Source of the DNA: Candidatus Methanophagaceae archaeon
Lineage (GTDB): Archaea; Halobacteriota; Syntropharchaeia; Alkanophagales; Methanospirareceae
NCBI GenBank assembly: GCA_003194425.1
Contig: PQXB01000001.1
Location: 340,444 to 372,443, forward strand
Length of the DNA: 32,000 bases
Direction of reading: 5' to 3'
The notes beneath the pieces are model-generated. The model was not told the origin of the DNA. It saw only the letters and a program-made list of their open reading frames with translations, and did not search any database. Positions within the stretch are counted from its first letter, which is position 1. Every line of letters begins with the position of its first letter. Made by a program: the position numbers and the translations under genes. Positions 1 through 32,000 of this stretch are shown here, in pieces.

Positions 1-598
1 CCTGCTGCCGAATTTCAGAGACCGCGTTCTCTGCCGCAGTCAGCGCCGACAACTGGTCTTTCGCGAGAATGAAGAAGTTTCCACCTGCAACGCCTGCTTT
101 CGCACCCAAGTTCTTCTCAACCACGAACTCGCCGCCCATTATCGGGACCCTCGCCACTGCTCTGCCCCCGAGTTCTTCTTCCGTCTCGAAGCCGTCGCCG
201 AAGAACTTCAGTTTGAAGCCCGTGTTGAACTCCTTCTCGCTCTCCTCCTTCGTGAGCCCGTTGAAGACCGCGGTCGTGGGGCAGGTGAGCACGCACTGCC
301 CGATTCTCGCAAGTAACTGCTCGTCCAACGCCTTGTAGCCGAAAGTGCAGAACATCACATAAACGCCCGGTCTGCCGTCCGGCGTCTCTTCAGGCGACGC
401 GATTCTGTCGATCCCTGCCTCCGCAGGGCACATTATTACCGAAGTCCCGAAGCCCGTCGCTTCCCTCGCCGCTTCCAACGCCCACCGCTCGTTCACCGCA
501 GTCACCAACACCCGCGCAACTTTTATCGGAAACGCCTCCGCAAAAGTATCTTCTATTTCTACGCCTTCTCCAGCTCCTTCAAATCCTTCCAATTTCAT
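1..598 (-). CDS. ftr: formylmethanofuran--tetrahydromethanopterin N-formyltransferase (Ftr), 5' part only; gene continues past window start
   Basis: Absent from the ORF track because it runs off the window. My translation of the minus strand from ATG (598-596) gives MKLEGFEGAGEGVEIEDTFAEAFPIKVARVLVTAVNERWALEAAREATGFGTSVIMCPAEAGIDRIASPEETPDGRPGVYVMF...LLARIGQCVLTCPTTAVFNGL...GFKLKFFGDGFE...AGGNFFILA. This matches Ftr family blocks as I recall them from Archaeoglobus and Methanopyrus. A GAGGTGA SD-like motif (615-609, minus) lies 10 nt before the ATG. Confidence 0.9.
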   Translation of the reverse strand, partial: MKLEGFEGAGEGVEIEDTFAEAFPIKVARVLVTAVNERWALEAAREATGFGTSVIMCPAEAGIDRIASPEETPDGRPGVYVMFCTFGYKALDEQLLARIGQCVLTCPTTAVFNGLTKEESEKEFNTGFKLKFFGDGFETEEELGGRAVARVPIMGGEFVVEKNLGAKAGVAGGNFFILAKDQLSALTAAENAVSEIRQQ

Positions 599-668
599 CT
601 TCTTTCTCTCACCTCAACTAAAAAATAACGACAAATTAATAAAGTTCCTAAACCCACTCCGACTACCT

Positions 669-731
669 CCAACTACCTAAACCAACTCCAACTACCTAAA
701 CCAACTCCAATTCCAACTACCTAAACCAACT
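669..731. repeat. 19-nt unit CCAACTACCTAAACCAACT x3 (669-687, 688-706, 713-731; 6-nt spacer before copy 3)
   Basis: Read directly; the copies are identical. The array lies between the stop of the 741-1061 gene and the ftr start, inside a 108-nt stretch (662-769) with no G on the + strand. Confidence 0.95.
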
Positions 732-740
732 TCAACCACC

Positions 741-1061
741 TTAACCCACTTCAACCCCTTCTCCTTCTCGCCCTCTTCCCGCACCCGACTTCTTCCCGCC
801 GGCAGTCCCAGCAGGCAACCGCTTCATCTCCGGCGGCACCTTCACCCTCAACACATTCGTAGAGCGAACGTGGTAAACCGGGTCGCCCGTCATCGGGTCG
901 TAGTTCTCGGTCCGAATAATGCTGCTCACAATCGTCTTGAACCGCAGCACCGTCCCGTCCTCCAACTTGTACTCGTTCCAATCCTCTTTCACCGTCTCAA
1001 AGTCCACATCCATCGCTTCTATTTCCTGCCCGTTCGGCAAACGCACTTTCACTTTCCTCAC
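741..1061 (-). CDS. small hypothetical protein (106 aa), GTG start
   Basis: From the ORF track. The sequence is non-repetitive (VRLPNGQEIEAMDVDFETVKEDWNEYKLEDGTVLRFKTIV...) with a G/R/E low-complexity tail. The first codon is GTG (1061-1059). A TATA-like TTTAAATAG about 29 nt upstream would fit a leaderless or short-leader transcript. No family recognised. Confidence 0.55.
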   Translation of the reverse strand: MRKVKVRLPNGQEIEAMDVDFETVKEDWNEYKLEDGTVLRFKTIVSSIIRTENYDPMTGDPVYHVRSTNVLRVKVPPEMKRLPAGTAGGKKSGAGRGREGEGVEVG

Positions 1062-1079
1062 CCTTTTCTTATTTCTACT

Positions 1080-1119
1080 CTAACCTATTTAAACCAAAAC
1101 TAACCTATTTAAACCAAAA
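1080..1119. repeat. 20-nt unit CTAACCTATTTAAACCAAAA x2, each copy carrying a TATA-box-like TATTTAAA; degenerate ACCAAAA-type units continue to ~1156
   Basis: Read directly (1080-1099 equals 1100-1119). It sits in the divergent intergenic region between the 741-1061 (-) and 1184-1600 (+) genes and is part of a 113-nt G-free tract (1044-1156). Confidence 0.9.
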
Positions 1120-1183
1120 ACCAAAATACAAAAACCAAAATAAAAAAACCAAAAAAGGAGAAGAAGAAAAAGAGAAGAACAAA

Positions 1184-1600
1184 ATGGACGCGAAGCTGTT
1201 CTTGGCGGCACTCGCAGTCTGGGGTGCTTTTGCGGTTGCAGGCATTCTGAACGGGGTGTTTAGAGAGTCCTTTCTCGCACCTAAAGTAAGCGAGCACGCA
1301 AGTCACGTTCTCAGCACACTCGTTTTGGTCGGCGTTATTTTTGCAGGGAGTTTTCTGTTCCTTCTCGTCCTCGCTAACTTGGAAATTGACTACAGCAAGG
1401 CGGATTTGGTTCTGGTCGGAGTGGTTTGGGTGGTTTTAACAGTCGTCTTTGAGTTTGGTTTCGGGCATTTTGTGGCAGGCAATTCTTGGAGCACTCTTCT
1501 CACTGACTACAACCTTCTTAACGGGCGGGTTTGGAGTCTCGTGCTGTTAGCCGTCTTCGTCGCACCTTCGTTCTGGGGCTGCATTTTCCAGAAAATATGA
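1184..1600 (+). CDS. small integral membrane protein (138 aa, about 4 TM helices), function unknown
   Basis: From the ORF track, with an ATG start. There are four hydrophobic stretches: LFLAALAVWGAFAVAGIL, VLSTLVLVGVIFAGSFLFLLVL, LVLVGVVWVVLTVVFEFGF and VWSLVLLAVFVAPSFW. The gene ends 13 nt before queC. Confidence 0.6.
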   Translation: MDAKLFLAALAVWGAFAVAGILNGVFRESFLAPKVSEHASHVLSTLVLVGVIFAGSFLFLLVLANLEIDYSKADLVLVGVVWVVLTVVFEFGFGHFVAGNSWSTLLTDYNLLNGRVWSLVLLAVFVAPSFWGCIFQKI

Positions 1601-1612
1601 GAGGGGTTAAAA

Positions 1613-2425
1613 ATGAGAAGAGTAAAGACGAGGACAAAACCAAAACCAAAACAAAAAAACAAAACCGCAGTCTGCGTCTGCTCTGGCGGGGTGGATTCCA
1701 CGGTCGCTGCGACTGTCGCCGCACGCGAAGGCTACGAGTTGCGCCTCTTCCACGCGTCCTACGGGCAGCGGGCGGAACGGCAGGAGAAAGAAGCGGTCGT
1801 GAAAATCGCCGGTTACTTTGGTGTGGGTGCGAAGGATTTAAAATTCGCGGAAATTCCGTTCTTGAAGGAACTCGGTGGCTCGGCACTGACAGACCTCGAG
1901 AGAGAAGTCCCAGTTGGAGAAGAGGTGAAGTTAAATGAAAACGGAGAAACAGGGGGAGAAACAAGAGAAGCAGGAGAAGCAGGAGAAGCAGGAGAAGCAG
2001 GAGAAGCAGGAGAAGCAGGGACAAAGACGCCGTCTACTTGGGTGCCGTGCAGGAACTTGGTTCTTTTGGCAACTGCTTGTGCCTACGCAGAGGTAGTCTC
2101 CGCAGACGCCTTGTTCGTGGGCTTCAACGCCGAAGAGGCAAGGTCGTACCCTGACAACGAGAAGGAGTTCGTTGTGCGGTTCAACGCGGTCTTGGAGAAG
2201 GCGGTGGCTTCTTTTTCGCAGCCGCCGACGGTTAGGGCGCCGCTGGCGGATTTGTTGAAGTCGGGTGTGGTAAAGAAGGGGGTAGAAGTTGGGGCGCCGT
2301 TGCACCTGACTTACTCCTGCTACTTAGGTGGCAAGAAGCACTGCGGGGTCTGCGAGTCCTGCCTTCGTCGGCGGAGAGGGTTTAGAGAAGCTGGTGTAGA
2401 GGACCCGACCGAGTACATTTTTTAG
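1613..2425 (+). CDS. queC: 7-cyano-7-deazaguanine synthase QueC
   Basis: PP-loop motif CVCSGGVDST near the N-terminus. The C-terminal Cys cluster (SCYLGGKKHCGVCESCLRRRRGF) is typical of QueC. ATG start with GAGGGG upstream. The protein carries an in-frame GEA repeat insert and a 17-aa K/T/P-rich N-terminal extension encoded by A/C-rich DNA. Confidence 0.9.
   Translation: MRRVKTRTKPKPKQKNKTAVCVCSGGVDSTVAATVAAREGYELRLFHASYGQRAERQEKEAVVKIAGYFGVGAKDLKFAEIPFLKELGGSALTDLEREVPVGEEVKLNENGETGGETREAGEAGEAGEAGEAGEAGTKTPSTWVPCRNLVLLATACAYAEVVSADALFVGFNAEEARSYPDNEKEFVVRFNAVLEKAVASFSQPPTVRAPLADLLKSGVVKKGVEVGAPLHLTYSCYLGGKKHCGVCESCLRRRRGFREAGVEDPTEYIF
1965..2018. repeat. 9-nt unit GAGAAGCAG x6, in frame inside queC (encodes EAGEAGEAG...)
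   Basis: Read directly; perfect copies at 1965-2018. Confidence 0.95.
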
Positions 2426-4017
2426 TTCAACTCAATCGTCGCAGCGTTTGGGTCCAACCCCTTCCACCTCACCTTAAACCCGAGCTCTGCCAACACCTCG
2501 TCAGGATTTGGCAACCCCAACCCCTCAATTACCCGCCTCGCCTCGGCGTACAACCTTACACCGGCAAGTCTGCCCTCCACCTCATTTAACAACCCCCTTT
2601 TTACCACCACCTCTTTAAACACAACAAAATCCGAGTAACCCGGAGCCTTCAAGCACGCTCTCACCGCCTCCTTACCCACCTTGTACCGCGTAGCAAGATC
2701 CTTGATAAAAATTATTCCGCCCTCGAGACAAATCTCCACACTACTCAAACTTTCCACCTGCCTCCGCGTCTCCTCTGTCTCAATCTTCGCCAAATGCCAA
2801 AGCACCTCGCCGAGAGGGACTTTTCGGGTGTAAAGAATCGTAGGGTGTCCAAGATCCAAATCGAAGTTCAGGAGGTTGAAGCACGCGAGGTTGCTGTTAA
2901 GAGCGACCAAAATGTTAAACGGCAGAGCCCGCAGCTTCGAGAACTTCTTTCTCAGGTAGTCCGCCGTCCAGAACCCCACGATTTCAAAATAAACCTCCAC
3001 TCCCTCCGCCTCTTTGTGCTTGAACTTAAAGTCGGGCAGGAAGACGCCCTTGCCCGTGAAAATCGCATTCGGCTCTCTCACCAACTCCCAACTCTCCGCC
3101 GCCGGCGTTGCTAAAAATTCGTTGTAAAATTTCTCTTCGACGCGGCTGTCAAACACGGGCTGCTCCTTCTTTGTCTCACTCTCTCGGCTCGTCGTCAGCA
3201 AACCCTTGCTCCTGCTGCTGTCCAGGAGAAAATGGTAAATTTGGGGAGTCCTGTCTCGCCTGACGACAACCTCAGCGTCCAGCGCCCACTCGTCGCTGCG
3301 GACTACCGCGGGAAGCAATTTCGCCAACGCCGTGCCGTACCGCTCGCTCAACTTCAGCAGCGACGACGCACCCTCAATCCTTATTTTTATTTTTCCACCA
3401 CTCCCCCCACCTTTCGGCGAGTACATCAAGCCGTTCTTCTTAACCGCCCTGAAAATCTCTTTAAATCCGCTCTTGAACTCGAGTGTCATTCCCGTAGACT
3501 TGAACAACAGCGTTTGAGCAAGCGAAAGGTTGTAGGACCGCAACAACTCCTCAGGCGTTAAACTTGAAGCCGTAAAATCCGCCAAAACAACCTCCGATTC
3601 CAGGTCCGACCACAGAGACCGCTCCAAATCCGCAGCCGAGACGCCTAACCTCGCCGCAACATTTTCAACCACCTCCTCCCTTGCTTCTCGGCTCGTGACT
3701 CTTCCGCTGCTCGCACTGCTCGCCGCCTCGAAGACCGCCCGCCTCGCCAGTACAGGTTCAACCGCAAACTCGGACTTAAAGACGCACCGCCGCTCCAGAA
3801 GCGTTCTCAAGCCCCGGACGAGTTTGAAGTTCAAGCCCTGCTCCTGCTCAAACTCCGCAAATATTTCGTCGATTTCGCTCCTCTTTCTGCCCGCGAAATT
3901 TTTATAAACCGCTCCCACCTCCGCAGCCAACTCCAAACGCTCCGCGTCCAACTTTGCGAAGACTGGATAAATTCGGTCCTTCTTCGTCCTCGTGACTAGC
4001 AGGTCAGCCGGCAACAT
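2422..4017 (-). CDS. bax1: Bax1 (DUF790) nuclease, the XPB-associated endonuclease
   Basis: Lies immediately downstream of, and overlapping, the XPB gene, which is the canonical archaeal xpb-bax1 arrangement. The N-terminus MLPADLLVTRTKKDRIYPVF and the C-terminal block VEVYFEIVGFWTADYLRKKFSKL match DUF790 as I recall it. The ORF track extends to 4053 through a TTG codon (MRGDAKTKTKTK). I prefer the ATG at 4017, which overlaps the xpb stop by 14 nt. Confidence 0.8.
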   Translation of the reverse strand: MLPADLLVTRTKKDRIYPVFAKLDAERLELAAEVGAVYKNFAGRKRSEIDEIFAEFEQEQGLNFKLVRGLRTLLERRCVFKSEFAVEPVLARRAVFEAASSASSGRVTSREAREEVVENVAARLGVSAADLERSLWSDLESEVVLADFTASSLTPEELLRSYNLSLAQTLLFKSTGMTLEFKSGFKEIFRAVKKNGLMYSPKGGGSGGKIKIRIEGASSLLKLSERYGTALAKLLPAVVRSDEWALDAEVVVRRDRTPQIYHFLLDSSRSKGLLTTSRESETKKEQPVFDSRVEEKFYNEFLATPAAESWELVREPNAIFTGKGVFLPDFKFKHKEAEGVEVYFEIVGFWTADYLRKKFSKLRALPFNILVALNSNLACFNLLNFDLDLGHPTILYTRKVPLGEVLWHLAKIETEETRRQVESLSSVEICLEGGIIFIKDLATRYKVGKEAVRACLKAPGYSDFVVFKEVVVKRGLLNEVEGRLAGVRLYAEARRVIEGLGLPNPDEVLAELGFKVRWKGLDPNAATIELN

Positions 4018-5452
4018 TTTTGTCTTGGTTTTTGTTTTTGCGTCTCCTCGCAATTCCCACCTCGGTCGTCCGTTTTGAGACGATTTCGTAGAGAACCGCC
4101 AGCTTCTCTTTTTTCCCCTTCCCCTTTCCCTTCCCTGTCTCCGTCTTCCGCAGAATCCGACCCAGTCGCTGCTTGTATTCCCGCCTGCTCCCGCTCCCGC
4201 TCAAAATAACGCCAACCGACGCCTCTGGAACATCAATTCCCTCCTCCAGAACCTTTGAAGTTACCACCACTTTGTACCTCCCGTCTCGGAACTTCTCCAA
4301 GATTTCCGCACGCTCCTCTTTCGGCGTGGTGTGCGTGATTGCGGGAACGAGGAACTCTCGGGAGATTGCGTAGACCAGAGAATTGTGCTCCGTGAAAATA
4401 ATTATTCGCTCGCCGAAGTGCCGGTCCAGAATTTCGGCAAGAGCCTTCAACTTAGTGCTCGAGTTCAAAGCGATTCTCCTCGCCCGGTTCCTCGCCAGCA
4501 GAGCCTCTCTCGCACCCGCGTCCCGACCGGCTCGCATAACGAGCAGCCTGAAATCCCGGGGCGACCGCAGGACAACGCCCTTCTGCTTCAAGAAATCTGT
4601 GAAAACGGCGTGGTATTTTTCGTACTCCTCCCTCTCTTCCCCCGTCAAATCGGTAACGACCCGCCTCGTCGTGTAGTTTGCCAAATGCCGCCCCGCCAGC
4701 TTTTCTACGCTGATTTCATAAACCTTCCCCCCCACCAGCCTCTCGAGGTCTGCGTGCAGTCCGTCCTCGCGCTCGTAAGTCGCGGTCAAGCCCAGCCTGT
4801 ACGGAGCGACAAACATCTCGGCGATGCTCGCAAACCCCGGCGAAGGCAGGTGGTGAACCTCGTCGAAGACCAAGAAGAGAAACCTGTTCCCCAGCTCCTC
4901 CGCCCTCAAGTACGCGGTCTCGTAGGTCGAGACTGTTAGTGGCTTCAAAATGTGCGCCTCGCCGCTGTAAGTCCCTACCTCAACTTCAGCTCCCTCTCCC
5001 CCTCCCTTTCCCCCTCCCTCTCCCCCTGTCCCCAACCGCCTCTCCAGTTCCCTCTTCCACTGCCGAACCAACTCCAAAGTCGGCACAACTACCAGCGTTG
5101 GAACATTCAGCACCGAAATCGCCTTTATTCCGACCACTGTCTTGCCCGCGCCGGTAGGCAGGACCAACGCACCTCGCCTCGTCTGCAGCCATTTTTTTAA
5201 TGCCTCCTCCTGGTAGTCGTGCAGCCTCAACCCCAACTCACAGCAGCTCAAATCCTGCATCGGCAGCAAGTCCAGAACCTTGTCCTCGTACTCGAGCCCC
5301 GAAAGTTTCAAGTAGCCCACCAAATCCTCGTAAAACATCGCGAGGCACCTGTAGCACCCCAACCGCTCGTCCCACGCAGTGTGCGGCAGTCTGAAATTGC
5401 TGGCTACTACTACCGTCCCCTTCGCAAAGCTCAAACTTATCATTCTCCTCAC
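4004..5452 (-). CDS. xpb: XPB/Rad25-type SF2 DNA helicase
   Basis: Walker A LPTGAGKT, motif II FDEVHHL, the XPB-specific RED motif (TYEREDG), and the C-terminal helicase block VTSKVLEEGIDVPEASVGVILSGSGSRREYKQRLGRILR. The track start at 5452 is GTG, with the first ATG at 5443. Low-complexity inserts are GTGGEGGGKGGGEGAEVEVG and KTETGKGKGKGKKEK. Confidence 0.88.
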   Translation of the reverse strand: MRRMISLSFAKGTVVVASNFRLPHTAWDERLGCYRCLAMFYEDLVGYLKLSGLEYEDKVLDLLPMQDLSCCELGLRLHDYQEEALKKWLQTRRGALVLPTGAGKTVVGIKAISVLNVPTLVVVPTLELVRQWKRELERRLGTGGEGGGKGGGEGAEVEVGTYSGEAHILKPLTVSTYETAYLRAEELGNRFLFLVFDEVHHLPSPGFASIAEMFVAPYRLGLTATYEREDGLHADLERLVGGKVYEISVEKLAGRHLANYTTRRVVTDLTGEEREEYEKYHAVFTDFLKQKGVVLRSPRDFRLLVMRAGRDAGAREALLARNRARRIALNSSTKLKALAEILDRHFGERIIIFTEHNSLVYAISREFLVPAITHTTPKEERAEILEKFRDGRYKVVVTSKVLEEGIDVPEASVGVILSGSGSRREYKQRLGRILRKTETGKGKGKGKKEKLAVLYEIVSKRTTEVGIARRRKNKNQDKNVAG

Positions 5453-6393
5453 TCAATCTTTTTGATATATTTGGAGAAAGTCTCGCTGAAAGTTTTCATC
5501 TGCTCGGCACCCCACTCAACCAAACCCTCTTTCTCCTCCTCGTTCAGCGATTTTAGAATACCTGAGTTTTCTCGATAAATAACAATTCTGCAAGCCCTTC
5601 TTGTCTCTAACTCCTCCCACTCTACTCCTTCAATTTCTAAATCTATTTCGGCTTTGTGGCTCTTCAACTCGTCAAAGATTCTTTTGTTCTCTGTTCCGTT
5701 GCCAGTGTCAATGTACAGCTCAACCGAAAAGCGATTCCTCCTTCTACTTAATGTCCAATTGAAAGACAACCCACTCTTACCAGCACCAAAACTCAGCCAA
5801 TTTTGAGGTAGGGCTTTCACCTTTCTGAACTTGGGATTAATCTCTGAATAAAAATCGACCAATTTAGAAAAAAAATCACGATAAATTTCATCCATCTCAC
5901 TTGTCGTAGTTGAACTTTTTATGTTTCTTTCCCAGTCATTTGGTTTTACAACGACCCGAAAATCAACAGCAGGGTTCGAGTCGTCGATTGAAAATGCGTG
6001 AACTTCTACGCCAAAGAACAAAATATCGGAGAAACAATTTTCATTTAGCCACTTCAGTGCCTTTTTATGCTCGTCTCTCAATTCCTTGGCGACCCAAACA
6101 ACGAACCCCGCGTCAACACCTGCGGAATAAGTTATTAATTGACCGAGGTGGGGGTGGTCGGTTGGTTCTAACTGATTTTCGACAGCAACGATCTTATTGG
6201 AGTTGGCGTCTTTTCCGATTAGGTCTAACCTAAAGCCGCCAATATTCTCTTCGGTTTCCACGTCAATTATTTCAATGCCCAACTTTTCCGAGAGCAAATC
6301 AATGTTCTCCTTGAGCCACGGCGTAAATTCCTTGTCCTCCTTCTCCCAGATTTCCCTCAACTCAACCTCCTTTATTTCGCCTAATTTTTTCAT
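5449..6393 (-). CDS. PD-(D/E)XK-like (NucS/DUF91-type) N-terminal domain plus DUF4268-like C-terminal domain protein
   Basis: The N-terminal core FRLDLIGKDANSNKIVAVENQLEPTDHPHLGQLITY looks like a restriction-endonuclease-fold D...E-x-Q/K motif followed by the GQL(L/I)xY block seen in NucS-type nucleases. The C-terminal half (YRDFFSKLVDFYSEINPKF...WLSFGAGKSGLSFNWTL...VELYIDTG...NKRIFDEL...WEEL) resembles DUF4268 as I recall it. ATG start in an ATGA overlap with the dapB stop, and the stop overlaps the xpb GTG. The gene is markedly AT-richer than its neighbours. Confidence 0.65.
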   Translation of the reverse strand: MKKLGEIKEVELREIWEKEDKEFTPWLKENIDLLSEKLGIEIIDVETEENIGGFRLDLIGKDANSNKIVAVENQLEPTDHPHLGQLITYSAGVDAGFVVWVAKELRDEHKKALKWLNENCFSDILFFGVEVHAFSIDDSNPAVDFRVVVKPNDWERNIKSSTTTSEMDEIYRDFFSKLVDFYSEINPKFRKVKALPQNWLSFGAGKSGLSFNWTLSRRRNRFSVELYIDTGNGTENKRIFDELKSHKAEIDLEIEGVEWEELETRRACRIVIYRENSGILKSLNEEEKEGLVEWGAEQMKTFSETFSKYIKKIE

Positions 6394-7256
6394 ATTTCAG
6401 GTCCAGACTCCAGTTCCGCCATCATTTCCTCCATCGAGTAAATCCTGCACTCTTCTCTCCTGCTCTTCTCCTTACCGCAAATCCACTCAATCGCTTTTAC
6501 CGCGCCCTGAGCGAAAGCTTCTCGGCTGTGTGCGCGGTGCGTAATTTCCAGCCGTTCGCCAGTGCCTGCGAAGAGGACGGTGTGCTCGCCGACGATGTCG
6601 CCTGCTCGGACTGCGTGAACTCCGATTTCCGCGTCGGTCCGCTCGCCAGTTAAGCCGTGCCTGCCGTAGACGAAGGTTGCCGCTCCTCCTGTGGAATCAG
6701 AGAATATTTTGGAGACGATTTCAGCGGCTTTCACCGCAGTCCCGCTTGGAGCGTCCTTCTTCTGCGAGTGGTGCATTTCTACAATCTCGGCGTGGTAGTG
6801 GTACGCCTGAAGCTGCCTCGCCGCTTCGGCAACCAACCTCCAGAAAACATTCACGCCGATTGAGAAGTTAGGCGAGAAAATGGCAGGCACGCGGTCTTTT
6901 ACGGCGTCCTCCATCGTTTTGAACTGCTCTGCCGAGAAGCCTGTTGTGCCGACCACGAGTTTTATTTTGTTCCGAGCAGCGATTTTCACATTCTCAACCC
7001 CCGCCGCTGCGTTCGTGAAATCCACAAGCACCTCCGCCTCGACCGCCCTCAAGACCTTCTCCATCTCGTCCGGGTCTGGACTCGAGACTTTTAGTTTTGC
7101 TCCCGGTGCAACCTCTTCGCCAACGCCGTTCAAGTCAAAGCCCGCGACCAACTCCAAGTCCAAATTCCCGCCACCTCTCGCTGCCTCTAAAATGCTCTTC
7201 ACGACCTGACCGCCCATTCTTCCCCTCGCTCCCGCGACCGCTACTTTTATTGTCAT
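6390..7256 (-). CDS. dapB: 4-hydroxy-tetrahydrodipicolinate reductase DapB
   Basis: N-terminal Rossmann motif KVAVAGARGRMGG. The blocks SPNFSIGVN, EIVEMHHSQKKDAPSGTA and THRAHSREAFAQGAVKA are typical DapB. Confidence 0.92.
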   Translation of the reverse strand: MTIKVAVAGARGRMGGQVVKSILEAARGGGNLDLELVAGFDLNGVGEEVAPGAKLKVSSPDPDEMEKVLRAVEAEVLVDFTNAAAGVENVKIAARNKIKLVVGTTGFSAEQFKTMEDAVKDRVPAIFSPNFSIGVNVFWRLVAEAARQLQAYHYHAEIVEMHHSQKKDAPSGTAVKAAEIVSKIFSDSTGGAATFVYGRHGLTGERTDAEIGVHAVRAGDIVGEHTVLFAGTGERLEITHRAHSREAFAQGAVKAIEWICGKEKSRREECRIYSMEEMMAELESGPEI

Positions 7257-7431
7257 AAATTATAAAATCTCCTCTACGGTCTTAAGTTCAATCTCCAGCC
7301 CGTCCTGTAGTCGAGCCCTGTCGAGCCCTTGCCGTCTCTTCGTTTGCACCTTTACCGAAGCTAAAAGCAACAACGACCCCTCTTTTCCGTCCCGCCCGTC
7401 TCAACGCGGTGGCACTCTCAGCCACTCAACT

Positions 7432-8061
7432 TCAAGTGGTAGTTTTCACTAAAGCCTCCACCGCAAAAAGAACTTTTTCAGCGACTTTGTGGGGTTCTTC
7501 TGCCCCGTTTAGCCGCACCAAACTCAAAGGAAGGTCGTTAAAAAGTCGCTCGTAAACCCCCTCAATTTTCTCGAGGAACTCGGTGTTGCTCTCAAATCTG
7601 TCGTTCGCTCGGTCGTTTGTCCTGTTCTGCTCCCCTTTCCTGCGGTACGCGGTCTCAACTGGCACTTCAAGATAAAAGACGAGGCTGGGTGTAGTCAGAT
7701 TTAACAATTTTACCACCTCCTTCGCCGCCTCGTAGTCAAACCCGCTCGCAGACTGGTAGGCAAGGGTAGACAAGAAATACCTGTCCAAAATAACGACCCA
7801 GCCGTCTTGAAGCAGTCCCCTCACCCGCCCTTGGTCTTTAACAATGTCCAGCAAGAAGAGCAGGAACTGCTCCTCCGCGCTCAACTCAACCTCCCTTTCG
7901 AGAAACGCTTTTATTCGCTTTCCGTACTCAGACCCGTAGTCAGGGTACGAAAAAACAGCGACCTTGAACCCCCGCTGCAGTAACGCGTCCTTGAGAAGTC
8001 TTGACTGCGTTCGTTTTCCCGAGCCGTCAACACCCTCAAAATTAATCAACACTCCCTTCAT
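7432..8061 (-). CDS. tmk: thymidylate kinase
   Basis: P-loop FEGVDGSGKRTQ, a DRY motif (LDRYFLSTLAYQ), and length and layout typical of Tmk. Confidence 0.9.
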   Translation of the reverse strand: MKGVLINFEGVDGSGKRTQSRLLKDALLQRGFKVAVFSYPDYGSEYGKRIKAFLEREVELSAEEQFLLFLLDIVKDQGRVRGLLQDGWVVILDRYFLSTLAYQSASGFDYEAAKEVVKLLNLTTPSLVFYLEVPVETAYRRKGEQNRTNDRANDRFESNTEFLEKIEGVYERLFNDLPLSLVRLNGAEEPHKVAEKVLFAVEALVKTTT

Positions 8062-8100
8062 TTTACCTCTTCTATTTTACCTCTTCTATTTTACCTCTCC
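8061..8100. repeat. 14-nt unit TTTTACCTCTTCTA x2.9 spanning the tmk start codon, the 29-nt spacer and the cbiZ-fusion stop codon
   Basis: Read directly. The minus strand reads GGAGAGGTAAAA TAGAAGAGGTAAAA TAGAAGAGGTAAAA TG. Each unit carries GAGGT plus TAA. Confidence 0.95.
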
Positions 8101-9434
8101 TGCCTAAGAGGAGGAGAAGAGGAGAGCAGAGCAGTCATGCAACCTGCGATTAGTCCGCCGACAGCGTCGTCCATAAAAACGCCCAGCCTGCTCAGAATCC
8201 CCGGCTTCCTCGTGTCGTAGTAGAAAAAATTAAAGAGTGCTTTCTTGCCGCCGATGTATTCTGCAATGTCAATTCCGATGAGTTCGTCAGCGACAATGCA
8301 GGCTGCGTCCTCGGCTCCCTCTTCCCCCGCCCGCCCTTTTCTCACTTCTTCCTCCTCGGAATGCAGTGCCGCCGCCAAGAGCAACGCCACATTCACATCC
8401 GAGCACTCCCTTTTTATCGCCGCCTCCAACCGCGCTTTTAACTCTTCTTTCCCGACCTCTTCCTCGCCTTCCGCAGCCACATAAAGTTCCAACCCCGCTG
8501 CGACCATTTCCGCCAAAAAAATCCCACGCTCCTCCAGCCGCGTAAGAATTGGTCTCTCCACGCTCAACCGGTTGTGCAGAAAAAGTGCCTCCTTCACTCC
8601 TTCTCGAACGACCTCGTAGACCGCTTTCCCTAACCTCGTCGCCTTACCTGCAAATCTCTCCTCTTCTTCTTTCTCATCTTCTTCTTTCTCATCTTCTTCT
8701 TTCTCATCTTCTTCTTTCTCATCTTCTTCTTTCTCATCTTCTTCTTTCTCATCTTCTTCTTTCTCATCTTCTTCTTTCTCATCTTCTTCTTTCCCCTCCT
8801 CTTCTCCCTCCGCCCCCTCGCCAGAACAGGCAGTGCAAGCCACGACTACCGAATCGGTTGCGTCGCCAGTAAATAAATCGCTGTTTTCATCTCGGACATT
8901 GAGGTCTGCGAAAGCGGCTGTCTTCGCTTCGGTCGCCACGATTAGCAGGTTCGCCATCGCAGACTGCGACAAGTTCTTTCTGACCAGCAGAATTATGTTT
9001 ACGGTTGAACTCGGTTCGGTCGGCTTTGAGATGCCCGCTGTGATAATTGCAGTTACTGGCTCTCGCTCTGCCTCCACGATTTTTGCGTTCTTCATCGGAA
9101 CCGCTGTCATCACTCCAACAACCTCTCTCTGCTTTTCTCTCTGCTTTTCTCTCTGCTTTTCTCTCTGCTCTTCTCTCTGCTTTTCTCTCTGCTCTTCTCT
9201 CTGCTCTTCTCTCTGCTCTAAACCCCACTCCTCAGCCAAACCCAACACCTCAGCCCGCTCCTCGAAAAAGGAATCGAAGACCTCAAACGCGTCTCCGCTA
9301 AAATCTCTGCTCACGCTCAAGTTTATTATCGTCTTTGCTTTGACGAAACCCCCGTTGTAGACCGCGGAGCTCAGCACCTTGAAATCGCCGTGCACGGCAA
9401 TGAATTCTTCCGACCGCTCTATTTCTATTTTCAT
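8091..9434 (-). CDS. cbiZ: adenosylcobinamide amidohydrolase CbiZ fused to a PgpA/CobZ-like (alpha-ribazole phosphatase-type) C-terminal domain
   Basis: N-terminal CbiZ blocks are FKVLSSAVYNGGF, TAVPMKNA, TAGISKP, STVNIILLV, NLLIVATEAKTAAFADL and TGDATDSVVVAC. The C-terminal domain ends in GVFMDDAVGGLIAGCMTALL, which resembles the PgpA/CobZ family motif. The track start at 9446 is TTG. I prefer the ATG at 9434 (MKIEIERSEEF). The gene has two large in-frame arrays. Confidence 0.8.
   Translation of the reverse strand: MKIEIERSEEFIAVHGDFKVLSSAVYNGGFVKAKTIINLSVSRDFSGDAFEVFDSFFEERAEVLGLAEEWGLEQREEQREEQREKQREEQREKQREKQREKQREVVGVMTAVPMKNAKIVEAEREPVTAIITAGISKPTEPSSTVNIILLVRKNLSQSAMANLLIVATEAKTAAFADLNVRDENSDLFTGDATDSVVVACTACSGEGAEGEEEGKEEDEKEEDEKEEDEKEEDEKEEDEKEEDEKEEDEKEEDEKEEEERFAGKATRLGKAVYEVVREGVKEALFLHNRLSVERPILTRLEERGIFLAEMVAAGLELYVAAEGEEEVGKEELKARLEAAIKRECSDVNVALLLAAALHSEEEEVRKGRAGEEGAEDAACIVADELIGIDIAEYIGGKKALFNFFYYDTRKPGILSRLGVFMDDAVGGLIAGCMTALLSSSPPLRQER
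8663..8797. repeat. 15-nt unit CTTCTTCTTTCTCAT x8 perfect (8663-8782) plus one degenerate copy; encodes (KEEDE)8 on the minus strand
   Basis: Read directly: 120 bp without a mismatch, located in the linker between the CbiZ and CobZ-like domains. Confidence 0.97.
9127..9218. repeat. 12-nt unit CTCTGCT(T/C)TTCT x7.7; encodes QREK/QREE repeats on the minus strand
   Basis: Read directly. The copies differ only at one T/C position. Confidence 0.95.
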
Positions 9435-9490
9435 ACGACAACCCAAATAAAATAAAAAAACTTAAATAACTGCTTCACAAAGGGGGAATT

Positions 9491-10561
9491 ATGTATAAAA
9501 TGGAAAGGAGAGGTAGAGAAAAGAGAGGTGTAGCGAGTTTAGCAGTCGTAGTAGCCGTAGTGGCGGTTGCTGTCTCGGTCTCGGCGCTGTTTGCGGGCTG
9601 CGTAGAAGAGGCAGAAGAAACGACGACGCTCCGAATCGGCTACCAGCCAAGCACGCACCAAACTGCGGCGATGTTAGCAGCCGAGAAGGGCTGGTGGGGG
9701 GAGGACCTTGCGAGGTTTGGTGTGGGGAAGGTTGAGATGAAGGAGTTCCCGTCGGGCCCGCCGGAGATGCACGCAATGCTTGCGGGCGACCTTGACTTTG
9801 CTTATGTGGGGGTTGCACCGCCGATTGCTGCGATTTATGAGGGCTTGGACGCGAAGATTGTCGCGGGCGTGCAGACGCAGGGTTCTGCGATTGTAGTTCG
9901 CCCGGAGCTCGCTGCCGAGTACGAGGCGAAGGGACCGCAGGCTTTGAAGGGCAAGGCAATTGCGACTTTCCCTCCCGGCTCAATCCAACACACAATCCTC
10001 TCGAAATGGCTCTTAGAAAACGGTCTCGATCCGGAGGAGGATACAGATATAAAGGAAATGAAACCGGGCGACGCTGCCACCGCAATCGGAGTGGGGACAG
10101 TGGACGCGGTCTTCCTGCCCAGCCCGACGCCGACAATCATCGCTGCGGAGGGGAACGGCGTGGTCGTTGAGTGGTCGGGTTCGATGTGGCCGGACCACGC
10201 CTGCTGCTGTCTTGTCGCGAGCGGGGAAATGATTCGGGAGCACCCAGAGGTGGTTAAGCAAATAATAAGGACGCACATTCGTGCCACCGAGTACGAGATC
10301 GAGCACCCAGAAAAGGCGGCGGAGATTTACGCAAAACGACAGGGCGCGGACCCCACAACGATAAAGCAGTCCCTCGAGGCGACAGATATGCACTGGATTC
10401 ACGACCCGCATCTTGAGGTGAAGTCGGGACTCGAGTACGCGAGCGTGATTTACGACCTGAACAGGGAGAGGTACGAGGGGAAGGGAATTGAAGTGCTTGG
10501 AGAGGAGGAGATTTTTGACGCCAGTTTCTACGACGCGGTGACGGCGACAGAGGAGAAATGA
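9491..10561 (+). CDS. ABC transporter substrate-binding protein, NitT/TauT (NMT1/THI5-like) family, probable lipoprotein
   Basis: Signal peptide with a lipobox-like LFAGC. The blocks LRIGYQPSTHQTAAMLAAEKGWW and DFAYVGVAPPIAA are typical of NMT1/SsuA-like binding proteins. The stop overlaps the permease start (ATGA). Confidence 0.85.
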   Translation: MYKMERRGREKRGVASLAVVVAVVAVAVSVSALFAGCVEEAEETTTLRIGYQPSTHQTAAMLAAEKGWWGEDLARFGVGKVEMKEFPSGPPEMHAMLAGDLDFAYVGVAPPIAAIYEGLDAKIVAGVQTQGSAIVVRPELAAEYEAKGPQALKGKAIATFPPGSIQHTILSKWLLENGLDPEEDTDIKEMKPGDAATAIGVGTVDAVFLPSPTPTIIAAEGNGVVVEWSGSMWPDHACCCLVASGEMIREHPEVVKQIIRTHIRATEYEIEHPEKAAEIYAKRQGADPTTIKQSLEATDMHWIHDPHLEVKSGLEYASVIYDLNRERYEGKGIEVLGEEEIFDASFYDAVTATEEK

Positions 10562-11331
10562 GGCTACCGAGGGAAGAGAAGGGGCTGTGGTTAGTTCCGC
10601 TGGTCGCGGTCATTCTCCTCTGGGAGTTTTCTGCGGTCTTTGTGGTGAAAGACCCCCTGAAATTGCCTCGCTTCTCTGCAGTTGTTTTTTCCATTTACGC
10701 GCTCAGGGATGTTTTGATTGCGGACACTCTTGTCAGCCTCCTCCACTTCGGGATCGGCGTGGGGCTGGCGTTCGCAGTCGCACTACCGCTCGCGATTGGA
10801 ATGGGCTGGTCGCGGAGAGTTTTCAAAGCCGTAGACCCGATTGTTGAGTTGTTGCGACCGATTCCACCGCTCGCTTGGATTCCGCTTGCGATGATTTGGT
10901 TCCACCTGACGCACTACGCTGCGGGGTTCATCATTTTCATCGGCGCTTTTTTTCCAATCTTGATTGACAGCTACACGGGGTTTCGCGATGTGCCGAAGGT
11001 CTTGGTGGAGACTGGAAAGGTGCTGGGCTGCATCGGCGACCGAAAGCAGATAAGATTTGTCGCTCTTCCGTACGCGCTTCCCTCGGTTGCTACCGGCACT
11101 CGCGTCGGAATGGGCGTCGGCTGGATGTGCGTTGTGGCTGCGGAGATGTTCGCGGTCAGCGACTACGGACTTGGCTACAGGCTGTTCCAAAAATTTTATT
11201 TTTTGCACCAAATGGACTACGTGGTGGCGTACATGCTCGTTCTGGGGCTGGTGGCGTTGTGCTTGGACCGACTGTTCAGGCATTTTGTCGAGGAGCGGCT
11301 GTTTAGGTGGAAGAAGGGGATTGTGAAATGA
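10558..11331 (+). CDS. ABC transporter permease (NitT/TauT family)
   Basis: Six hydrophobic segments, plus the BPD-transport-type conserved loop (VLGCIGDRKQIRFVALPYALPSVATGTRVGMGVGW). Confidence 0.88.
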   Translation: MRLPREEKGLWLVPLVAVILLWEFSAVFVVKDPLKLPRFSAVVFSIYALRDVLIADTLVSLLHFGIGVGLAFAVALPLAIGMGWSRRVFKAVDPIVELLRPIPPLAWIPLAMIWFHLTHYAAGFIIFIGAFFPILIDSYTGFRDVPKVLVETGKVLGCIGDRKQIRFVALPYALPSVATGTRVGMGVGWMCVVAAEMFAVSDYGLGYRLFQKFYFLHQMDYVVAYMLVLGLVALCLDRLFRHFVEERLFRWKKGIVK

Positions 11332-11356
11332 AATAGAGATTGTAAAATGAAATAGA
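11319..11356. repeat. 19-nt unit GATTGT(G/A)AAATGAAATAGA x2 spanning the permease stop codon
   Basis: Read directly (11319-11337, 11338-11356; one mismatch). Confidence 0.9.
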
Positions 11357-11385
11357 AAAATAGAATAAAAAAATGATAGAAAAAA

Positions 11386-12198
11386 ATGAACCACAAACTT
11401 GAAATTCGCGGCGTGACGCAAGTGTTTAGTTCGGAGGAGGGGGAGGTGAAAGCGTTGGAGGGCGTTAATTTGGAGGTCAGACCAGCCGAATTTCTCTGCA
11501 TTATCGGACCGTCGGGCTGTGGCAAGACGACGCTGCTGCGAATGGTCGCGGGCTTGGAGCAGCCGAGCAGCGGCGAGATTATTTTGGACGGCAAGCCGGT
11601 GAGGGGTCCTTCGCCTGACAGGGGAATGGTCTTTCAGGAGTTCTCGCTCTTCCCCTGGCGGACTGTTTTGAGAAATGTAGAGTTTGGGCTGGAGATTAAA
11701 GGTAAGGTAGAGGGCAAGGTTAAGGGCAAGGGAGGAGGGGTGAGTGGGAAGAAGGAGCGGAGGGAGGTGGCGGAAAAATATATTGAACTCGTGGGGCTGC
11801 GGGGCTTTGAGCGGCACTACCCTTACGAACTCTCGGGCGGAATGAAGCAGCGGGTCGCGATTGCACGGGCTCTTGCGACCGAGCCTGCGATTCTGCTGAT
11901 GGACGAGCCGTTTGGTTCGGTGGACGCACAGACGAGGAACGTGCTGCAGGAGGAGTTGCTTGGGATTTGGCAGCGGACGAGGAAGACAATCCTTTTCGTT
12001 ACGCACAGCGTTGACGAGGCGGTTTATTTGGCGGATCGAGTTGCGGTTATGTCCGCGAGGCCTGGTTGTTTTGTCAAGTGCCTTGAGGTTGATTTGCCGC
12101 GACCGAGAAAGCGGACGAGCGTGGAGGCGAACGAGTTCAGGGAGAAGTTGCTGATGTGGCTCAGCTTGGAACGTTCGAAGGCTGCGTGCATTTTTTAA
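11386..12198 (+). CDS. ABC transporter ATP-binding protein (NitT/TauT family)
   Basis: Walker [10 protein letters not shown], signature LSGGMKQR, Walker [13 protein letters not shown]-loop VTHS. Contains the K/G-rich insert [20 protein letters not shown]. Confidence 0.9.
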
Positions 12199-12247
12199 CC
12201 TCTTAACCCAAAAGGAAAACCCAAAGGAATGCAGAAGGAGAAAGAAA

Positions 12248-12886
12248 ATGACTTTGGTTGTTGTTACCGGAATGCCCGGAGCGGGGTCTTCTACGGTGGT
12301 GAAAGAAGGACTGAAGCGGTGTGGCGAGCGGTGTGGCGAGGGCGAGCGTGAGCGCGCGGGCGGTTTCACGCCACTGAACTACGGGGACGTAATGTTTGAG
12401 GCGGCGAAGGAGGAAGGGCTGGTGGAGAGCAGGGACGAGATGAGGCGGTTGCCGGGCGAGAAGCAGCGGGAGATTCAATTGCTCGCCTGCCACAAAATCG
12501 CGGAACTGGAGAGGGGAGGGAAGAGAAAGGGAGGGGAAAAAAGCAAGAACCTCATAATTGACACGCACTGCACGGTAAAGACGCGGTTTGGCTACCTTCC
12601 GGGGCTGCCCGAACGCGTGCTGCGGGTGTTGAAGCCCGACCTGTTCGTGCTGGTGGAGGCGGAGCCTGCGGAGATTTCACGCCGACGGCAGACCGACAAG
12701 ACGAGGCAGCGGGATGTAGAGGCTGAAAAGAGCATCGAGGAGCACCAATTTATGAACCGTGCGGTCTCGATGGCGTACGCGTGCCTCACCAGTGCGTCGG
12801 TGAAAATAATTGAAAATCATCAGGGGGAGTTGGAGAGAGCGGCGGAGGAGTTCTCTGCGTTGCTGAAAGCGTTGTCTGAGTCGTGA
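12248..12886 (+). CDS. adkA: archaeal-type adenylate kinase
   Basis: P-loop VVVTGMPGAGSST. The blocks IIDTHCTVKTRFGYLPGLP, DLFVLVEAEP and EEHQFMNRAVSMAYACLTSASVKIIENHQG match archaeal AdkA as I recall it from Methanococcus. An in-frame 12-nt x2 duplication at 12316-12339 encodes RCGERCGE. Confidence 0.9.
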   Translation: MTLVVVTGMPGAGSSTVVKEGLKRCGERCGEGERERAGGFTPLNYGDVMFEAAKEEGLVESRDEMRRLPGEKQREIQLLACHKIAELERGGKRKGGEKSKNLIIDTHCTVKTRFGYLPGLPERVLRVLKPDLFVLVEAEPAEISRRRQTDKTRQRDVEAEKSIEEHQFMNRAVSMAYACLTSASVKIIENHQGELERAAEEFSALLKALSES

Positions 12887-12917
12887 CTCCGTTTCTTACG
12901 CAAAAATTACGAAAACT

Positions 12918-12989
12918 TTTTAAGGAGGTAAAAGAAAATAATTTTAAGGAGGTAAAGGAAAATAATTTTAAGGAGGTAAAAGAAAATAT
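12918..12989. repeat. 24-nt unit TTTTAAGGAGGTAAA(A/G)GAAAATAA x3, each with a perfect AAGGAGGT
   Basis: Read directly (12918-12941, 12942-12965, 12966-12989). A degenerate fourth copy (ATTAAGGAAGAC) runs up to the ATG at 13010. Confidence 0.95.
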
Positions 12990-13180
12990 ATTAAGGAAGA
13001 CAAGTTAAGATGAAAATTTCGAGGGGAAAAGGGAAAGAAGAAAGGTCTCGGTCTGCGACTACTTATTTTGTCAGCCCCTCGGGTAGCGACTCGAGTAGCG
13101 ACACAAACAGGACTTACAACTTCCGCAACGACCAAGCCGCCGATGTTGTCGCGATGGAAAGAGGCTTTGGAGGAATCAGC

Positions 13181-14374
13181 ATGAACATAGGTAGAAGCAT
13201 AACGATAACAGCAGTGCTGCTACTCGTCGTTGCAACCCTTCCGGTTGCGAGCGCGGACTGGCAGTACCAGAAACTGATAGAAATAGATCACAACAAGGTA
13301 GCTGCTGATCTGGCTGATTTCCCGGTTCTGATCAATTTAGCCTCTGATTCCGATTTAGCTGCCCACGCTCAAGATGACGGCGATGACATTGTTTTCACTA
13401 ATTCTGCGAACACCGTCAAGTTTGACCACGAGATAGAATATTTTAATGGCACAACAGGAGAATTGGTAGCATGGGTGCGGATTCCTTCCCTGTCCTCTAC
13501 AACCAATACCACTATTGTGATGCGGTACGGGAATTTAGGATGCGGAAGTCAGGAGAATGCAACCGGTGTCTGGGATGACAATTACAGACTGGTGCAGCAT
13601 CTGGAGGAGACGAGCGGGACGCATTACGATTCCACCCAATACGGAAACGACGGAACAAAGAGTGGCGAGGTAACGCAAGATGCCACGGGGATGATAGATG
13701 GAGCAGATACTTTTGGTGGCTCGGCAGATTATGTTAATTGCGGGCACGACACGAGTCTGGACATTACGGACGCGATTACGATCAGTGCGTGGGTGAAACC
13801 AGGTGAATCCGACAGTTACCAAACAATCGTTGAAAAAGCAAGTTATTATGACGACGCTTACGCACTCCTGGTCAAAAAAGACATTAAATATATAAAATTC
13901 TCGCTTATAGGAATAGACCAGCACTGGGGGTACGGACCTGTAGATTTATGGGACGGGGACTGGCATTACATCACTGGCACTTACGATAAAGACGGTGGCA
14001 GCAACAATTTGCGATTGTACGTGGATGGTAGTCGCGTAAACGATTCCACACATACAAACCCAATTGCGTCAGGCGCCGCTGACGATGTATTTGTTGGTGG
14101 GCACAATTACGATGGCAATGACTTCAATGGCACACTTGACGAGGTCAGGATTTCAGCATCTGCAAGGAGCGGGGATTGGATTTCCACCACCTACAGTAAC
14201 ACGCATTCCCCTTCTACATTTTATACCGTCGGGGATGAGCAGTCAGCAGGTCCTATGCCGCCAGTCCCTGACCTTCCAGCGATAATATTATTCGCAACCG
14301 GGCTCGCGCTGGTGGCAGTGTCTCTTGTGTTTGTGTGCAGAGGAAGCGAAAGAAGGTGGCGTGAAAAAAGATGA
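13181..14374 (+). CDS. secreted, membrane-anchored DUF2341 + LamG (concanavalin-like) domain surface protein
   Basis: The DUF2341-like N-terminal region is WQYQKLIEIDHNKVAADLADFPVLINL...DIVFT...FDHEIEYFN...LVAWVRIPSL. The LamG-like region includes FNGTLDEVRISASARSGDWISTTYSN. Signal peptide MNIGRSITITAVLLLVVATLPVASA, with GGAGG 8 nt upstream of ATG 13181. C-terminal TM anchor IILFATGLALVAVSLVFV followed by basic residues. The ORF track starts at 13010, adding 57 low-complexity residues, so the start is uncertain. Confidence 0.75.
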   Translation: MNIGRSITITAVLLLVVATLPVASADWQYQKLIEIDHNKVAADLADFPVLINLASDSDLAAHAQDDGDDIVFTNSANTVKFDHEIEYFNGTTGELVAWVRIPSLSSTTNTTIVMRYGNLGCGSQENATGVWDDNYRLVQHLEETSGTHYDSTQYGNDGTKSGEVTQDATGMIDGADTFGGSADYVNCGHDTSLDITDAITISAWVKPGESDSYQTIVEKASYYDDAYALLVKKDIKYIKFSLIGIDQHWGYGPVDLWDGDWHYITGTYDKDGGSNNLRLYVDGSRVNDSTHTNPIASGAADDVFVGGHNYDGNDFNGTLDEVRISASARSGDWISTTYSNTHSPSTFYTVGDEQSAGPMPPVPDLPAIILFATGLALVAVSLVFVCRGSERRWREKR

Positions 14375-14778
14375 AAGGAGATACAAGAATTAGCGTAAGA
14401 CTATGCAGAAGCATAAAGATAACAGCAGTGCTGCTACTCGTCGTTGCAGCCTTTTCGTCTCCGATAGCAAGCGCAGCTATTCCCTGCGGCTGTGGTGAGA
14501 TTTGCACGAACGAAACAGGCTGGTGGCACGCAGGCGGGGACTTTAACGCAGCCACGAACCCGCTCAGTGCAGCGGTGGGTACTGCGAACGCGGGCGACAC
14601 GATTTGCGTCAAAGACGGTACTTACCGCGAAAGCGTTCAGATTAGCAAAAACCACCTGACCCTCCGCTCTGAAAACGGGACTGCAAACTGCATCGTCAAT
14701 GCCTCAGGCGTACACGGATTTTGCGTTGCGCCCGAAAGAAATTTCTGTAAAATGCTTGACGAACAAAGTAGGAAGTGA
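14371..14778 (+). CDS. N-terminal fragment of a right-handed beta-helix (NosD/pectate-lyase-like) cell-surface protein; probably truncated, possible pseudogene
   Basis: Signal peptide plus CGCGEICTNETGWWHAGGDFNAATNPLSAAVGTANAGDTICVKDGTYRESVQISKNHLTLRSENG. This resembles the conserved N-terminal start of much longer archaeal beta-helix surface proteins as I recall them. Here the ORF stops about 110 residues after the signal peptide. ATGA overlap with the upstream gene. Confidence 0.5.
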   Translation: MKGDTRISVRLCRSIKITAVLLLVVAAFSSPIASAAIPCGCGEICTNETGWWHAGGDFNAATNPLSAAVGTANAGDTICVKDGTYRESVQISKNHLTLRSENGTANCIVNASGVHGFCVAPERNFCKMLDEQSRK

Positions 14779-14783
14779 AAGAG

Positions 14784-15695
14784 ATGAAAATAGAGAGACT
14801 AAAGAGGGAGAAGATATTTTTGTTTTTCATTTTTTTAGGGTTTTTTCTCGTCGCGTTCGTCTGCGTTACAGTTGGAAACCTGTTTTACGAGCAGGCAGCG
14901 GACTTTTCAGGGCTGCTTGCGGCTGCGAAGGATCCTGCGGTTTTAAGTGCGTTTTGGGTGAGCTTCTCGGCTGCGATTTGTGCCACGCTGGTTGCGTTCT
15001 TCTTTGGAGTTCCGCTGGCGTATTTCCTTGCGAGGAAGGATTTTAGGGGTAAGAGCGTTGTAGAAAGTGTCGTGGACGTTCCGCTGGTAATTCCGCACAT
15101 CGTCGCGGGGATTGCGTTGTACAGCGTTTTTATGCGCTCTGGCGTGCTGGGTGCGCCGCTTGAGCGAGTGGGAATTGCGTTTACGGACGCCTTTCCGGGA
15201 ATTGTGGTTGCGATGCTTTTCGTTAGTCTTCCGTTTTTGGTGGACGCGGCACGCGAGGGGTTCAAGGAGGTTGACCCGCGGTTAGAGAATGTTGCAAGGT
15301 CGTTGGGGGCGTCGCAGTGGCGAACGTTCTCAAAAATAACCTTCCCGCTCGCCTCTTCCTCGATTTTCAGCGGTGCGGTTCTCTGCTGGGCGCGGGGAAT
15401 AAGCGAGTTCGCTGCAGTGATGATTCTTGCCTCTTACCCGCGTTCTGCGTCAATTCTGATCGGCGACCGTTTCACCTCTTACGGCTTAAGCGGCAGCGGG
15501 CTGGTAGAAGCGGCAGGAGGAGCGGCAGGAGGAGCGGCAGGAGGAGCGGCGGCGGGTGCGCGTCCGATTTCGGTTCTGCTGATTTCAGTTTGTCTGGCGA
15601 TTTTTGTGCTACTGCGGGGGCTGCGGGGGCTGCGAGGGCTGCGGGGGCTGCGAGGGCTGCGGGGGCTGCGAGGGCGGGGAAGAAGGAGAGGGTAG
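14784..15695 (+). CDS. ABC transporter permease, ModB/WtpB/CysT (molybdate/tungstate/sulfate) type, with no adjacent binding protein or ATPase
   Basis: The blocks VVDVPLVIPHIVAGIAL, PGIVVAMLFVSLPFLV, DPRLENVARSLGASQWRTFSKITFPL and ARGISEFAAVMILASYP are typical of ModB/WtpB permeases. The track start at 14775 is GTG, with the ATG at 14784. The C-terminal region carries (AAGG)3 and (GLR)7 repeat expansions. Confidence 0.85.
   Translation: MKIERLKREKIFLFFIFLGFFLVAFVCVTVGNLFYEQAADFSGLLAAAKDPAVLSAFWVSFSAAICATLVAFFFGVPLAYFLARKDFRGKSVVESVVDVPLVIPHIVAGIALYSVFMRSGVLGAPLERVGIAFTDAFPGIVVAMLFVSLPFLVDAAREGFKEVDPRLENVARSLGASQWRTFSKITFPLASSSIFSGAVLCWARGISEFAAVMILASYPRSASILIGDRFTSYGLSGSGLVEAAGGAAGGAAGGAAAGARPISVLLISVCLAIFVLLRGLRGLRGLRGLRGLRGLRGRGRRRG
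15510..15545. repeat. 12-nt unit GCGGCAGGAGGA x3 in frame (AAGG repeats) in the last loop of the permease
   Basis: Read directly; perfect copies. Confidence 0.95.
15612..15674. repeat. 9-nt unit CTGCG(G/A)GGG x7 in frame (GLR repeats) forming the permease C-terminal tail
   Basis: Read directly. Confidence 0.95.
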
Positions 15696-15715
15696 CGGAG
15701 GGTAGCAGAGGGTAG
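15688..15715. repeat. 10-nt unit GAGGGTAGCN x2.8 spanning the permease stop codon TAG (15693-15695)
   Basis: Read directly: GAGGGTAGCG GAGGGTAGCA GAGGGTAG. Confidence 0.9.
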
Positions 15716-15738
15716 TTTTCCATTAAAAAACATTTAGT

Positions 15739-15746
15739 TTTATATA
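15739..15746 (+). promoter_or_regulatory. candidate TATA box TTTATATA for atpK, with a GAGGTGA SD-like motif at 15780-15786
   Basis: An AT-rich octamer lies 51-58 nt upstream of ATG 15797, and GAGGTGA lies 10 nt upstream of the ATG. This geometry fits an archaeal promoter plus a short leader. Not tested. Confidence 0.45.
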
Positions 15747-15796
15747 CGACAAAAACAGAGACAACACAAAAACAAAAAAGAGGTGAAGAAAGAGAA

Positions 15797-16135
15797 ATGA
15801 GGAAGGTGAAATACGGGTTTGCATTTACGCTCTGCCTGCTCCTGTTCTTTGTGGGGGTAGGAGTAGCGTCAGCGGCGGCAGCAGAAGACGGAGAAGCGGG
15901 CGGCGGCGTTAGAGACGGAGGTTGGATCGCGATGGCAGCGGGAATTGCAATGGCTGGCGGGGCACTCGGTGCAGGAATTGCAGTCTCTGGAGCGGGGACA
16001 GCAGCCGTCGGAGCCACCGCGGAGAAGCCAGAATCGTTCGGTCGTGTCCTGATCTTCGTCGCTCTTGCTGAGGCGATTGCAATCTACGGGCTCTTGATCG
16101 CTTTTATGCTCTTGACAAAGATAAGCGAGGTATAG
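15797..16135 (+). CDS. atpK: A/V-type ATP synthase proteolipid (subunit K / c), single hairpin with N-terminal leader
   Basis: Two Gly/Ala-rich helices are present. The second carries the ion-binding Glu in FVALAEAIAIYGLLIAFMLL, preceded by AEKPESFGRVLIF. This is the classical A/V-type c-subunit signature. Confidence 0.85.
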   Translation: MRKVKYGFAFTLCLLLFFVGVGVASAAAAEDGEAGGGVRDGGWIAMAAGIAMAGGALGAGIAVSGAGTAAVGATAEKPESFGRVLIFVALAEAIAIYGLLIAFMLLTKISEV

Positions 16136-16169
16136 AGCAAAGCTAGAGGAGAAGAACGCGTAGAGCGAA

Positions 16170-16412
16170 ATGCAAAATAGGAACAGTAAAGGACGAATGG
16201 AGAAGGGTGGTTGGATTCTTTTTCACGCCCTTCCCTACGCTTTTTTTATCTCTTCTTTTACAATCGGCGGTTTGTTCGGCGGTTTCGCACTCGGTAAAGA
16301 ATTAGGAGGCAGCAGTGCAGCCGGCTTCGCCTTTGCTCTACCTCTCTGCTTTCTCGGCTTCTTCGTCGGACTGTTTTTTTCTTGCTTCCTCTTGAAAGTG
16401 AGAATTTTTTAA
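16170..16412 (+). CDS. small two-TM membrane protein (80 aa); weak resemblance to AtpZ/AtpI-type ATP-synthase accessory proteins
   Basis: From the ORF track. Two hydrophobic helices are separated by GKELGGSS. Position directly after atpK is the only functional hint. The start is uncertain (ATG 16170 or 16197). Confidence 0.4.
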   Translation: MQNRNSKGRMEKGGWILFHALPYAFFISSFTIGGLFGGFALGKELGGSSAAGFAFALPLCFLGFFVGLFFSCFLLKVRIF

Positions 16413-16469
16413 GAAAAACTTTTCTTTTGAAAAGAAATTTAGTAAAGAAACAACCGCGAAGCATTTTGA

Positions 16470-17990
16470 TCAGACTTTTTTAAAGTTTGTTGAAAAACCT
16501 TTTCCTAAAAGTTTTTTATCTAGTGCTGCTACGAACTTCTCTTCAGACCCCGCGGGAACGGTCGCTCCGGCTGCGACTGGGTGTCCGCCGCCAAAGCCGC
16601 CTACTTCTCTCGACGCCTTTTCCAGCGCTTCTGCGAGGTCTAGTCCGCCACTCTTGAAGAGCCTGCTGCTGCACCTCGCGGAGATTTTCGTCTCTGCGCT
16701 CTTGCTCGTCGTGTTCAGCGCGACTACAGGCTTCTTGGTGCGTAAATATTCTGCCACGATTCCTGCTAAAACGCCCGTTACTCCGCTTTCCTGCACAAAA
16801 AAATAGAAAATATTTGGCAGTTCTTTTACGACGTCCGCTCCTCCGCTCCCTCCTTCTTCTTTGTTTATTCGGTTCAGTTCAGAGACGAGTTTGTTCTGAA
16901 ACTTCGTGTGCAGCGAGGTCGCCTCTTCTACCGCCGACTCCTCGCGCAGGCACAGCCCAATTCCAACGCCCGCCTTTCCAAACCGACCGCAAGCGTCCAC
17001 GAGCCGCATAAAATCCGTCCCGTCCCGCACTACCTCAAAATTGAAAACATAAACTGCTCCAACCAATTCCTGCGAGAGCGCCGACAAAGACGACAGAGCC
17101 GCAGTCAGTCGCTCCACCTCTTCAGCCGTTAAATCGCTCAATTTCTTCTCGCCCTCAACCCCTCCCGCGCCGACCTTCTTCAAGAACGCGTCCACCCTTT
17201 CCGGCTTGCCCGCGAGCGGAAGGTAGGGGTCAGTAGCGAAGAGAAGCAGGTCGCGAATTTTTCCGCCGCCGAGTCTCAACCCCCGCTTAACAGAAACAAC
17301 GCCTTCTCTCACCGCCTCGTCCAAAATCTCCTTGTTTAGCCCGCTACTCAAGTCCTGCTTGTCCCCCAACGAGCCTGCTACTGCGAGCCCCGCGAGGTCG
17401 CAGTTCCCCCGCTCGTTTTCCGAGAGGCACCTTGCTACGAGGTAAGAGAGACCTGCGGCGCAGACCTCGCCGCCTTCTCTTCCTTCCGCGGAGAGGCAGG
17501 GATTTACGAGGACCAACGATGAAGAGGGAGGAGGAGAAGAAGAGGAAGAAGAGGAAGAAGAGGAAGAAGAGGAAGAAGAGGGAGGAGAAGAAGAAGAGGA
17601 AGAAGAGGGAGGAGAAGAAGAGGGGGGGGGAGGAAAGTTTGAAGAAAAGGTAGAGGGTGGGGTGTGGTGGTCGAGAATTACGACATCCGTCTCTTTGAGG
17701 TGCTCCAAAATCAAATCCAACTGCCCTGTTCCCATATCGCAGAAAATAACAAGCTCCTCCTCGCCCTCGCGCAACTCCTGAACAAAATCCCGCTCCAACT
17801 TGCTTACAATCGTGGCGTGGAACTGAATTCCCGCTCGAAGCAGGGCGTTGCAGAGAATGCCCGCGGAAGTAATTCCGTCCGCGTCGTAATGCGAAACCAC
17901 TCTTGCGTAGTTGTGCTTTTTTATCTTTTCCGCCGCTTTCTGCACTGCCTTTTGGACTGCCTCTTGCATAATTTTCAAAAAGAATTTCAT
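16470..17990 (-). CDS. DHH/DHHA1-family RecJ-like phosphoesterase/exonuclease (archaeal RecJ/GAN-type)
   Basis: Motifs VVSHYDADGITSAG, FCDMG, VVILDHHTP, and C-terminal GGGHPVAAGA (DHHA1). Contains a 39-residue Ser/Pro insert encoded by a pure polypyrimidine (coding strand) tract. Confidence 0.85.
   Translation of the reverse strand: MKFFLKIMQEAVQKAVQKAAEKIKKHNYARVVSHYDADGITSAGILCNALLRAGIQFHATIVSKLERDFVQELREGEEELVIFCDMGTGQLDLILEHLKETDVVILDHHTPPSTFSSNFPPPPSSSPPSSSSSSSPPSSSSSSSSSSSSSSSPPPSSSLVLVNPCLSAEGREGGEVCAAGLSYLVARCLSENERGNCDLAGLAVAGSLGDKQDLSSGLNKEILDEAVREGVVSVKRGLRLGGGKIRDLLLFATDPYLPLAGKPERVDAFLKKVGAGGVEGEKKLSDLTAEEVERLTAALSSLSALSQELVGAVYVFNFEVVRDGTDFMRLVDACGRFGKAGVGIGLCLREESAVEEATSLHTKFQNKLVSELNRINKEEGGSGGADVVKELPNIFYFFVQESGVTGVLAGIVAEYLRTKKPVVALNTTSKSAETKISARCSSRLFKSGGLDLAEALEKASREVGGFGGGHPVAAGATVPAGSEEKFVAALDKKLLGKGFSTNFKKV
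17521..17637. repeat. 117-nt uninterrupted polypurine (+ strand) / polypyrimidine tract built from GAAGAG/GAGGAA-type units
   Basis: Read directly: there is no C or T between 17521 and 17637. It encodes PPPPSSSPPSSSSSSSPPSSSSSSSSSSSSSSSPPPSSS on the minus strand. Confidence 0.95.
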
Positions 17991-18023
17991 TAGTAAAGTT
18001 TTCTTTAAAGAAAGTTCGGTGTA

Positions 18024-18143
18024 GGGCGTGTGGCCTAGCTAGGAAATGGCGGCAGCCTCCTAACAAACAGTTTAGGCAAAAAGGGAAAGATTGTTAAAAA
18101 GGGAGAGAGCTGCAAATCACGGGTTCAAATCCCGTCACGCCCG
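18024..18143 (+). tRNA. tRNA-Arg (anticodon CCU) with a 45-nt intron at the canonical 37/38 position (intron 18063-18107)
   Basis: Folded by hand. Acceptor GGGCGTG/CACGCCC plus discriminator G. D arm GCC...GGC with GG in the loop. Anticodon stem GCAGC/GCTGC and loop CTCCTA|A. T arm ACGGG-TTCAAAT-CCCGT. CTCC (18057-18060) can pair with GGAG (18102-18105), flanked by 3-nt bulges TAA and AGA, which is a bulge-helix-bulge-like splice motif. Confidence 0.85.
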
Positions 18144-18515
18144 TCTCCTTACCCGTCCCCTTACCCTTTCTCGTTCCCGTTCCACCGCCCAATTCTCAAT
18201 CGTCTCGCGGTCTACTACAATAACATCCCGTATTGAATTCACCGCCTCAAAGGGTATAAAAATGCAATCTCCCTCCTTCCGAAACCCGCTTGTCTCAAGT
18301 TTGGCAGTAGGCTTAACAACGAGCTCCGTCAATATTCCCGTCCCCGCGTCGGCTACGATATTTTGTAAAACGCCCATTTCGCTGCCCTCTGAATCCATAA
18401 TTTTTTTATGTTTTAACTTCTGCGCCGATATTTTCTCCATTCCCCGCTCCCTCCTTCCCCTCCTTTGCTTTCTCCTTTTCTCTATCTTCTCTGCCGCCCT
18501 ATAAAAGTTTTTCAT
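18135..18515 (-). CDS. PRC-barrel domain protein
   Basis: The core MGVLQNIVADAGTGILTELVVKP...CIFIPFEAVNSIRDVIVVD fits the PRC-barrel pattern. The track ORF (to 18656) overlaps nadK and is too long. Candidate starts are ATG 18515 (1 nt after the nadK stop) or ATG 18440 (preceded by GGAGGG at 8-nt spacing). The 3' end overlaps tRNA-Arg by 9 nt on the opposite strand. Confidence 0.6.
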   Translation of the reverse strand: MKNFYRAAEKIEKRRKQRRGRRERGMEKISAQKLKHKKIMDSEGSEMGVLQNIVADAGTGILTELVVKPTAKLETSGFRKEGDCIFIPFEAVNSIRDVIVVDRETIENWAVERERERVRGRVRRRA

Positions 18516-18516
18516 C

Positions 18517-19464
18517 TCACTTCTCGTCCTCAATCCGCAGTTTGTCGTGCAGCCGCAAGAAATGCTTGTCCCGAATTTTGACAAAAAAAGCAGGCTCGCC
18601 CCTCGTAATGCTAATTCGGTCTTCTCGCCCGATTTTCCTGTAAAACTGCCCGTCAACTACTAACTCCGCCTCTTTCGCCCCCAAGAGCTCTAAATTTATC
18701 GTTGTGTCAATGTTAACGACGGTGGGTCGTGCGGAGAGTTTGAAAGGTGCGATTGGCACGATTATTGCGGCGTTCAGTTTAGGATCTACGATCGGCCCGC
18801 CCGCGGACATCGCGTACGCAGTGCTACCAGTCGGGGTCGCAAAGACAACGCCGTCCGCCCGTAACTGCTCTAACTCGTCGCCGTCCACCGAGATAGAAAA
18901 ATGCAGCATCTTCCCAGGCTTTGAAGTTACTACCACCGCCTCGTTCATCGCGTACGGCACCTTCTCCCCCTTTCCTGCTCCTACCCTTCCCCCTCCTGCT
19001 CCTGCCCCTGCTCCTGCTCCTGCCCCCGCTGCCGACTCTGCCACCGAGACAGAAAGTCGCTCCCGCCGCTCCACTTCGAACCCGCGGTCCAACAGACCCG
19101 AAAGTGTAGAAACAGCGTCTTCTGGCTGCACCGCGGCTAAAAACCCGAGAGCGCCCATATTTACGCCCAAGACCGGCGTGCTGCCCTTCAAATAATGAAG
19201 CGTCCTCAAAATCGTACCGTCGCCGCCAACGCAGACCAAAAAATCCACCGACATTTCGCCGATTTTCGTGCCTTGCCCTTGCTTCTTCTCTTGCTTCTTA
19301 AGTCCTGGTGCCCTACCCCTGCGTGCCGTCTCCTCGTCCAGCACCACCTCAACTCGCTCTCCTCCCACACGCTCAACACACTCAATCAGCCGGCTTAAGA
19401 CCAAATCATCCCCGGGCTTACCACGACAGACCATTCCAATCCGCTTCGGCAGAATTAAAACCAT
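18517..19464 (-). CDS. nadK: NAD kinase
   Basis: The GGDGT motif (VCVGGDGTILRT), NEAVV, and DGVVFATPTGSTAYAMSAGGPIV are typical of NadK/PpnK. Contains an in-frame (AG)n insert. Confidence 0.9.
   Translation of the reverse strand: MVLILPKRIGMVCRGKPGDDLVLSRLIECVERVGGERVEVVLDEETARRGRAPGLKKQEKKQGQGTKIGEMSVDFLVCVGGDGTILRTLHYLKGSTPVLGVNMGALGFLAAVQPEDAVSTLSGLLDRGFEVERRERLSVSVAESAAGAGAGAGAGAGGGRVGAGKGEKVPYAMNEAVVVTSKPGKMLHFSISVDGDELEQLRADGVVFATPTGSTAYAMSAGGPIVDPKLNAAIIVPIAPFKLSARPTVVNIDTTINLELLGAKEAELVVDGQFYRKIGREDRISITRGEPAFFVKIRDKHFLRLHDKLRIEDEK
18995..19030. repeat. 6-nt unit CCTGC(T/C) x6 in frame in nadK (encodes AGAGAGAGAGAG on the minus strand)
   Basis: Read directly. Confidence 0.9.
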
Positions 19465-19474
19465 TCGTCACAAA

Positions 19475-19894
19475 TCACAAATCCAAGCCGCAAAGTTGCG
19501 AAATCGCCTCTACTAAATCTCCTTTTGCCTCTGTCAGCGCGGCTCTCGCCTCCTCCTCGCTGCACCCCACCTTCTCCTTCACGATTTCCACATCCTCAGG
19601 AAGAATTCGCAACTCAGGCTCAGGTTCCGCCACCCCCTCTCCAACAACCTCCGTTTCAGCAGCCGATTTCGTCTTAGGGCGTTCTACAGGCGTGCCGGTT
19701 ATTTGGTACATCTTCGAGCCTGGCGTTTTCATAATCGTAACGCTCGCGTCCTTGAAAACGAGTTCTGCGTCCGCCATTTTTATCACTACCTCCTCTACGC
19801 CCTCCAACTCTTCTACATTTATCCCCACCTGCTTCATCATTTGGTCCAACTTCTTAGGACCGATTCCCACCCCTTTTCTGAATCCGCCTCGCAT
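19475..19894 (-). CDS. nac: nascent polypeptide-associated complex protein (archaeal NAC)
   Basis: NAC domain (MMKQVGINVEELEGVEEVVIKMADAELVFKDASVTIMKTPGSKMYQITG) plus a C-terminal UBA-like segment (EDVEIVKEKVGCSEEEARAALTEAKGDLVEAI). Confidence 0.9.
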   Translation of the reverse strand: MRGGFRKGVGIGPKKLDQMMKQVGINVEELEGVEEVVIKMADAELVFKDASVTIMKTPGSKMYQITGTPVERPKTKSAAETEVVGEGVAEPEPELRILPEDVEIVKEKVGCSEEEARAALTEAKGDLVEAISQLCGLDL

Positions 19895-19904
19895 TTTCCT
19901 TCCC

Positions 19905-19950
19905 CTTGTAATTTCTAAATTCTAAACCTTCTAATTTCTAAATTCTAAAC
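19905..19950. repeat. 23-nt unit CTT(G/C)TAATTTCTAAATTCTAAAC x2 in the nac / tRNA-Val divergent spacer
   Basis: Read directly (19905-19927, 19928-19950; one mismatch). Followed by TATA-like AATATTTAAAG (19951-19961). Confidence 0.9.
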
Positions 19951-19998
19951 AATATTTAAAGTAAAAACATTTAATTTAGAGAAGAGGGAGCAAAGAAG

Positions 19999-20071
19999 GG
20001 GCTCGTGGTCTAGTTGGAATGACATCGCCTTTACGAGGCGAAGGTCATGCGTTCGAATCGCATCGAGCCCA
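19999..20071 (+). tRNA. tRNA-Val (anticodon UAC)
   Basis: Folded by hand. Acceptor GGGCTCG/CGAGCCC plus discriminator A. D arm GTC-TAGTTGGAAT-GAC. Anticodon stem TCGCC/GGCGA with loop TTTACGA. T arm ATGCG-TTCGAAT-CGCAT. Followed by TTTTT. Confidence 0.92.
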
Positions 20072-20086
20072 TTTTTAGCAGTTAAA

Positions 20087-21634
20087 ATGAGAAGGGTAAT
20101 GACCGTCGGGGGTTCGGACTGCAGTGGCGGGGCGGGTGTTCAAGCCGACATAAAAACATTCTCCGCACTCGGCGTTCTCGGAACCTCGGTGCTCACCGCC
20201 GTCACCGCACAAAACTCGCACGGCGTGCAGGCGAAGCGAGAAGTGCCGGTCGAACTCGTGGAGGCACAATTTGAAGCCATTTTGAGCGAGAAGAGCGACA
20301 AGGGCTTTGCCGCAACGGTGGACTACGCGAAGACCGGAATGCTCTCCTCCTCTGCAGTGGTAGAAGCGGTGGCGAGAGGGCTTAAAGGCAAAACCAAGAG
20401 TAAGCGGTCTAAAATCCCGTTCGTGCTCGACCCTGTCTTGAGGGCGGGTTCAGCGGGTTCAGCGGGTTCAGCGGGTTCAGCGGGTTTAGGAGGGTCAGGT
20501 GGAGGCGGGGTTCTTTTGGAAGACGAGGCTTTAGAGACGCTTGTTTCGGTTCTTCTGCCGATTTGCGAGGTTGTAACGCCGAATGTTCCCGAAGCCTGCG
20601 TTCTTTCGGGCTTGGAGATAAAAAACAAAGAGGACGCAAAAGAGGCGGCACTAGAAATACACAAAATGGGCGCTCCTGCAGTAATTCTAAAAGGCGGGCA
20701 TTTAGAGCAGGAAACCGCAGCCGGGCGAGCGACAGACATAATCTACGGCGAGGAGTTCGGTTTCGAAGAAATGAGTTTGAGCCTGCTAAAAACTGGGAAA
20801 AGGAGGGTAGTGCACGGTGCGGGCTGCTCCTTCTCCGCTGCTCTTGCTGCCGAACTTGCGAAGGGCAGGGGCTTGCGAGACGCTGCTCGGTCTGCGAAGA
20901 GGTTCGTGCATTCTGCCATTTCTGTGGGCGTTCGTGTTGGGTCTTTTGTAGTGCTGGATCAGACCTGCGGGCTGCGGCGAGACGCGGACAGGTATTTCGT
21001 GCTGCAGAATGTAAAAGAGGCAGTCAGGCGGCTGAAGAACACGCCGAACTTTAAGAATTTTATTCCTGAGGTTGGAACGAACATTGGAATGGCTGTGGCG
21101 GGTGCGGAGAGCGAGTCCGAAGTCGCAGCGGTGGACGGCAGGCTAACTCCTACGAAAAGAGACGGAATTCGGGGCGGCGTAGGGGCAGGGGTAGGAGCAG
21201 GAGGAGTAGGGGAAGGAGGTGTGGAGTTTGGCGTGAGCGGGCACGTTGCGAGGCTGATTTTGGCGGGGCTGAAGCACGACGAGGAGAAGAGAAGCGCGAT
21301 TAACATAAAATACTCTGCGGAAATCGTAGAGGCGTGCAAAGACCTGGGAATGCGTGTCTTCACATTTGAGAGAGCGAAAGAGCCGACTGCGGCAGAGGGG
21401 AAGACGATGAACTGGGCGGTAAGAGAAGCGAGTAGAGAAGCGAGTAGAGAAGCGAGTAGAGAAGCGAGCAGAGAAGCGAGCAGAGAAGCAGGCGAGGAGG
21501 AGTTCTCACCAGATGTGATTTACGACCTCGGGGCTGTGGGTAAGGAGCCGATGGTTAGGATTTTTGGCAGGACCGCGGTAGAGGTGGCGGAGAAGGTGAA
21601 GAGGCTCGTTGAAAAGTTTTATCAAAAATTTTAA
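20087..21634 (+). CDS. thiDN: bifunctional ThiD (hydroxymethylpyrimidine/phosphomethylpyrimidine kinase) / ThiN (thiamine-phosphate synthase) protein
   Basis: ThiD N-terminal blocks are VMTVGGSDCSGGAGVQADIKTFSALGV, VDYAKTGML, VLDPV, VVTPN, VILKGGH and HGAGCSFSAALAAELAKG. The ThiN-like C-terminal domain includes IPEVGTNIGMAV and VDGRL. Three in-frame repeat inserts are present. Confidence 0.88.
   Translation: MRRVMTVGGSDCSGGAGVQADIKTFSALGVLGTSVLTAVTAQNSHGVQAKREVPVELVEAQFEAILSEKSDKGFAATVDYAKTGMLSSSAVVEAVARGLKGKTKSKRSKIPFVLDPVLRAGSAGSAGSAGSAGLGGSGGGGVLLEDEALETLVSVLLPICEVVTPNVPEACVLSGLEIKNKEDAKEAALEIHKMGAPAVILKGGHLEQETAAGRATDIIYGEEFGFEEMSLSLLKTGKRRVVHGAGCSFSAALAAELAKGRGLRDAARSAKRFVHSAISVGVRVGSFVVLDQTCGLRRDADRYFVLQNVKEAVRRLKNTPNFKNFIPEVGTNIGMAVAGAESESEVAAVDGRLTPTKRDGIRGGVGAGVGAGGVGEGGVEFGVSGHVARLILAGLKHDEEKRSAINIKYSAEIVEACKDLGMRVFTFERAKEPTAAEGKTMNWAVREASREASREASREASREASREAGEEEFSPDVIYDLGAVGKEPMVRIFGRTAVEVAEKVKRLVEKFYQKF
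20444..20488. repeat. 9-nt unit GCGGGTTCA x4 perfect plus one variant, in frame in thiDN (SAG repeats)
   Basis: Read directly. Confidence 0.95.
21422..21493. repeat. 12-nt unit AGAGAAGCGAG(T/C) x5 plus a partial copy, in frame in thiDN (REAS repeats)
   Basis: Read directly. Confidence 0.95.
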
Positions 21635-21655
21635 TAATAAAAGTTTTATCAAAAA
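21612..21655. repeat. 17-nt AAAAGTTTTATCAAAAA x2 (21612-21628 and 21639-21655), 10-nt spacer, bracketing the thiDN stop
   Basis: Read directly. Copy 1 encodes the last residues (EKFYQKF) of ThiDN. Copy 2 abuts the ATG of the next gene. Confidence 0.95.
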
Positions 21656-22678
21656 ATGGGGTTGAAAGAAGCGAGGTTGTACGAGAAGGAGAATGCAAAA
21701 GTGAGGTGCAATGTCTGCGCGCACCGCTGCAGCATTCCCGAAGGAGGCTACGGAATTTGCAGAACACGGCAGAACAGGGGCGGGAAACTCTACACGCTCA
21801 TTTACGGCTGCGTCTCCTCCGCACACACAGACCCCGTCGAGAAGAAGCCGCTCTTCCACTTCTTCCCCGGGTCGCTCGCCTTCTCACTCGGAACGGTCTC
21901 CTGCAACTTCAGGTGCAGGCACTGCCAGAACTGGAGCATCTCAACCGCCAAGCCGGGCGACTTCTGCACGGCGGAGACGGAAATGTCGCCCGAGGAGGTA
22001 GTGAGCCGAGCAAAGAGGGAGGGCTGCGACGGAATTGCTTGGACTTACAACGAGCCCACGATTTGGTTTGAGTACGCTTACGACTGTGCGAAGTTGGCGA
22101 AGCGGGCGGGGCTTTACACTGTTTTTGTGACGAACGGGTTCTTGACCGAGGAGGCGTTGAACGAGGTTGCACCGTTCTTGGACGCTGCGAATGTGGATGT
22201 GAAAGCGTTCAGCGAGGGCTTTTACCGCAAGGTCTGCGGTGCGAGGTTGAAGCCTGTGCTTGAGACCTGCGAGAGAATGCTGGAGCGGGGGGTTCACCTC
22301 GAACTGACTTACTTGGTCATTCCCGGCTACAACGACAGCGACGAGGAAATTGGGCGGTTCTCGGAGTGGGTGGTGTGGGGTTTGGACGCTTCGGTGCCAG
22401 TGCATTTCTCGGCTTTTTACCCGGCTTACAAAATGCTTGAGGTGCCGCCGACGAGTGTTGCGGGTTTGGAGAGGGCGCACGAGATTGCGAAAGCCGCGGG
22501 GGTTGAGTACGTTTACCTCGGGAATGTCCCGGGTCACGAGTACGAGAACACTTTCTGCCCCGAGTGCGGAGAGTTGCTGGTAGAGCGGAGTGGGCACAGG
22601 GACAGGCTGAGGATTTCGGGACCCGAGCCAAAATGTCCGAGACCGGGTTGCGGGAAGAGTTTAAATATTCGGCTGTAA
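21656..22678 (+). CDS. amrS: AmmeMemoRadiSam system radical SAM enzyme (AmrS; pyruvate-formate-lyase-activase-like)
   Basis: N-terminal Cys motif CNVCAHRCSIPEGGYGICRTR, radical SAM CNFRCRHCQNW, and a C-terminal CPECGELL...CPRPGC. This layout is typical of the AmrS family. Confidence 0.85.
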   Translation: MGLKEARLYEKENAKVRCNVCAHRCSIPEGGYGICRTRQNRGGKLYTLIYGCVSSAHTDPVEKKPLFHFFPGSLAFSLGTVSCNFRCRHCQNWSISTAKPGDFCTAETEMSPEEVVSRAKREGCDGIAWTYNEPTIWFEYAYDCAKLAKRAGLYTVFVTNGFLTEEALNEVAPFLDAANVDVKAFSEGFYRKVCGARLKPVLETCERMLERGVHLELTYLVIPGYNDSDEEIGRFSEWVVWGLDASVPVHFSAFYPAYKMLEVPPTSVAGLERAHEIAKAAGVEYVYLGNVPGHEYENTFCPECGELLVERSGHRDRLRISGPEPKCPRPGCGKSLNIRL

Positions 22679-22696
22679 TTTTAATGAGAGAAAAAT

Positions 22697-24223
22697 ATGC
22701 AAGAGCGAGAGCCGAGAGCGGTAAGACAGAGGCAGAGGACGGTAAAATTCTTGGACACGACGCTGCGGGACGGCGAGCAGACGCCGGGGGTGTCGCTGAC
22801 GCCGGAGCAGAAGTTGCAGATTGCGAAGCAGCTTGATTTGTTGGGTGTGGACGTAATTGAAGCAGGGACGGCAATTATCTCGGAGGGCGAGCAGCGAGCG
22901 ATTCGAGCAATTGCGAACGCGGGCTTGAACGCCGAAATCTGCTCCTTCGCTCGGCTCTTGAGAGGCGACGTTGACGCTGCGGTTGGCTGCGGTGTCGAGA
23001 CTGTTAATTTGGTCGCTCCGGTCTCGGACGCACACATAAAAAAGAAGTTAAAAATTGACAGGGCGACGTTGCGAGCGAAGACCGTTGAAATGGCGGAGTA
23101 CGTGAAAGGGCAGGGCTTAAAAGTGGAAATCAGCGCCGAAGACGCGTCGAGGTCGGATTTGGAGTTTCTAAAATCGTTCTTCTCGGAGTTGGCGGCAGCA
23201 GGAGTCGTTGACCGCTTGACCTTCTGCGACACTGTCGGCGTGCTCTACCCGGAGCGCACGAAGGAGATTTTTTCGGGGCTCTGCCTCGCTCTCTCTGAGT
23301 TTGAGACGCCTGTCTCCGTGCACTGCCACAACGACTTCGGTCTGGCGACTGCGAACTCGGTAGCCGCGGTGCAGGCAGGGGCGGAGGTCGTGCACGTAAC
23401 CGTGAACGGTCTCGGCGAGCGAGCGGGCAACGCCTCTCTTGAGGAAGTGGTCGTGGCTCTTGAGAGGTTCTACGGCGTCCGGACTCGGATTGCGACGCAG
23501 AAATTGTACGAGACCTCGCGACTGGTTCGGAGGCTGACGAAAATGCAGGTTGCACCGAACAAGCCGCTCGTCGGCGACAACGCCTTCACGCACGAGTCCG
23601 GAATGCACGTTCACGGCACGCTCGCGGACACAACGCTCTACGAGCCGCTCGACCCTGCGGTAGTGGGACGAAAACGGCGGTTCGCTTTCGGCAAGCACAC
23701 GGGCAAGGCGTCTGTAAAAACAGCCTTGAAAGAGCAGGGCATTCGGGCGGACGAGAAACAAATAAGCGAAATTTTGGCGAAGGTGAAGGAACTCGGCGAC
23801 AAGGGGAAACTGGTTACCGACGCCGATTTTCAGGCGATTGTAGTGGATGTCCTGCAGATTGAGCGCGAGGAAAAGATAAAACTTGTGGATTTGTCGGTCG
23901 TCTCGGGCAAGAATGTTTACCCGACGGCGTCGCTGCGGTTGGCGATTAACGGTGAGGAGGTGGTAGAAGCGGGCGTCGGCGTCGGTCCGGTGGACGCTGC
24001 GATAAACGCACTGCGGAAGGCGATGTCTGGAAGGGAAATGAACGACCTGCGGCTTGAGGAGTACCACGTAGACGCAATCACCGGCGGGACAGACGCGCTG
24101 GTGAACGTCGCAGTGAAAATAAGCCGTGGCGACAAAACAGTGACCGCGAGCGGCGTTAGCGAAGACATTGTGACCGCCTCGGTGCGTGCCTTGATCAACG
24201 GCGTGAATCGCCTGTATCTGTAG
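22697..24223 (+). CDS. cimA: (R)-citramalate synthase / 2-isopropylmalate synthase family (CimA favoured)
   Basis: Family blocks are FLDTTLRDGEQTPGVSL, VSVHCHNDFGLATANS, HVTVNGLGERAGNASLEE, and a C-terminal regulatory domain with GVGPVDAAINALRKA and GGTDALVNVAV. The motif EAGTAI in place of EAGFP resembles archaeal CimA as I recall it. The subfamily call is tentative. Confidence 0.85.
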   Translation: MQEREPRAVRQRQRTVKFLDTTLRDGEQTPGVSLTPEQKLQIAKQLDLLGVDVIEAGTAIISEGEQRAIRAIANAGLNAEICSFARLLRGDVDAAVGCGVETVNLVAPVSDAHIKKKLKIDRATLRAKTVEMAEYVKGQGLKVEISAEDASRSDLEFLKSFFSELAAAGVVDRLTFCDTVGVLYPERTKEIFSGLCLALSEFETPVSVHCHNDFGLATANSVAAVQAGAEVVHVTVNGLGERAGNASLEEVVVALERFYGVRTRIATQKLYETSRLVRRLTKMQVAPNKPLVGDNAFTHESGMHVHGTLADTTLYEPLDPAVVGRKRRFAFGKHTGKASVKTALKEQGIRADEKQISEILAKVKELGDKGKLVTDADFQAIVVDVLQIEREEKIKLVDLSVVSGKNVYPTASLRLAINGEEVVEAGVGVGPVDAAINALRKAMSGREMNDLRLEEYHVDAITGGTDALVNVAVKISRGDKTVTASGVSEDIVTASVRALINGVNRLYL

Positions 24224-25175
24224 CAGCAAGAAAATGTTTAGCGAACTCGCGTGCCTCTTGCAGACTCCTGTCTCGGCTGAGTACAGCCCGCCTCAAAACA
24301 TATTTCTCACGACCGAACCCAAAATAAACCGCTAACTCAACTCCTTCTTTGTTCCCTCTCCCGCTCCCGCTCTCTTTCCCTCCCTCTCTCCCGCAGCAAG
24401 CATGCACACCCACCGGAAGCGAGCACCCGCCGCCAATCACTTTTAACACCTCCTGCTCCACCTCCGCCTCTCTCCTCGTCTCCGCGTCGTCAACCGCTTT
24501 TAATCTCTCGCTCGCCTCTGTCCCCCACCTCGTAACCACAGCAATTATTCCCTGATTCGGCGACGGCACAAAAGGGTCGCAGTTAAGCCTCTCGCACTCG
24601 TGCTCCAGCTCCTTACCCAACCCCAACCGCTCAAGCCCCGCCTCTGCAAGAATCACGCCGTCGTACTCGCCGTTCTTAAGTTTCCTCAACCTCGTGCCTA
24701 CATTTCCACGAATCTCTTTTACCCGCACTTCTACGCCTCGCTCCGCAGCGTAGTTCAGGAGTTGGAACTTCCTCCGCACGCTCGAGGTCCCTACTACCGC
24801 ACCCTCTCTCTCTCCCTTTCCCTCTGCCTCCAGCAGTTCGTCCAACCCGCACCCGTGCCTCAAGACCAGAGCGTCGTAGGGCGAGTCGCGAGGCAGAACC
24901 GCCGCCGTCTCCAACCGCTCGTCCCTCTCCAGCGGAATGTCCTTCATTGAATGCACCGCAAAGTCAATTTTGCCGTCTAAAACCAGCCTGTCCAACCGCT
25001 TGACAAACACCCCCTTCTCCGGCATTTCTGACAAACTCCTGCCTGTCAAAGCGTCCCCTAAACTCTGCACCTTTCGAACCTTGAGCTCGTCCTCAAAACC
25101 CGCCGCTCGCAGCCGCTCGCACACCCTCTCGGTCTGCACCACCGCCAACTCACTGCCTCGCGTCCCGACAATCAT
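24195..25175 (-). CDS. hemC: hydroxymethylbilane synthase (porphobilinogen deaminase)
   Basis: The blocks IVGTRGSELAVVQT, DFAVHSMKDIP, GTSSVRR, IRGNVGTRLRKL, ILAEAGLERLG and GGCSLPVG are classical HemC. The 3' end overlaps the cimA 3' end by 29 nt (convergent). Confidence 0.92.
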   Translation of the reverse strand: MIVGTRGSELAVVQTERVCERLRAAGFEDELKVRKVQSLGDALTGRSLSEMPEKGVFVKRLDRLVLDGKIDFAVHSMKDIPLERDERLETAAVLPRDSPYDALVLRHGCGLDELLEAEGKGEREGAVVGTSSVRRKFQLLNYAAERGVEVRVKEIRGNVGTRLRKLKNGEYDGVILAEAGLERLGLGKELEHECERLNCDPFVPSPNQGIIAVVTRWGTEASERLKAVDDAETRREAEVEQEVLKVIGGGCSLPVGVHACCGREGGKESGSGRGNKEGVELAVYFGFGREKYVLRRAVLSRDRSLQEAREFAKHFLAATDTGDSRR

Positions 25176-27550
25176 TTATTTCTCTTCTTCTCTCTTTCTC
25201 TCGTTCGCTTCCGCCTTAACCAAACCACCGCAAGCAAGAGTCCAGCAACGCAGAACGCCGCCTCAAAACCTGGCTGCTCCTCTCCTGGCTGCTCCTCTCC
25301 TTCCTCCTCTCCTTTTTCTTCCAGTGTCGGAGTTGGCGTGGGTGAAGGCGTTGGCGTTGCAGCGGCAACGCTCTCGTTCCCTCCCTCCACTGCAGGTGTA
25401 GGCGAAGGTGTAGGCGTGGGCGTGGTGCGGACATTTACCGACGGCTCGACCGCTGGAAGAATTCTCACCGTCGTTGTAGCAGTGTGCCCGTCGCCGTCGT
25501 CCGCGGTCACCAAATATTCGCCCACCTTCGCGGTCGCAGTCTCGAACGAGTCTTTGAACTTGTTGTAGAACTGTTCTTCGTCTTCCTCGATCTCTATGAA
25601 TTTGGGCTTCAGTTTTGTCGCATTTTCTCCCAGCCCTTCAACCGTGACGATGATAGATTTCTCCACTTTTCTGTTCGTAATTCCGCTAACCTCAAGCTCA
25701 GAGCCAAGCACCACATCCTCCAACTCGTCAAGCTCCACAAAACCCTCCTCCACTTTTATCGTCGCAATGCCAAGGAGGTCGTCGCTGCCCGCCTCATTTA
25801 TCGTCTTGTCTTTTAAAATCTCCAAAATCTGCTCGCTCGTCTTGACCTCAAGCGAACTGGAAAAACCGTTAGTCAGGACGCTCAGCAAATCGTCGCTACT
25901 GCTCATTCCCCACACTCGGTCCCGCCCGTAACTGAGCACAGGAATTAAATAAATACCCGTGTCTGCGTCCTCGTTCGCTTTTATCCAAGTTGTCTTAAAC
26001 TCCCCGTCTTCCGTTACTCCGCAGGTGTGGTGTGTAAGACCCGGGGCATTCATTTTTCCGTCGGTCTCTCCAAAAATGTCGTCAGGGTTGAGCCCCACTC
26101 TACCACCGCCTTTTGGTGCAATCGTCAGGATGTCCACGCGGTCCCTGCCCGGCACCGTCCCTTTAACTATAAAGTCGTCACCTCGAGCAACAAATCCTGT
26201 ATGAATATCATCCTTTGCATAAGTCTCCGCAAACAACCCGCCTCGGATGAGAACGATTGTCTCTGACACGTCTGGCAGGTCTGTTTCAGGATCAGAAATC
26301 GGTAAAACCCACATCTCTATTTCGTGCGTTCCAGGTGAGAGGTCTTCGGTATACAAATAATAAACATCCCCAAGCTCGACATTCTCCTTAAAAACATCAT
26401 CATCAATTTTAATCGTCATCCTGTCGCCTGCGTCTGCGGAACCACTGATCTCAAGAATCTCGCCGATGTAATACACTCCTTCTTCAAGCCCAGTTAGCTC
26501 TGGCTCGAGCACCGTAATTTTCACACTTGTTCGGTTCTTGGTCTGAACCTCGTGCTCGGTTGCGGTAATGTCGTAATTGCCGGTCTCGGTGAAAGATGCG
26601 ACTGCCTTAAACAAGCCGTCTTCATCTGATATTCCGAAGGCACTGTGCCCGCCCGTCTTTGGCTCGCCAATGCCTGCACCCTCGTTGAACCAGACGTTTA
26701 ACTCTTCACCTCGTGTTACATTCAGGCTAATAAATGTGTGTGGAGTAGTAGAGACAGAGAACACGATTTCTTCGGTAACGGTCTGCTCTTCGGGTTTCGC
26801 TTTTATCTCGACGCCTACACTCCTCACCTCAAAAGAGACCGCGGGACCTTCTACATCAAGCCCGTTGTTCGTCTCTGGGTCTGTTTCAATGCTGAGCCTG
26901 TAGGGTCTGGTGTCGGTGTCGAGTTTAGCAGTGTTTATCGTCACAGTATTTTCGCCGTTCTCACTAACATCAATATTTTCAAGGGACACATTTTCGCCAA
27001 CATCCTCCTCTGGCACACGCAACCCGTCGGGGTCTAAAAGTTTGTAGGTAATGTTGTTTGGCAGGGGTCCTTTAATGATACTTAAATATGTGTGCGCCTC
27101 AAAGGTTATATTTCCGCCTTGCGTAACCCACGAAAAATCCTCGCCCTTCACCTTCACATTAGCATCTAATTTCGGCAACACAAAATATATTATCGTAGAT
27201 ATTGTGTCATTTATTGTAGCATTTGCAGCAGTACCTTCAACTTTGTACTCTCCCTCAACCAGCTTCGGCTCCTCACTGGAATCAAACGGACCCTTAAAGG
27301 AGATAATTATGTGGCTGTCCTGCCAATTGCTCTTTATTACGCCTTCGGATATTAGAACTCCAGATGCATCAACAAAACTCAAGTTCGTCTCACCGATGAT
27401 GGCAGTAGAACCGAGAGAAGCATTTCCAATCGCCCGCCCGACCTCAGGACTGACGCCAGCTTTCACAGGTGCAAATAAAGTAAATATCAAAATTAGTGCG
27501 ACTGCTGCCGGCAGGGCTGCCCTCACACTCTGCAACACTTTCTTATCCAT
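25172..27550 (-). CDS. large secreted surface (S-layer-like) glycoprotein candidate with PT-rich linker and PGF-CTERM archaeosortase sorting signal
   Basis: Signal peptide MDKKVLQSVRAALPAAVALILIFTLFAPVKA. At least 11 N-x-S/T sequons. C-terminal TPTPTPSPTP...TPTPSPTPTPT linkers are followed by PGFEAAFCVAGLLLAVVWLRRKR, which matches the PGF-CTERM pattern (PGF + TM + basic tail). The stop overlaps the hemC start (ATGA). Confidence 0.8.
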   Translation of the reverse strand: MDKKVLQSVRAALPAAVALILIFTLFAPVKAGVSPEVGRAIGNASLGSTAIIGETNLSFVDASGVLISEGVIKSNWQDSHIIISFKGPFDSSEEPKLVEGEYKVEGTAANATINDTISTIIYFVLPKLDANVKVKGEDFSWVTQGGNITFEAHTYLSIIKGPLPNNITYKLLDPDGLRVPEEDVGENVSLENIDVSENGENTVTINTAKLDTDTRPYRLSIETDPETNNGLDVEGPAVSFEVRSVGVEIKAKPEEQTVTEEIVFSVSTTPHTFISLNVTRGEELNVWFNEGAGIGEPKTGGHSAFGISDEDGLFKAVASFTETGNYDITATEHEVQTKNRTSVKITVLEPELTGLEEGVYYIGEILEISGSADAGDRMTIKIDDDVFKENVELGDVYYLYTEDLSPGTHEIEMWVLPISDPETDLPDVSETIVLIRGGLFAETYAKDDIHTGFVARGDDFIVKGTVPGRDRVDILTIAPKGGGRVGLNPDDIFGETDGKMNAPGLTHHTCGVTEDGEFKTTWIKANEDADTGIYLIPVLSYGRDRVWGMSSSDDLLSVLTNGFSSSLEVKTSEQILEILKDKTINEAGSDDLLGIATIKVEEGFVELDELEDVVLGSELEVSGITNRKVEKSIIVTVEGLGENATKLKPKFIEIEEDEEQFYNKFKDSFETATAKVGEYLVTADDGDGHTATTTVRILPAVEPSVNVRTTPTPTPSPTPAVEGGNESVAAATPTPSPTPTPTLEEKGEEEGEEQPGEEQPGFEAAFCVAGLLLAVVWLRRKRTREREKKRNK

Positions 27551-27646
27551 CTTTTTTTATTTTGATTATTCTACTTTTGATTCTTCTTCTCTACATTTGC
27601 ACTTAATTATTTAAATAGCCCTCCCTAAAAATAATTCATAAATAAA

Positions 27647-28576
27647 ATGAAACAAAAAAAAAAAGTTCGGGTAAGAGGCAAGGAGACAGTGGCGACAGTG
27701 GTGGCATTTTTTTTGCTCGCATTGGCTACGCTGCCCTCCAACACTGCTGCAGTCGTACCAGCTGCCGAAGAAGTCTACATTTCCTGCATTAACGATTCTC
27801 AGATCGGGAAAGAAGTGACGGTCTCGGGTGTTGTCACAGCAATCGCGAGCAACCTCGAGCCTTCAAGCTCTACCGAGGACGGCATTCAGACCTTCGAGCC
27901 CGGCGACACGAGCGTTCTGACCTTAGACGACGGAACAGACACAATTTTCGTCAGCACCGACCCGCGGCTCTTGGAGAAAGTTTACAAAGGTCAAAGGCTC
28001 ACGGTCGTCGGAATTTACGCGGGCGACGACGAAATAAGCGAGGGCAAGGGCATAATCTACGCGGACAAACTCGGTCCCAAGGAACGGGTCTACGAAGAAG
28101 TAACCGTTAAAGAGCTCAAAGAATTTCCAGAGTATTTTTACGGGAACGCAGTGCTCCTGCAGGGGAATGTTACACGAATCGAACTCACGCACGGTAAGAC
28201 GGAGTTAGGAATTGACGACGGTACCGGGACGGTGCCTGTGGAATATGCCGCCGAGACGAGCGAAATAACTGTGGGCGAGCGGGTAACGGTTGAAGGTAAG
28301 TTTTACAGGAACAAGGTCTACGCATTTGCAGTAACACCAGAGAAGCCCAAAACGACGCCAACCCCGACTCCAACGTCAAGCCCGGCTCCAACGCCAACTC
28401 CAACCCCGACGCTAAGCCCGGCTCCAACGCCAACTCCAACCCCGACGCCAACAGCAGCAGGAACGAGTGCGTTCCATTTGGTTTCATATATTTTCACAGT
28501 TATTTCGGTCGCAGTAGCAGGCGTACTTGTTGCTCTTAAAATAAGAGAGTGGCTCATACTCAGAGGCTACAAGTGA
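27647..28576 (+). CDS. secreted protein with two tandem OB-fold-like modules, PT-rich linker and C-terminal TM anchor
   Basis: Signal peptide, then two modules with the OB-fold (tRNA_anti-like) pattern. Module 1 is GKEVTVSGVVTAI...VLTLDDGTDTIFV...GQRLTVVGIY. Module 2 is AVLLQGNVTRI...ELGIDDGTGTVPV...GERVTVEGKFY. These are followed by TPTPTPTSSPAPTPTPTPTLSPAPTPTPTPTPT and the TM segment VSYIFTVISVAVAGVLVAL. The fold assignment is by pattern only. Confidence 0.65.
   Translation: MKQKKKVRVRGKETVATVVAFFLLALATLPSNTAAVVPAAEEVYISCINDSQIGKEVTVSGVVTAIASNLEPSSSTEDGIQTFEPGDTSVLTLDDGTDTIFVSTDPRLLEKVYKGQRLTVVGIYAGDDEISEGKGIIYADKLGPKERVYEEVTVKELKEFPEYFYGNAVLLQGNVTRIELTHGKTELGIDDGTGTVPVEYAAETSEITVGERVTVEGKFYRNKVYAFAVTPEKPKTTPTPTPTSSPAPTPTPTPTLSPAPTPTPTPTPTAAGTSAFHLVSYIFTVISVAVAGVLVALKIREWLILRGYK
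28378..28449. repeat. 36-nt unit AAGCCCGGCTCCAACGCCAACTCCAACCCCGACGC(T/C) x2 encoding the PT-linker
   Basis: Read directly (28378-28413, 28414-28449; one mismatch). Confidence 0.95.
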
Positions 28577-28590
28577 ATATTTTCGTAAGA

Positions 28591-31182
28591 ATGGTCTTGA
28601 AATGGAGAGTCAAAGCAGACAAGATAGTAGACAAGAGACTTAGGAGGATTGAAAGAGCTAAAGCGATACAGGAAAGAATACTTAAAATAAAGGAGGCAAA
28701 TACCAAAAGGGCAGAATCAACGAAAAATCAGAAAAAGATAAAAAAGGCTAAAGCCGAAGAAGAGCAAGCAAGAGCAATTCTTAAAAAAATAGAAGAAGAA
28801 AAAGACCGCCTAACAACTCACAAAAGGCAGGGCAGAGCCCTAAACCCTAAACCGAACCAAGAACCATGGAAAGAGAAAAGACCCCAGAAAGAGAAAAAGA
28901 AGCGGGAAAAGTACCCTGTCAACGAGGCGTTTTTGTTTAGCGTTGATGAAAAAGTAGAAGAAATTGAAGAGTCCTTGAACAAGGGCGTTATCTCGGAGAG
29001 CTTGCTGGATTTGTTCAACAAAAAAGGAGTTCCTCTTTCCGAAGAGGCCATTGTTACGAAGGACTGCTTATTTGAGTGGGAGAAAGTCCCTGGCGAGGAC
29101 AACAAGAGGTTCTTAAACACCCTCACGTACCTCTTAAATCTTAACTGGGCTAAAGGTGCAAAGATCACCAAATCCGGAGACCGCAAAACCATTCGCCTCT
29201 CTAAAGAGGAAAAGTCGGCTGAGATAACAATCAATGAGCGAGAGGAGAAACTGACCTTAAAAATTAGCGACGGCAAAACTGACTACCTAAAAGTTAAGAA
29301 AGAGAACGGCAGGTTAAACGCATACAAAAGAGGGAAAGAGAATGAGTGGGAGATAACCGATTTTGAAGACGACGAAGAGACAGAAAAGTTCATTCTCAGA
29401 AAAGAAGAAGGAGGAGGAAAAAAGTTAGATGTTTTTATGCTCTTTGCATCCGTCCTGATAGAAGACCCGTTAGAAGCGACTGCCCCTCCAACCTACCGAG
29501 TTTGGGAGCCAAAATTCAGAAAAGGCAGAGCCGTGGACAGAGCCGCTGGCAGAGCCGTAGCGGGCAACGACGAGGAGGAGTTGTTAAAAGAGATAAAAAT
29601 CCGTCTTTATGAGGAGATCAGCGAAACTTCCACAGAATCTATCCGCGAGAGTTTTTTAGAGCAGAAATTGGAGAAAATAACCGAGGGTCTCAACATTGAG
29701 CAGAGCAAAAACTCTAAACTGCTGCAGAAAATAAAAGATTTGATAAGTAAGAAGGAGTTCATTAAGAGCGAGGAGTTGGATCCGACAGAGCGGGACAGAG
29801 TGGTGGCGGAATGTAAGAGCTTCTTGAAATCCCTTCTAAACGAGGCGCAAAAAACTATTGAAGACCGCCTTCGTAAAACAATAAATGAGAGTTTCGAAAT
29901 AGACCGTATTCGCAAGGATTTTTTAGACCAGAAGGTTCAGGAAACAATTAAGGAGCACTACAAGGAGCAGAGACAAGACCGTCGGCTAATTGAAAAATTA
30001 AAATATTACATAACCCGAGATTTCATTGGCTACAGCAAGTTAGACCCGATTATGAACGACAAAATGGTGGAGGACATCTCAGTCGACGGCCCTAACATTC
30101 CGCTCTACGTCTTTCACCGGAGATACGACTCGATAAGGACGAGCATAATTTTTGAAAAGACAGATTTAGATGCGATAATTTATAAATTAGCACAGCGGGC
30201 GGGCAGACACATCTCACTGGCTAAACCGCTCTTAAACGCTTCTCTTCCTAATAACGACAGACTGCAGCTGAGCCTTGGGGACGAGGTTACAACGAAGGGC
30301 AGCACCTTTACGATAAGGAAGTTCAGAGAAGAACCTCTTACTCCGATTTACCTTATTAAGTCTGAAACATTCTCGACCGAGATGATGGCTTATCTCTGGA
30401 TGGCAGTCGAGAACGGCTTCAATATCCTCATAGCAGGCGGCACCGCCTCGGGCAAGACCACCACCTTAAACGCGATCGCTATGTTCATTCCACCAGAGAG
30501 CAAGATCATTTCCATCGAAGACACGAGGGAGATAAACTTGTCGCACGAGAATTGGATTCCTGATGTCACTCGGGAAGTCGAAGAAGGAAGTCATTCAATT
30601 GAGATGTTTGACCTCCTGAAGGCTGCACTGCGGCAGCGACCCGAATATATTTTAGTGGGCGAGGTTAGAGGCGCGGAGGCGACGACTCTCTTTCAAGCAA
30701 TGGCTACCGGACACATCACCGTCTCAACCGTTCACGCCGATTCCCCTGAGGCTGTGGTCAGGAGGCTGACGAAGCCCCCGATTAATGTCCCGCTAATGCT
30801 ACTTGACAGTCTAAACATAATACTTATTCAGCGGTCGGTGAAGATAGGGGAAAGAAGAGAGAGGAGGTGCACCGAAATTATAGAAGTAAATGGTGTTGAT
30901 TTCGAGAAAGAGACCCTAAAAACCATAAAACTTTTTCATTGGGACTCGTCAGATAAATTTCACTTCAAAGGAGAAAGTCAGTCAAAAATTCTTAGCGAAA
31001 TAAGCGAGAAGTTAAATATGAAGAACGAAGAGGAGTTGTCAAATGAGTTTTATCGCCGTGTAGAAATTTTGAACTGGATGAGAGCAACCGTAACAGACTT
31101 TCAGTCTCTGAGTAAGATTATTTTTGAATACAATATGAATCCAAGAGAGGTTGAGGAGAAGCTAAAAAAAGATAGAAAATAA
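28591..31182 (+). CDS. FlaI/ArlI/VirB11-family (type II/IV secretion, archaeal type IV pilus-type) ATPase with an N-terminal extension of roughly 480 aa
   Basis: Core motifs are Walker A IAGGTASGKTTTLNA, Asp box IISIEDTREI, Walker B PEYILVGEVRGAEA and His box TGHITVSTVHA. The N-terminal half is K/E-rich and unrelated to the canonical family. The track start at 28549 is GTG and overlaps the upstream gene. The first ATG is 28591. Confidence 0.85.
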   Translation: MVLKWRVKADKIVDKRLRRIERAKAIQERILKIKEANTKRAESTKNQKKIKKAKAEEEQARAILKKIEEEKDRLTTHKRQGRALNPKPNQEPWKEKRPQKEKKKREKYPVNEAFLFSVDEKVEEIEESLNKGVISESLLDLFNKKGVPLSEEAIVTKDCLFEWEKVPGEDNKRFLNTLTYLLNLNWAKGAKITKSGDRKTIRLSKEEKSAEITINEREEKLTLKISDGKTDYLKVKKENGRLNAYKRGKENEWEITDFEDDEETEKFILRKEEGGGKKLDVFMLFASVLIEDPLEATAPPTYRVWEPKFRKGRAVDRAAGRAVAGNDEEELLKEIKIRLYEEISETSTESIRESFLEQKLEKITEGLNIEQSKNSKLLQKIKDLISKKEFIKSEELDPTERDRVVAECKSFLKSLLNEAQKTIEDRLRKTINESFEIDRIRKDFLDQKVQETIKEHYKEQRQDRRLIEKLKYYITRDFIGYSKLDPIMNDKMVEDISVDGPNIPLYVFHRRYDSIRTSIIFEKTDLDAIIYKLAQRAGRHISLAKPLLNASLPNNDRLQLSLGDEVTTKGSTFTIRKFREEPLTPIYLIKSETFSTEMMAYLWMAVENGFNILIAGGTASGKTTTLNAIAMFIPPESKIISIEDTREINLSHENWIPDVTREVEEGSHSIEMFDLLKAALRQRPEYILVGEVRGAEATTLFQAMATGHITVSTVHADSPEAVVRRLTKPPINVPLMLLDSLNIILIQRSVKIGERRERRCTEIIEVNGVDFEKETLKTIKLFHWDSSDKFHFKGESQSKILSEISEKLNMKNEEELSNEFYRRVEILNWMRATVTDFQSLSKIIFEYNMNPREVEEKLKKDRK

Positions 31183-31216
31183 AAAGTGAGTGAGGTGAAG
31201 AGGGGAGAGAGAAGAG

Positions 31217-32000
31217 ATGAAGAGTATTGATGAAATAGCATTTGGTATCTTCGGTGCATATTTCAAGACAAAACGAGAGTTTCGTTGGTTCGTTTCGTTG
31301 CGAGAAAATCTTATAAAAGCAAGGATATTCGTTTCTATCGAAAGATGGCTCTCGAAAGCGGTCTTTTATTCTGTTATTGGATCTTGTGTTCTGCTCTCAA
31401 TTTATTTGTCAATGAAGTTTCTGCTCTCTCTTCTCCCAAAACTCGACCTCAGTTTTTCTTTCGGTTTAACCGATTTTATAATCATAACCACAGGCAGTGT
31501 AATCGCGTTCTGCTCGGTCTTCTGCGGTTTTTATTTCCTGCCAAATATGAAGGCGTGGGAGAGGAAAAGGAAGATAGAAGAGCTTCTTCCTTACGCCATC
31601 AGCTACATCTCCTCGATGGCAGCGATTGGAATGATTCCTTACGAGATTTTCAAGAAACTGTCAGAGGAGGGGGAGAATTATGGGGAAGTGAGCGTTGAGG
31701 CGCGGCAGATAGTGCGTGATGTGAGCTTTTTCGGGTATGATTTTATGACTGCACTAAAGAACCTTGCATCTACGACGCCGTCTGCGAACATGCGAACTTT
31801 CCTGCAAGGTGCAGTAACAACGGCTCTTTCTGGTGGCGAGATGGGGGTGTATTTTATTAATACAGCAAAAATATATATGGCAGAGCGAAGGAAGAATTAC
31901 GAGAATTTTATTAATACTTTGGGAATAATTGCGGAGTTTTATGTTACAGGGCTGGTTGTTGGACCGCTACTTCTCATCGTCGTCCTTGCGATAATGTGTT
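31217..32000 (+). CDS. FlaJ/TadC/PilC-like polytopic membrane platform protein (T2SS-F domain), 5' part; continues past window end
   Basis: Not in the ORF track (runs off the window). My translation from ATG 31217 gives MKSIDEIAFGIFGAYFKTKREFRWFVSLRENLIKARIFVSIERWLSKAV...LLPYAISYISSMAAIGMIPYEIFKKLSEEGENYGEVSVEARQIVRDVSFFGYDFMTALKNLASTTPSANMRTFLQGAVTTALSGGEMGVYF. This fits the archaeal FlaJ/TadC cytoplasmic-domain pattern. GGGGAGAG lies upstream. Confidence 0.8.
   Translation, partial: MKSIDEIAFGIFGAYFKTKREFRWFVSLRENLIKARIFVSIERWLSKAVFYSVIGSCVLLSIYLSMKFLLSLLPKLDLSFSFGLTDFIIITTGSVIAFCSVFCGFYFLPNMKAWERKRKIEELLPYAISYISSMAAIGMIPYEIFKKLSEEGENYGEVSVEARQIVRDVSFFGYDFMTALKNLASTTPSANMRTFLQGAVTTALSGGEMGVYFINTAKIYMAERRKNYENFINTLGIIAEFYVTGLVVGPLLLIVVLAIMC

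Follow-up and report, generated by a model that had tools for sequence, protein, structure and literature searches.

Tandem repeats at gene junctions of an ANME-1 chromosome probably reflect genome-wide repeat instability sorted by selection

The stretch of DNA analysed here (the window, 32,000 nucleotides in all) is chromosomal DNA of ANME-1 (Methanophagales), a methane-oxidising archaeon. Its gene model comprises 31 genes, which leave 1,457 nt of intergenic DNA, and the chromosome that bears the repeats carries the housekeeping genes ftr, dapB, tmk, leuA, hemC, and thiDN; the window includes no replication or repair genes. About 95% of the genome is coding, and most spacers are 10-190 nt long, with a G+C content of 10-53% compared to about 53% in genes and 52% overall.

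An earlier note had listed nine tandem repeats at gene junctions. All nine are present, within 0-5 nt of where they had been placed and far above the expectation from shuffled sequence. The list was sound, but left unmentioned further junction arrays and 15 strong arrays inside genes; it had also missed a tRNA-Val gene. The features are as follows.

J1, 657..761 (array at 667-755), minus strand: compound array, 19-nt unit CTCCAACTACCTAAACCAA x4.4
J2a, 1080..1119, minus strand: 20 nt x2, 100% identical, TATTTAAA in each copy
J2b, 1111..1184, plus strand: A-rich 7/14-nt arrays (AAACCAA, CAAAAACCAAAATA, AAAAAGAGAAGAAC) upstream of a 138-aa gene
J3, 7310..7329, minus strand: 10 nt x2, 100% (GTCGAGCCCT), in the tmk-dapB spacer
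J4, 8056..8098, minus strand: 14 nt x3.1, 96%, minus-strand unit AGAAGAGGTAAAAT
J5, 11319..11390, plus strand: 19 nt x2 (11319-11356, 94%) and degenerate 13/8-nt copies to 11390
J6, 12918..12997, plus strand: 24 nt x3.4, 92% (TTTTAAGGAGGTAAAAGAAAATAA), upstream of a LamG-domain gene (13010)
J7, 15687..15715, plus strand: 10 nt x2.9 (GAGGGTAGCN), beginning in the last codons of a 306-aa gene
J8, 19904..19950, minus strand: 23 nt x2, 95%, between the NAC start (19894, minus strand) and the TTTAAATA box/tRNA-Val
tRNA-Val gene, 19999-20071: inside the spacer 19895-20086
J9, 21612..21655, plus strand: exact 17-mer AAAAGTTTTATCAAAAA x2, 27 nt apart
Further junction arrays: 1111-1155, 1153-1184, 12205-12229, 19468-19483, 31197-31224
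queC array, 1955..2019, plus strand: in-frame, 9 nt x7.2
cbiZ-pgpA arrays, 8657..9217, minus strand: in-frame, 15 nt x9.9 (8657-8805) and 12 nt x7.8 (9124-9217)
306-aa gene arrays, 15509..15675, plus strand: in-frame, 12 nt x3.5 (15509-15550) and 9/18 nt x7.1 (15612-15675)
thiDN arrays, 20444..21489, plus strand: in-frame, 9-nt (20444-20498), 15-nt (21179-21219), and 12-nt (21422-21489)

Arrays were counted at a TRF score of at least 50 and compared with 200 segment-wise dinucleotide shuffles. Eight arrays touch intergenic DNA, where 0.29 +/- 0.53 were expected (maximum 3), and 15 are purely coding, where 0.21 were expected. Their units measure 6-44 nt with no favoured length, differ at every locus, and have no motif in common; on the sense strand, the junction arrays consist of 73% purine and 1.3% C. 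The period is divisible by three in all 15 coding arrays, compared to one of the eight junction arrays (Fisher p=3e-5). Array density is 0.72/kb in the window and 0.81/kb in conspecific contigs, compared to 0.035/kb in 254 kb of DNA from relatives, and repeats make up 1.9% of the sequence here and 0.03% in relatives. The repeat richness is specific to the lineage.

The window was compared with about 16 conspecific contigs of approximately 99% identity. The analysis covered about 42 kb; the genome measures at least 1.19 Mb, the length of its contig. Within genes, the arrays differ among strains by whole units: queC has 2 or 6 units fewer in other strains, while indels measure 30, 60, 90, and 36 nt in cbiZ-pgpA and 12, 9, and 18 nt in the 306-aa gene. 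Comparison with homologues identifies the intragenic arrays as insertions. At 451 aa, the cbiZ-pgpA protein of the window is longer than those of other strains (417-446 aa) and of a relative (350 aa), and ThiDN spans 497-519 aa across strains as opposed to 438-470 aa in other lineages, its arrays appearing as lineage-specific insertions (AGSAGS.., GVGAGVGAG, REASx5).

Copy number differs among strains at seven of the nine junction repeats, and four of these have single-copy alleles. J1, which can also be read as 25 nt x2.2 or 44 nt x2, lies between ftr (1-598, minus strand) and a 106-aa gene (741-1061, minus strand), whose stop and last codons it overlaps; the region measures 83, 93, 109, 111, or 160 nt depending on the strain. 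Each copy of J2a supplies a TTTAAATA box on the minus strand, starting at -32 and -52 relative to the GTG at 1061. Only one copy is found in L102, and in L021, L022, and L118 a different 19-nt unit (CTACTCTAACCTATTTAAA) is doubled across the same box. As the unit is 19 nt in some strains and 20 nt in others, the duplications are independent, and they could reflect selection for duplication of this TATA segment rather than neutrality. The adjacent J2b arrays differ by unit-sized indels of 7, 8, and 14 nt. J3 is doubled in the window and L101 and single in L102, L103, L104, L105, and L118. Every J6 unit carries AAGGAGGT and a TAA; the window has three copies, L102 two, and L101, L112, and L118 one each, and these last three strains have another duplication, of 13 nt, immediately 5' of the ATG. 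At J8, the second copy, present in the window, L108, and L112 and missing from L113, L114, and L115, adds 23 nt to the distance between box and ATG.

The two remaining junctions are unvarying. J7 is the same in L101, L102, L112, and L118, and thus in five strains; its TAG lies in the first 10-nt unit (15693-15695) and recurs at 15703 and 15713, so that there is a stop in all three frames. J9 is the same in eight strains. Its first copy encodes the last ThiDN codons (EKFYQK), a C-terminus that is not conserved among homologues, and its second adjoins the ATG of a radical-SAM gene. This invariance indicates more than simple instability.

The earlier note had further proposed that spacers arise by duplication of gene ends, and at J5 this is what occurred. 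In nine relatives, the stop of the ABC permease gene and the ATG of the ATPase gene are 0-1 nt apart (..GTGAAATGA[A]ATGAACCAC..), showing that the two genes were ancestrally abutting. In the window, the permease TGA (11329-11331) lies inside the first 19-nt unit, and copies of the ancestral junction, GTGAAATGA(A)ATGAAC, make up the entire 54-nt spacer (11332-11385); in L101, one more 13-nt unit brings it to 67 nt. The alleles of J4 imply the same at a second junction. The J4 unit contains GAGGT, the first two letters of the tmk ATG, and the cbiZ-pgpA stop, a TAA that lies in the third unit (minus strand, 8091-8093). The spacer (8062-8090) has three units and 29 nt in the window, whereas L101-L104 have two units (15 nt) and L118 five (55 nt). 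These units carry the stop, GAGGT, and, in L118, the ATG; reduced to a single unit, stop and ATG would be 1 nt apart. The four units said to include the upstream stop or last codons (8061, 11319, 15688, 21612) do so, although that at 21612 comprises codons without the stop. Duplication of stop codons, of a start codon (at 9496 in L101), and of the TTTAAATA box at 1080-1119 is demonstrable.

Nearly all indels among conspecific strains are gains or losses of repeat units. Across positions 1-15990, 18 of 20 indel loci are tandem-unit changes, and 13 of the 20 fall in the 8.2% of sequence marked by TRF (p=3e-10). Overall, the 46 polymorphic indel loci amount to 6.2/kb in intergenic and 1.2/kb in coding DNA, and lengths are multiples of three in 53 of 59 coding alleles compared to 5 of 21 intergenic alleles. 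Of the six exceptions in genes, four are located within 5-40 nt of a gene end, and two, of 13 and 26 nt, compensate each other. The 10 kb beyond the window repeats this pattern: coding arrays with periods of 6, 12, 15, and 24 vary in copy number, and indels of other lengths (20, 5/10, 5, 16, and 2 nt) occur at gene ends or in spacers.

We consider it likely that the apparent preference for junctions is the outcome of genome-wide repeat instability sorted by selection. Short tandem duplication and the gain and loss of units of 6-44 nt would proceed at a very high rate throughout the genome. Within genes, selection would leave survivors that are multiples of three and confined to tolerant parts of proteins, while spacers and the last or first few codons would tolerate every length. 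Frameshifting indels are limited to spacers and gene ends and therefore bear the signature of a filter in a 95%-coding genome. Because so much is coding and spacers are short, a surviving array outside genes nearly always holds or abuts a stop, an SD-like motif, a start, or a TATA box. The junction excess would thus stem from selection rather than targeting. The repeats do not seem to be aimed at junctions, as coding DNA is equally abnormal, and we saw no sign of a dedicated mechanism for pushing genes apart, given that the identical process operates within genes. A pure frame filter, however, predicts a threefold excess, while polymorphic loci show 5x and standing arrays 11x; the remainder must be due to either selection against protein insertions or a mutational bias to AT-rich spacers.

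Expansion and contraction would proceed through replication slippage. The first duplication step is hard to reconcile with classical slippage, because microhomology at the borders of new duplications (J2 twice, J3, J8, 5565, 9496) amounts to only 0-1 nt, with none at J3. Slippage models and rad27/FEN1 flap-endonuclease mutants also feature genome-wide short tandem duplications of ~5-100 nt. Those duplications are flanked by short direct repeats, unlike the new duplications in ANME-1.

Positive selection could instead lie behind the junction excess if the repeats were regulatory devices akin to contingency loci, their copy number at promoters, SD-like motifs, and stop/start junctions tuning expression and the coupling of neighbours. 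We regard this as unlikely, even though the TTTAAATA box was duplicated twice independently, J4 units multiply GAGGT and stops, the TATA box-ATG distance differs between J8 alleles, J7 and J9 show no variation among the strains compared, and the excess surpasses threefold. The units differ at every locus, the process is as active within genes unrelated to regulation, and some variants look harmful or neutral, among them a 22-nt insertion in L101, L112, and L118 that puts the LamG N-terminus out of frame and a duplication of 14 nt that displaces the SBP start. Bacterial VNTRs and contingency loci do resemble the ANME-1 repeats in their strain-variable copy number, and some lie in promoters or between promoter and start. 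Classical contingency loci, however, switch genes on and off at a few specialised loci by frameshifting ORF repeats or by -10/-35 spacing, whereas the intragenic arrays of ANME-1 never frameshift and occur genome-wide, in housekeeping genes.

Less probable still is a mutational hotspot, in which AT-rich, purine-skewed spacers or transcription/translation boundaries are duplication-prone and selection is minor. The low G+C content of spacers, the purine bias of junction arrays, and the excess above threefold are all consistent with it, but G+C-rich repeats also occur in spacers (7310-7329, and a CCCG unit at 7390), the strongest arrays lie in G+C-rich coding DNA (8657, 9124, 15612, 21422), and the strict 3n rule within genes demands heavy filtering regardless.

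That the repeats are assembly artefacts, or matches by chance in low-complexity DNA, is highly improbable: although spacers are AT-rich, some arrays short (10 nt x2), and some short-read contigs end at arrays (L109 begins within the thiDN array), we rejected this reading on the excess over shuffles and the recurrence of the same arrays, with whole-unit differences, in independent ENA, JGI, NCBI, and Logan assemblies; reading frames are always preserved, and the sequencing read is longer than most junction arrays. Footprints of mobile elements, left as target-site duplications after excision, are just as implausible: the blunt borders of new duplications fit, but unit lengths do not cluster at any one size, arrays of up to 10 copies gain or lose entire units, nearby DNA lacks terminal inverted repeats and transposase genes, and neither an element between two copies nor a uniform duplication length was seen among the compared strains.

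The pattern had been thought undescribed, which is only partly so. In Borg elements of Methanoperedens, tandem repeats are reported to start within ORF ends, genic units are all divisible by three compared to only 14-38% of intergenic units, and repeats make up 0.62% of the genome; the host Methanoperedens genomes are described as having virtually none (Schoelmerich et al. 2023, PLoS Biol, PMC9879509). The ANME-1 repeats follow the same rules: they are head-to-tail, genic and intergenic, with locus-specific units, copy numbers that vary among close relatives and within populations, a purine/A-rich sense strand, and genic arrays that add low-complexity protein segments. The non-genic 3n share is comparable (one of eight arrays and 5 of 21 alleles), and the genome fraction, under looser criteria here, is similar or higher. 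They differ in lying on a cellular chromosome with housekeeping genes rather than on a linear element, in being mostly imperfect (75-100% matches) where Borg repeats are perfect, and in a strand bias toward G+A instead of A alone. Creation of spacers between abutting genes, with outgroup evidence, is absent from the Borg paper (PMC9879509).

In our Methanosarcina loci (L045-L100), likewise part of a cellular archaeal chromosome, short tandem repeats are dense too (0.8-1.5 arrays/kb), with 3.0/kb outside ORFs and 0.13/kb inside; eight of nine ORF arrays are 3n. Methanosarcina chromosomes are known to be repeat-rich, and our literature search found no paper quantifying the intergenic concentration. 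Intragenic arrays are few there, and as non-coding regions are long (~28% of the loci, by a crude ORF proxy), arrays need not touch gene ends.

For ANME-1, genome-wide instability sorted by selection would have several by-products: once-abutting genes would be driven apart, as at J5 and J4, stops and starts multiplied, and promoter-to-start distances altered. Such changes in repeats may in turn have regulatory consequences.

The window comes from the chromosome of an ANME-1 archaeon. It is 95% coding, with 31 genes and a total of 1,457 nt of intergenic DNA. Its genes are housekeeping ones: ftr, queC, bax1-xpb, dapB, tmk and cbiZ-pgpA, together with genes encoding an NMT1-type ABC transporter, NAD kinase, NAC, ThiDN, an AmmeMemoRadiSam radical-SAM enzyme, LeuA, HemC, and FlaI/FlaJ-like proteins. 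The best matches of the encoded proteins belong to Methanophagales (ANME-1). LeuA and HemC are recorded on a 1.19-Mb NCBI contig, and their 90%-identity clusters include proteins of “ANME-1 cluster archaeon ex4572_4”, “Methanophagales archaeon” and “Ca. Methanospirareceae archaeon”. The housekeeping genes, the best matches and the 1.19-Mb contig rule out a location on a Borg, a giant linear extrachromosomal element of Methanoperedens. An Rfam scan of the window gave only two hits at gathering score, both to tRNAs (18024-18143 and tRNA-Val at 19999-20071) and neither overlapping any repeat, so no Rfam family accounts for the repeats in the spacers. The first hit (120 nt, 50 bits), which lies in the spacer between a DHH gene and a PRC-barrel gene and was not reported by ARAGORN, is probably an intron-containing tRNA.

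Tandem arrays are far more abundant in this DNA than expected. TRF marked 57 arrays in the 32 kb, 23 of which had a score of at least 50, against approximately 0.5 expected from 200 dinucleotide-preserving shuffles in which each coding and intergenic segment was shuffled separately. At junctions, 8 arrays with a score of at least 50 touched intergenic DNA, compared to 0.29 ± 0.53 in the shuffles. The earlier note had taken the repeats to be sited preferentially at gene junctions, and special targeting of this kind finds no support, as coding DNA is equally abnormal (15 purely coding arrays of that score against 0.21 expected). Per base, density is about 11-fold higher at junctions (5.5/kb versus 0.49/kb), while in absolute numbers the majority of arrays is intragenic. 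The repeats are genuine and not random; chance, assembly artefact and transposon footprints were all rejected as their source.

The arrays consist of 2-10 units of 6-44 nt, which are contiguous except for one 17-mer pair with a 10-nt gap. A CRISPR array was ruled out on the same grounds, since, that pair aside, there are no unique spacers of similar length between the units. Few arrays are 100% identical (those at 1080, 7310, 15509, 20444 and 25269); most match at 75-97%, and none of those with at least 3 units and at least 50 nt is perfect. Coding arrays contain 30% A and 40% G (background 26% and 32%), and junction arrays 43% A, 29% G and 1.3% C, so that the arrays are enriched in purines rather than in A specifically. 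Coding arrays are also poor in T (11% versus 22% in the background).

Arrays with a score of at least 50 occur at 0.72 per kb in the window and at 0.81 per kb in 69 kb of conspecific contigs, compared to 0.15 per kb in ANME-1 loci with 84-89% Ftr identity and 0.035 per kb in 254 kb from relatives found via the ABC transporter and ThiDN. By Borg-like criteria (at least 3 units, at least 50 nt, at least 90% match), repeats make up 1.9% of the window versus 0.03% of other ANME-1-like loci. Array richness is a property of this species. The outgroup genomes used for comparison encode proteins about 64-89% identical to those of the window.

The reading frame divides the arrays into two groups. All 15 coding arrays have periods divisible by three (9, 12, 15, 18, 27 or 36 nt), versus one of the 8 junction arrays (Fisher p=3e-5). 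ThiDN is 515 aa long in the window and 438-470 aa in other lineages, the surplus being exactly the arrays (AGSAGS.., GVGAGVGAG and REAS x5), and CbiZ-PgpA has 451 aa versus 350 aa in a relative. Relative to homologues, the intragenic arrays are thus lineage-specific insertions.

The same division was seen among strains. A metagenome scan with Ftr, followed by look-ups with DapB, LeuA, Tmk, Ftr, NAC and the radical-SAM enzyme, yielded approximately 16 conspecific contigs from independent ENA, JGI, NCBI and Logan assemblies, which together span the whole window (contigs and loci from other assemblies carry L numbers). Most share about 99% identity with the window; for L113, L114 and L116 the figure is 93-95%, and for L108 it is 100%. 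Within positions 1-15990, 20 indel loci were found, 13 of which fall in the 8.2% of sequence marked by TRF (p=3e-10), and 18 of which are gains or losses of tandem units. The whole window contains 46 polymorphic indel loci: 9 intergenic (6.2 per kb; 5 of 21 alleles divisible by three) and 37 coding (1.2 per kb; 53 of 59 alleles divisible by three). Of the six remaining coding alleles, four are situated within 5-40 nt of where a gene ends (9496, 13020, 14331 and 27654), and the other two are a mutually compensating pair of 13 and 26 nt. No frameshifting repeat variants inside gene bodies were present among the strain indels of the window; contingency or phase-variation loci that switch genes by frameshift were rejected on this ground. 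In 10 kb outside the window, coding arrays with periods of 6, 12, 15 and 24 likewise vary in copy number, and indels not divisible by three are found in spacers, at the ends of genes and directly behind the stop of ftr. As is typical of VNTRs, 7 of the 9 junction arrays and most strong coding arrays differ by whole units among strains. These arrays are absent from more distant relatives, and their copy number differs even at about 99% identity.

These repeats also affect how the species is represented in databases. An exact look-up with the QueC of the window gave no match, because strains differ in the queC repeats, and a ThiDN protein search found no conspecific protein in the collection (best match 64% identical), because contigs break inside the thiDN repeats. 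The absence of close relatives suggested by the ThiDN search is therefore misleading, as conspecific contigs do exist. Public protein sets probably contain too few of this lineage's repeat-rich genes, or contain them in truncated form. Short-read contigs of the species break inside tandem arrays; position 1 of L109, for example, corresponds to position 21439 of the window.

All nine junction repeats listed in the earlier note are present, at most 5 nt from where it had placed them. Its statement that the units at 8061, 11319, 15688 and 21612 include the stop codon or last codons of the upstream gene is correct, and the array at 667-755 also spans the stop of a 106-aa gene. The junctions and their strain alleles are as follows.

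Junction repeats in the window and in other strains
J1, 657..761: 111 nt in the window; 83, 93, 109 and 160 nt in other strains
J2, 1080..1119 (J2a) and 1111..1184 (J2b): 20-mer of J2a x2 in the window and L101, x1 in L102; another, 19-nt unit x2 over the same TATTTAAA in L021, L022 and L118
J3, 7310..7329: x2 in the window and L101; x1 in five strains
J4, 8056..8098, cbiZ-pgpA/tmk: spacer of 29 nt in the window, 15 nt in L101-L104, 55 nt in L118, where the units also copy the tmk ATG
J5, 11319..11390, ABC permease/ATPase: spacer of 54 nt in the window; one additional 13-nt unit in L101
J6, 12918..12997, before the LamG-domain gene: x3 in the window, x2 in L102; x1 plus another 13-nt duplication adjoining the ATG in L101, L112 and L118
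J7, 15687..15715, after the 306-aa gene: 10 nt x2.9 in the window; identical in four strains
J8, 19904..19950, NAC/tRNA-Val: x2 in the window, L108 and L112; x1 in L113-L115
J9, 21612..21655, thiDN/radical-SAM gene: 17-mer twice in the window; identical in eight strains

The clearest case is J5. In nine relatives, whose proteins are 77-86% identical, the two genes abut, reading ..GGGAT(A/C)GTGAA(A/G)T(G/A)A followed after 0-1 nt by ATGAACCAC.., whereas in this species the same flanks surround 54-67 nt built from GATTGTGAAATGAAATAGA and sub-units of it. Comparison with these syntenic junctions bears out the suggestion that genes were pushed apart, and the alignment shows that the J5 spacer was made from the gene end. 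At J4, collapsing the array gives GAGGTAAAATG, with a stop-to-start distance of 1 nt, and the 15-, 29- and 55-nt alleles show the spacer growing in whole units. The ancestral state of J4 is not polarisable, since cbiZ-pgpA and tmk lie 403 nt apart in the relative's locus L016. The other junction arrays sit in longer spacers that probably hold promoters, where they alter distances or add copies of motifs and do not give rise to the spacer itself. Promoter-proximal copy-number variants occur at J2 and J8. Read on the minus strand, the two 20-mers at 1080-1119 carry TTTAAATA beginning at -32 and -52 relative to the GTG at 1061. Of these, the proximal one lies where an archaeal TATA box of a leaderless or short-leader transcript would be expected, and is a putative TATA box. 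As the units at J2 differ (20-mer and 19-nt), one segment was duplicated twice independently.

At J7, the 10-nt period places TAG at 15693, 15703 and 15713 (array part 15693-15715), giving a stop in every frame after the 306-aa gene, which was invariant in the strains seen. Relatives found via ThiDN and the radical-SAM gene showed no synteny at J8 or J9, which therefore have no outgroup. At 21611-21658, thiDN and the radical-SAM gene share a frame, and loss of one 27-nt period would fuse them (..EKFYQK-MGLKEA..). We considered that this periodicity might be the trace of an ancient in-frame fusion of the two genes; the ThiDN C-terminus (KFYQKF) is not conserved among homologues.

Variation was found at several further sites. 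In L101, a 14-nt duplication (AAAATGGAAAGGAG) at 9496 (window 9491-9510) copies the start region, start codon included, of the gene for the NMT1-type binding protein. There the called start shifts to the second ATG, for which reason the true start is probably ATG 9500 (MERRG..) and not 9491. An in-frame 15-nt duplication at 5565 is present in other strains and absent from the window. In L112/L118 (GCA_026133975.1), the spacer at 16136-16169 is replaced by a different repeat; over 16120-16175, the end of an ATP-synthase-c-like gene and the following spacer give way to unrelated sequence with a tandem CAGGGCAAGGCAGGGCA x2. The 135-aa ORF at 14371-14778 (with 14733) is what remains of a NosD/beta-helix gene of 597 aa: 1,386 nt (462 codons, in frame) found in L101 and L102 are missing from the window and from GCA_026133975.1. 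At 14331, an indel of the dinucleotide TG displaces the end of the LamG-domain gene preceding this ORF. The FlaI/T2SSE-like ATPase gene (28549-31182) and the gene before it (27647-28576) are hypervariable among strains (749-906 aa, with numerous indels of 6-72 nt that keep the frame), and local nucleotide identity of L113, L114 and L116 is much lower here than in the rest of the window.

The simplest explanation is that short tandem duplications arise, and units are gained and lost, across the whole genome, with purifying selection then sorting the products; arrays, once formed, would expand and contract by slippage. This account is preferred because periods in genes are strictly multiples of three, because frameshifting events stay within spacers and the ends of genes, and because coding DNA is just as abnormal. 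In so compact a genome, the surviving non-coding arrays would necessarily include gene-end signals. Thus, the earlier proposal of gene-end duplication holds in that such events create or extend spacers (J5 outgroups, J4 alleles) and multiply signals, while the apparent preference for junctions is better read as a selection filter.

Two additional influences may act alongside such a filter. Selection may have favored some duplications, as suggested by the two independent events at J2 and the fixation of J7 and J9. A mutational bias toward AT-rich, purine-skewed spacers may also contribute: the sense strand of the junction arrays between co-oriented genes (657-761, 8056-8098, 11319-11390, 12918-12997, 15687-15715 and 21612-21655) is 73% purine and 1.3% C. 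At six loci with a single-copy allele, new duplications show 0-1 nt of border microhomology, so that classical slippage driven by microhomology does not explain the first duplication. It is conceivable, though we think it improbable, that this ANME-1 has a specific repeat-generating activity of the Borg kind, making blunt duplications of 10-24 nt without microhomology chromosome-wide, with junction arrays then serving as evolvable regulatory elements, through which operon genes would be uncoupled and promoters retuned.

The repeats are Borg-like, VNTR-type pervasive tandem repeats in an ANME-1 chromosome. The earlier note knew of no description of such a feature, and no paper on it in ANME-1 chromosomes was found; the repeats of Borgs, however, follow the same rules (PMC9879509). 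In both, head-to-tail arrays occur at high density in genes and spacers, may begin in the end of an ORF, have units unique to each locus, change rapidly in copy number, and give rise to new low-complexity protein segments. The sense strand is purine-rich in the window and A-rich in Borgs, a partial likeness. Genic units in Borgs are all divisible by three, against 14-38% of intergenic ones, as in the window (15/15 coding, 1/8 junction). Repeats occupy 0.62% of Borg genomes (PMC9879509) and 1.9% of the window (at least 3 units and at least 50 nt), the window criteria being looser. Unlike Borg repeats, those of the window lie among housekeeping genes of a cellular chromosome, are mostly imperfect where Borg units are perfect and without SNPs, and are biased toward G+A rather than A alone. 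Such repeats were presented as a Borg hallmark, virtually absent from Borg hosts (PMC9879509).

Methanosarcina loci from the control set (around ftr: L045, L046, L049, L050, L054, L061, L064, L073, L087 and L100) are as repeat-rich as the window, with 0.8-1.5 arrays/kb, so the pattern extends beyond this ANME-1 species. Their arrays are concentrated outside ORFs (3.0/kb versus 0.13/kb inside), and 8 of 9 ORF arrays have periods divisible by three. The near-identical L049 and L050 differ in copy number (27-nt x6.3 versus x10.3; 14-nt x13.4 versus x21.4). Literature searches found nothing specific on tandem repeats in ANME-1 chromosomes or Methanosarcina, and no paper documenting spacer birth between abutting genes with outgroups; an ANME-1 “hotspot” paper leaves out variants of up to 50 bp (PMC13385816).

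The pattern that was presented as a hallmark of Borgs, multiples of three in genes and any length between them, is now seen in another lineage of methane-oxidising archaea, on the chromosome and at 20-60 times the density in related genomes. In practice, the repeats break short-read assemblies, shift gene starts and make protein lengths differ between strains by up to about 100 aa. If an activity of the Borg type were indeed at work in ANME-1, there would be a cellular lineage in which to trace its mechanism and consequences through repeat-rich and repeat-poor sister genomes. Comparison of repeat-rich with repeat-poor ANME-1 offers a handle on the enzyme or repair defect that underlies such repeats. 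The wealth of natural strain alleles and outgroups makes the birth of spacers from abutting genes traceable, and the multiplication of stop codons, start codons and one putative TATA box can be observed across strain alleles. By this concrete path, compact operons could lose their translational coupling and acquire intergenic DNA. The main value of these arrays is as a natural system for the origin of repeats and the remodelling of compact operons.

Follow-up and report, generated by a model that had tools for sequence, protein, structure and literature searches.

Polymorphic in-frame tandem arrays in housekeeping genes of an ANME-1a archaeon and their probable origin in frequent, selection-filtered tandem duplication

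Introduction

The locus described here raises the question of why many conserved housekeeping genes of one archaeon carry nearly perfect tandem arrays inside their reading frames, and whether these arrays tell something about the encoded enzymes or about the way in which the DNA of this organism is copied and maintained. A first-pass annotation had listed such arrays and ascribed them to a high rate of slippage or tandem duplication filtered by selection for reading frame.

Materials and methods

The window, i.e. the whole 32-kb stretch analysed, originates from the ANME-1 G37 metagenome-assembled genome (GTDB ANME1a sp003194425; enrichment genome GCA_003194425.1). It belongs to the chromosome of the ANME-1a species that this enrichment genome represents, in the following called G37 species. 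Arrays were detected over the window with Tandem Repeats Finder (TRF) and gene identities were assigned via Pfam; the comparison of reading frames included TRF arrays with a score of at least 40. The same-species set comprised 17 contigs from other metagenomes, of which 11 are 99.0-99.4% and 6 are 93.3-98.9% identical to the window. From the G37 species ~56 kb of the ~1.4-Mb genome were sampled. For the longest arrays (up to 149 nt), which were read from short-read assemblies, copy numbers may be imprecise.

Results

Inventory of arrays

TRF recovered all previously listed arrays with offsets of at most a few bases, and additional ones were found at the queC N-terminus, in thiDN (21187-21219), in hemC, and in the genes for an S-layer-like protein, a secreted TP-rich protein and a PRC-barrel protein. 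The Pfam matches agreed with the gene identities (QueC, XPB, CbiZ+PgpA, ABC_tran, AAA_17 for AdkA, BPD_transp_1, DHH/DHHA1, NAD kinase, ThiD+ThiN). The window contains 25 strong arrays (score at least 50) compared with a mean of 0.11 in block shuffles, which rules out chance as an explanation. Nine perfect arrays of at least 30 nt and at least 3 units in the window stand against none in 374 kb of outgroup loci. The coding arrays are the following, with lengths of same-species alleles where these were read:

1635-1666, plus strand: queC, N-terminal K/P-coding array, 6 nt x5.2, weak (TRF score 41); +6 nt allele in L074, KPKP lengths differ in P0026 and P0027
1955-2019, plus strand: queC, (GEA)n array, 9 nt x7.2 (TRF), perfect at 1965-2019 (x6.1); 0-5 extra units across same-species clusters
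4113-4135, minus strand: xpb, C-terminal (GK)n array, 6 nt x3.8, imperfect (TRF); length constant in both same-species loci that cover it
4990-5027, minus strand: xpb, G/E/K array, 12 nt x3.2 (TRF), imperfect; allele 24 nt shorter in L074
8657-8805, minus strand: cbiZ-pgpA, linker (KEEDE)n array, 15 nt x9.9, perfect at 8662-8793 (x8.8); 7 length alleles from 78 to 183 nt, each step a multiple of 15
9124-9217, minus strand: cbiZ, (E/KQRE)n array within the CbiZ domain, 12 nt x7.8 (TRF); alleles 72, 84, 96 and 120 nt
11696-11731, plus strand: ABC ATPase, (KVKG)n array, 12 nt x3 (TRF), imperfect; six alleles from 81 to 135 nt, protein lengths 270-282 aa in the 90% cluster
12315-12340, plus strand: adkA, (RCGE)n array in a variable loop, 12 nt x2.2 (TRF); 3 copies in L074. 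This loop holds unrelated repeat-like inserts in the ANME-1c loci L028 and L036
15509-15550, plus strand: modB/wtpB-like permease, (GGAA)n array in the loop preceding the last TM helix, 12 nt x3.5; alleles 57 and 69 nt
15612-15675, plus strand: modB-like permease, (LRG)n array in the C-terminal tail, 9 nt x7.1, 18-nt higher-order unit; alleles 54, 72, 81 and 90 nt
17521-17621, minus strand: recJ-like gene (archaeal RecJ/GAN family), S/P array, 9 nt x11.2 or 27 nt x3.7; plus strand all purine (GAAGAGGAA), coding strand 0% purine; alleles 102 to 168 nt
18974-19030, minus strand: nadK, (AG)n array between the N- and C-terminal domains (TRF 18993-19023, 6 nt x5.2); alleles 102 to 141 nt
20444-20486, plus strand: thiDN, (AGS)n array within ThiD, 9 nt x4.8, 100% matches (TRF); alleles 63 to 90 nt
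21187-21219, plus strand: thiDN, G/V/A/E array, 15 nt x2.2, imperfect (TRF); +9 nt allele in 3 loci
21422-21489, plus strand: thiDN, (REAS)n array within ThiN, 12 nt x5.7 (TRF); alleles 45, 69, 81 and 93 nt
25269-25314, minus strand: S-layer-like protein, (GEEQP)n array near the C-terminus (TRF); alleles 84, 87 and 93 nt
28355-28452, plus strand: secreted OB-fold-like protein, T/P/S array, 36 nt x2.7; alleles 123, 147 and 159 nt

Intergenic DNA of the window carries arrays as well:

667-755, intergenic: 19/44 nt units (TRF); 44-nt shorter allele in L074
1080-1154, intergenic, upstream of gene 1184: 20 nt x2 and 14 nt x2.9 (TRF), unit including TTTAAA; 20-nt shorter allele in L074
7310-7329, intergenic: 10 nt x2 (TRF); single copy in 4 same-species loci
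8056-8098, intergenic, tmk/cbiZ: 14 nt x3.1; 14-nt shorter allele in 5 loci
11319-11390, intergenic: 19 nt x2 and 13 nt x3.7 (TRF); no length change among 11 loci
12918-12997, intergenic, upstream of a LamG-domain gene: 24 nt x3.4 with GGAGGT in each unit; alleles 24, 34 and 47 nt shorter
19904-19950, intergenic, NAC gene/tRNA-Val: 23 nt x2 (TRF); alleles 50, 57 and 80 nt

Reading frame and copy number

The period is divisible by 3 in 23 of the 25 arrays lying wholly within coding sequences, compared with 4 of the 14 intergenic or gene-edge arrays (Fisher p = 7.9e-5), so the contrast in unit length noticed in the first-pass annotation holds. Unique indels among the same-species contigs behave alike, since 77 of 86 inside coding sequences but only 4 of 14 in intergenic DNA are multiples of 3, a pattern that fits the proposed filtering of mutations by selection for frame.

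Copy number differs in 17 of 19 coding arrays among the 17 contigs, which bears out the earlier claim of recent expansion; all these differences are multiples of 3, which the length differences of intergenic arrays are not. Over the first ten contigs of the comparison (98.7-99.4% identical), indels occur about once per kb and nearly all of them are whole-unit changes; contig L064, for example, differs from the window by 205 substitutions and 23 indels. Transitions between one and two copies make up 19 of the 38 clear tandem events, hence arrays are also born (or finally lost) within the species and not merely resized.

Insertion status, position and composition

The arrays had been suspected to be lineage-specific insertions at loops, linkers or termini, and both expectations were confirmed by comparisons with orthologues, Pfam matches, structure alignments and a model of QueC. 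The (KVKG)n array is missing from 11 orthologues of the ABC ATPase in other species, the AdkA array from the orthologues in other ANME-1 species, and the (GEA)n array from 13 more distant aligned QueC homologues (ANME-1, Alkanophagales and others). Among solved structures, residues 87 and 88 of 3bl5 flank the gap into which the QueC array falls, and 7l07 and 7r8y have a gap opposite the ThiD (AGS)n array. Residues 107 and 112 of 1suw enclose the place where NadK residues 142-170 find no match, and residues 114-158 of the RecJ-like protein are likewise extra relative to 7bhi, between its residues 120 and 127. The (GGAA)n array of the permease lies past residue 242, the last one aligned to 3d31. 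The (KEEDE)n array is situated between the Pfam matches of CbiZ (21-207) and PgpA (376-441), i.e. in an interdomain linker, while the CbiZ match takes 187 residues over 161 model positions and the ThiN match 198 residues over 164 positions. AF2 models the QueC array as an unstructured loop (residues 116-136, pLDDT below 50) within a fold whose mean pLDDT is 83; the (GEA)n array is thus a predicted disordered loop insertion.

Coding arrays favour the residues E, G, S, A, R and P, and they show a strong purine bias (71% vs 58%). This bias could come from a sequence preference of the underlying mechanism rather than from selection on residues.

Spread in the genome and among relatives

Array density amounts to 8.8 per 10 kb in the G37 species, compared with 0.78 in other ANME-1 loci (499 kb) and 1.04 in outgroups (374 kb). 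A second locus, the MutL neighbourhood, lies ~108 accession numbers from the window with both on one 1.19-Mb contig; its array density per 10 kb amounts to 10.9 in L091 and 16 in L089. In the flanks beyond the window, arrays are borne by genes encoding, among others, a CLC channel, a CCA-adding enzyme and a 659-aa protein. The earlier suggestion of a lineage-wide property was therefore right in that the arrays are a genome property and not gene-specific, but the lineage is narrow: it includes the G37 species and, separately, two ANME-1c loci with 7.0 arrays per 10 kb, whereas most ANME-1 loci stay near 0.8. Base composition is insufficient as an explanation, because the 56% G+C contigs L087 and L088 of another organism have just 0-0.9 arrays per 10 kb.

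Discussion

In our assessment, these arrays are probably best explained by a regime, particular to the species, in which short tandem duplications and slippage are frequent and selection filters the products. Segments of ~6-44 nt would be tandemly duplicated at an unusually high rate in genic and intergenic DNA alike, and the arrays, once made, would gain or lose whole units. Selection would then purge the variants that are not tolerated, such that arrays within genes pass three filters: only units of 3n length would be retained, which keep the reading frame; only surface loops, interdomain linkers and tails would accept them; and the encoded residues would mostly be disorder-promoting ones that are small or charged (E, G, S, A, R, P, K). 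The outcome would be variable-number tandem repeats through which housekeeping enzymes that are otherwise conserved acquire additional disordered segments, with the arrays themselves assumed to be neutral. They may originate from replication slippage or from misaligned flap re-annealing during DNA synthesis; according to work cited in PMC9879509, slippage on repeat templates occurs in vitro with archaeal PolB and PolD. The G37 species possesses a full-length MutL, which rules out loss of MutL as the cause and leaves the simplest version of a repair loss without support. The root cause is presumably some other change in the replication or repair machinery of the species.

Alternatively, the arrays could be selected functional additions, in which disordered segments tune enzyme solubility, interactions or regulation, as proposed for Borg repeats, and their spread would be due to adaptation instead of a raised mutation rate. 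The strong bias to disorder-promoting residues, the restriction to tolerated positions and the independent repeat-like inserts in the AdkA loop of ANME-1c loci agree with this idea, and the Borg study argues for a function of amino-acid repeats on similar grounds (PMC9879509). However, the biases in composition and position are also expected from purifying selection alone, and arrays are found across many cytoplasmic housekeeping enzymes that are unrelated to one another and, to an equal extent, between genes. Their copy number differs freely among same-species contigs with no favoured length, and sister species manage without them. Hence, we regard adaptation as an unlikely driver.

Still less probable is a dedicated repeat-making activity acting at preferred seed sequences, for example a polymerase, nuclease or integrase from the cell itself or from a resident mobile element, which is one possibility raised for Borgs. 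The repeat density of the window is indeed Borg-like (0.77% vs a mean of 0.62%; PMC9879509), the trait is restricted to few lineages, and coding arrays are strongly biased to purine runs on one strand; but intergenic arrays lack a comparable bias (A+G 56.5%), the unit sequences are unrelated, no candidate gene was found within the ~56 kb of sampled DNA, and ordinary slippage accounts for the gain and loss of whole units.

Errors of short-read assembly or binning deserve hardly any credence. Assembly errors are a known consequence of tandem repeats (PMC6868369; PMC9879509), one G37-species contig (L070) has an N gap within an array, and Logan contigs break within an array, both stopping at 12950 inside the one at 12918-12997. 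Nevertheless, the same arrays recur at identical sites in at least 17 independent MEGAHIT, SPAdes and Logan contigs from different samples, which rules out an assembly artefact as their source. Two Logan assemblies, whose reads presumably stem from the source culture, match window positions 10933-12950 exactly, most arrays are shorter than the reads, and the length differences are all whole-unit and in frame. Ancient low-complexity inserts from the ANME-1 ancestor are refuted, for although such regions can stay conserved in prokaryotes according to PMC6821194, the orthologues of other ANME-1 species lack these arrays, and the arrays are near-perfect at the nucleotide level and polymorphic within the species.

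Collectively, our data favour frequent tandem duplication under selection for tolerated variants in the G37 species. To our knowledge, a comparable repeat density has so far been described only for the giant Borg elements of other methane-oxidising archaea. The tandem repeats of Borgs are the closest known case to the arrays of the G37 species, and by the Borg criterion the repeats make up 0.77% of the DNA in the window compared with a Borg mean of 0.62% (PMC9879509 Table 1).

Source genome and contigs compared

The window belongs to a 1.19-Mb contig (1,187,124 bp) in the genome of ANME-1 G37, to which its AdkA (PXF51168.1), ABC ATPase and LeuA were assigned by exact sequence match. It is rich in core genes of the normal chromosomal kind, namely queC, bax1-xpb, dapB, tmk, a cbiZ-pgpA fusion, an ABC transporter and adkA, as well as a modB-like permease gene, atpK, a recJ-like gene, nadK, NAC, thiDN, a radical-SAM gene, leuA/cimA and hemC. 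A tRNA-Val gene (anticodon TAC; 19999-20071, plus strand) stands between the NAC gene and thiDN, with a 23-nt intergenic array just upstream. According to Laso-Perez et al. (2023, PMC9894754), the G37 genome (GCA_003194425.1; Krukenberg et al. 2018) comprises 5 scaffolds and 1.4 Mb and forms one species with ANME-1 ex4572-4 and GCA_026133975.1 (11719B_bin4), which is the ANME-1a species ANME1a sp003194425 of GTDB. GCA_026133975.1 and GCA_002254785.1 are genomes of this species.

Syntenic, near-identical contigs were taken from GCA_026133975.1 and from Guaymas and Pescadero metagenomes, and the comparison set comprised 17 same-species contigs from other samples. Over their aligned part, eleven same-species contigs share 99.0-99.4% identity with the window; others are lower, with 98.7-98.9% for L064, L067, L070 and L075 and 93.3-94.9% for L076, L077 and L079, the divergence of the last three being found mainly at the region of the FlaI-like gene. 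Two contigs of Logan assemblies match positions 10933-12950 exactly and both stop within the 24-nt intergenic array; we infer that the runs with this exact match derive from the G37 culture, the reads of which are probably SRR6664617 and SRR6664622.

Tandem arrays in the window

The tandem arrays in the window are real. All arrays listed in the first-pass annotation were recovered by Tandem Repeats Finder (TRF) at the positions assigned to them, together with several others, and at a TRF score of at least 50 the window holds 25 arrays compared to 0.11 expected from block shuffles. Codon shuffles in 60-codon blocks, which retain local low complexity, gave 8 arrays versus the 25 observed; this control is conservative, hence block shuffles and real outgroup DNA were used instead. 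By the criterion applied to the Borgs, extrachromosomal elements of Methanoperedens, i.e. perfect arrays of at least 50 nt with at least three units, three arrays making up 0.77% of the window were counted, and none were found in 825 kb of other loci.

The proposed contrast between coding and intergenic unit lengths was confirmed. At a TRF score of at least 40, the period is divisible by 3 in 23 of 25 arrays situated wholly inside coding sequences versus 4 of 14 intergenic or gene-edge arrays (Fisher p = 7.9e-5). Moreover, approximately one third of the arrays fall into the approximately 12% of the window that is non-coding, as is expected from a uniform mutational process that is thinned by selection in genes.

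The arrays are not of the CRISPR type, because the units in the window adjoin directly, head to tail and without unique spacers in the TRF output. The one true CRISPR array encountered, which has a period of 66-68 nt, is that of L034 (3897-5594), a locus of Ca. Alkanophaga liquidiphilum, where it raised the tandem-repeat count. One further short array (18140-18166) corresponds to the C-terminal ERERERVRGRVRRR tail of a PRC-barrel protein, the gene of which (18135-18515, minus strand) is called with 101 or 126 aa in relatives; a 137-aa ORF opposite to it (18091-18504, plus strand) is probably spurious.

Copy-number variation within the species

When the same-species contigs were compared by anchoring on unique flanks, with copy numbers taken from short-read assemblies, 17 of the 19 coding arrays differed in length, and all differences were multiples of 3.

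Length range of selected coding arrays among same-species contigs
cbiZ linker: 78-183 nt, in steps of 15
ABC ATPase array: 81-135 nt
recJ-like array: 102-168 nt
nadK array: 102-141 nt
thiDN (REAS)n array: 45-93 nt

The alleles of cbiZ, modB and thiDN differ by whole repeat units, the modB alleles stepping by 9 or 18 nt and those of thiDN by 9 or 12 nt. The intergenic arrays vary by 10, 14, 20, 23 or 44 nt. A catalogue of all indels contained 100 unique events, with multiples of 3 among 77 of 86 events in coding sequences and 4 of 14 outside. Among the ten contigs that were compared first, with identities of 98.7-99.4%, there is approximately 1 indel per kb; L064, for example, differs from the window by 205 substitutions and 23 indels. 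Approximately half of the clear tandem events (19/38) are transitions between one and two copies, which indicates that new duplications are frequent and that the variation is not just due to the resizing of old arrays. Only three of these 1-to-2-copy duplications were usable for an inspection of microhomology.

Other differences among the same-species contigs were also recorded. A NosD/beta-helix gene is present as a 135-aa remnant in the window (14371-14778) and in most same-species contigs, and is full length (597 aa) in L064 (12102-13895), L068 and L069; the difference of a 1386-nt segment points to a presence/absence polymorphism in the species. The FlaI/T2SSE-like ATPase (28549-31182) carries a K/E-rich N-terminal extension that is strongly variable in sequence and length among subpopulations, with an 877-aa ORF in the window versus 749-906 aa in the gene calls of relatives. 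Many of the indels here are other than simple tandem events, and L076, L077 and L079 are only 93-95% identical to the window. The LamG/DUF2341 secreted protein (13010-14374) ranges from 397 to 461 aa, and its gene shows a difference of 22 nt near the start codon and differences of 2-4 nt near the stop, hence the gene boundaries in the window may differ from those in relatives. Upstream of this LamG-domain gene, GGAGGT occurs in every 24-nt unit of the array at 12918-12997, and TTTAAA is found in every 20-nt unit at 1080-1119, upstream of gene 1184. Judged from these regulatory-looking motifs, changes in the copy number of intergenic units may alter expression.

The variation resembles that of VNTRs or minisatellites of bacteria and eukaryotes, which arise by slippage or unequal recombination, in that units have at least 6 nt and are gained or lost as a whole, close relatives are highly polymorphic, and coding arrays are in frame. 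Bacterial coding VNTRs are usually found in surface, adhesin or stress genes, a few per genome, whereas here a housekeeping region has arrays in approximately 40% of its genes. Contingency loci of host-adapted bacteria, i.e. hypermutable simple sequence repeats that result from slippage, are similar in that intergenic arrays near promoters could in principle change expression; however, they have units of 1-7 nt and switch genes on and off by frame shift or promoter spacing, and an identity with such phase-variable loci is rejected by the restriction of coding-array length differences to multiples of 3.

Insertion sites in the proteins

The arrays represent lineage-specific insertions, as had been proposed from the sequence, since orthologues lack them and solved homologues are gapped at the array sites. 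The ABC ATPase array is absent in 11 orthologues of other species. Likewise, the QueC array is absent in 13 more distant QueC homologues that were aligned, and same-species clusters have 0-5 extra units. This array corresponds to an alignment gap between residues 87 and 88 of 3bl5, and in the AlphaFold model of QueC, the one protein modelled (mean pLDDT 83), it forms a loop without secondary structure and with pLDDT below 50. Alignment gaps were also found for the ThiD array in 7l07, for the NadK array between both domains of 1suw, and for the RecJ-like array between residues 120 and 127 of 7bhi. Both ModB arrays come after the end of the alignment with 3d31; the first precedes the final transmembrane helix and the second belongs to the C-terminal tail. 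The (KEEDE)n array is flanked by the domain matches to CbiZ and to PgpA; a solved CbiZ homologue was not detectable by sequence.

The array of AdkA sits in a loop that is variable across archaea. In two loci of ANME-1c, L028 (10090-10129) and L036 (approximately 10060-10130), the same loop holds unrelated repeat-like inserts, e.g. ASASSPASASASAG in AOM70-1. Comparison of these sequences suggests that the AdkA loop is a recurrent tolerated site.

The residues E, G, S, A, R and P are enriched in the arrays. Purines make up 71% of the coding strand in coding arrays versus 58% in all coding sequences, and both bases contribute (A 32% and G 39% versus means of 26% and 32%), hence the enrichment concerns purines and not specifically A. 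The recJ-like array is an exception, in which the template strand carries the purines and S and P are encoded. Intergenic arrays contain 45% A on the plus strand.

Distribution in the genome and among lineages

The first-pass annotation regarded the arrays as a lineage-wide property. This view holds for the spread within the genome, which was found in the flanks and at a second locus, but not for its breadth, because only few lineages are affected. Outside the window, arrays were found in several genes of the flanks, among them those for a CLC channel and the CCA-adding enzyme. The second locus is the neighbourhood of the MutL protein PXF51276.1, which is encoded on the same contig approximately 108 accession numbers from the AdkA of the window. 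Here, L091 from the same species (tetranucleotide correlation with the window 0.97) contains 15 arrays in 13.8 kb, and L089 contains 9 arrays in 5.5 kb; the genes concerned include those for an aminoacyl-tRNA synthetase (Pfam tRNA-synt_1b), a PhoU-like protein and MutL.

Pooled over the 55.7 kb sampled, the G37 species has 8.8 arrays per 10 kb, versus 0.78 in the loci of other ANME-1, Alkanophaga and Syntrophoarchaeum (499 kb). Two ANME-1c loci (Ca. Methanoxibalbensis ujae, AOM70-1) reach 7.0 per 10 kb, and the outgroups 1.04 per 10 kb (374 kb).

A search for a further locus of the G37 species with PriS of FWG147 as query gave matches from other species, L081 and L082 belonging to CR_Bin_179, and none among the 4 loci returned by one metagenome scan was of the G37 species. 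L087 was likewise discarded as a locus of this species (56% G+C, tetranucleotide correlation with the window only 0.49). A subset of ANME-1 PriS proteins (418-434 aa; P0165, P0166, P0173, P0184 and others) has a zinc-ribbon insert of the CxxC...CxxC type, which the 390-402 aa forms lack; the longer variants contain this insert and not repeats.

MutL and the possible cause

Weak repair through loss of MutL is ruled out as the cause. The G37 species encodes on the contig of the window itself a full-length MutL (PXF51276.1, 628 aa) with all four Pfam domains, MutL being the mismatch-repair component checked. Besides, bacterial-type mismatch repair is not known to act on loops of the size of these units. 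GC content is not the cause either, because the GC-rich loci L087 and L088 of another organism are almost array-free. Thermophily is not sufficient, since FWG147, for which a growth optimum of 69.5 C is predicted (G37: 68.7 C; PMC9894754), is without arrays in 18 kb.

P0344 is the MutL of the G37 species, and P0337 (L088) and P0368 (L090) belong to other species. In the G37 species (L089, 1279-3165; L091, 10001-11908) the protein has 628-635 aa and is longer than that of other ANME-1 (approximately 583 aa) by the repeat-like linker inserts RQREKE..., GGTGGRAGTGTG and EGEVEVEVE. Two same-species contigs have one of these inserts in versions that are one EV unit apart. A bacterial-type MutL (L081, 3960-5711) is widespread in ANME-1, with more than 100 clusters at 63-96% identity followed by an Alkanophagales-type at approximately 54%, and adjoins priS and a GINS gene in some species.

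Collectively, our data agree with frequent short tandem duplication and slippage under selection, and the explanation initially offered, slippage filtered for reading frame, is supported as far as it could be tested; the cause is inferred. The process would start with frequent short tandem duplication and slippage of units, and the resulting arrays would pass a selection filter for reading frame, position and residue type. In this regard, the work of Tishkoff and colleagues from 1997 is said to describe yeast rad27 (FEN1) mutants as mutators with tandem duplications of a few to approximately 100 bp, unlike the signature of mismatch-repair defects. The similar signature of short tandem duplications may give a lead on the cause and makes Okazaki-fragment processing and polymerase slippage the first candidates. 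According to work cited in PMC9879509, archaeal PolB and PolD slip when they copy repeat templates.

Significance and comparison with Borg repeats

A Borg-like density of repeats on the cellular chromosome of another methane-oxidising archaeal group provides a second system for studying the cause, and repeat-rich and repeat-poor ANME-1 species offer a ready comparison that could point to the responsible gene. For protein evolution, the arrays are fast-changing disordered inserts that are tolerated in conserved enzymes. On the practical side, they disrupt short-read assemblies and divide same-species protein clusters by length, as with the ABC ATPase and MutL, whose 90% clusters contain several lengths, and they offer strain-typing markers for an uncultured organism known only from enrichment culture. 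An earlier description of tandem repeats or of a link to mismatch repair in ANME-1 was not found in the literature searched.

The closest described case are the tandem repeats and amino-acid tandem repeats (aaTRs) of Borgs (Schoelmerich et al. 2023, PMC9879509). That study gives perfect arrays (at least 50 nt, at least three units) as approximately 0.3-1% of Borg DNA, with a mean of 0.62% (Table 1) that is close to the share in our window, and describes them as virtually absent from Methanoperedens host genomes (at most 0.01%). In both systems the arrays are perfect or near-perfect, each has an essentially unique unit sequence, and homologues elsewhere lack them. Genic units are divisible by 3 in Borgs and intergenic units in only 14-38% (PMC9879509), similar to the 4 of 14 found here, and copy number varies within and between close Borg populations; among our same-species contigs, it varies in 17 of 19 coding arrays. 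Furthermore, the repeats of both systems produce disordered segments with a high content of E, K, P, T and S, which are often found at protein ends or domain borders.

The differences concern location and composition. Here, the arrays reside on a cellular chromosome of another order, ANME-1 and not Methanoperedens, are mostly shorter, and have G+A-rich coding units compared to the A-rich ones of Borgs. They affect mainly cytoplasmic housekeeping enzymes (QueC, ThiDN, NadK, AdkA, CbiZ, XPB and the RecJ-like protein, with MutL and the tRNA-synt_1b protein from the second locus, a small sample), whereas Borg aaTRs occur chiefly in extracellular or membrane proteins. Whether the machinery of the Borg or of its host makes the Borg repeats is left open in PMC9879509. 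It appears rather unlikely that the process by which Borgs actively form repeats is also at work on the chromosomes of the G37 species and, separately, of ANME-1c. If it were, Borg-style repeat formation would be a trait of the archaeal machinery for replication or repair that can be switched on in particular lineages and not a peculiarity of Borgs, and it would represent a general route by which core enzymes acquire disordered segments.

Follow-up and report, generated by a model that had tools for sequence, protein, structure and literature searches.

The ATPase gene in the window (the whole stretch of 32 kb that was analysed) comes from a methane-oxidising, ANME-1-like archaeon and encodes a pilus-type protein approximately 290 residues longer than its relatives. 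We consider it likely that this lineage was enlarged by three events at the DNA level, namely the in-frame entry of nested cassettes, a tandem duplication of a helical segment and a short repeat, and that the ATPase is still a motor. The parts of the locus are listed below; residue numbers of the ATPase are counted from the ATG at 28591.

27647..28576 (+): upstream gene, with a 4-nt overlap with the ATPase start
28573..31182 (+): secretion/pilus-assembly ATPase gene of the FlaI/afGspE type (profile and structure-database matches, ORF calls)
28591..28905 (+): K/E/R-rich N-terminal tail, residues 1-105 (alignment, AlphaFold2)
28906..28926 (+): EKYPVNE, residues 106-112, the conserved start of the N-terminal domain (via a short orthologue aligned to 2OAP, residues ~32-38)
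28929..29436 (+): nested in-frame insertion A(B), 508 nt, residues 113-282; present in no short orthologue, with B splitting the outer A
28929..28942 (+): 5' terminal inverted repeat of cassette A, GTTTTTGTTTAGCG, 12/14 identical to the family terminus GTATTTGTTTAGCT
29064..29325 (+): cassette B, exactly 262 nt, residues 159-245 (CLFEWEKVPGED...NGRLNAY), a gapless, full-length, diverged family copy
29437..29511 (+): canonical first beta-hairpin MLFASVLIEDPLEATAPPTYRVWEP, residues 283-307 (alignment, predicted structure)
29524..29565 (+): small lineage-specific insertion GRAVDRAAGRAVAG, with a 12-nt motif repeated 24 nt apart; missing in P0002, a 61%-identical homologue
29575..29784 (+): helical unit copy 1, diverged, residues about 329-398 (alignment; the module recognised earlier spans 29641-29784)
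29785..29838 (+): spacer between the helical units, residues 399-416 (alignment)
29839..30048 (+): helical unit copy 2, canonical, ending in YYITRDFIGYSKLDP, residues about 417-486 (alignment)
30049..31179 (+): remaining N-terminal domain and C-terminal ATPase domain (Pfam, NCBIfam and PDB matches, motifs)
31217 to the window end at 32000 (+): platform-protein gene (T2SSF/TadC/FlaJ-like; PF00482, 52.8 bits), incomplete in the window

The ATPase and its operon

The sequence-only reading had described the protein as a FlaI-type ATPase. It is of the FlaI/GspE type, and the core is located where that reading had put it. Pfam T2SSE (PF00437) matches residues 526-751 with 124.4 bits (cut-off 24.9). 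The best solved relative in the PDB is afGspE (2OAP/2OAQ; E = 3e-111, residues 433-858 against chain residues 85-507), and further matches were obtained with FlaI (E = 9e-77), CpaF (E = 1e-40) and the TadA model (154 bits). Walker A (GGTASGKT, residues 616-623, nt 30436-30459) and, as read in the translation, the Asp box (IISIEDTRE, 30502-30531), Walker B (EYILVGEVRG, 30640-30672) and the His box (STVHADS, 30721-30744) are all intact and conserved in the alignment with orthologues. As far as can be judged from the sequence, the catalytic machinery is untouched, and the protein has most likely remained a functional hexameric motor for a pilus or for secretion. The NCBIfam FlaI model (NF058587) covers residues 418-847 with 397.7 bits and leaves its first 86 positions unmatched; a family-type N-terminal domain does precede the ATPase domain, but it is broken up by insertions. 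The identity of an archaellum motor ATPase FlaI/ArlI proper was rejected, since the score is under the equivalog cut-off of 550 and no archaellin, FlaH, FlaF or FlaG genes were found near the ATPase gene, either within the window or at the syntenic ANME-1 locus.

The single uninterrupted ORF 28549..31182 (+) comprises 877 aa when counted from the GTG of the longest possible ORF, and it overlaps the end of the upstream gene. The longest ORF of a metagenome copy with 99% identity has 869 aa, and its GTG overlaps the upstream stop codon as GTGA, which corresponds to position 28573 of the window; the first ATG, at 28591, would yield 863 aa. The true start is probably the GTG at 28573 or, alternatively, the ATG at 28591.

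The product of the upstream gene has a signal/anchor segment, weak OB-fold-like matches, a Pro/Thr-rich linker and a C-terminal membrane helix, and in an ANME-1 genome the same gene is located ahead of the one for the short ATPase. The platform protein in related contigs has 299-305 aa, half of the usual size, and ANME-1 G60 has two platform genes of 300 and 338 aa. The neighbours of the ATPase gene are those for an OB-fold membrane protein, an S-layer-like PGF-CTERM protein and platform proteins, and the syntenic ANME-1 locus is alike; pilin or prepilin peptidase genes were not seen within the window. The product of 28573..31182 is probably the assembly ATPase encoded by an operon that is shared among ANME-1, in the order OB-fold membrane protein, ATPase and half-size TadB/TadC-like platform protein(s).

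Insertions inside the N-terminal domain

The nearest orthologues are ANME-1/Methanophagales proteins of about 560-650 aa, and the length of 863-869 aa is unusual, as had been claimed. In the short orthologues, which are found in ANME-1 genomes and are 62-68% identical, the tail is directly followed by YPVNEPYAY..PPxYxV, and the N-terminus of a short orthologue aligns to afGspE from chain residue 27 on. In the window protein EKYPVNE is located upstream and the canonical hairpin piece ..PPTYRVWEP (residues 299-307) downstream of the unassigned sequence. Therefore, the extra residues are insertions inside the N-terminal domain, and the proposal of an N-terminal extension had to be abandoned. Judged from these alignments, the long form is derived and the short form ancestral. 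The ancestral enzyme of the clade would have had about 560-650 residues, with a coiled-coil tail, a canonical N-terminal domain like that of afGspE and FlaI, and the C-terminal domain. The K/E/R-rich stretch is real; AlphaFold2 predicts two long helices at residues 2-44 and 47-83, and a basic, low-complexity linker follows them. However, the tail is not special to this protein, since the short ANME-1 orthologues carry it too.

The segment of approximately 200 residues that had been left unassigned is indeed without a Pfam or NCBIfam match, but it can be assigned: it corresponds to a nested pair of MITE-like coding cassettes. It had also been called non-repetitive, while in a wider sense it is composed of two repeat families which are present in hundreds of other proteins. 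Cassette B was matched without gaps (E = 4.5e-45, model positions 4-262) by an nhmmer DNA profile built from other genes only. Position 28929, the 5' end of cassette A, is the sole terminus-like site in the window, and the other three of the four termini are weak: as read by eye, those of B are eroded to 7/14 (5') and 10/14 (3'), and the 3' end of A agrees at ~7/14. No target-site duplication was recognisable around A or B in the window, the flanks of B agreeing at 3/8 positions by eye. Because its hallmarks are eroded, the window copy is assigned a transposon origin by its membership of the family and its exact length rather than by its ends. The identical A(B) nesting exists in the unrelated protein P0083, and intact copies of A elsewhere have the same termini as A in the window; the target-site data for cassette A come from three intact DNA copies only, one of them with a 6/8 match.

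Based on these observations, we suggest that a composite of two small non-autonomous transposable cassettes, with cassette B (262 nt) nested in cassette A and with the common termini GTATTTGTTTAGC...GCTAAACATATAC, entered in frame directly behind YPVNE, where the N-terminal domain has its first beta-strand. Since each copy of B brings 262 + 8 = 270 nt, corresponding to 90 codons, the frame of the host would be kept. The insert is also present in a second lineage (P0002, 61% identity). Between the window and this lineage dN/dS is 0.26 for the insert and 0.14-0.19 for the core, values that are relative only because dS is near saturation (about 0.9-1.0). The insert is retained under moderate purifying selection.

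A repeat family with MITE hallmarks

The insert profile finds 1349 proteins at E <= 1e-3 via a core of ~90 residues, which occurs in tandem arrays and within unrelated proteins. The family is mainly archaeal (ANME-1, Altiarchaeales). Among the hosts identified by Pfam are the housekeeping proteins RFC small subunit, where the core is located between the AAA core and the lid, primase large subunit and asparaginase, and further Cas10 palm, RAMP, Baseplate_J, KAP and STAND NTPases, and pentapeptide and HEAT proteins. At the DNA level, 87 copies from 80 metagenome loci were compared, and many pairs are 80-96% identical over ~260 nt while their 200-nt flanks are unrelated. Decayed, intergenic and antisense copies are under-sampled in this set, because the 80 loci were recovered via a peptide pattern.

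The family has the hallmarks of MITEs, namely sharp boundaries, terminal inverted repeats and target-site duplications. The element ends are abrupt in the family DNA alignment, and the 14-nt consensus GTATTTGTTTAGCT agrees with the reverse-complemented 3' end at 13/14 positions (mostly 10-12/14 in single copies). An 8-bp target-site duplication with a match of at least 6/8 was found for 16 of 31 clean 262-nt elements, three of them perfect, while control flanks moved outward by 10 nt never reached this value. Terminus-like sites number 85 in 825 kb, with 20 pairs exactly 262 nt apart. The element of 262 nt has no transposase of its own, and an autonomous transposase or partner element with matching termini was not found in the 825 kb of loci or in viral contigs. 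Among the DNA-level copies, 89 of 93 are in frame inside long ORFs. Substitutions per site amount to 0.17, 0.18 and 0.23 at codon positions 1, 2 and 3, and 31% of the codon changes are synonymous, which suggests weak selection on the amino-acid sequence across the family.

Cassette B encodes a module of ~88 aa, for which AlphaFold2 predicts an alpha/beta fold with pLDDT of 91-98: a strand, a helix and a six-strand meander, opening with the strand YLFSW and closing with the strand KLNIY. No match of the module to Pfam families or solved structures was found. These terminal strands would let the module bulge from a loop of the host without breaking the host fold.

No published account of an archaeal element of this kind was found. 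By description, its closest analogue is the Rickettsia palindromic elements (RPEs; Ogata et al. 2000, 2002, as summarised in PMC10969869), which are bacterial and about 150 bp long. Both are small and non-autonomous, have many in-frame copies in unrelated genes, and add a conserved peptide to a host protein that survives. Unlike the RPEs, the family described here is mainly archaeal and 262 bp long, with 14-nt inverted ends, 8-bp target duplications and a predicted self-contained alpha/beta module; judged from the difference in length and hosts, homology is unlikely. Like inteins, the cassette is located in frame within conserved proteins including RFC, but it lacks splicing motifs and an endonuclease, and its ends are set by DNA inverted repeats and target duplications. 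Intein identity was rejected: the module opens with Y/L-L-F-S-W, closes with L-N-I-Y and is followed by a variable residue, instead of showing the set of N-terminal Cys/Ser, C-terminal His-Asn and following Cys/Ser/Thr.

We infer that the insert is translated as part of the ATPase, which tolerates it as a peripheral passenger of the hexamer, and that any gain of function, such as a new contact, is secondary. In the sequence-only reading it had been considered that the added part couples the motor to an additional partner; given how the insert arose, selfish insertion followed by tolerance is at least as likely. Recruitment of the modules as an adaptation, providing the motor with a new binding partner or regulatory input, is in our opinion improbable, although several observations would fit it. 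The insert was kept in two lineages at dS of about 1, the purifying selection on it (dN/dS 0.26) is equally expected of an adaptive new domain, and the fold of module B is predicted with high confidence. Moreover, its frequency in multidomain NTPases, defence and tail-like proteins and its tandem arrays resemble adaptor domains, and B could, in one version, contact other B-carrying proteins of the cell homotypically. However, the module spreads at the DNA level, in a cassette that has inverted repeats at its ends and target duplications, a partner common to RFC, primase and asparaginase is implausible, third codon positions are only mildly enriched in substitutions, and the operon shows no obvious partner.

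Archaeal RFC is among the ATPases known to harbour inteins, and the inverted-repeat ends of the cassette could pair in RNA and join both junctions. Nevertheless, we regard removal of the cassette after transcription or translation, in the manner of an intron or intein and leading to a mature ATPase of normal size, as very improbable. Nearly all copies keep the sense frame open and purifying selection acts on the insert, neither of which an RNA-spliced element needs. Further, intein motifs are lacking (copies begin with Y, L, F or C and end with Y, and the residue that follows varies), and the terminal stem, as read from the alignment, does not have a bulge-helix-bulge layout. Finally, it has a negligible probability that the long ORF is only apparent and due to a chimeric assembly, or to a frameshift or a fusion of two genes, the two artefacts that had been named beforehand as refuting the observation: assemblers can be misled by repeated cassettes and many family members are located on very short contigs, but the 869-aa ORF recurs on independent contigs of other samples (P0001; L030, L031, L032), a 61%-identical version of 906-911 aa with the same order of parts exists on at least five contigs (P0002; L001, L002, L034-L036), and the frame is continuous with host motifs on either side of the insert.

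The duplicated helical unit and comparison with known ATPases

Besides the insert, the window ATPase contains the internal duplication that had been proposed from a hand alignment. The same 17 identities and one gap were obtained, and the Smith-Waterman score between the modules is 76 compared to 26 +/- 5 for shuffled sequences (z = 9.8; none of 2000 shuffles reached 76). The similarity extends collinearly to about residues 329-398 and 417-486 (score 92, z = 9.0). In agreement with the earlier assignment, the second copy is the canonical segment preceding DP...EDIS.DG; the first copy also matches the lone module of the short orthologues (z about 8). The duplication is present in P0002 as well (z = 6.7). 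The helical sub-domain ahead of RDFIGYxKLDP was probably duplicated in tandem, and GRAVDRAAGRAVAG was probably added by a short repeat.

With afGspE of Archaeoglobus fulgidus the window ATPase shares the motifs and, as aligned via a short orthologue, the YxxxEP...Y.V.EP hairpin and the helical segment. In contrast, afGspE has 511 residues with only one helical unit, and it lacks both a coiled-coil tail and an insertion behind the 'EP' motif. FlaI/ArlI of Sulfolobus acidocaldarius (4II7/4IHQ) belongs to the same superfamily and has the same order of domains. The Tad system (CpaF/TadA with TadB/TadC) resembles the locus in that half-size platform genes follow the ATPase gene, but the sequence similarity of CpaF and TadA is much lower than that of afGspE. 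Variable extra N-terminal domains have been described for archaeal type IV pilus ATPases, for example a cysteine-rich domain in subclade 4F (Makarova et al. 2016, PMC4858521). Those domains are terminal additions of another sequence type, whereas the window protein carries its extra parts, among them a putative transposable cassette, within the N-terminal domain.

The ATPase gene, its neighbours and its short orthologues

The protein is a canonical ANME-1 assembly ATPase of the afGspE/FlaI-like type, the N-terminal domain of which has grown through a tandem duplication and through a nested pair of MITE-like coding cassettes inserted in frame. The features of the window to which we refer are:

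2422-4053, minus strand, DUF790 gene, following the XPB-type helicase gene (together 2422-5452)
4004-5452, minus strand, XPB-type helicase gene
25172-27550, minus strand, gene for a 792-aa surface protein
27647-28576, plus strand, gene upstream of the ATPase gene, 4-nt overlap with the ATPase start (homologue in ANME-1 G60: L009 6397-7947)
28549-31182, plus strand, ATPase gene, single unbroken ORF
28929-29436, composite cassette A(B), 508 nt, within the ATPase gene
29064-29325, cassette B, within the composite
31217 onward (31217-32000 in the window), platform protein gene

Counted from the GTG at 28549, the ATPase has 877 aa, and its first codons overlap the upstream gene. A metagenome copy with 99% identity has a longest ORF of 869 aa; its GTG, which corresponds to 28573 in the window, overlaps the upstream stop codon as GTGA. 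The first ATG at 28591 gives 863 aa, and residue numbers count from this position. None of the Walker A, Asp box, Walker B and His box motifs is missing. Pfam T2SSE matches residues 526-751 with 124 bits, and the NCBIfam FlaI model aligns to residues 418-847 with 397.7 bits, below its equivalog cut-off of 550. For residues 1-480, Pfam and NCBIfam revealed no family. Among solved structures, the closest relative is Archaeoglobus fulgidus afGspE (2OAP; E = 3e-111, residues 433-858 against chain residues 85-507), and Sulfolobus FlaI (E = 9e-77) and CpaF (E = 1e-40) are weaker relatives.

The next gene encodes a T2SSF/TadC/FlaJ-like platform protein, which in related contigs is of half size, with 299-305 aa and one T2SSF domain (L031 3012-3911; L001 2917-3834). 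ANME-1 G60 harbours two such half-size genes in tandem (L009 9695-11617), like bacterial TadB/TadC, rather than one fused FlaJ. The order common to the window and ANME-1 G60 is OB-fold membrane protein, ATPase (584 aa in G60) and platform protein (the two half-size genes in G60). The product of the upstream gene contains a signal/anchor segment, weak OB-fold-like matches, a Pro/Thr-rich linker and a C-terminal membrane helix; as G60 also has this gene ahead of its short ATPase, it probably belongs to the same system. Archaellum components are absent nearby, and thus the ATPase gene is not an archaellum gene. The remaining genes of the window are ordinary chromosomal ones (QueC, XPB with DUF790, DapB, thymidylate kinase, CbiZ, ABC transporters, ThiD-ThiN, LeuA and HemC). 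The helicase and DUF790 genes presumably resemble the archaeal XPB-Bax1 pair. The surface protein, encoded divergently from the pilus-type operon, carries a PGF-CTERM sorting signal and weakly matches the MEMAR S-layer glycoprotein family.

The nearest genomes belong to ANME-1 (Methanophagales, Methanophagaceae and Methanospirareceae MAGs), with ATPase identities of 62-67%. The orthologue is short in every one of these genomes (open frames of 588-658 codons, called proteins of 561-628 aa), and in each a K/E/A-rich helical tail leads directly into '..EKYPVNEPYAYVxI..PPxYxVxEVxLTxGExELLKEIK..'. The long form was found in two lineages only, the window's own (P0001, L030-L032) and that of the homologous protein P0002 (906-911 aa, 61% identity, at least five contigs). 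An assembly or frameshift artefact is ruled out by this occurrence in two lineages and on multiple contigs. The window gene is orthologous to an ATPase of pilus or secretion type that is conserved in ANME-1.

Insertions and duplication within the N-terminal domain

The sequence-only reading had described an N-terminal extension containing about 200 unassignable residues and a duplicated module. Its observation of additional sequence was correct, while the interpretation has to be revised. In an alignment with the short orthologues the additional length turned out to be internal: EKYPVNE (residues 106-112), with which the N-terminal domain canonically starts, precedes the unassigned sequence, and the canonical hairpin MLFASVLIED..PPTYRVWEP (283-307) follows it. 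Via a short orthologue, both motifs align to afGspE residues ~32-60. A second block, residues ~329-416, is missing from the short forms, as is the small segment GRAVDRAAGRAVAG. The latter is encoded at 29524-29565 by the short repeat GGCAGAGCCGTG and GGCAGAGCCGTA, 24 nt apart, and is not present in the 61%-identical homologue P0002.

The internal duplication is real. The two copies share 17 identities with one gap, and their Smith-Waterman score is 76, compared to 26 +/- 5 for shuffled sequences (z = 9.8; reached in 0 of 2000 shuffles). Of the two, copy 2 is canonical (z = 16), copy 1 is likewise similar to the one module that the short orthologues possess (z about 8), and P0002 carries the same helical duplication. 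With the helix ahead of them included, the copies still align collinearly (score 92, z = 9.0), and therefore the duplicated unit comprises about 70 residues, 329-398 and 417-486. Duplication of the host strand flanking the insert (YPVNEAFLFSV versus KLDVFMLFASV) was considered and rejected, as the match is not significant (z = -1.0). Among direct and inverted DNA repeats within the gene that could mark an insertion, we found only short, chance-level matches, with the exception of the 12-nt GRAV repeat.

The supposedly unassignable residues turned out to be assignable: a 170-residue stretch consists of a core, module B, and a flanking module, A, both of which are seen in other proteins. A word-index homologue search with the insert alone gave no matches, so that an exhaustive profile search was needed. 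Among 1.8 billion representative proteins it returned 1349 at E <= 1e-3, nearly all of them matching through a core of about 90 residues (module B; window residues 159-245, CLFEWEKVPGED...NGRLNAY). Module B occurs solo, in tandem arrays of up to ~10 copies, and within unrelated proteins. Hosts identified by Pfam are the RFC small subunit, primase large subunit, asparaginase, Cas10 palm and RAMP proteins, and further Baseplate_J, Tail_P2_I, KAP and STAND NTPases, pentapeptide, HEAT and GAF proteins. In the RFC small subunit P0088, the AAA core (41-158) is separated from the lid (386-424) by about 210 residues of B-type modules. Essential replication and translation-related enzymes in the alignment of B-carrying members have the cassette in frame (P0088 RFC, DNA_primase_lrg and asparaginase). 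Module B is covered by no Pfam or NCBIfam model, and Pfam is likewise empty for stand-alone cassette proteins. The B-only proteins, named 'hypothetical protein' where the source gives a name, originate from Methanophagales and Halobacteriota MAGs; one host protein is from an Altiarchaeales MAG.

Residues 113-158 and 246-282, which flank B in the window, make up module A, with the pattern FS[VI]..E..LNKG.IS..L...F...G.PLSE.A.V.K/..W.ITD....F.I.KE...KL.V[FY]. This module was found intact in other proteins, and the unrelated protein P0083 has a B nested inside A, at the position also seen in the window.

A full-length AlphaFold2 model based on a shallow alignment reached a modest pLDDT of 66 and shows long N-terminal helices and the helical duplication. 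With 36 sequences, module B was predicted at a pLDDT of 91-98, and the A parts stayed at low confidence. The predicted B fold consists of a strand, a helix and a six-strand meander. We infer that its two ends lie close together in space, so that the module would be easily accommodated in a host loop. Foldseek searches of B against PDB and BFVD revealed no significant relative (best E = 0.04); the frataxin-like and copper-amine-oxidase-N-like alpha+beta matches, weak though recurring, were unconvincing.

A probable mobile coding cassette at the DNA level

From metagenomes, 80 loci encoding module B were fetched. Many pairs of copies are 80-96% identical across ~260 nt, and the 200-nt flanks on each side are unrelated. 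An alignment including the flanks has razor-sharp ends, conservation extending from GTATTTGTTTAGCTGGGA to GGCAAGCTAAACATATAC. These consensus ends form an inverted repeat (13/14 matches; mostly 10-12/14 in single copies). The inverted repeats themselves code for the first and last beta-strands of the module, YLFSW and KLNIY. The modal length is exactly 262 nt. Among 31 clean elements, 16 have 8-nt flanks that agree at six or more of eight positions (perfectly in three elements), and flanks displaced by 10 nt outward never reached 6/8. As 262 + 8 is 270 nt, every insertion adds exactly 90 codons. Terminus-like 13-mers are found 85 times in 825 kb, where we estimate that about two would be expected by chance, and 20 plus/minus pairs are spaced by exactly 262 nt.

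A frame-blind DNA profile search of these loci detected 93 copies, 89 of them in frame within long ORFs; the other four are at contig or ORF ends, except for one with an internal stop. Substitutions per site at the three codon positions amount to 0.17, 0.18 and 0.23, and 31% of the codon changes are synonymous. Thus, with third positions only mildly enriched, selection on amino acids across copies looks weak, while stop codons are clearly excluded. Taken together, these features are the hallmarks of a MITE which persists only at in-frame insertion sites. Among documented systems, the Rickettsia palindromic elements are the closest analogue. Removal of the cassette in the manner of an intron or intein was considered and rejected, as the frame is kept open and the motifs are lacking. 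No partner transposase was found between terminus-like sites, IMG/VR viral contigs contained no cassette copy, and neither the rest of the 32-kb window nor the ANME-1 ATPase loci harbour further copies. A lone terminus-like site (GTATWTGTTTAGC, at most one mismatch) in a Methanospirareceae MAG (L005 6935), ~1 kb ahead of the short ATPase orthologue, could be due to chance.

The consensus cassette B has one antisense frame without stops, as has the copy in the window (28818-29276, minus strand, 152-aa ORF), and because of the inverted repeats the antisense product also begins with Y-M-F-S and finishes with L-N-K-Y. The idea that this frame reflects two-way insertion was dropped, since no antisense insertion was seen among the copies; it is likely a by-product of the purine-rich sense strand.

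The B element in the ATPase gene is exactly 262 nt long and matches without gaps a DNA profile built from elements in other genes only (E = 4.5e-45). Its ends, read by eye against the family terminus, are eroded (3' end 10/14, 5' end 7/14), and no target duplication around it remained when the sequence was read. The outer cassette A starts at 28929 with GTTTTTGTTTAGCG (12/14), the sole terminus-like site in the window, and the termini of B are shared by intact A copies found elsewhere. Since P0083 has the same nesting, the composite A(B) may have been inserted as a unit; alternatively, B may prefer a target site within A. Target duplication for cassette A is ambiguous. One intact A (L062 3607-3816, minus strand) is flanked by the perfect 8-nt direct repeat GAACGCTA, 10 nt away from one end and 2 nt away from the other, and for another (L038 189-398) the flanks are inverted repeats of each other (actcatgaaatt / gaaattcatgagt). 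Such flanks point either to a definition of the A ends that differs from that of B, or to nested events. P0002-type ATPases differ between samples (911 aa in L034 2576-5308, 906 aa in L036 5443-8160) because the C-terminal part of cassette A holds varying numbers of acidic GGDEE repeats; this loop is length-polymorphic.

Retention of the insert and meaning of the cassette family

At a dS of ~1 between the window and P0002 lineages, the parts of the ATPase evolve at different rates.

dN/dS of ATPase segments, window versus P0002 lineage
A(B) insert: 0.26
Rest of the N-terminal domain: 0.14
ATPase domain: 0.19
Extra helical unit (copy 1 and spacer), fastest-evolving: 0.62

The value for the insert at this dS indicates that it was long retained and constrained. 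We favour the explanation that it is a tolerated passenger obliged to stay folded, because of the family's mode of spread and its presence in housekeeping enzymes. A domesticated domain would fit the dN/dS of the insert equally well, and these data do not separate the two. Other lineage-specific N-terminal domains were recorded in archaeal pilus ATPases (Makarova et al. 2016, PMC4858521).

In the literature on in-frame or intragenic MITEs in archaea or ANME we found no description of this cassette family, which is the more interesting result when compared to the ATPase and deserves follow-up. We see about an even chance that A and B constitute a previously undescribed class of archaeal transposable elements: MITE-like, with length plus target duplication being a multiple of three, and encoding a self-folding module with terminal strands from the inverted repeats, able to seed a domain into surface loops of any protein. 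In some hosts, possibly including the ATPase, the module may then be kept for function. The hosts of A/B elements include replication enzymes, CRISPR effectors and the pilus ATPase.

For the ATPase, a mysterious new N-terminal domain is replaced by a concrete history of inserted mobile coding cassettes and local duplication. Host and passenger residues can be told apart precisely, a map needed for structural and functional work on ANME-1 pili or secretion. Further, transposon-borne in-frame domain insertion, a route documented mainly for Rickettsia, is seen here in uncultured anaerobic archaea, where it is at work on a large scale and extends to essential genes. The fold encoded by the cassette is predicted with confidence and has no solved relative, and annotators and domain databases currently lack a model for the cassette. 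Last, its multi-copy nature may contribute to the fragmentation of contigs holding many copies.
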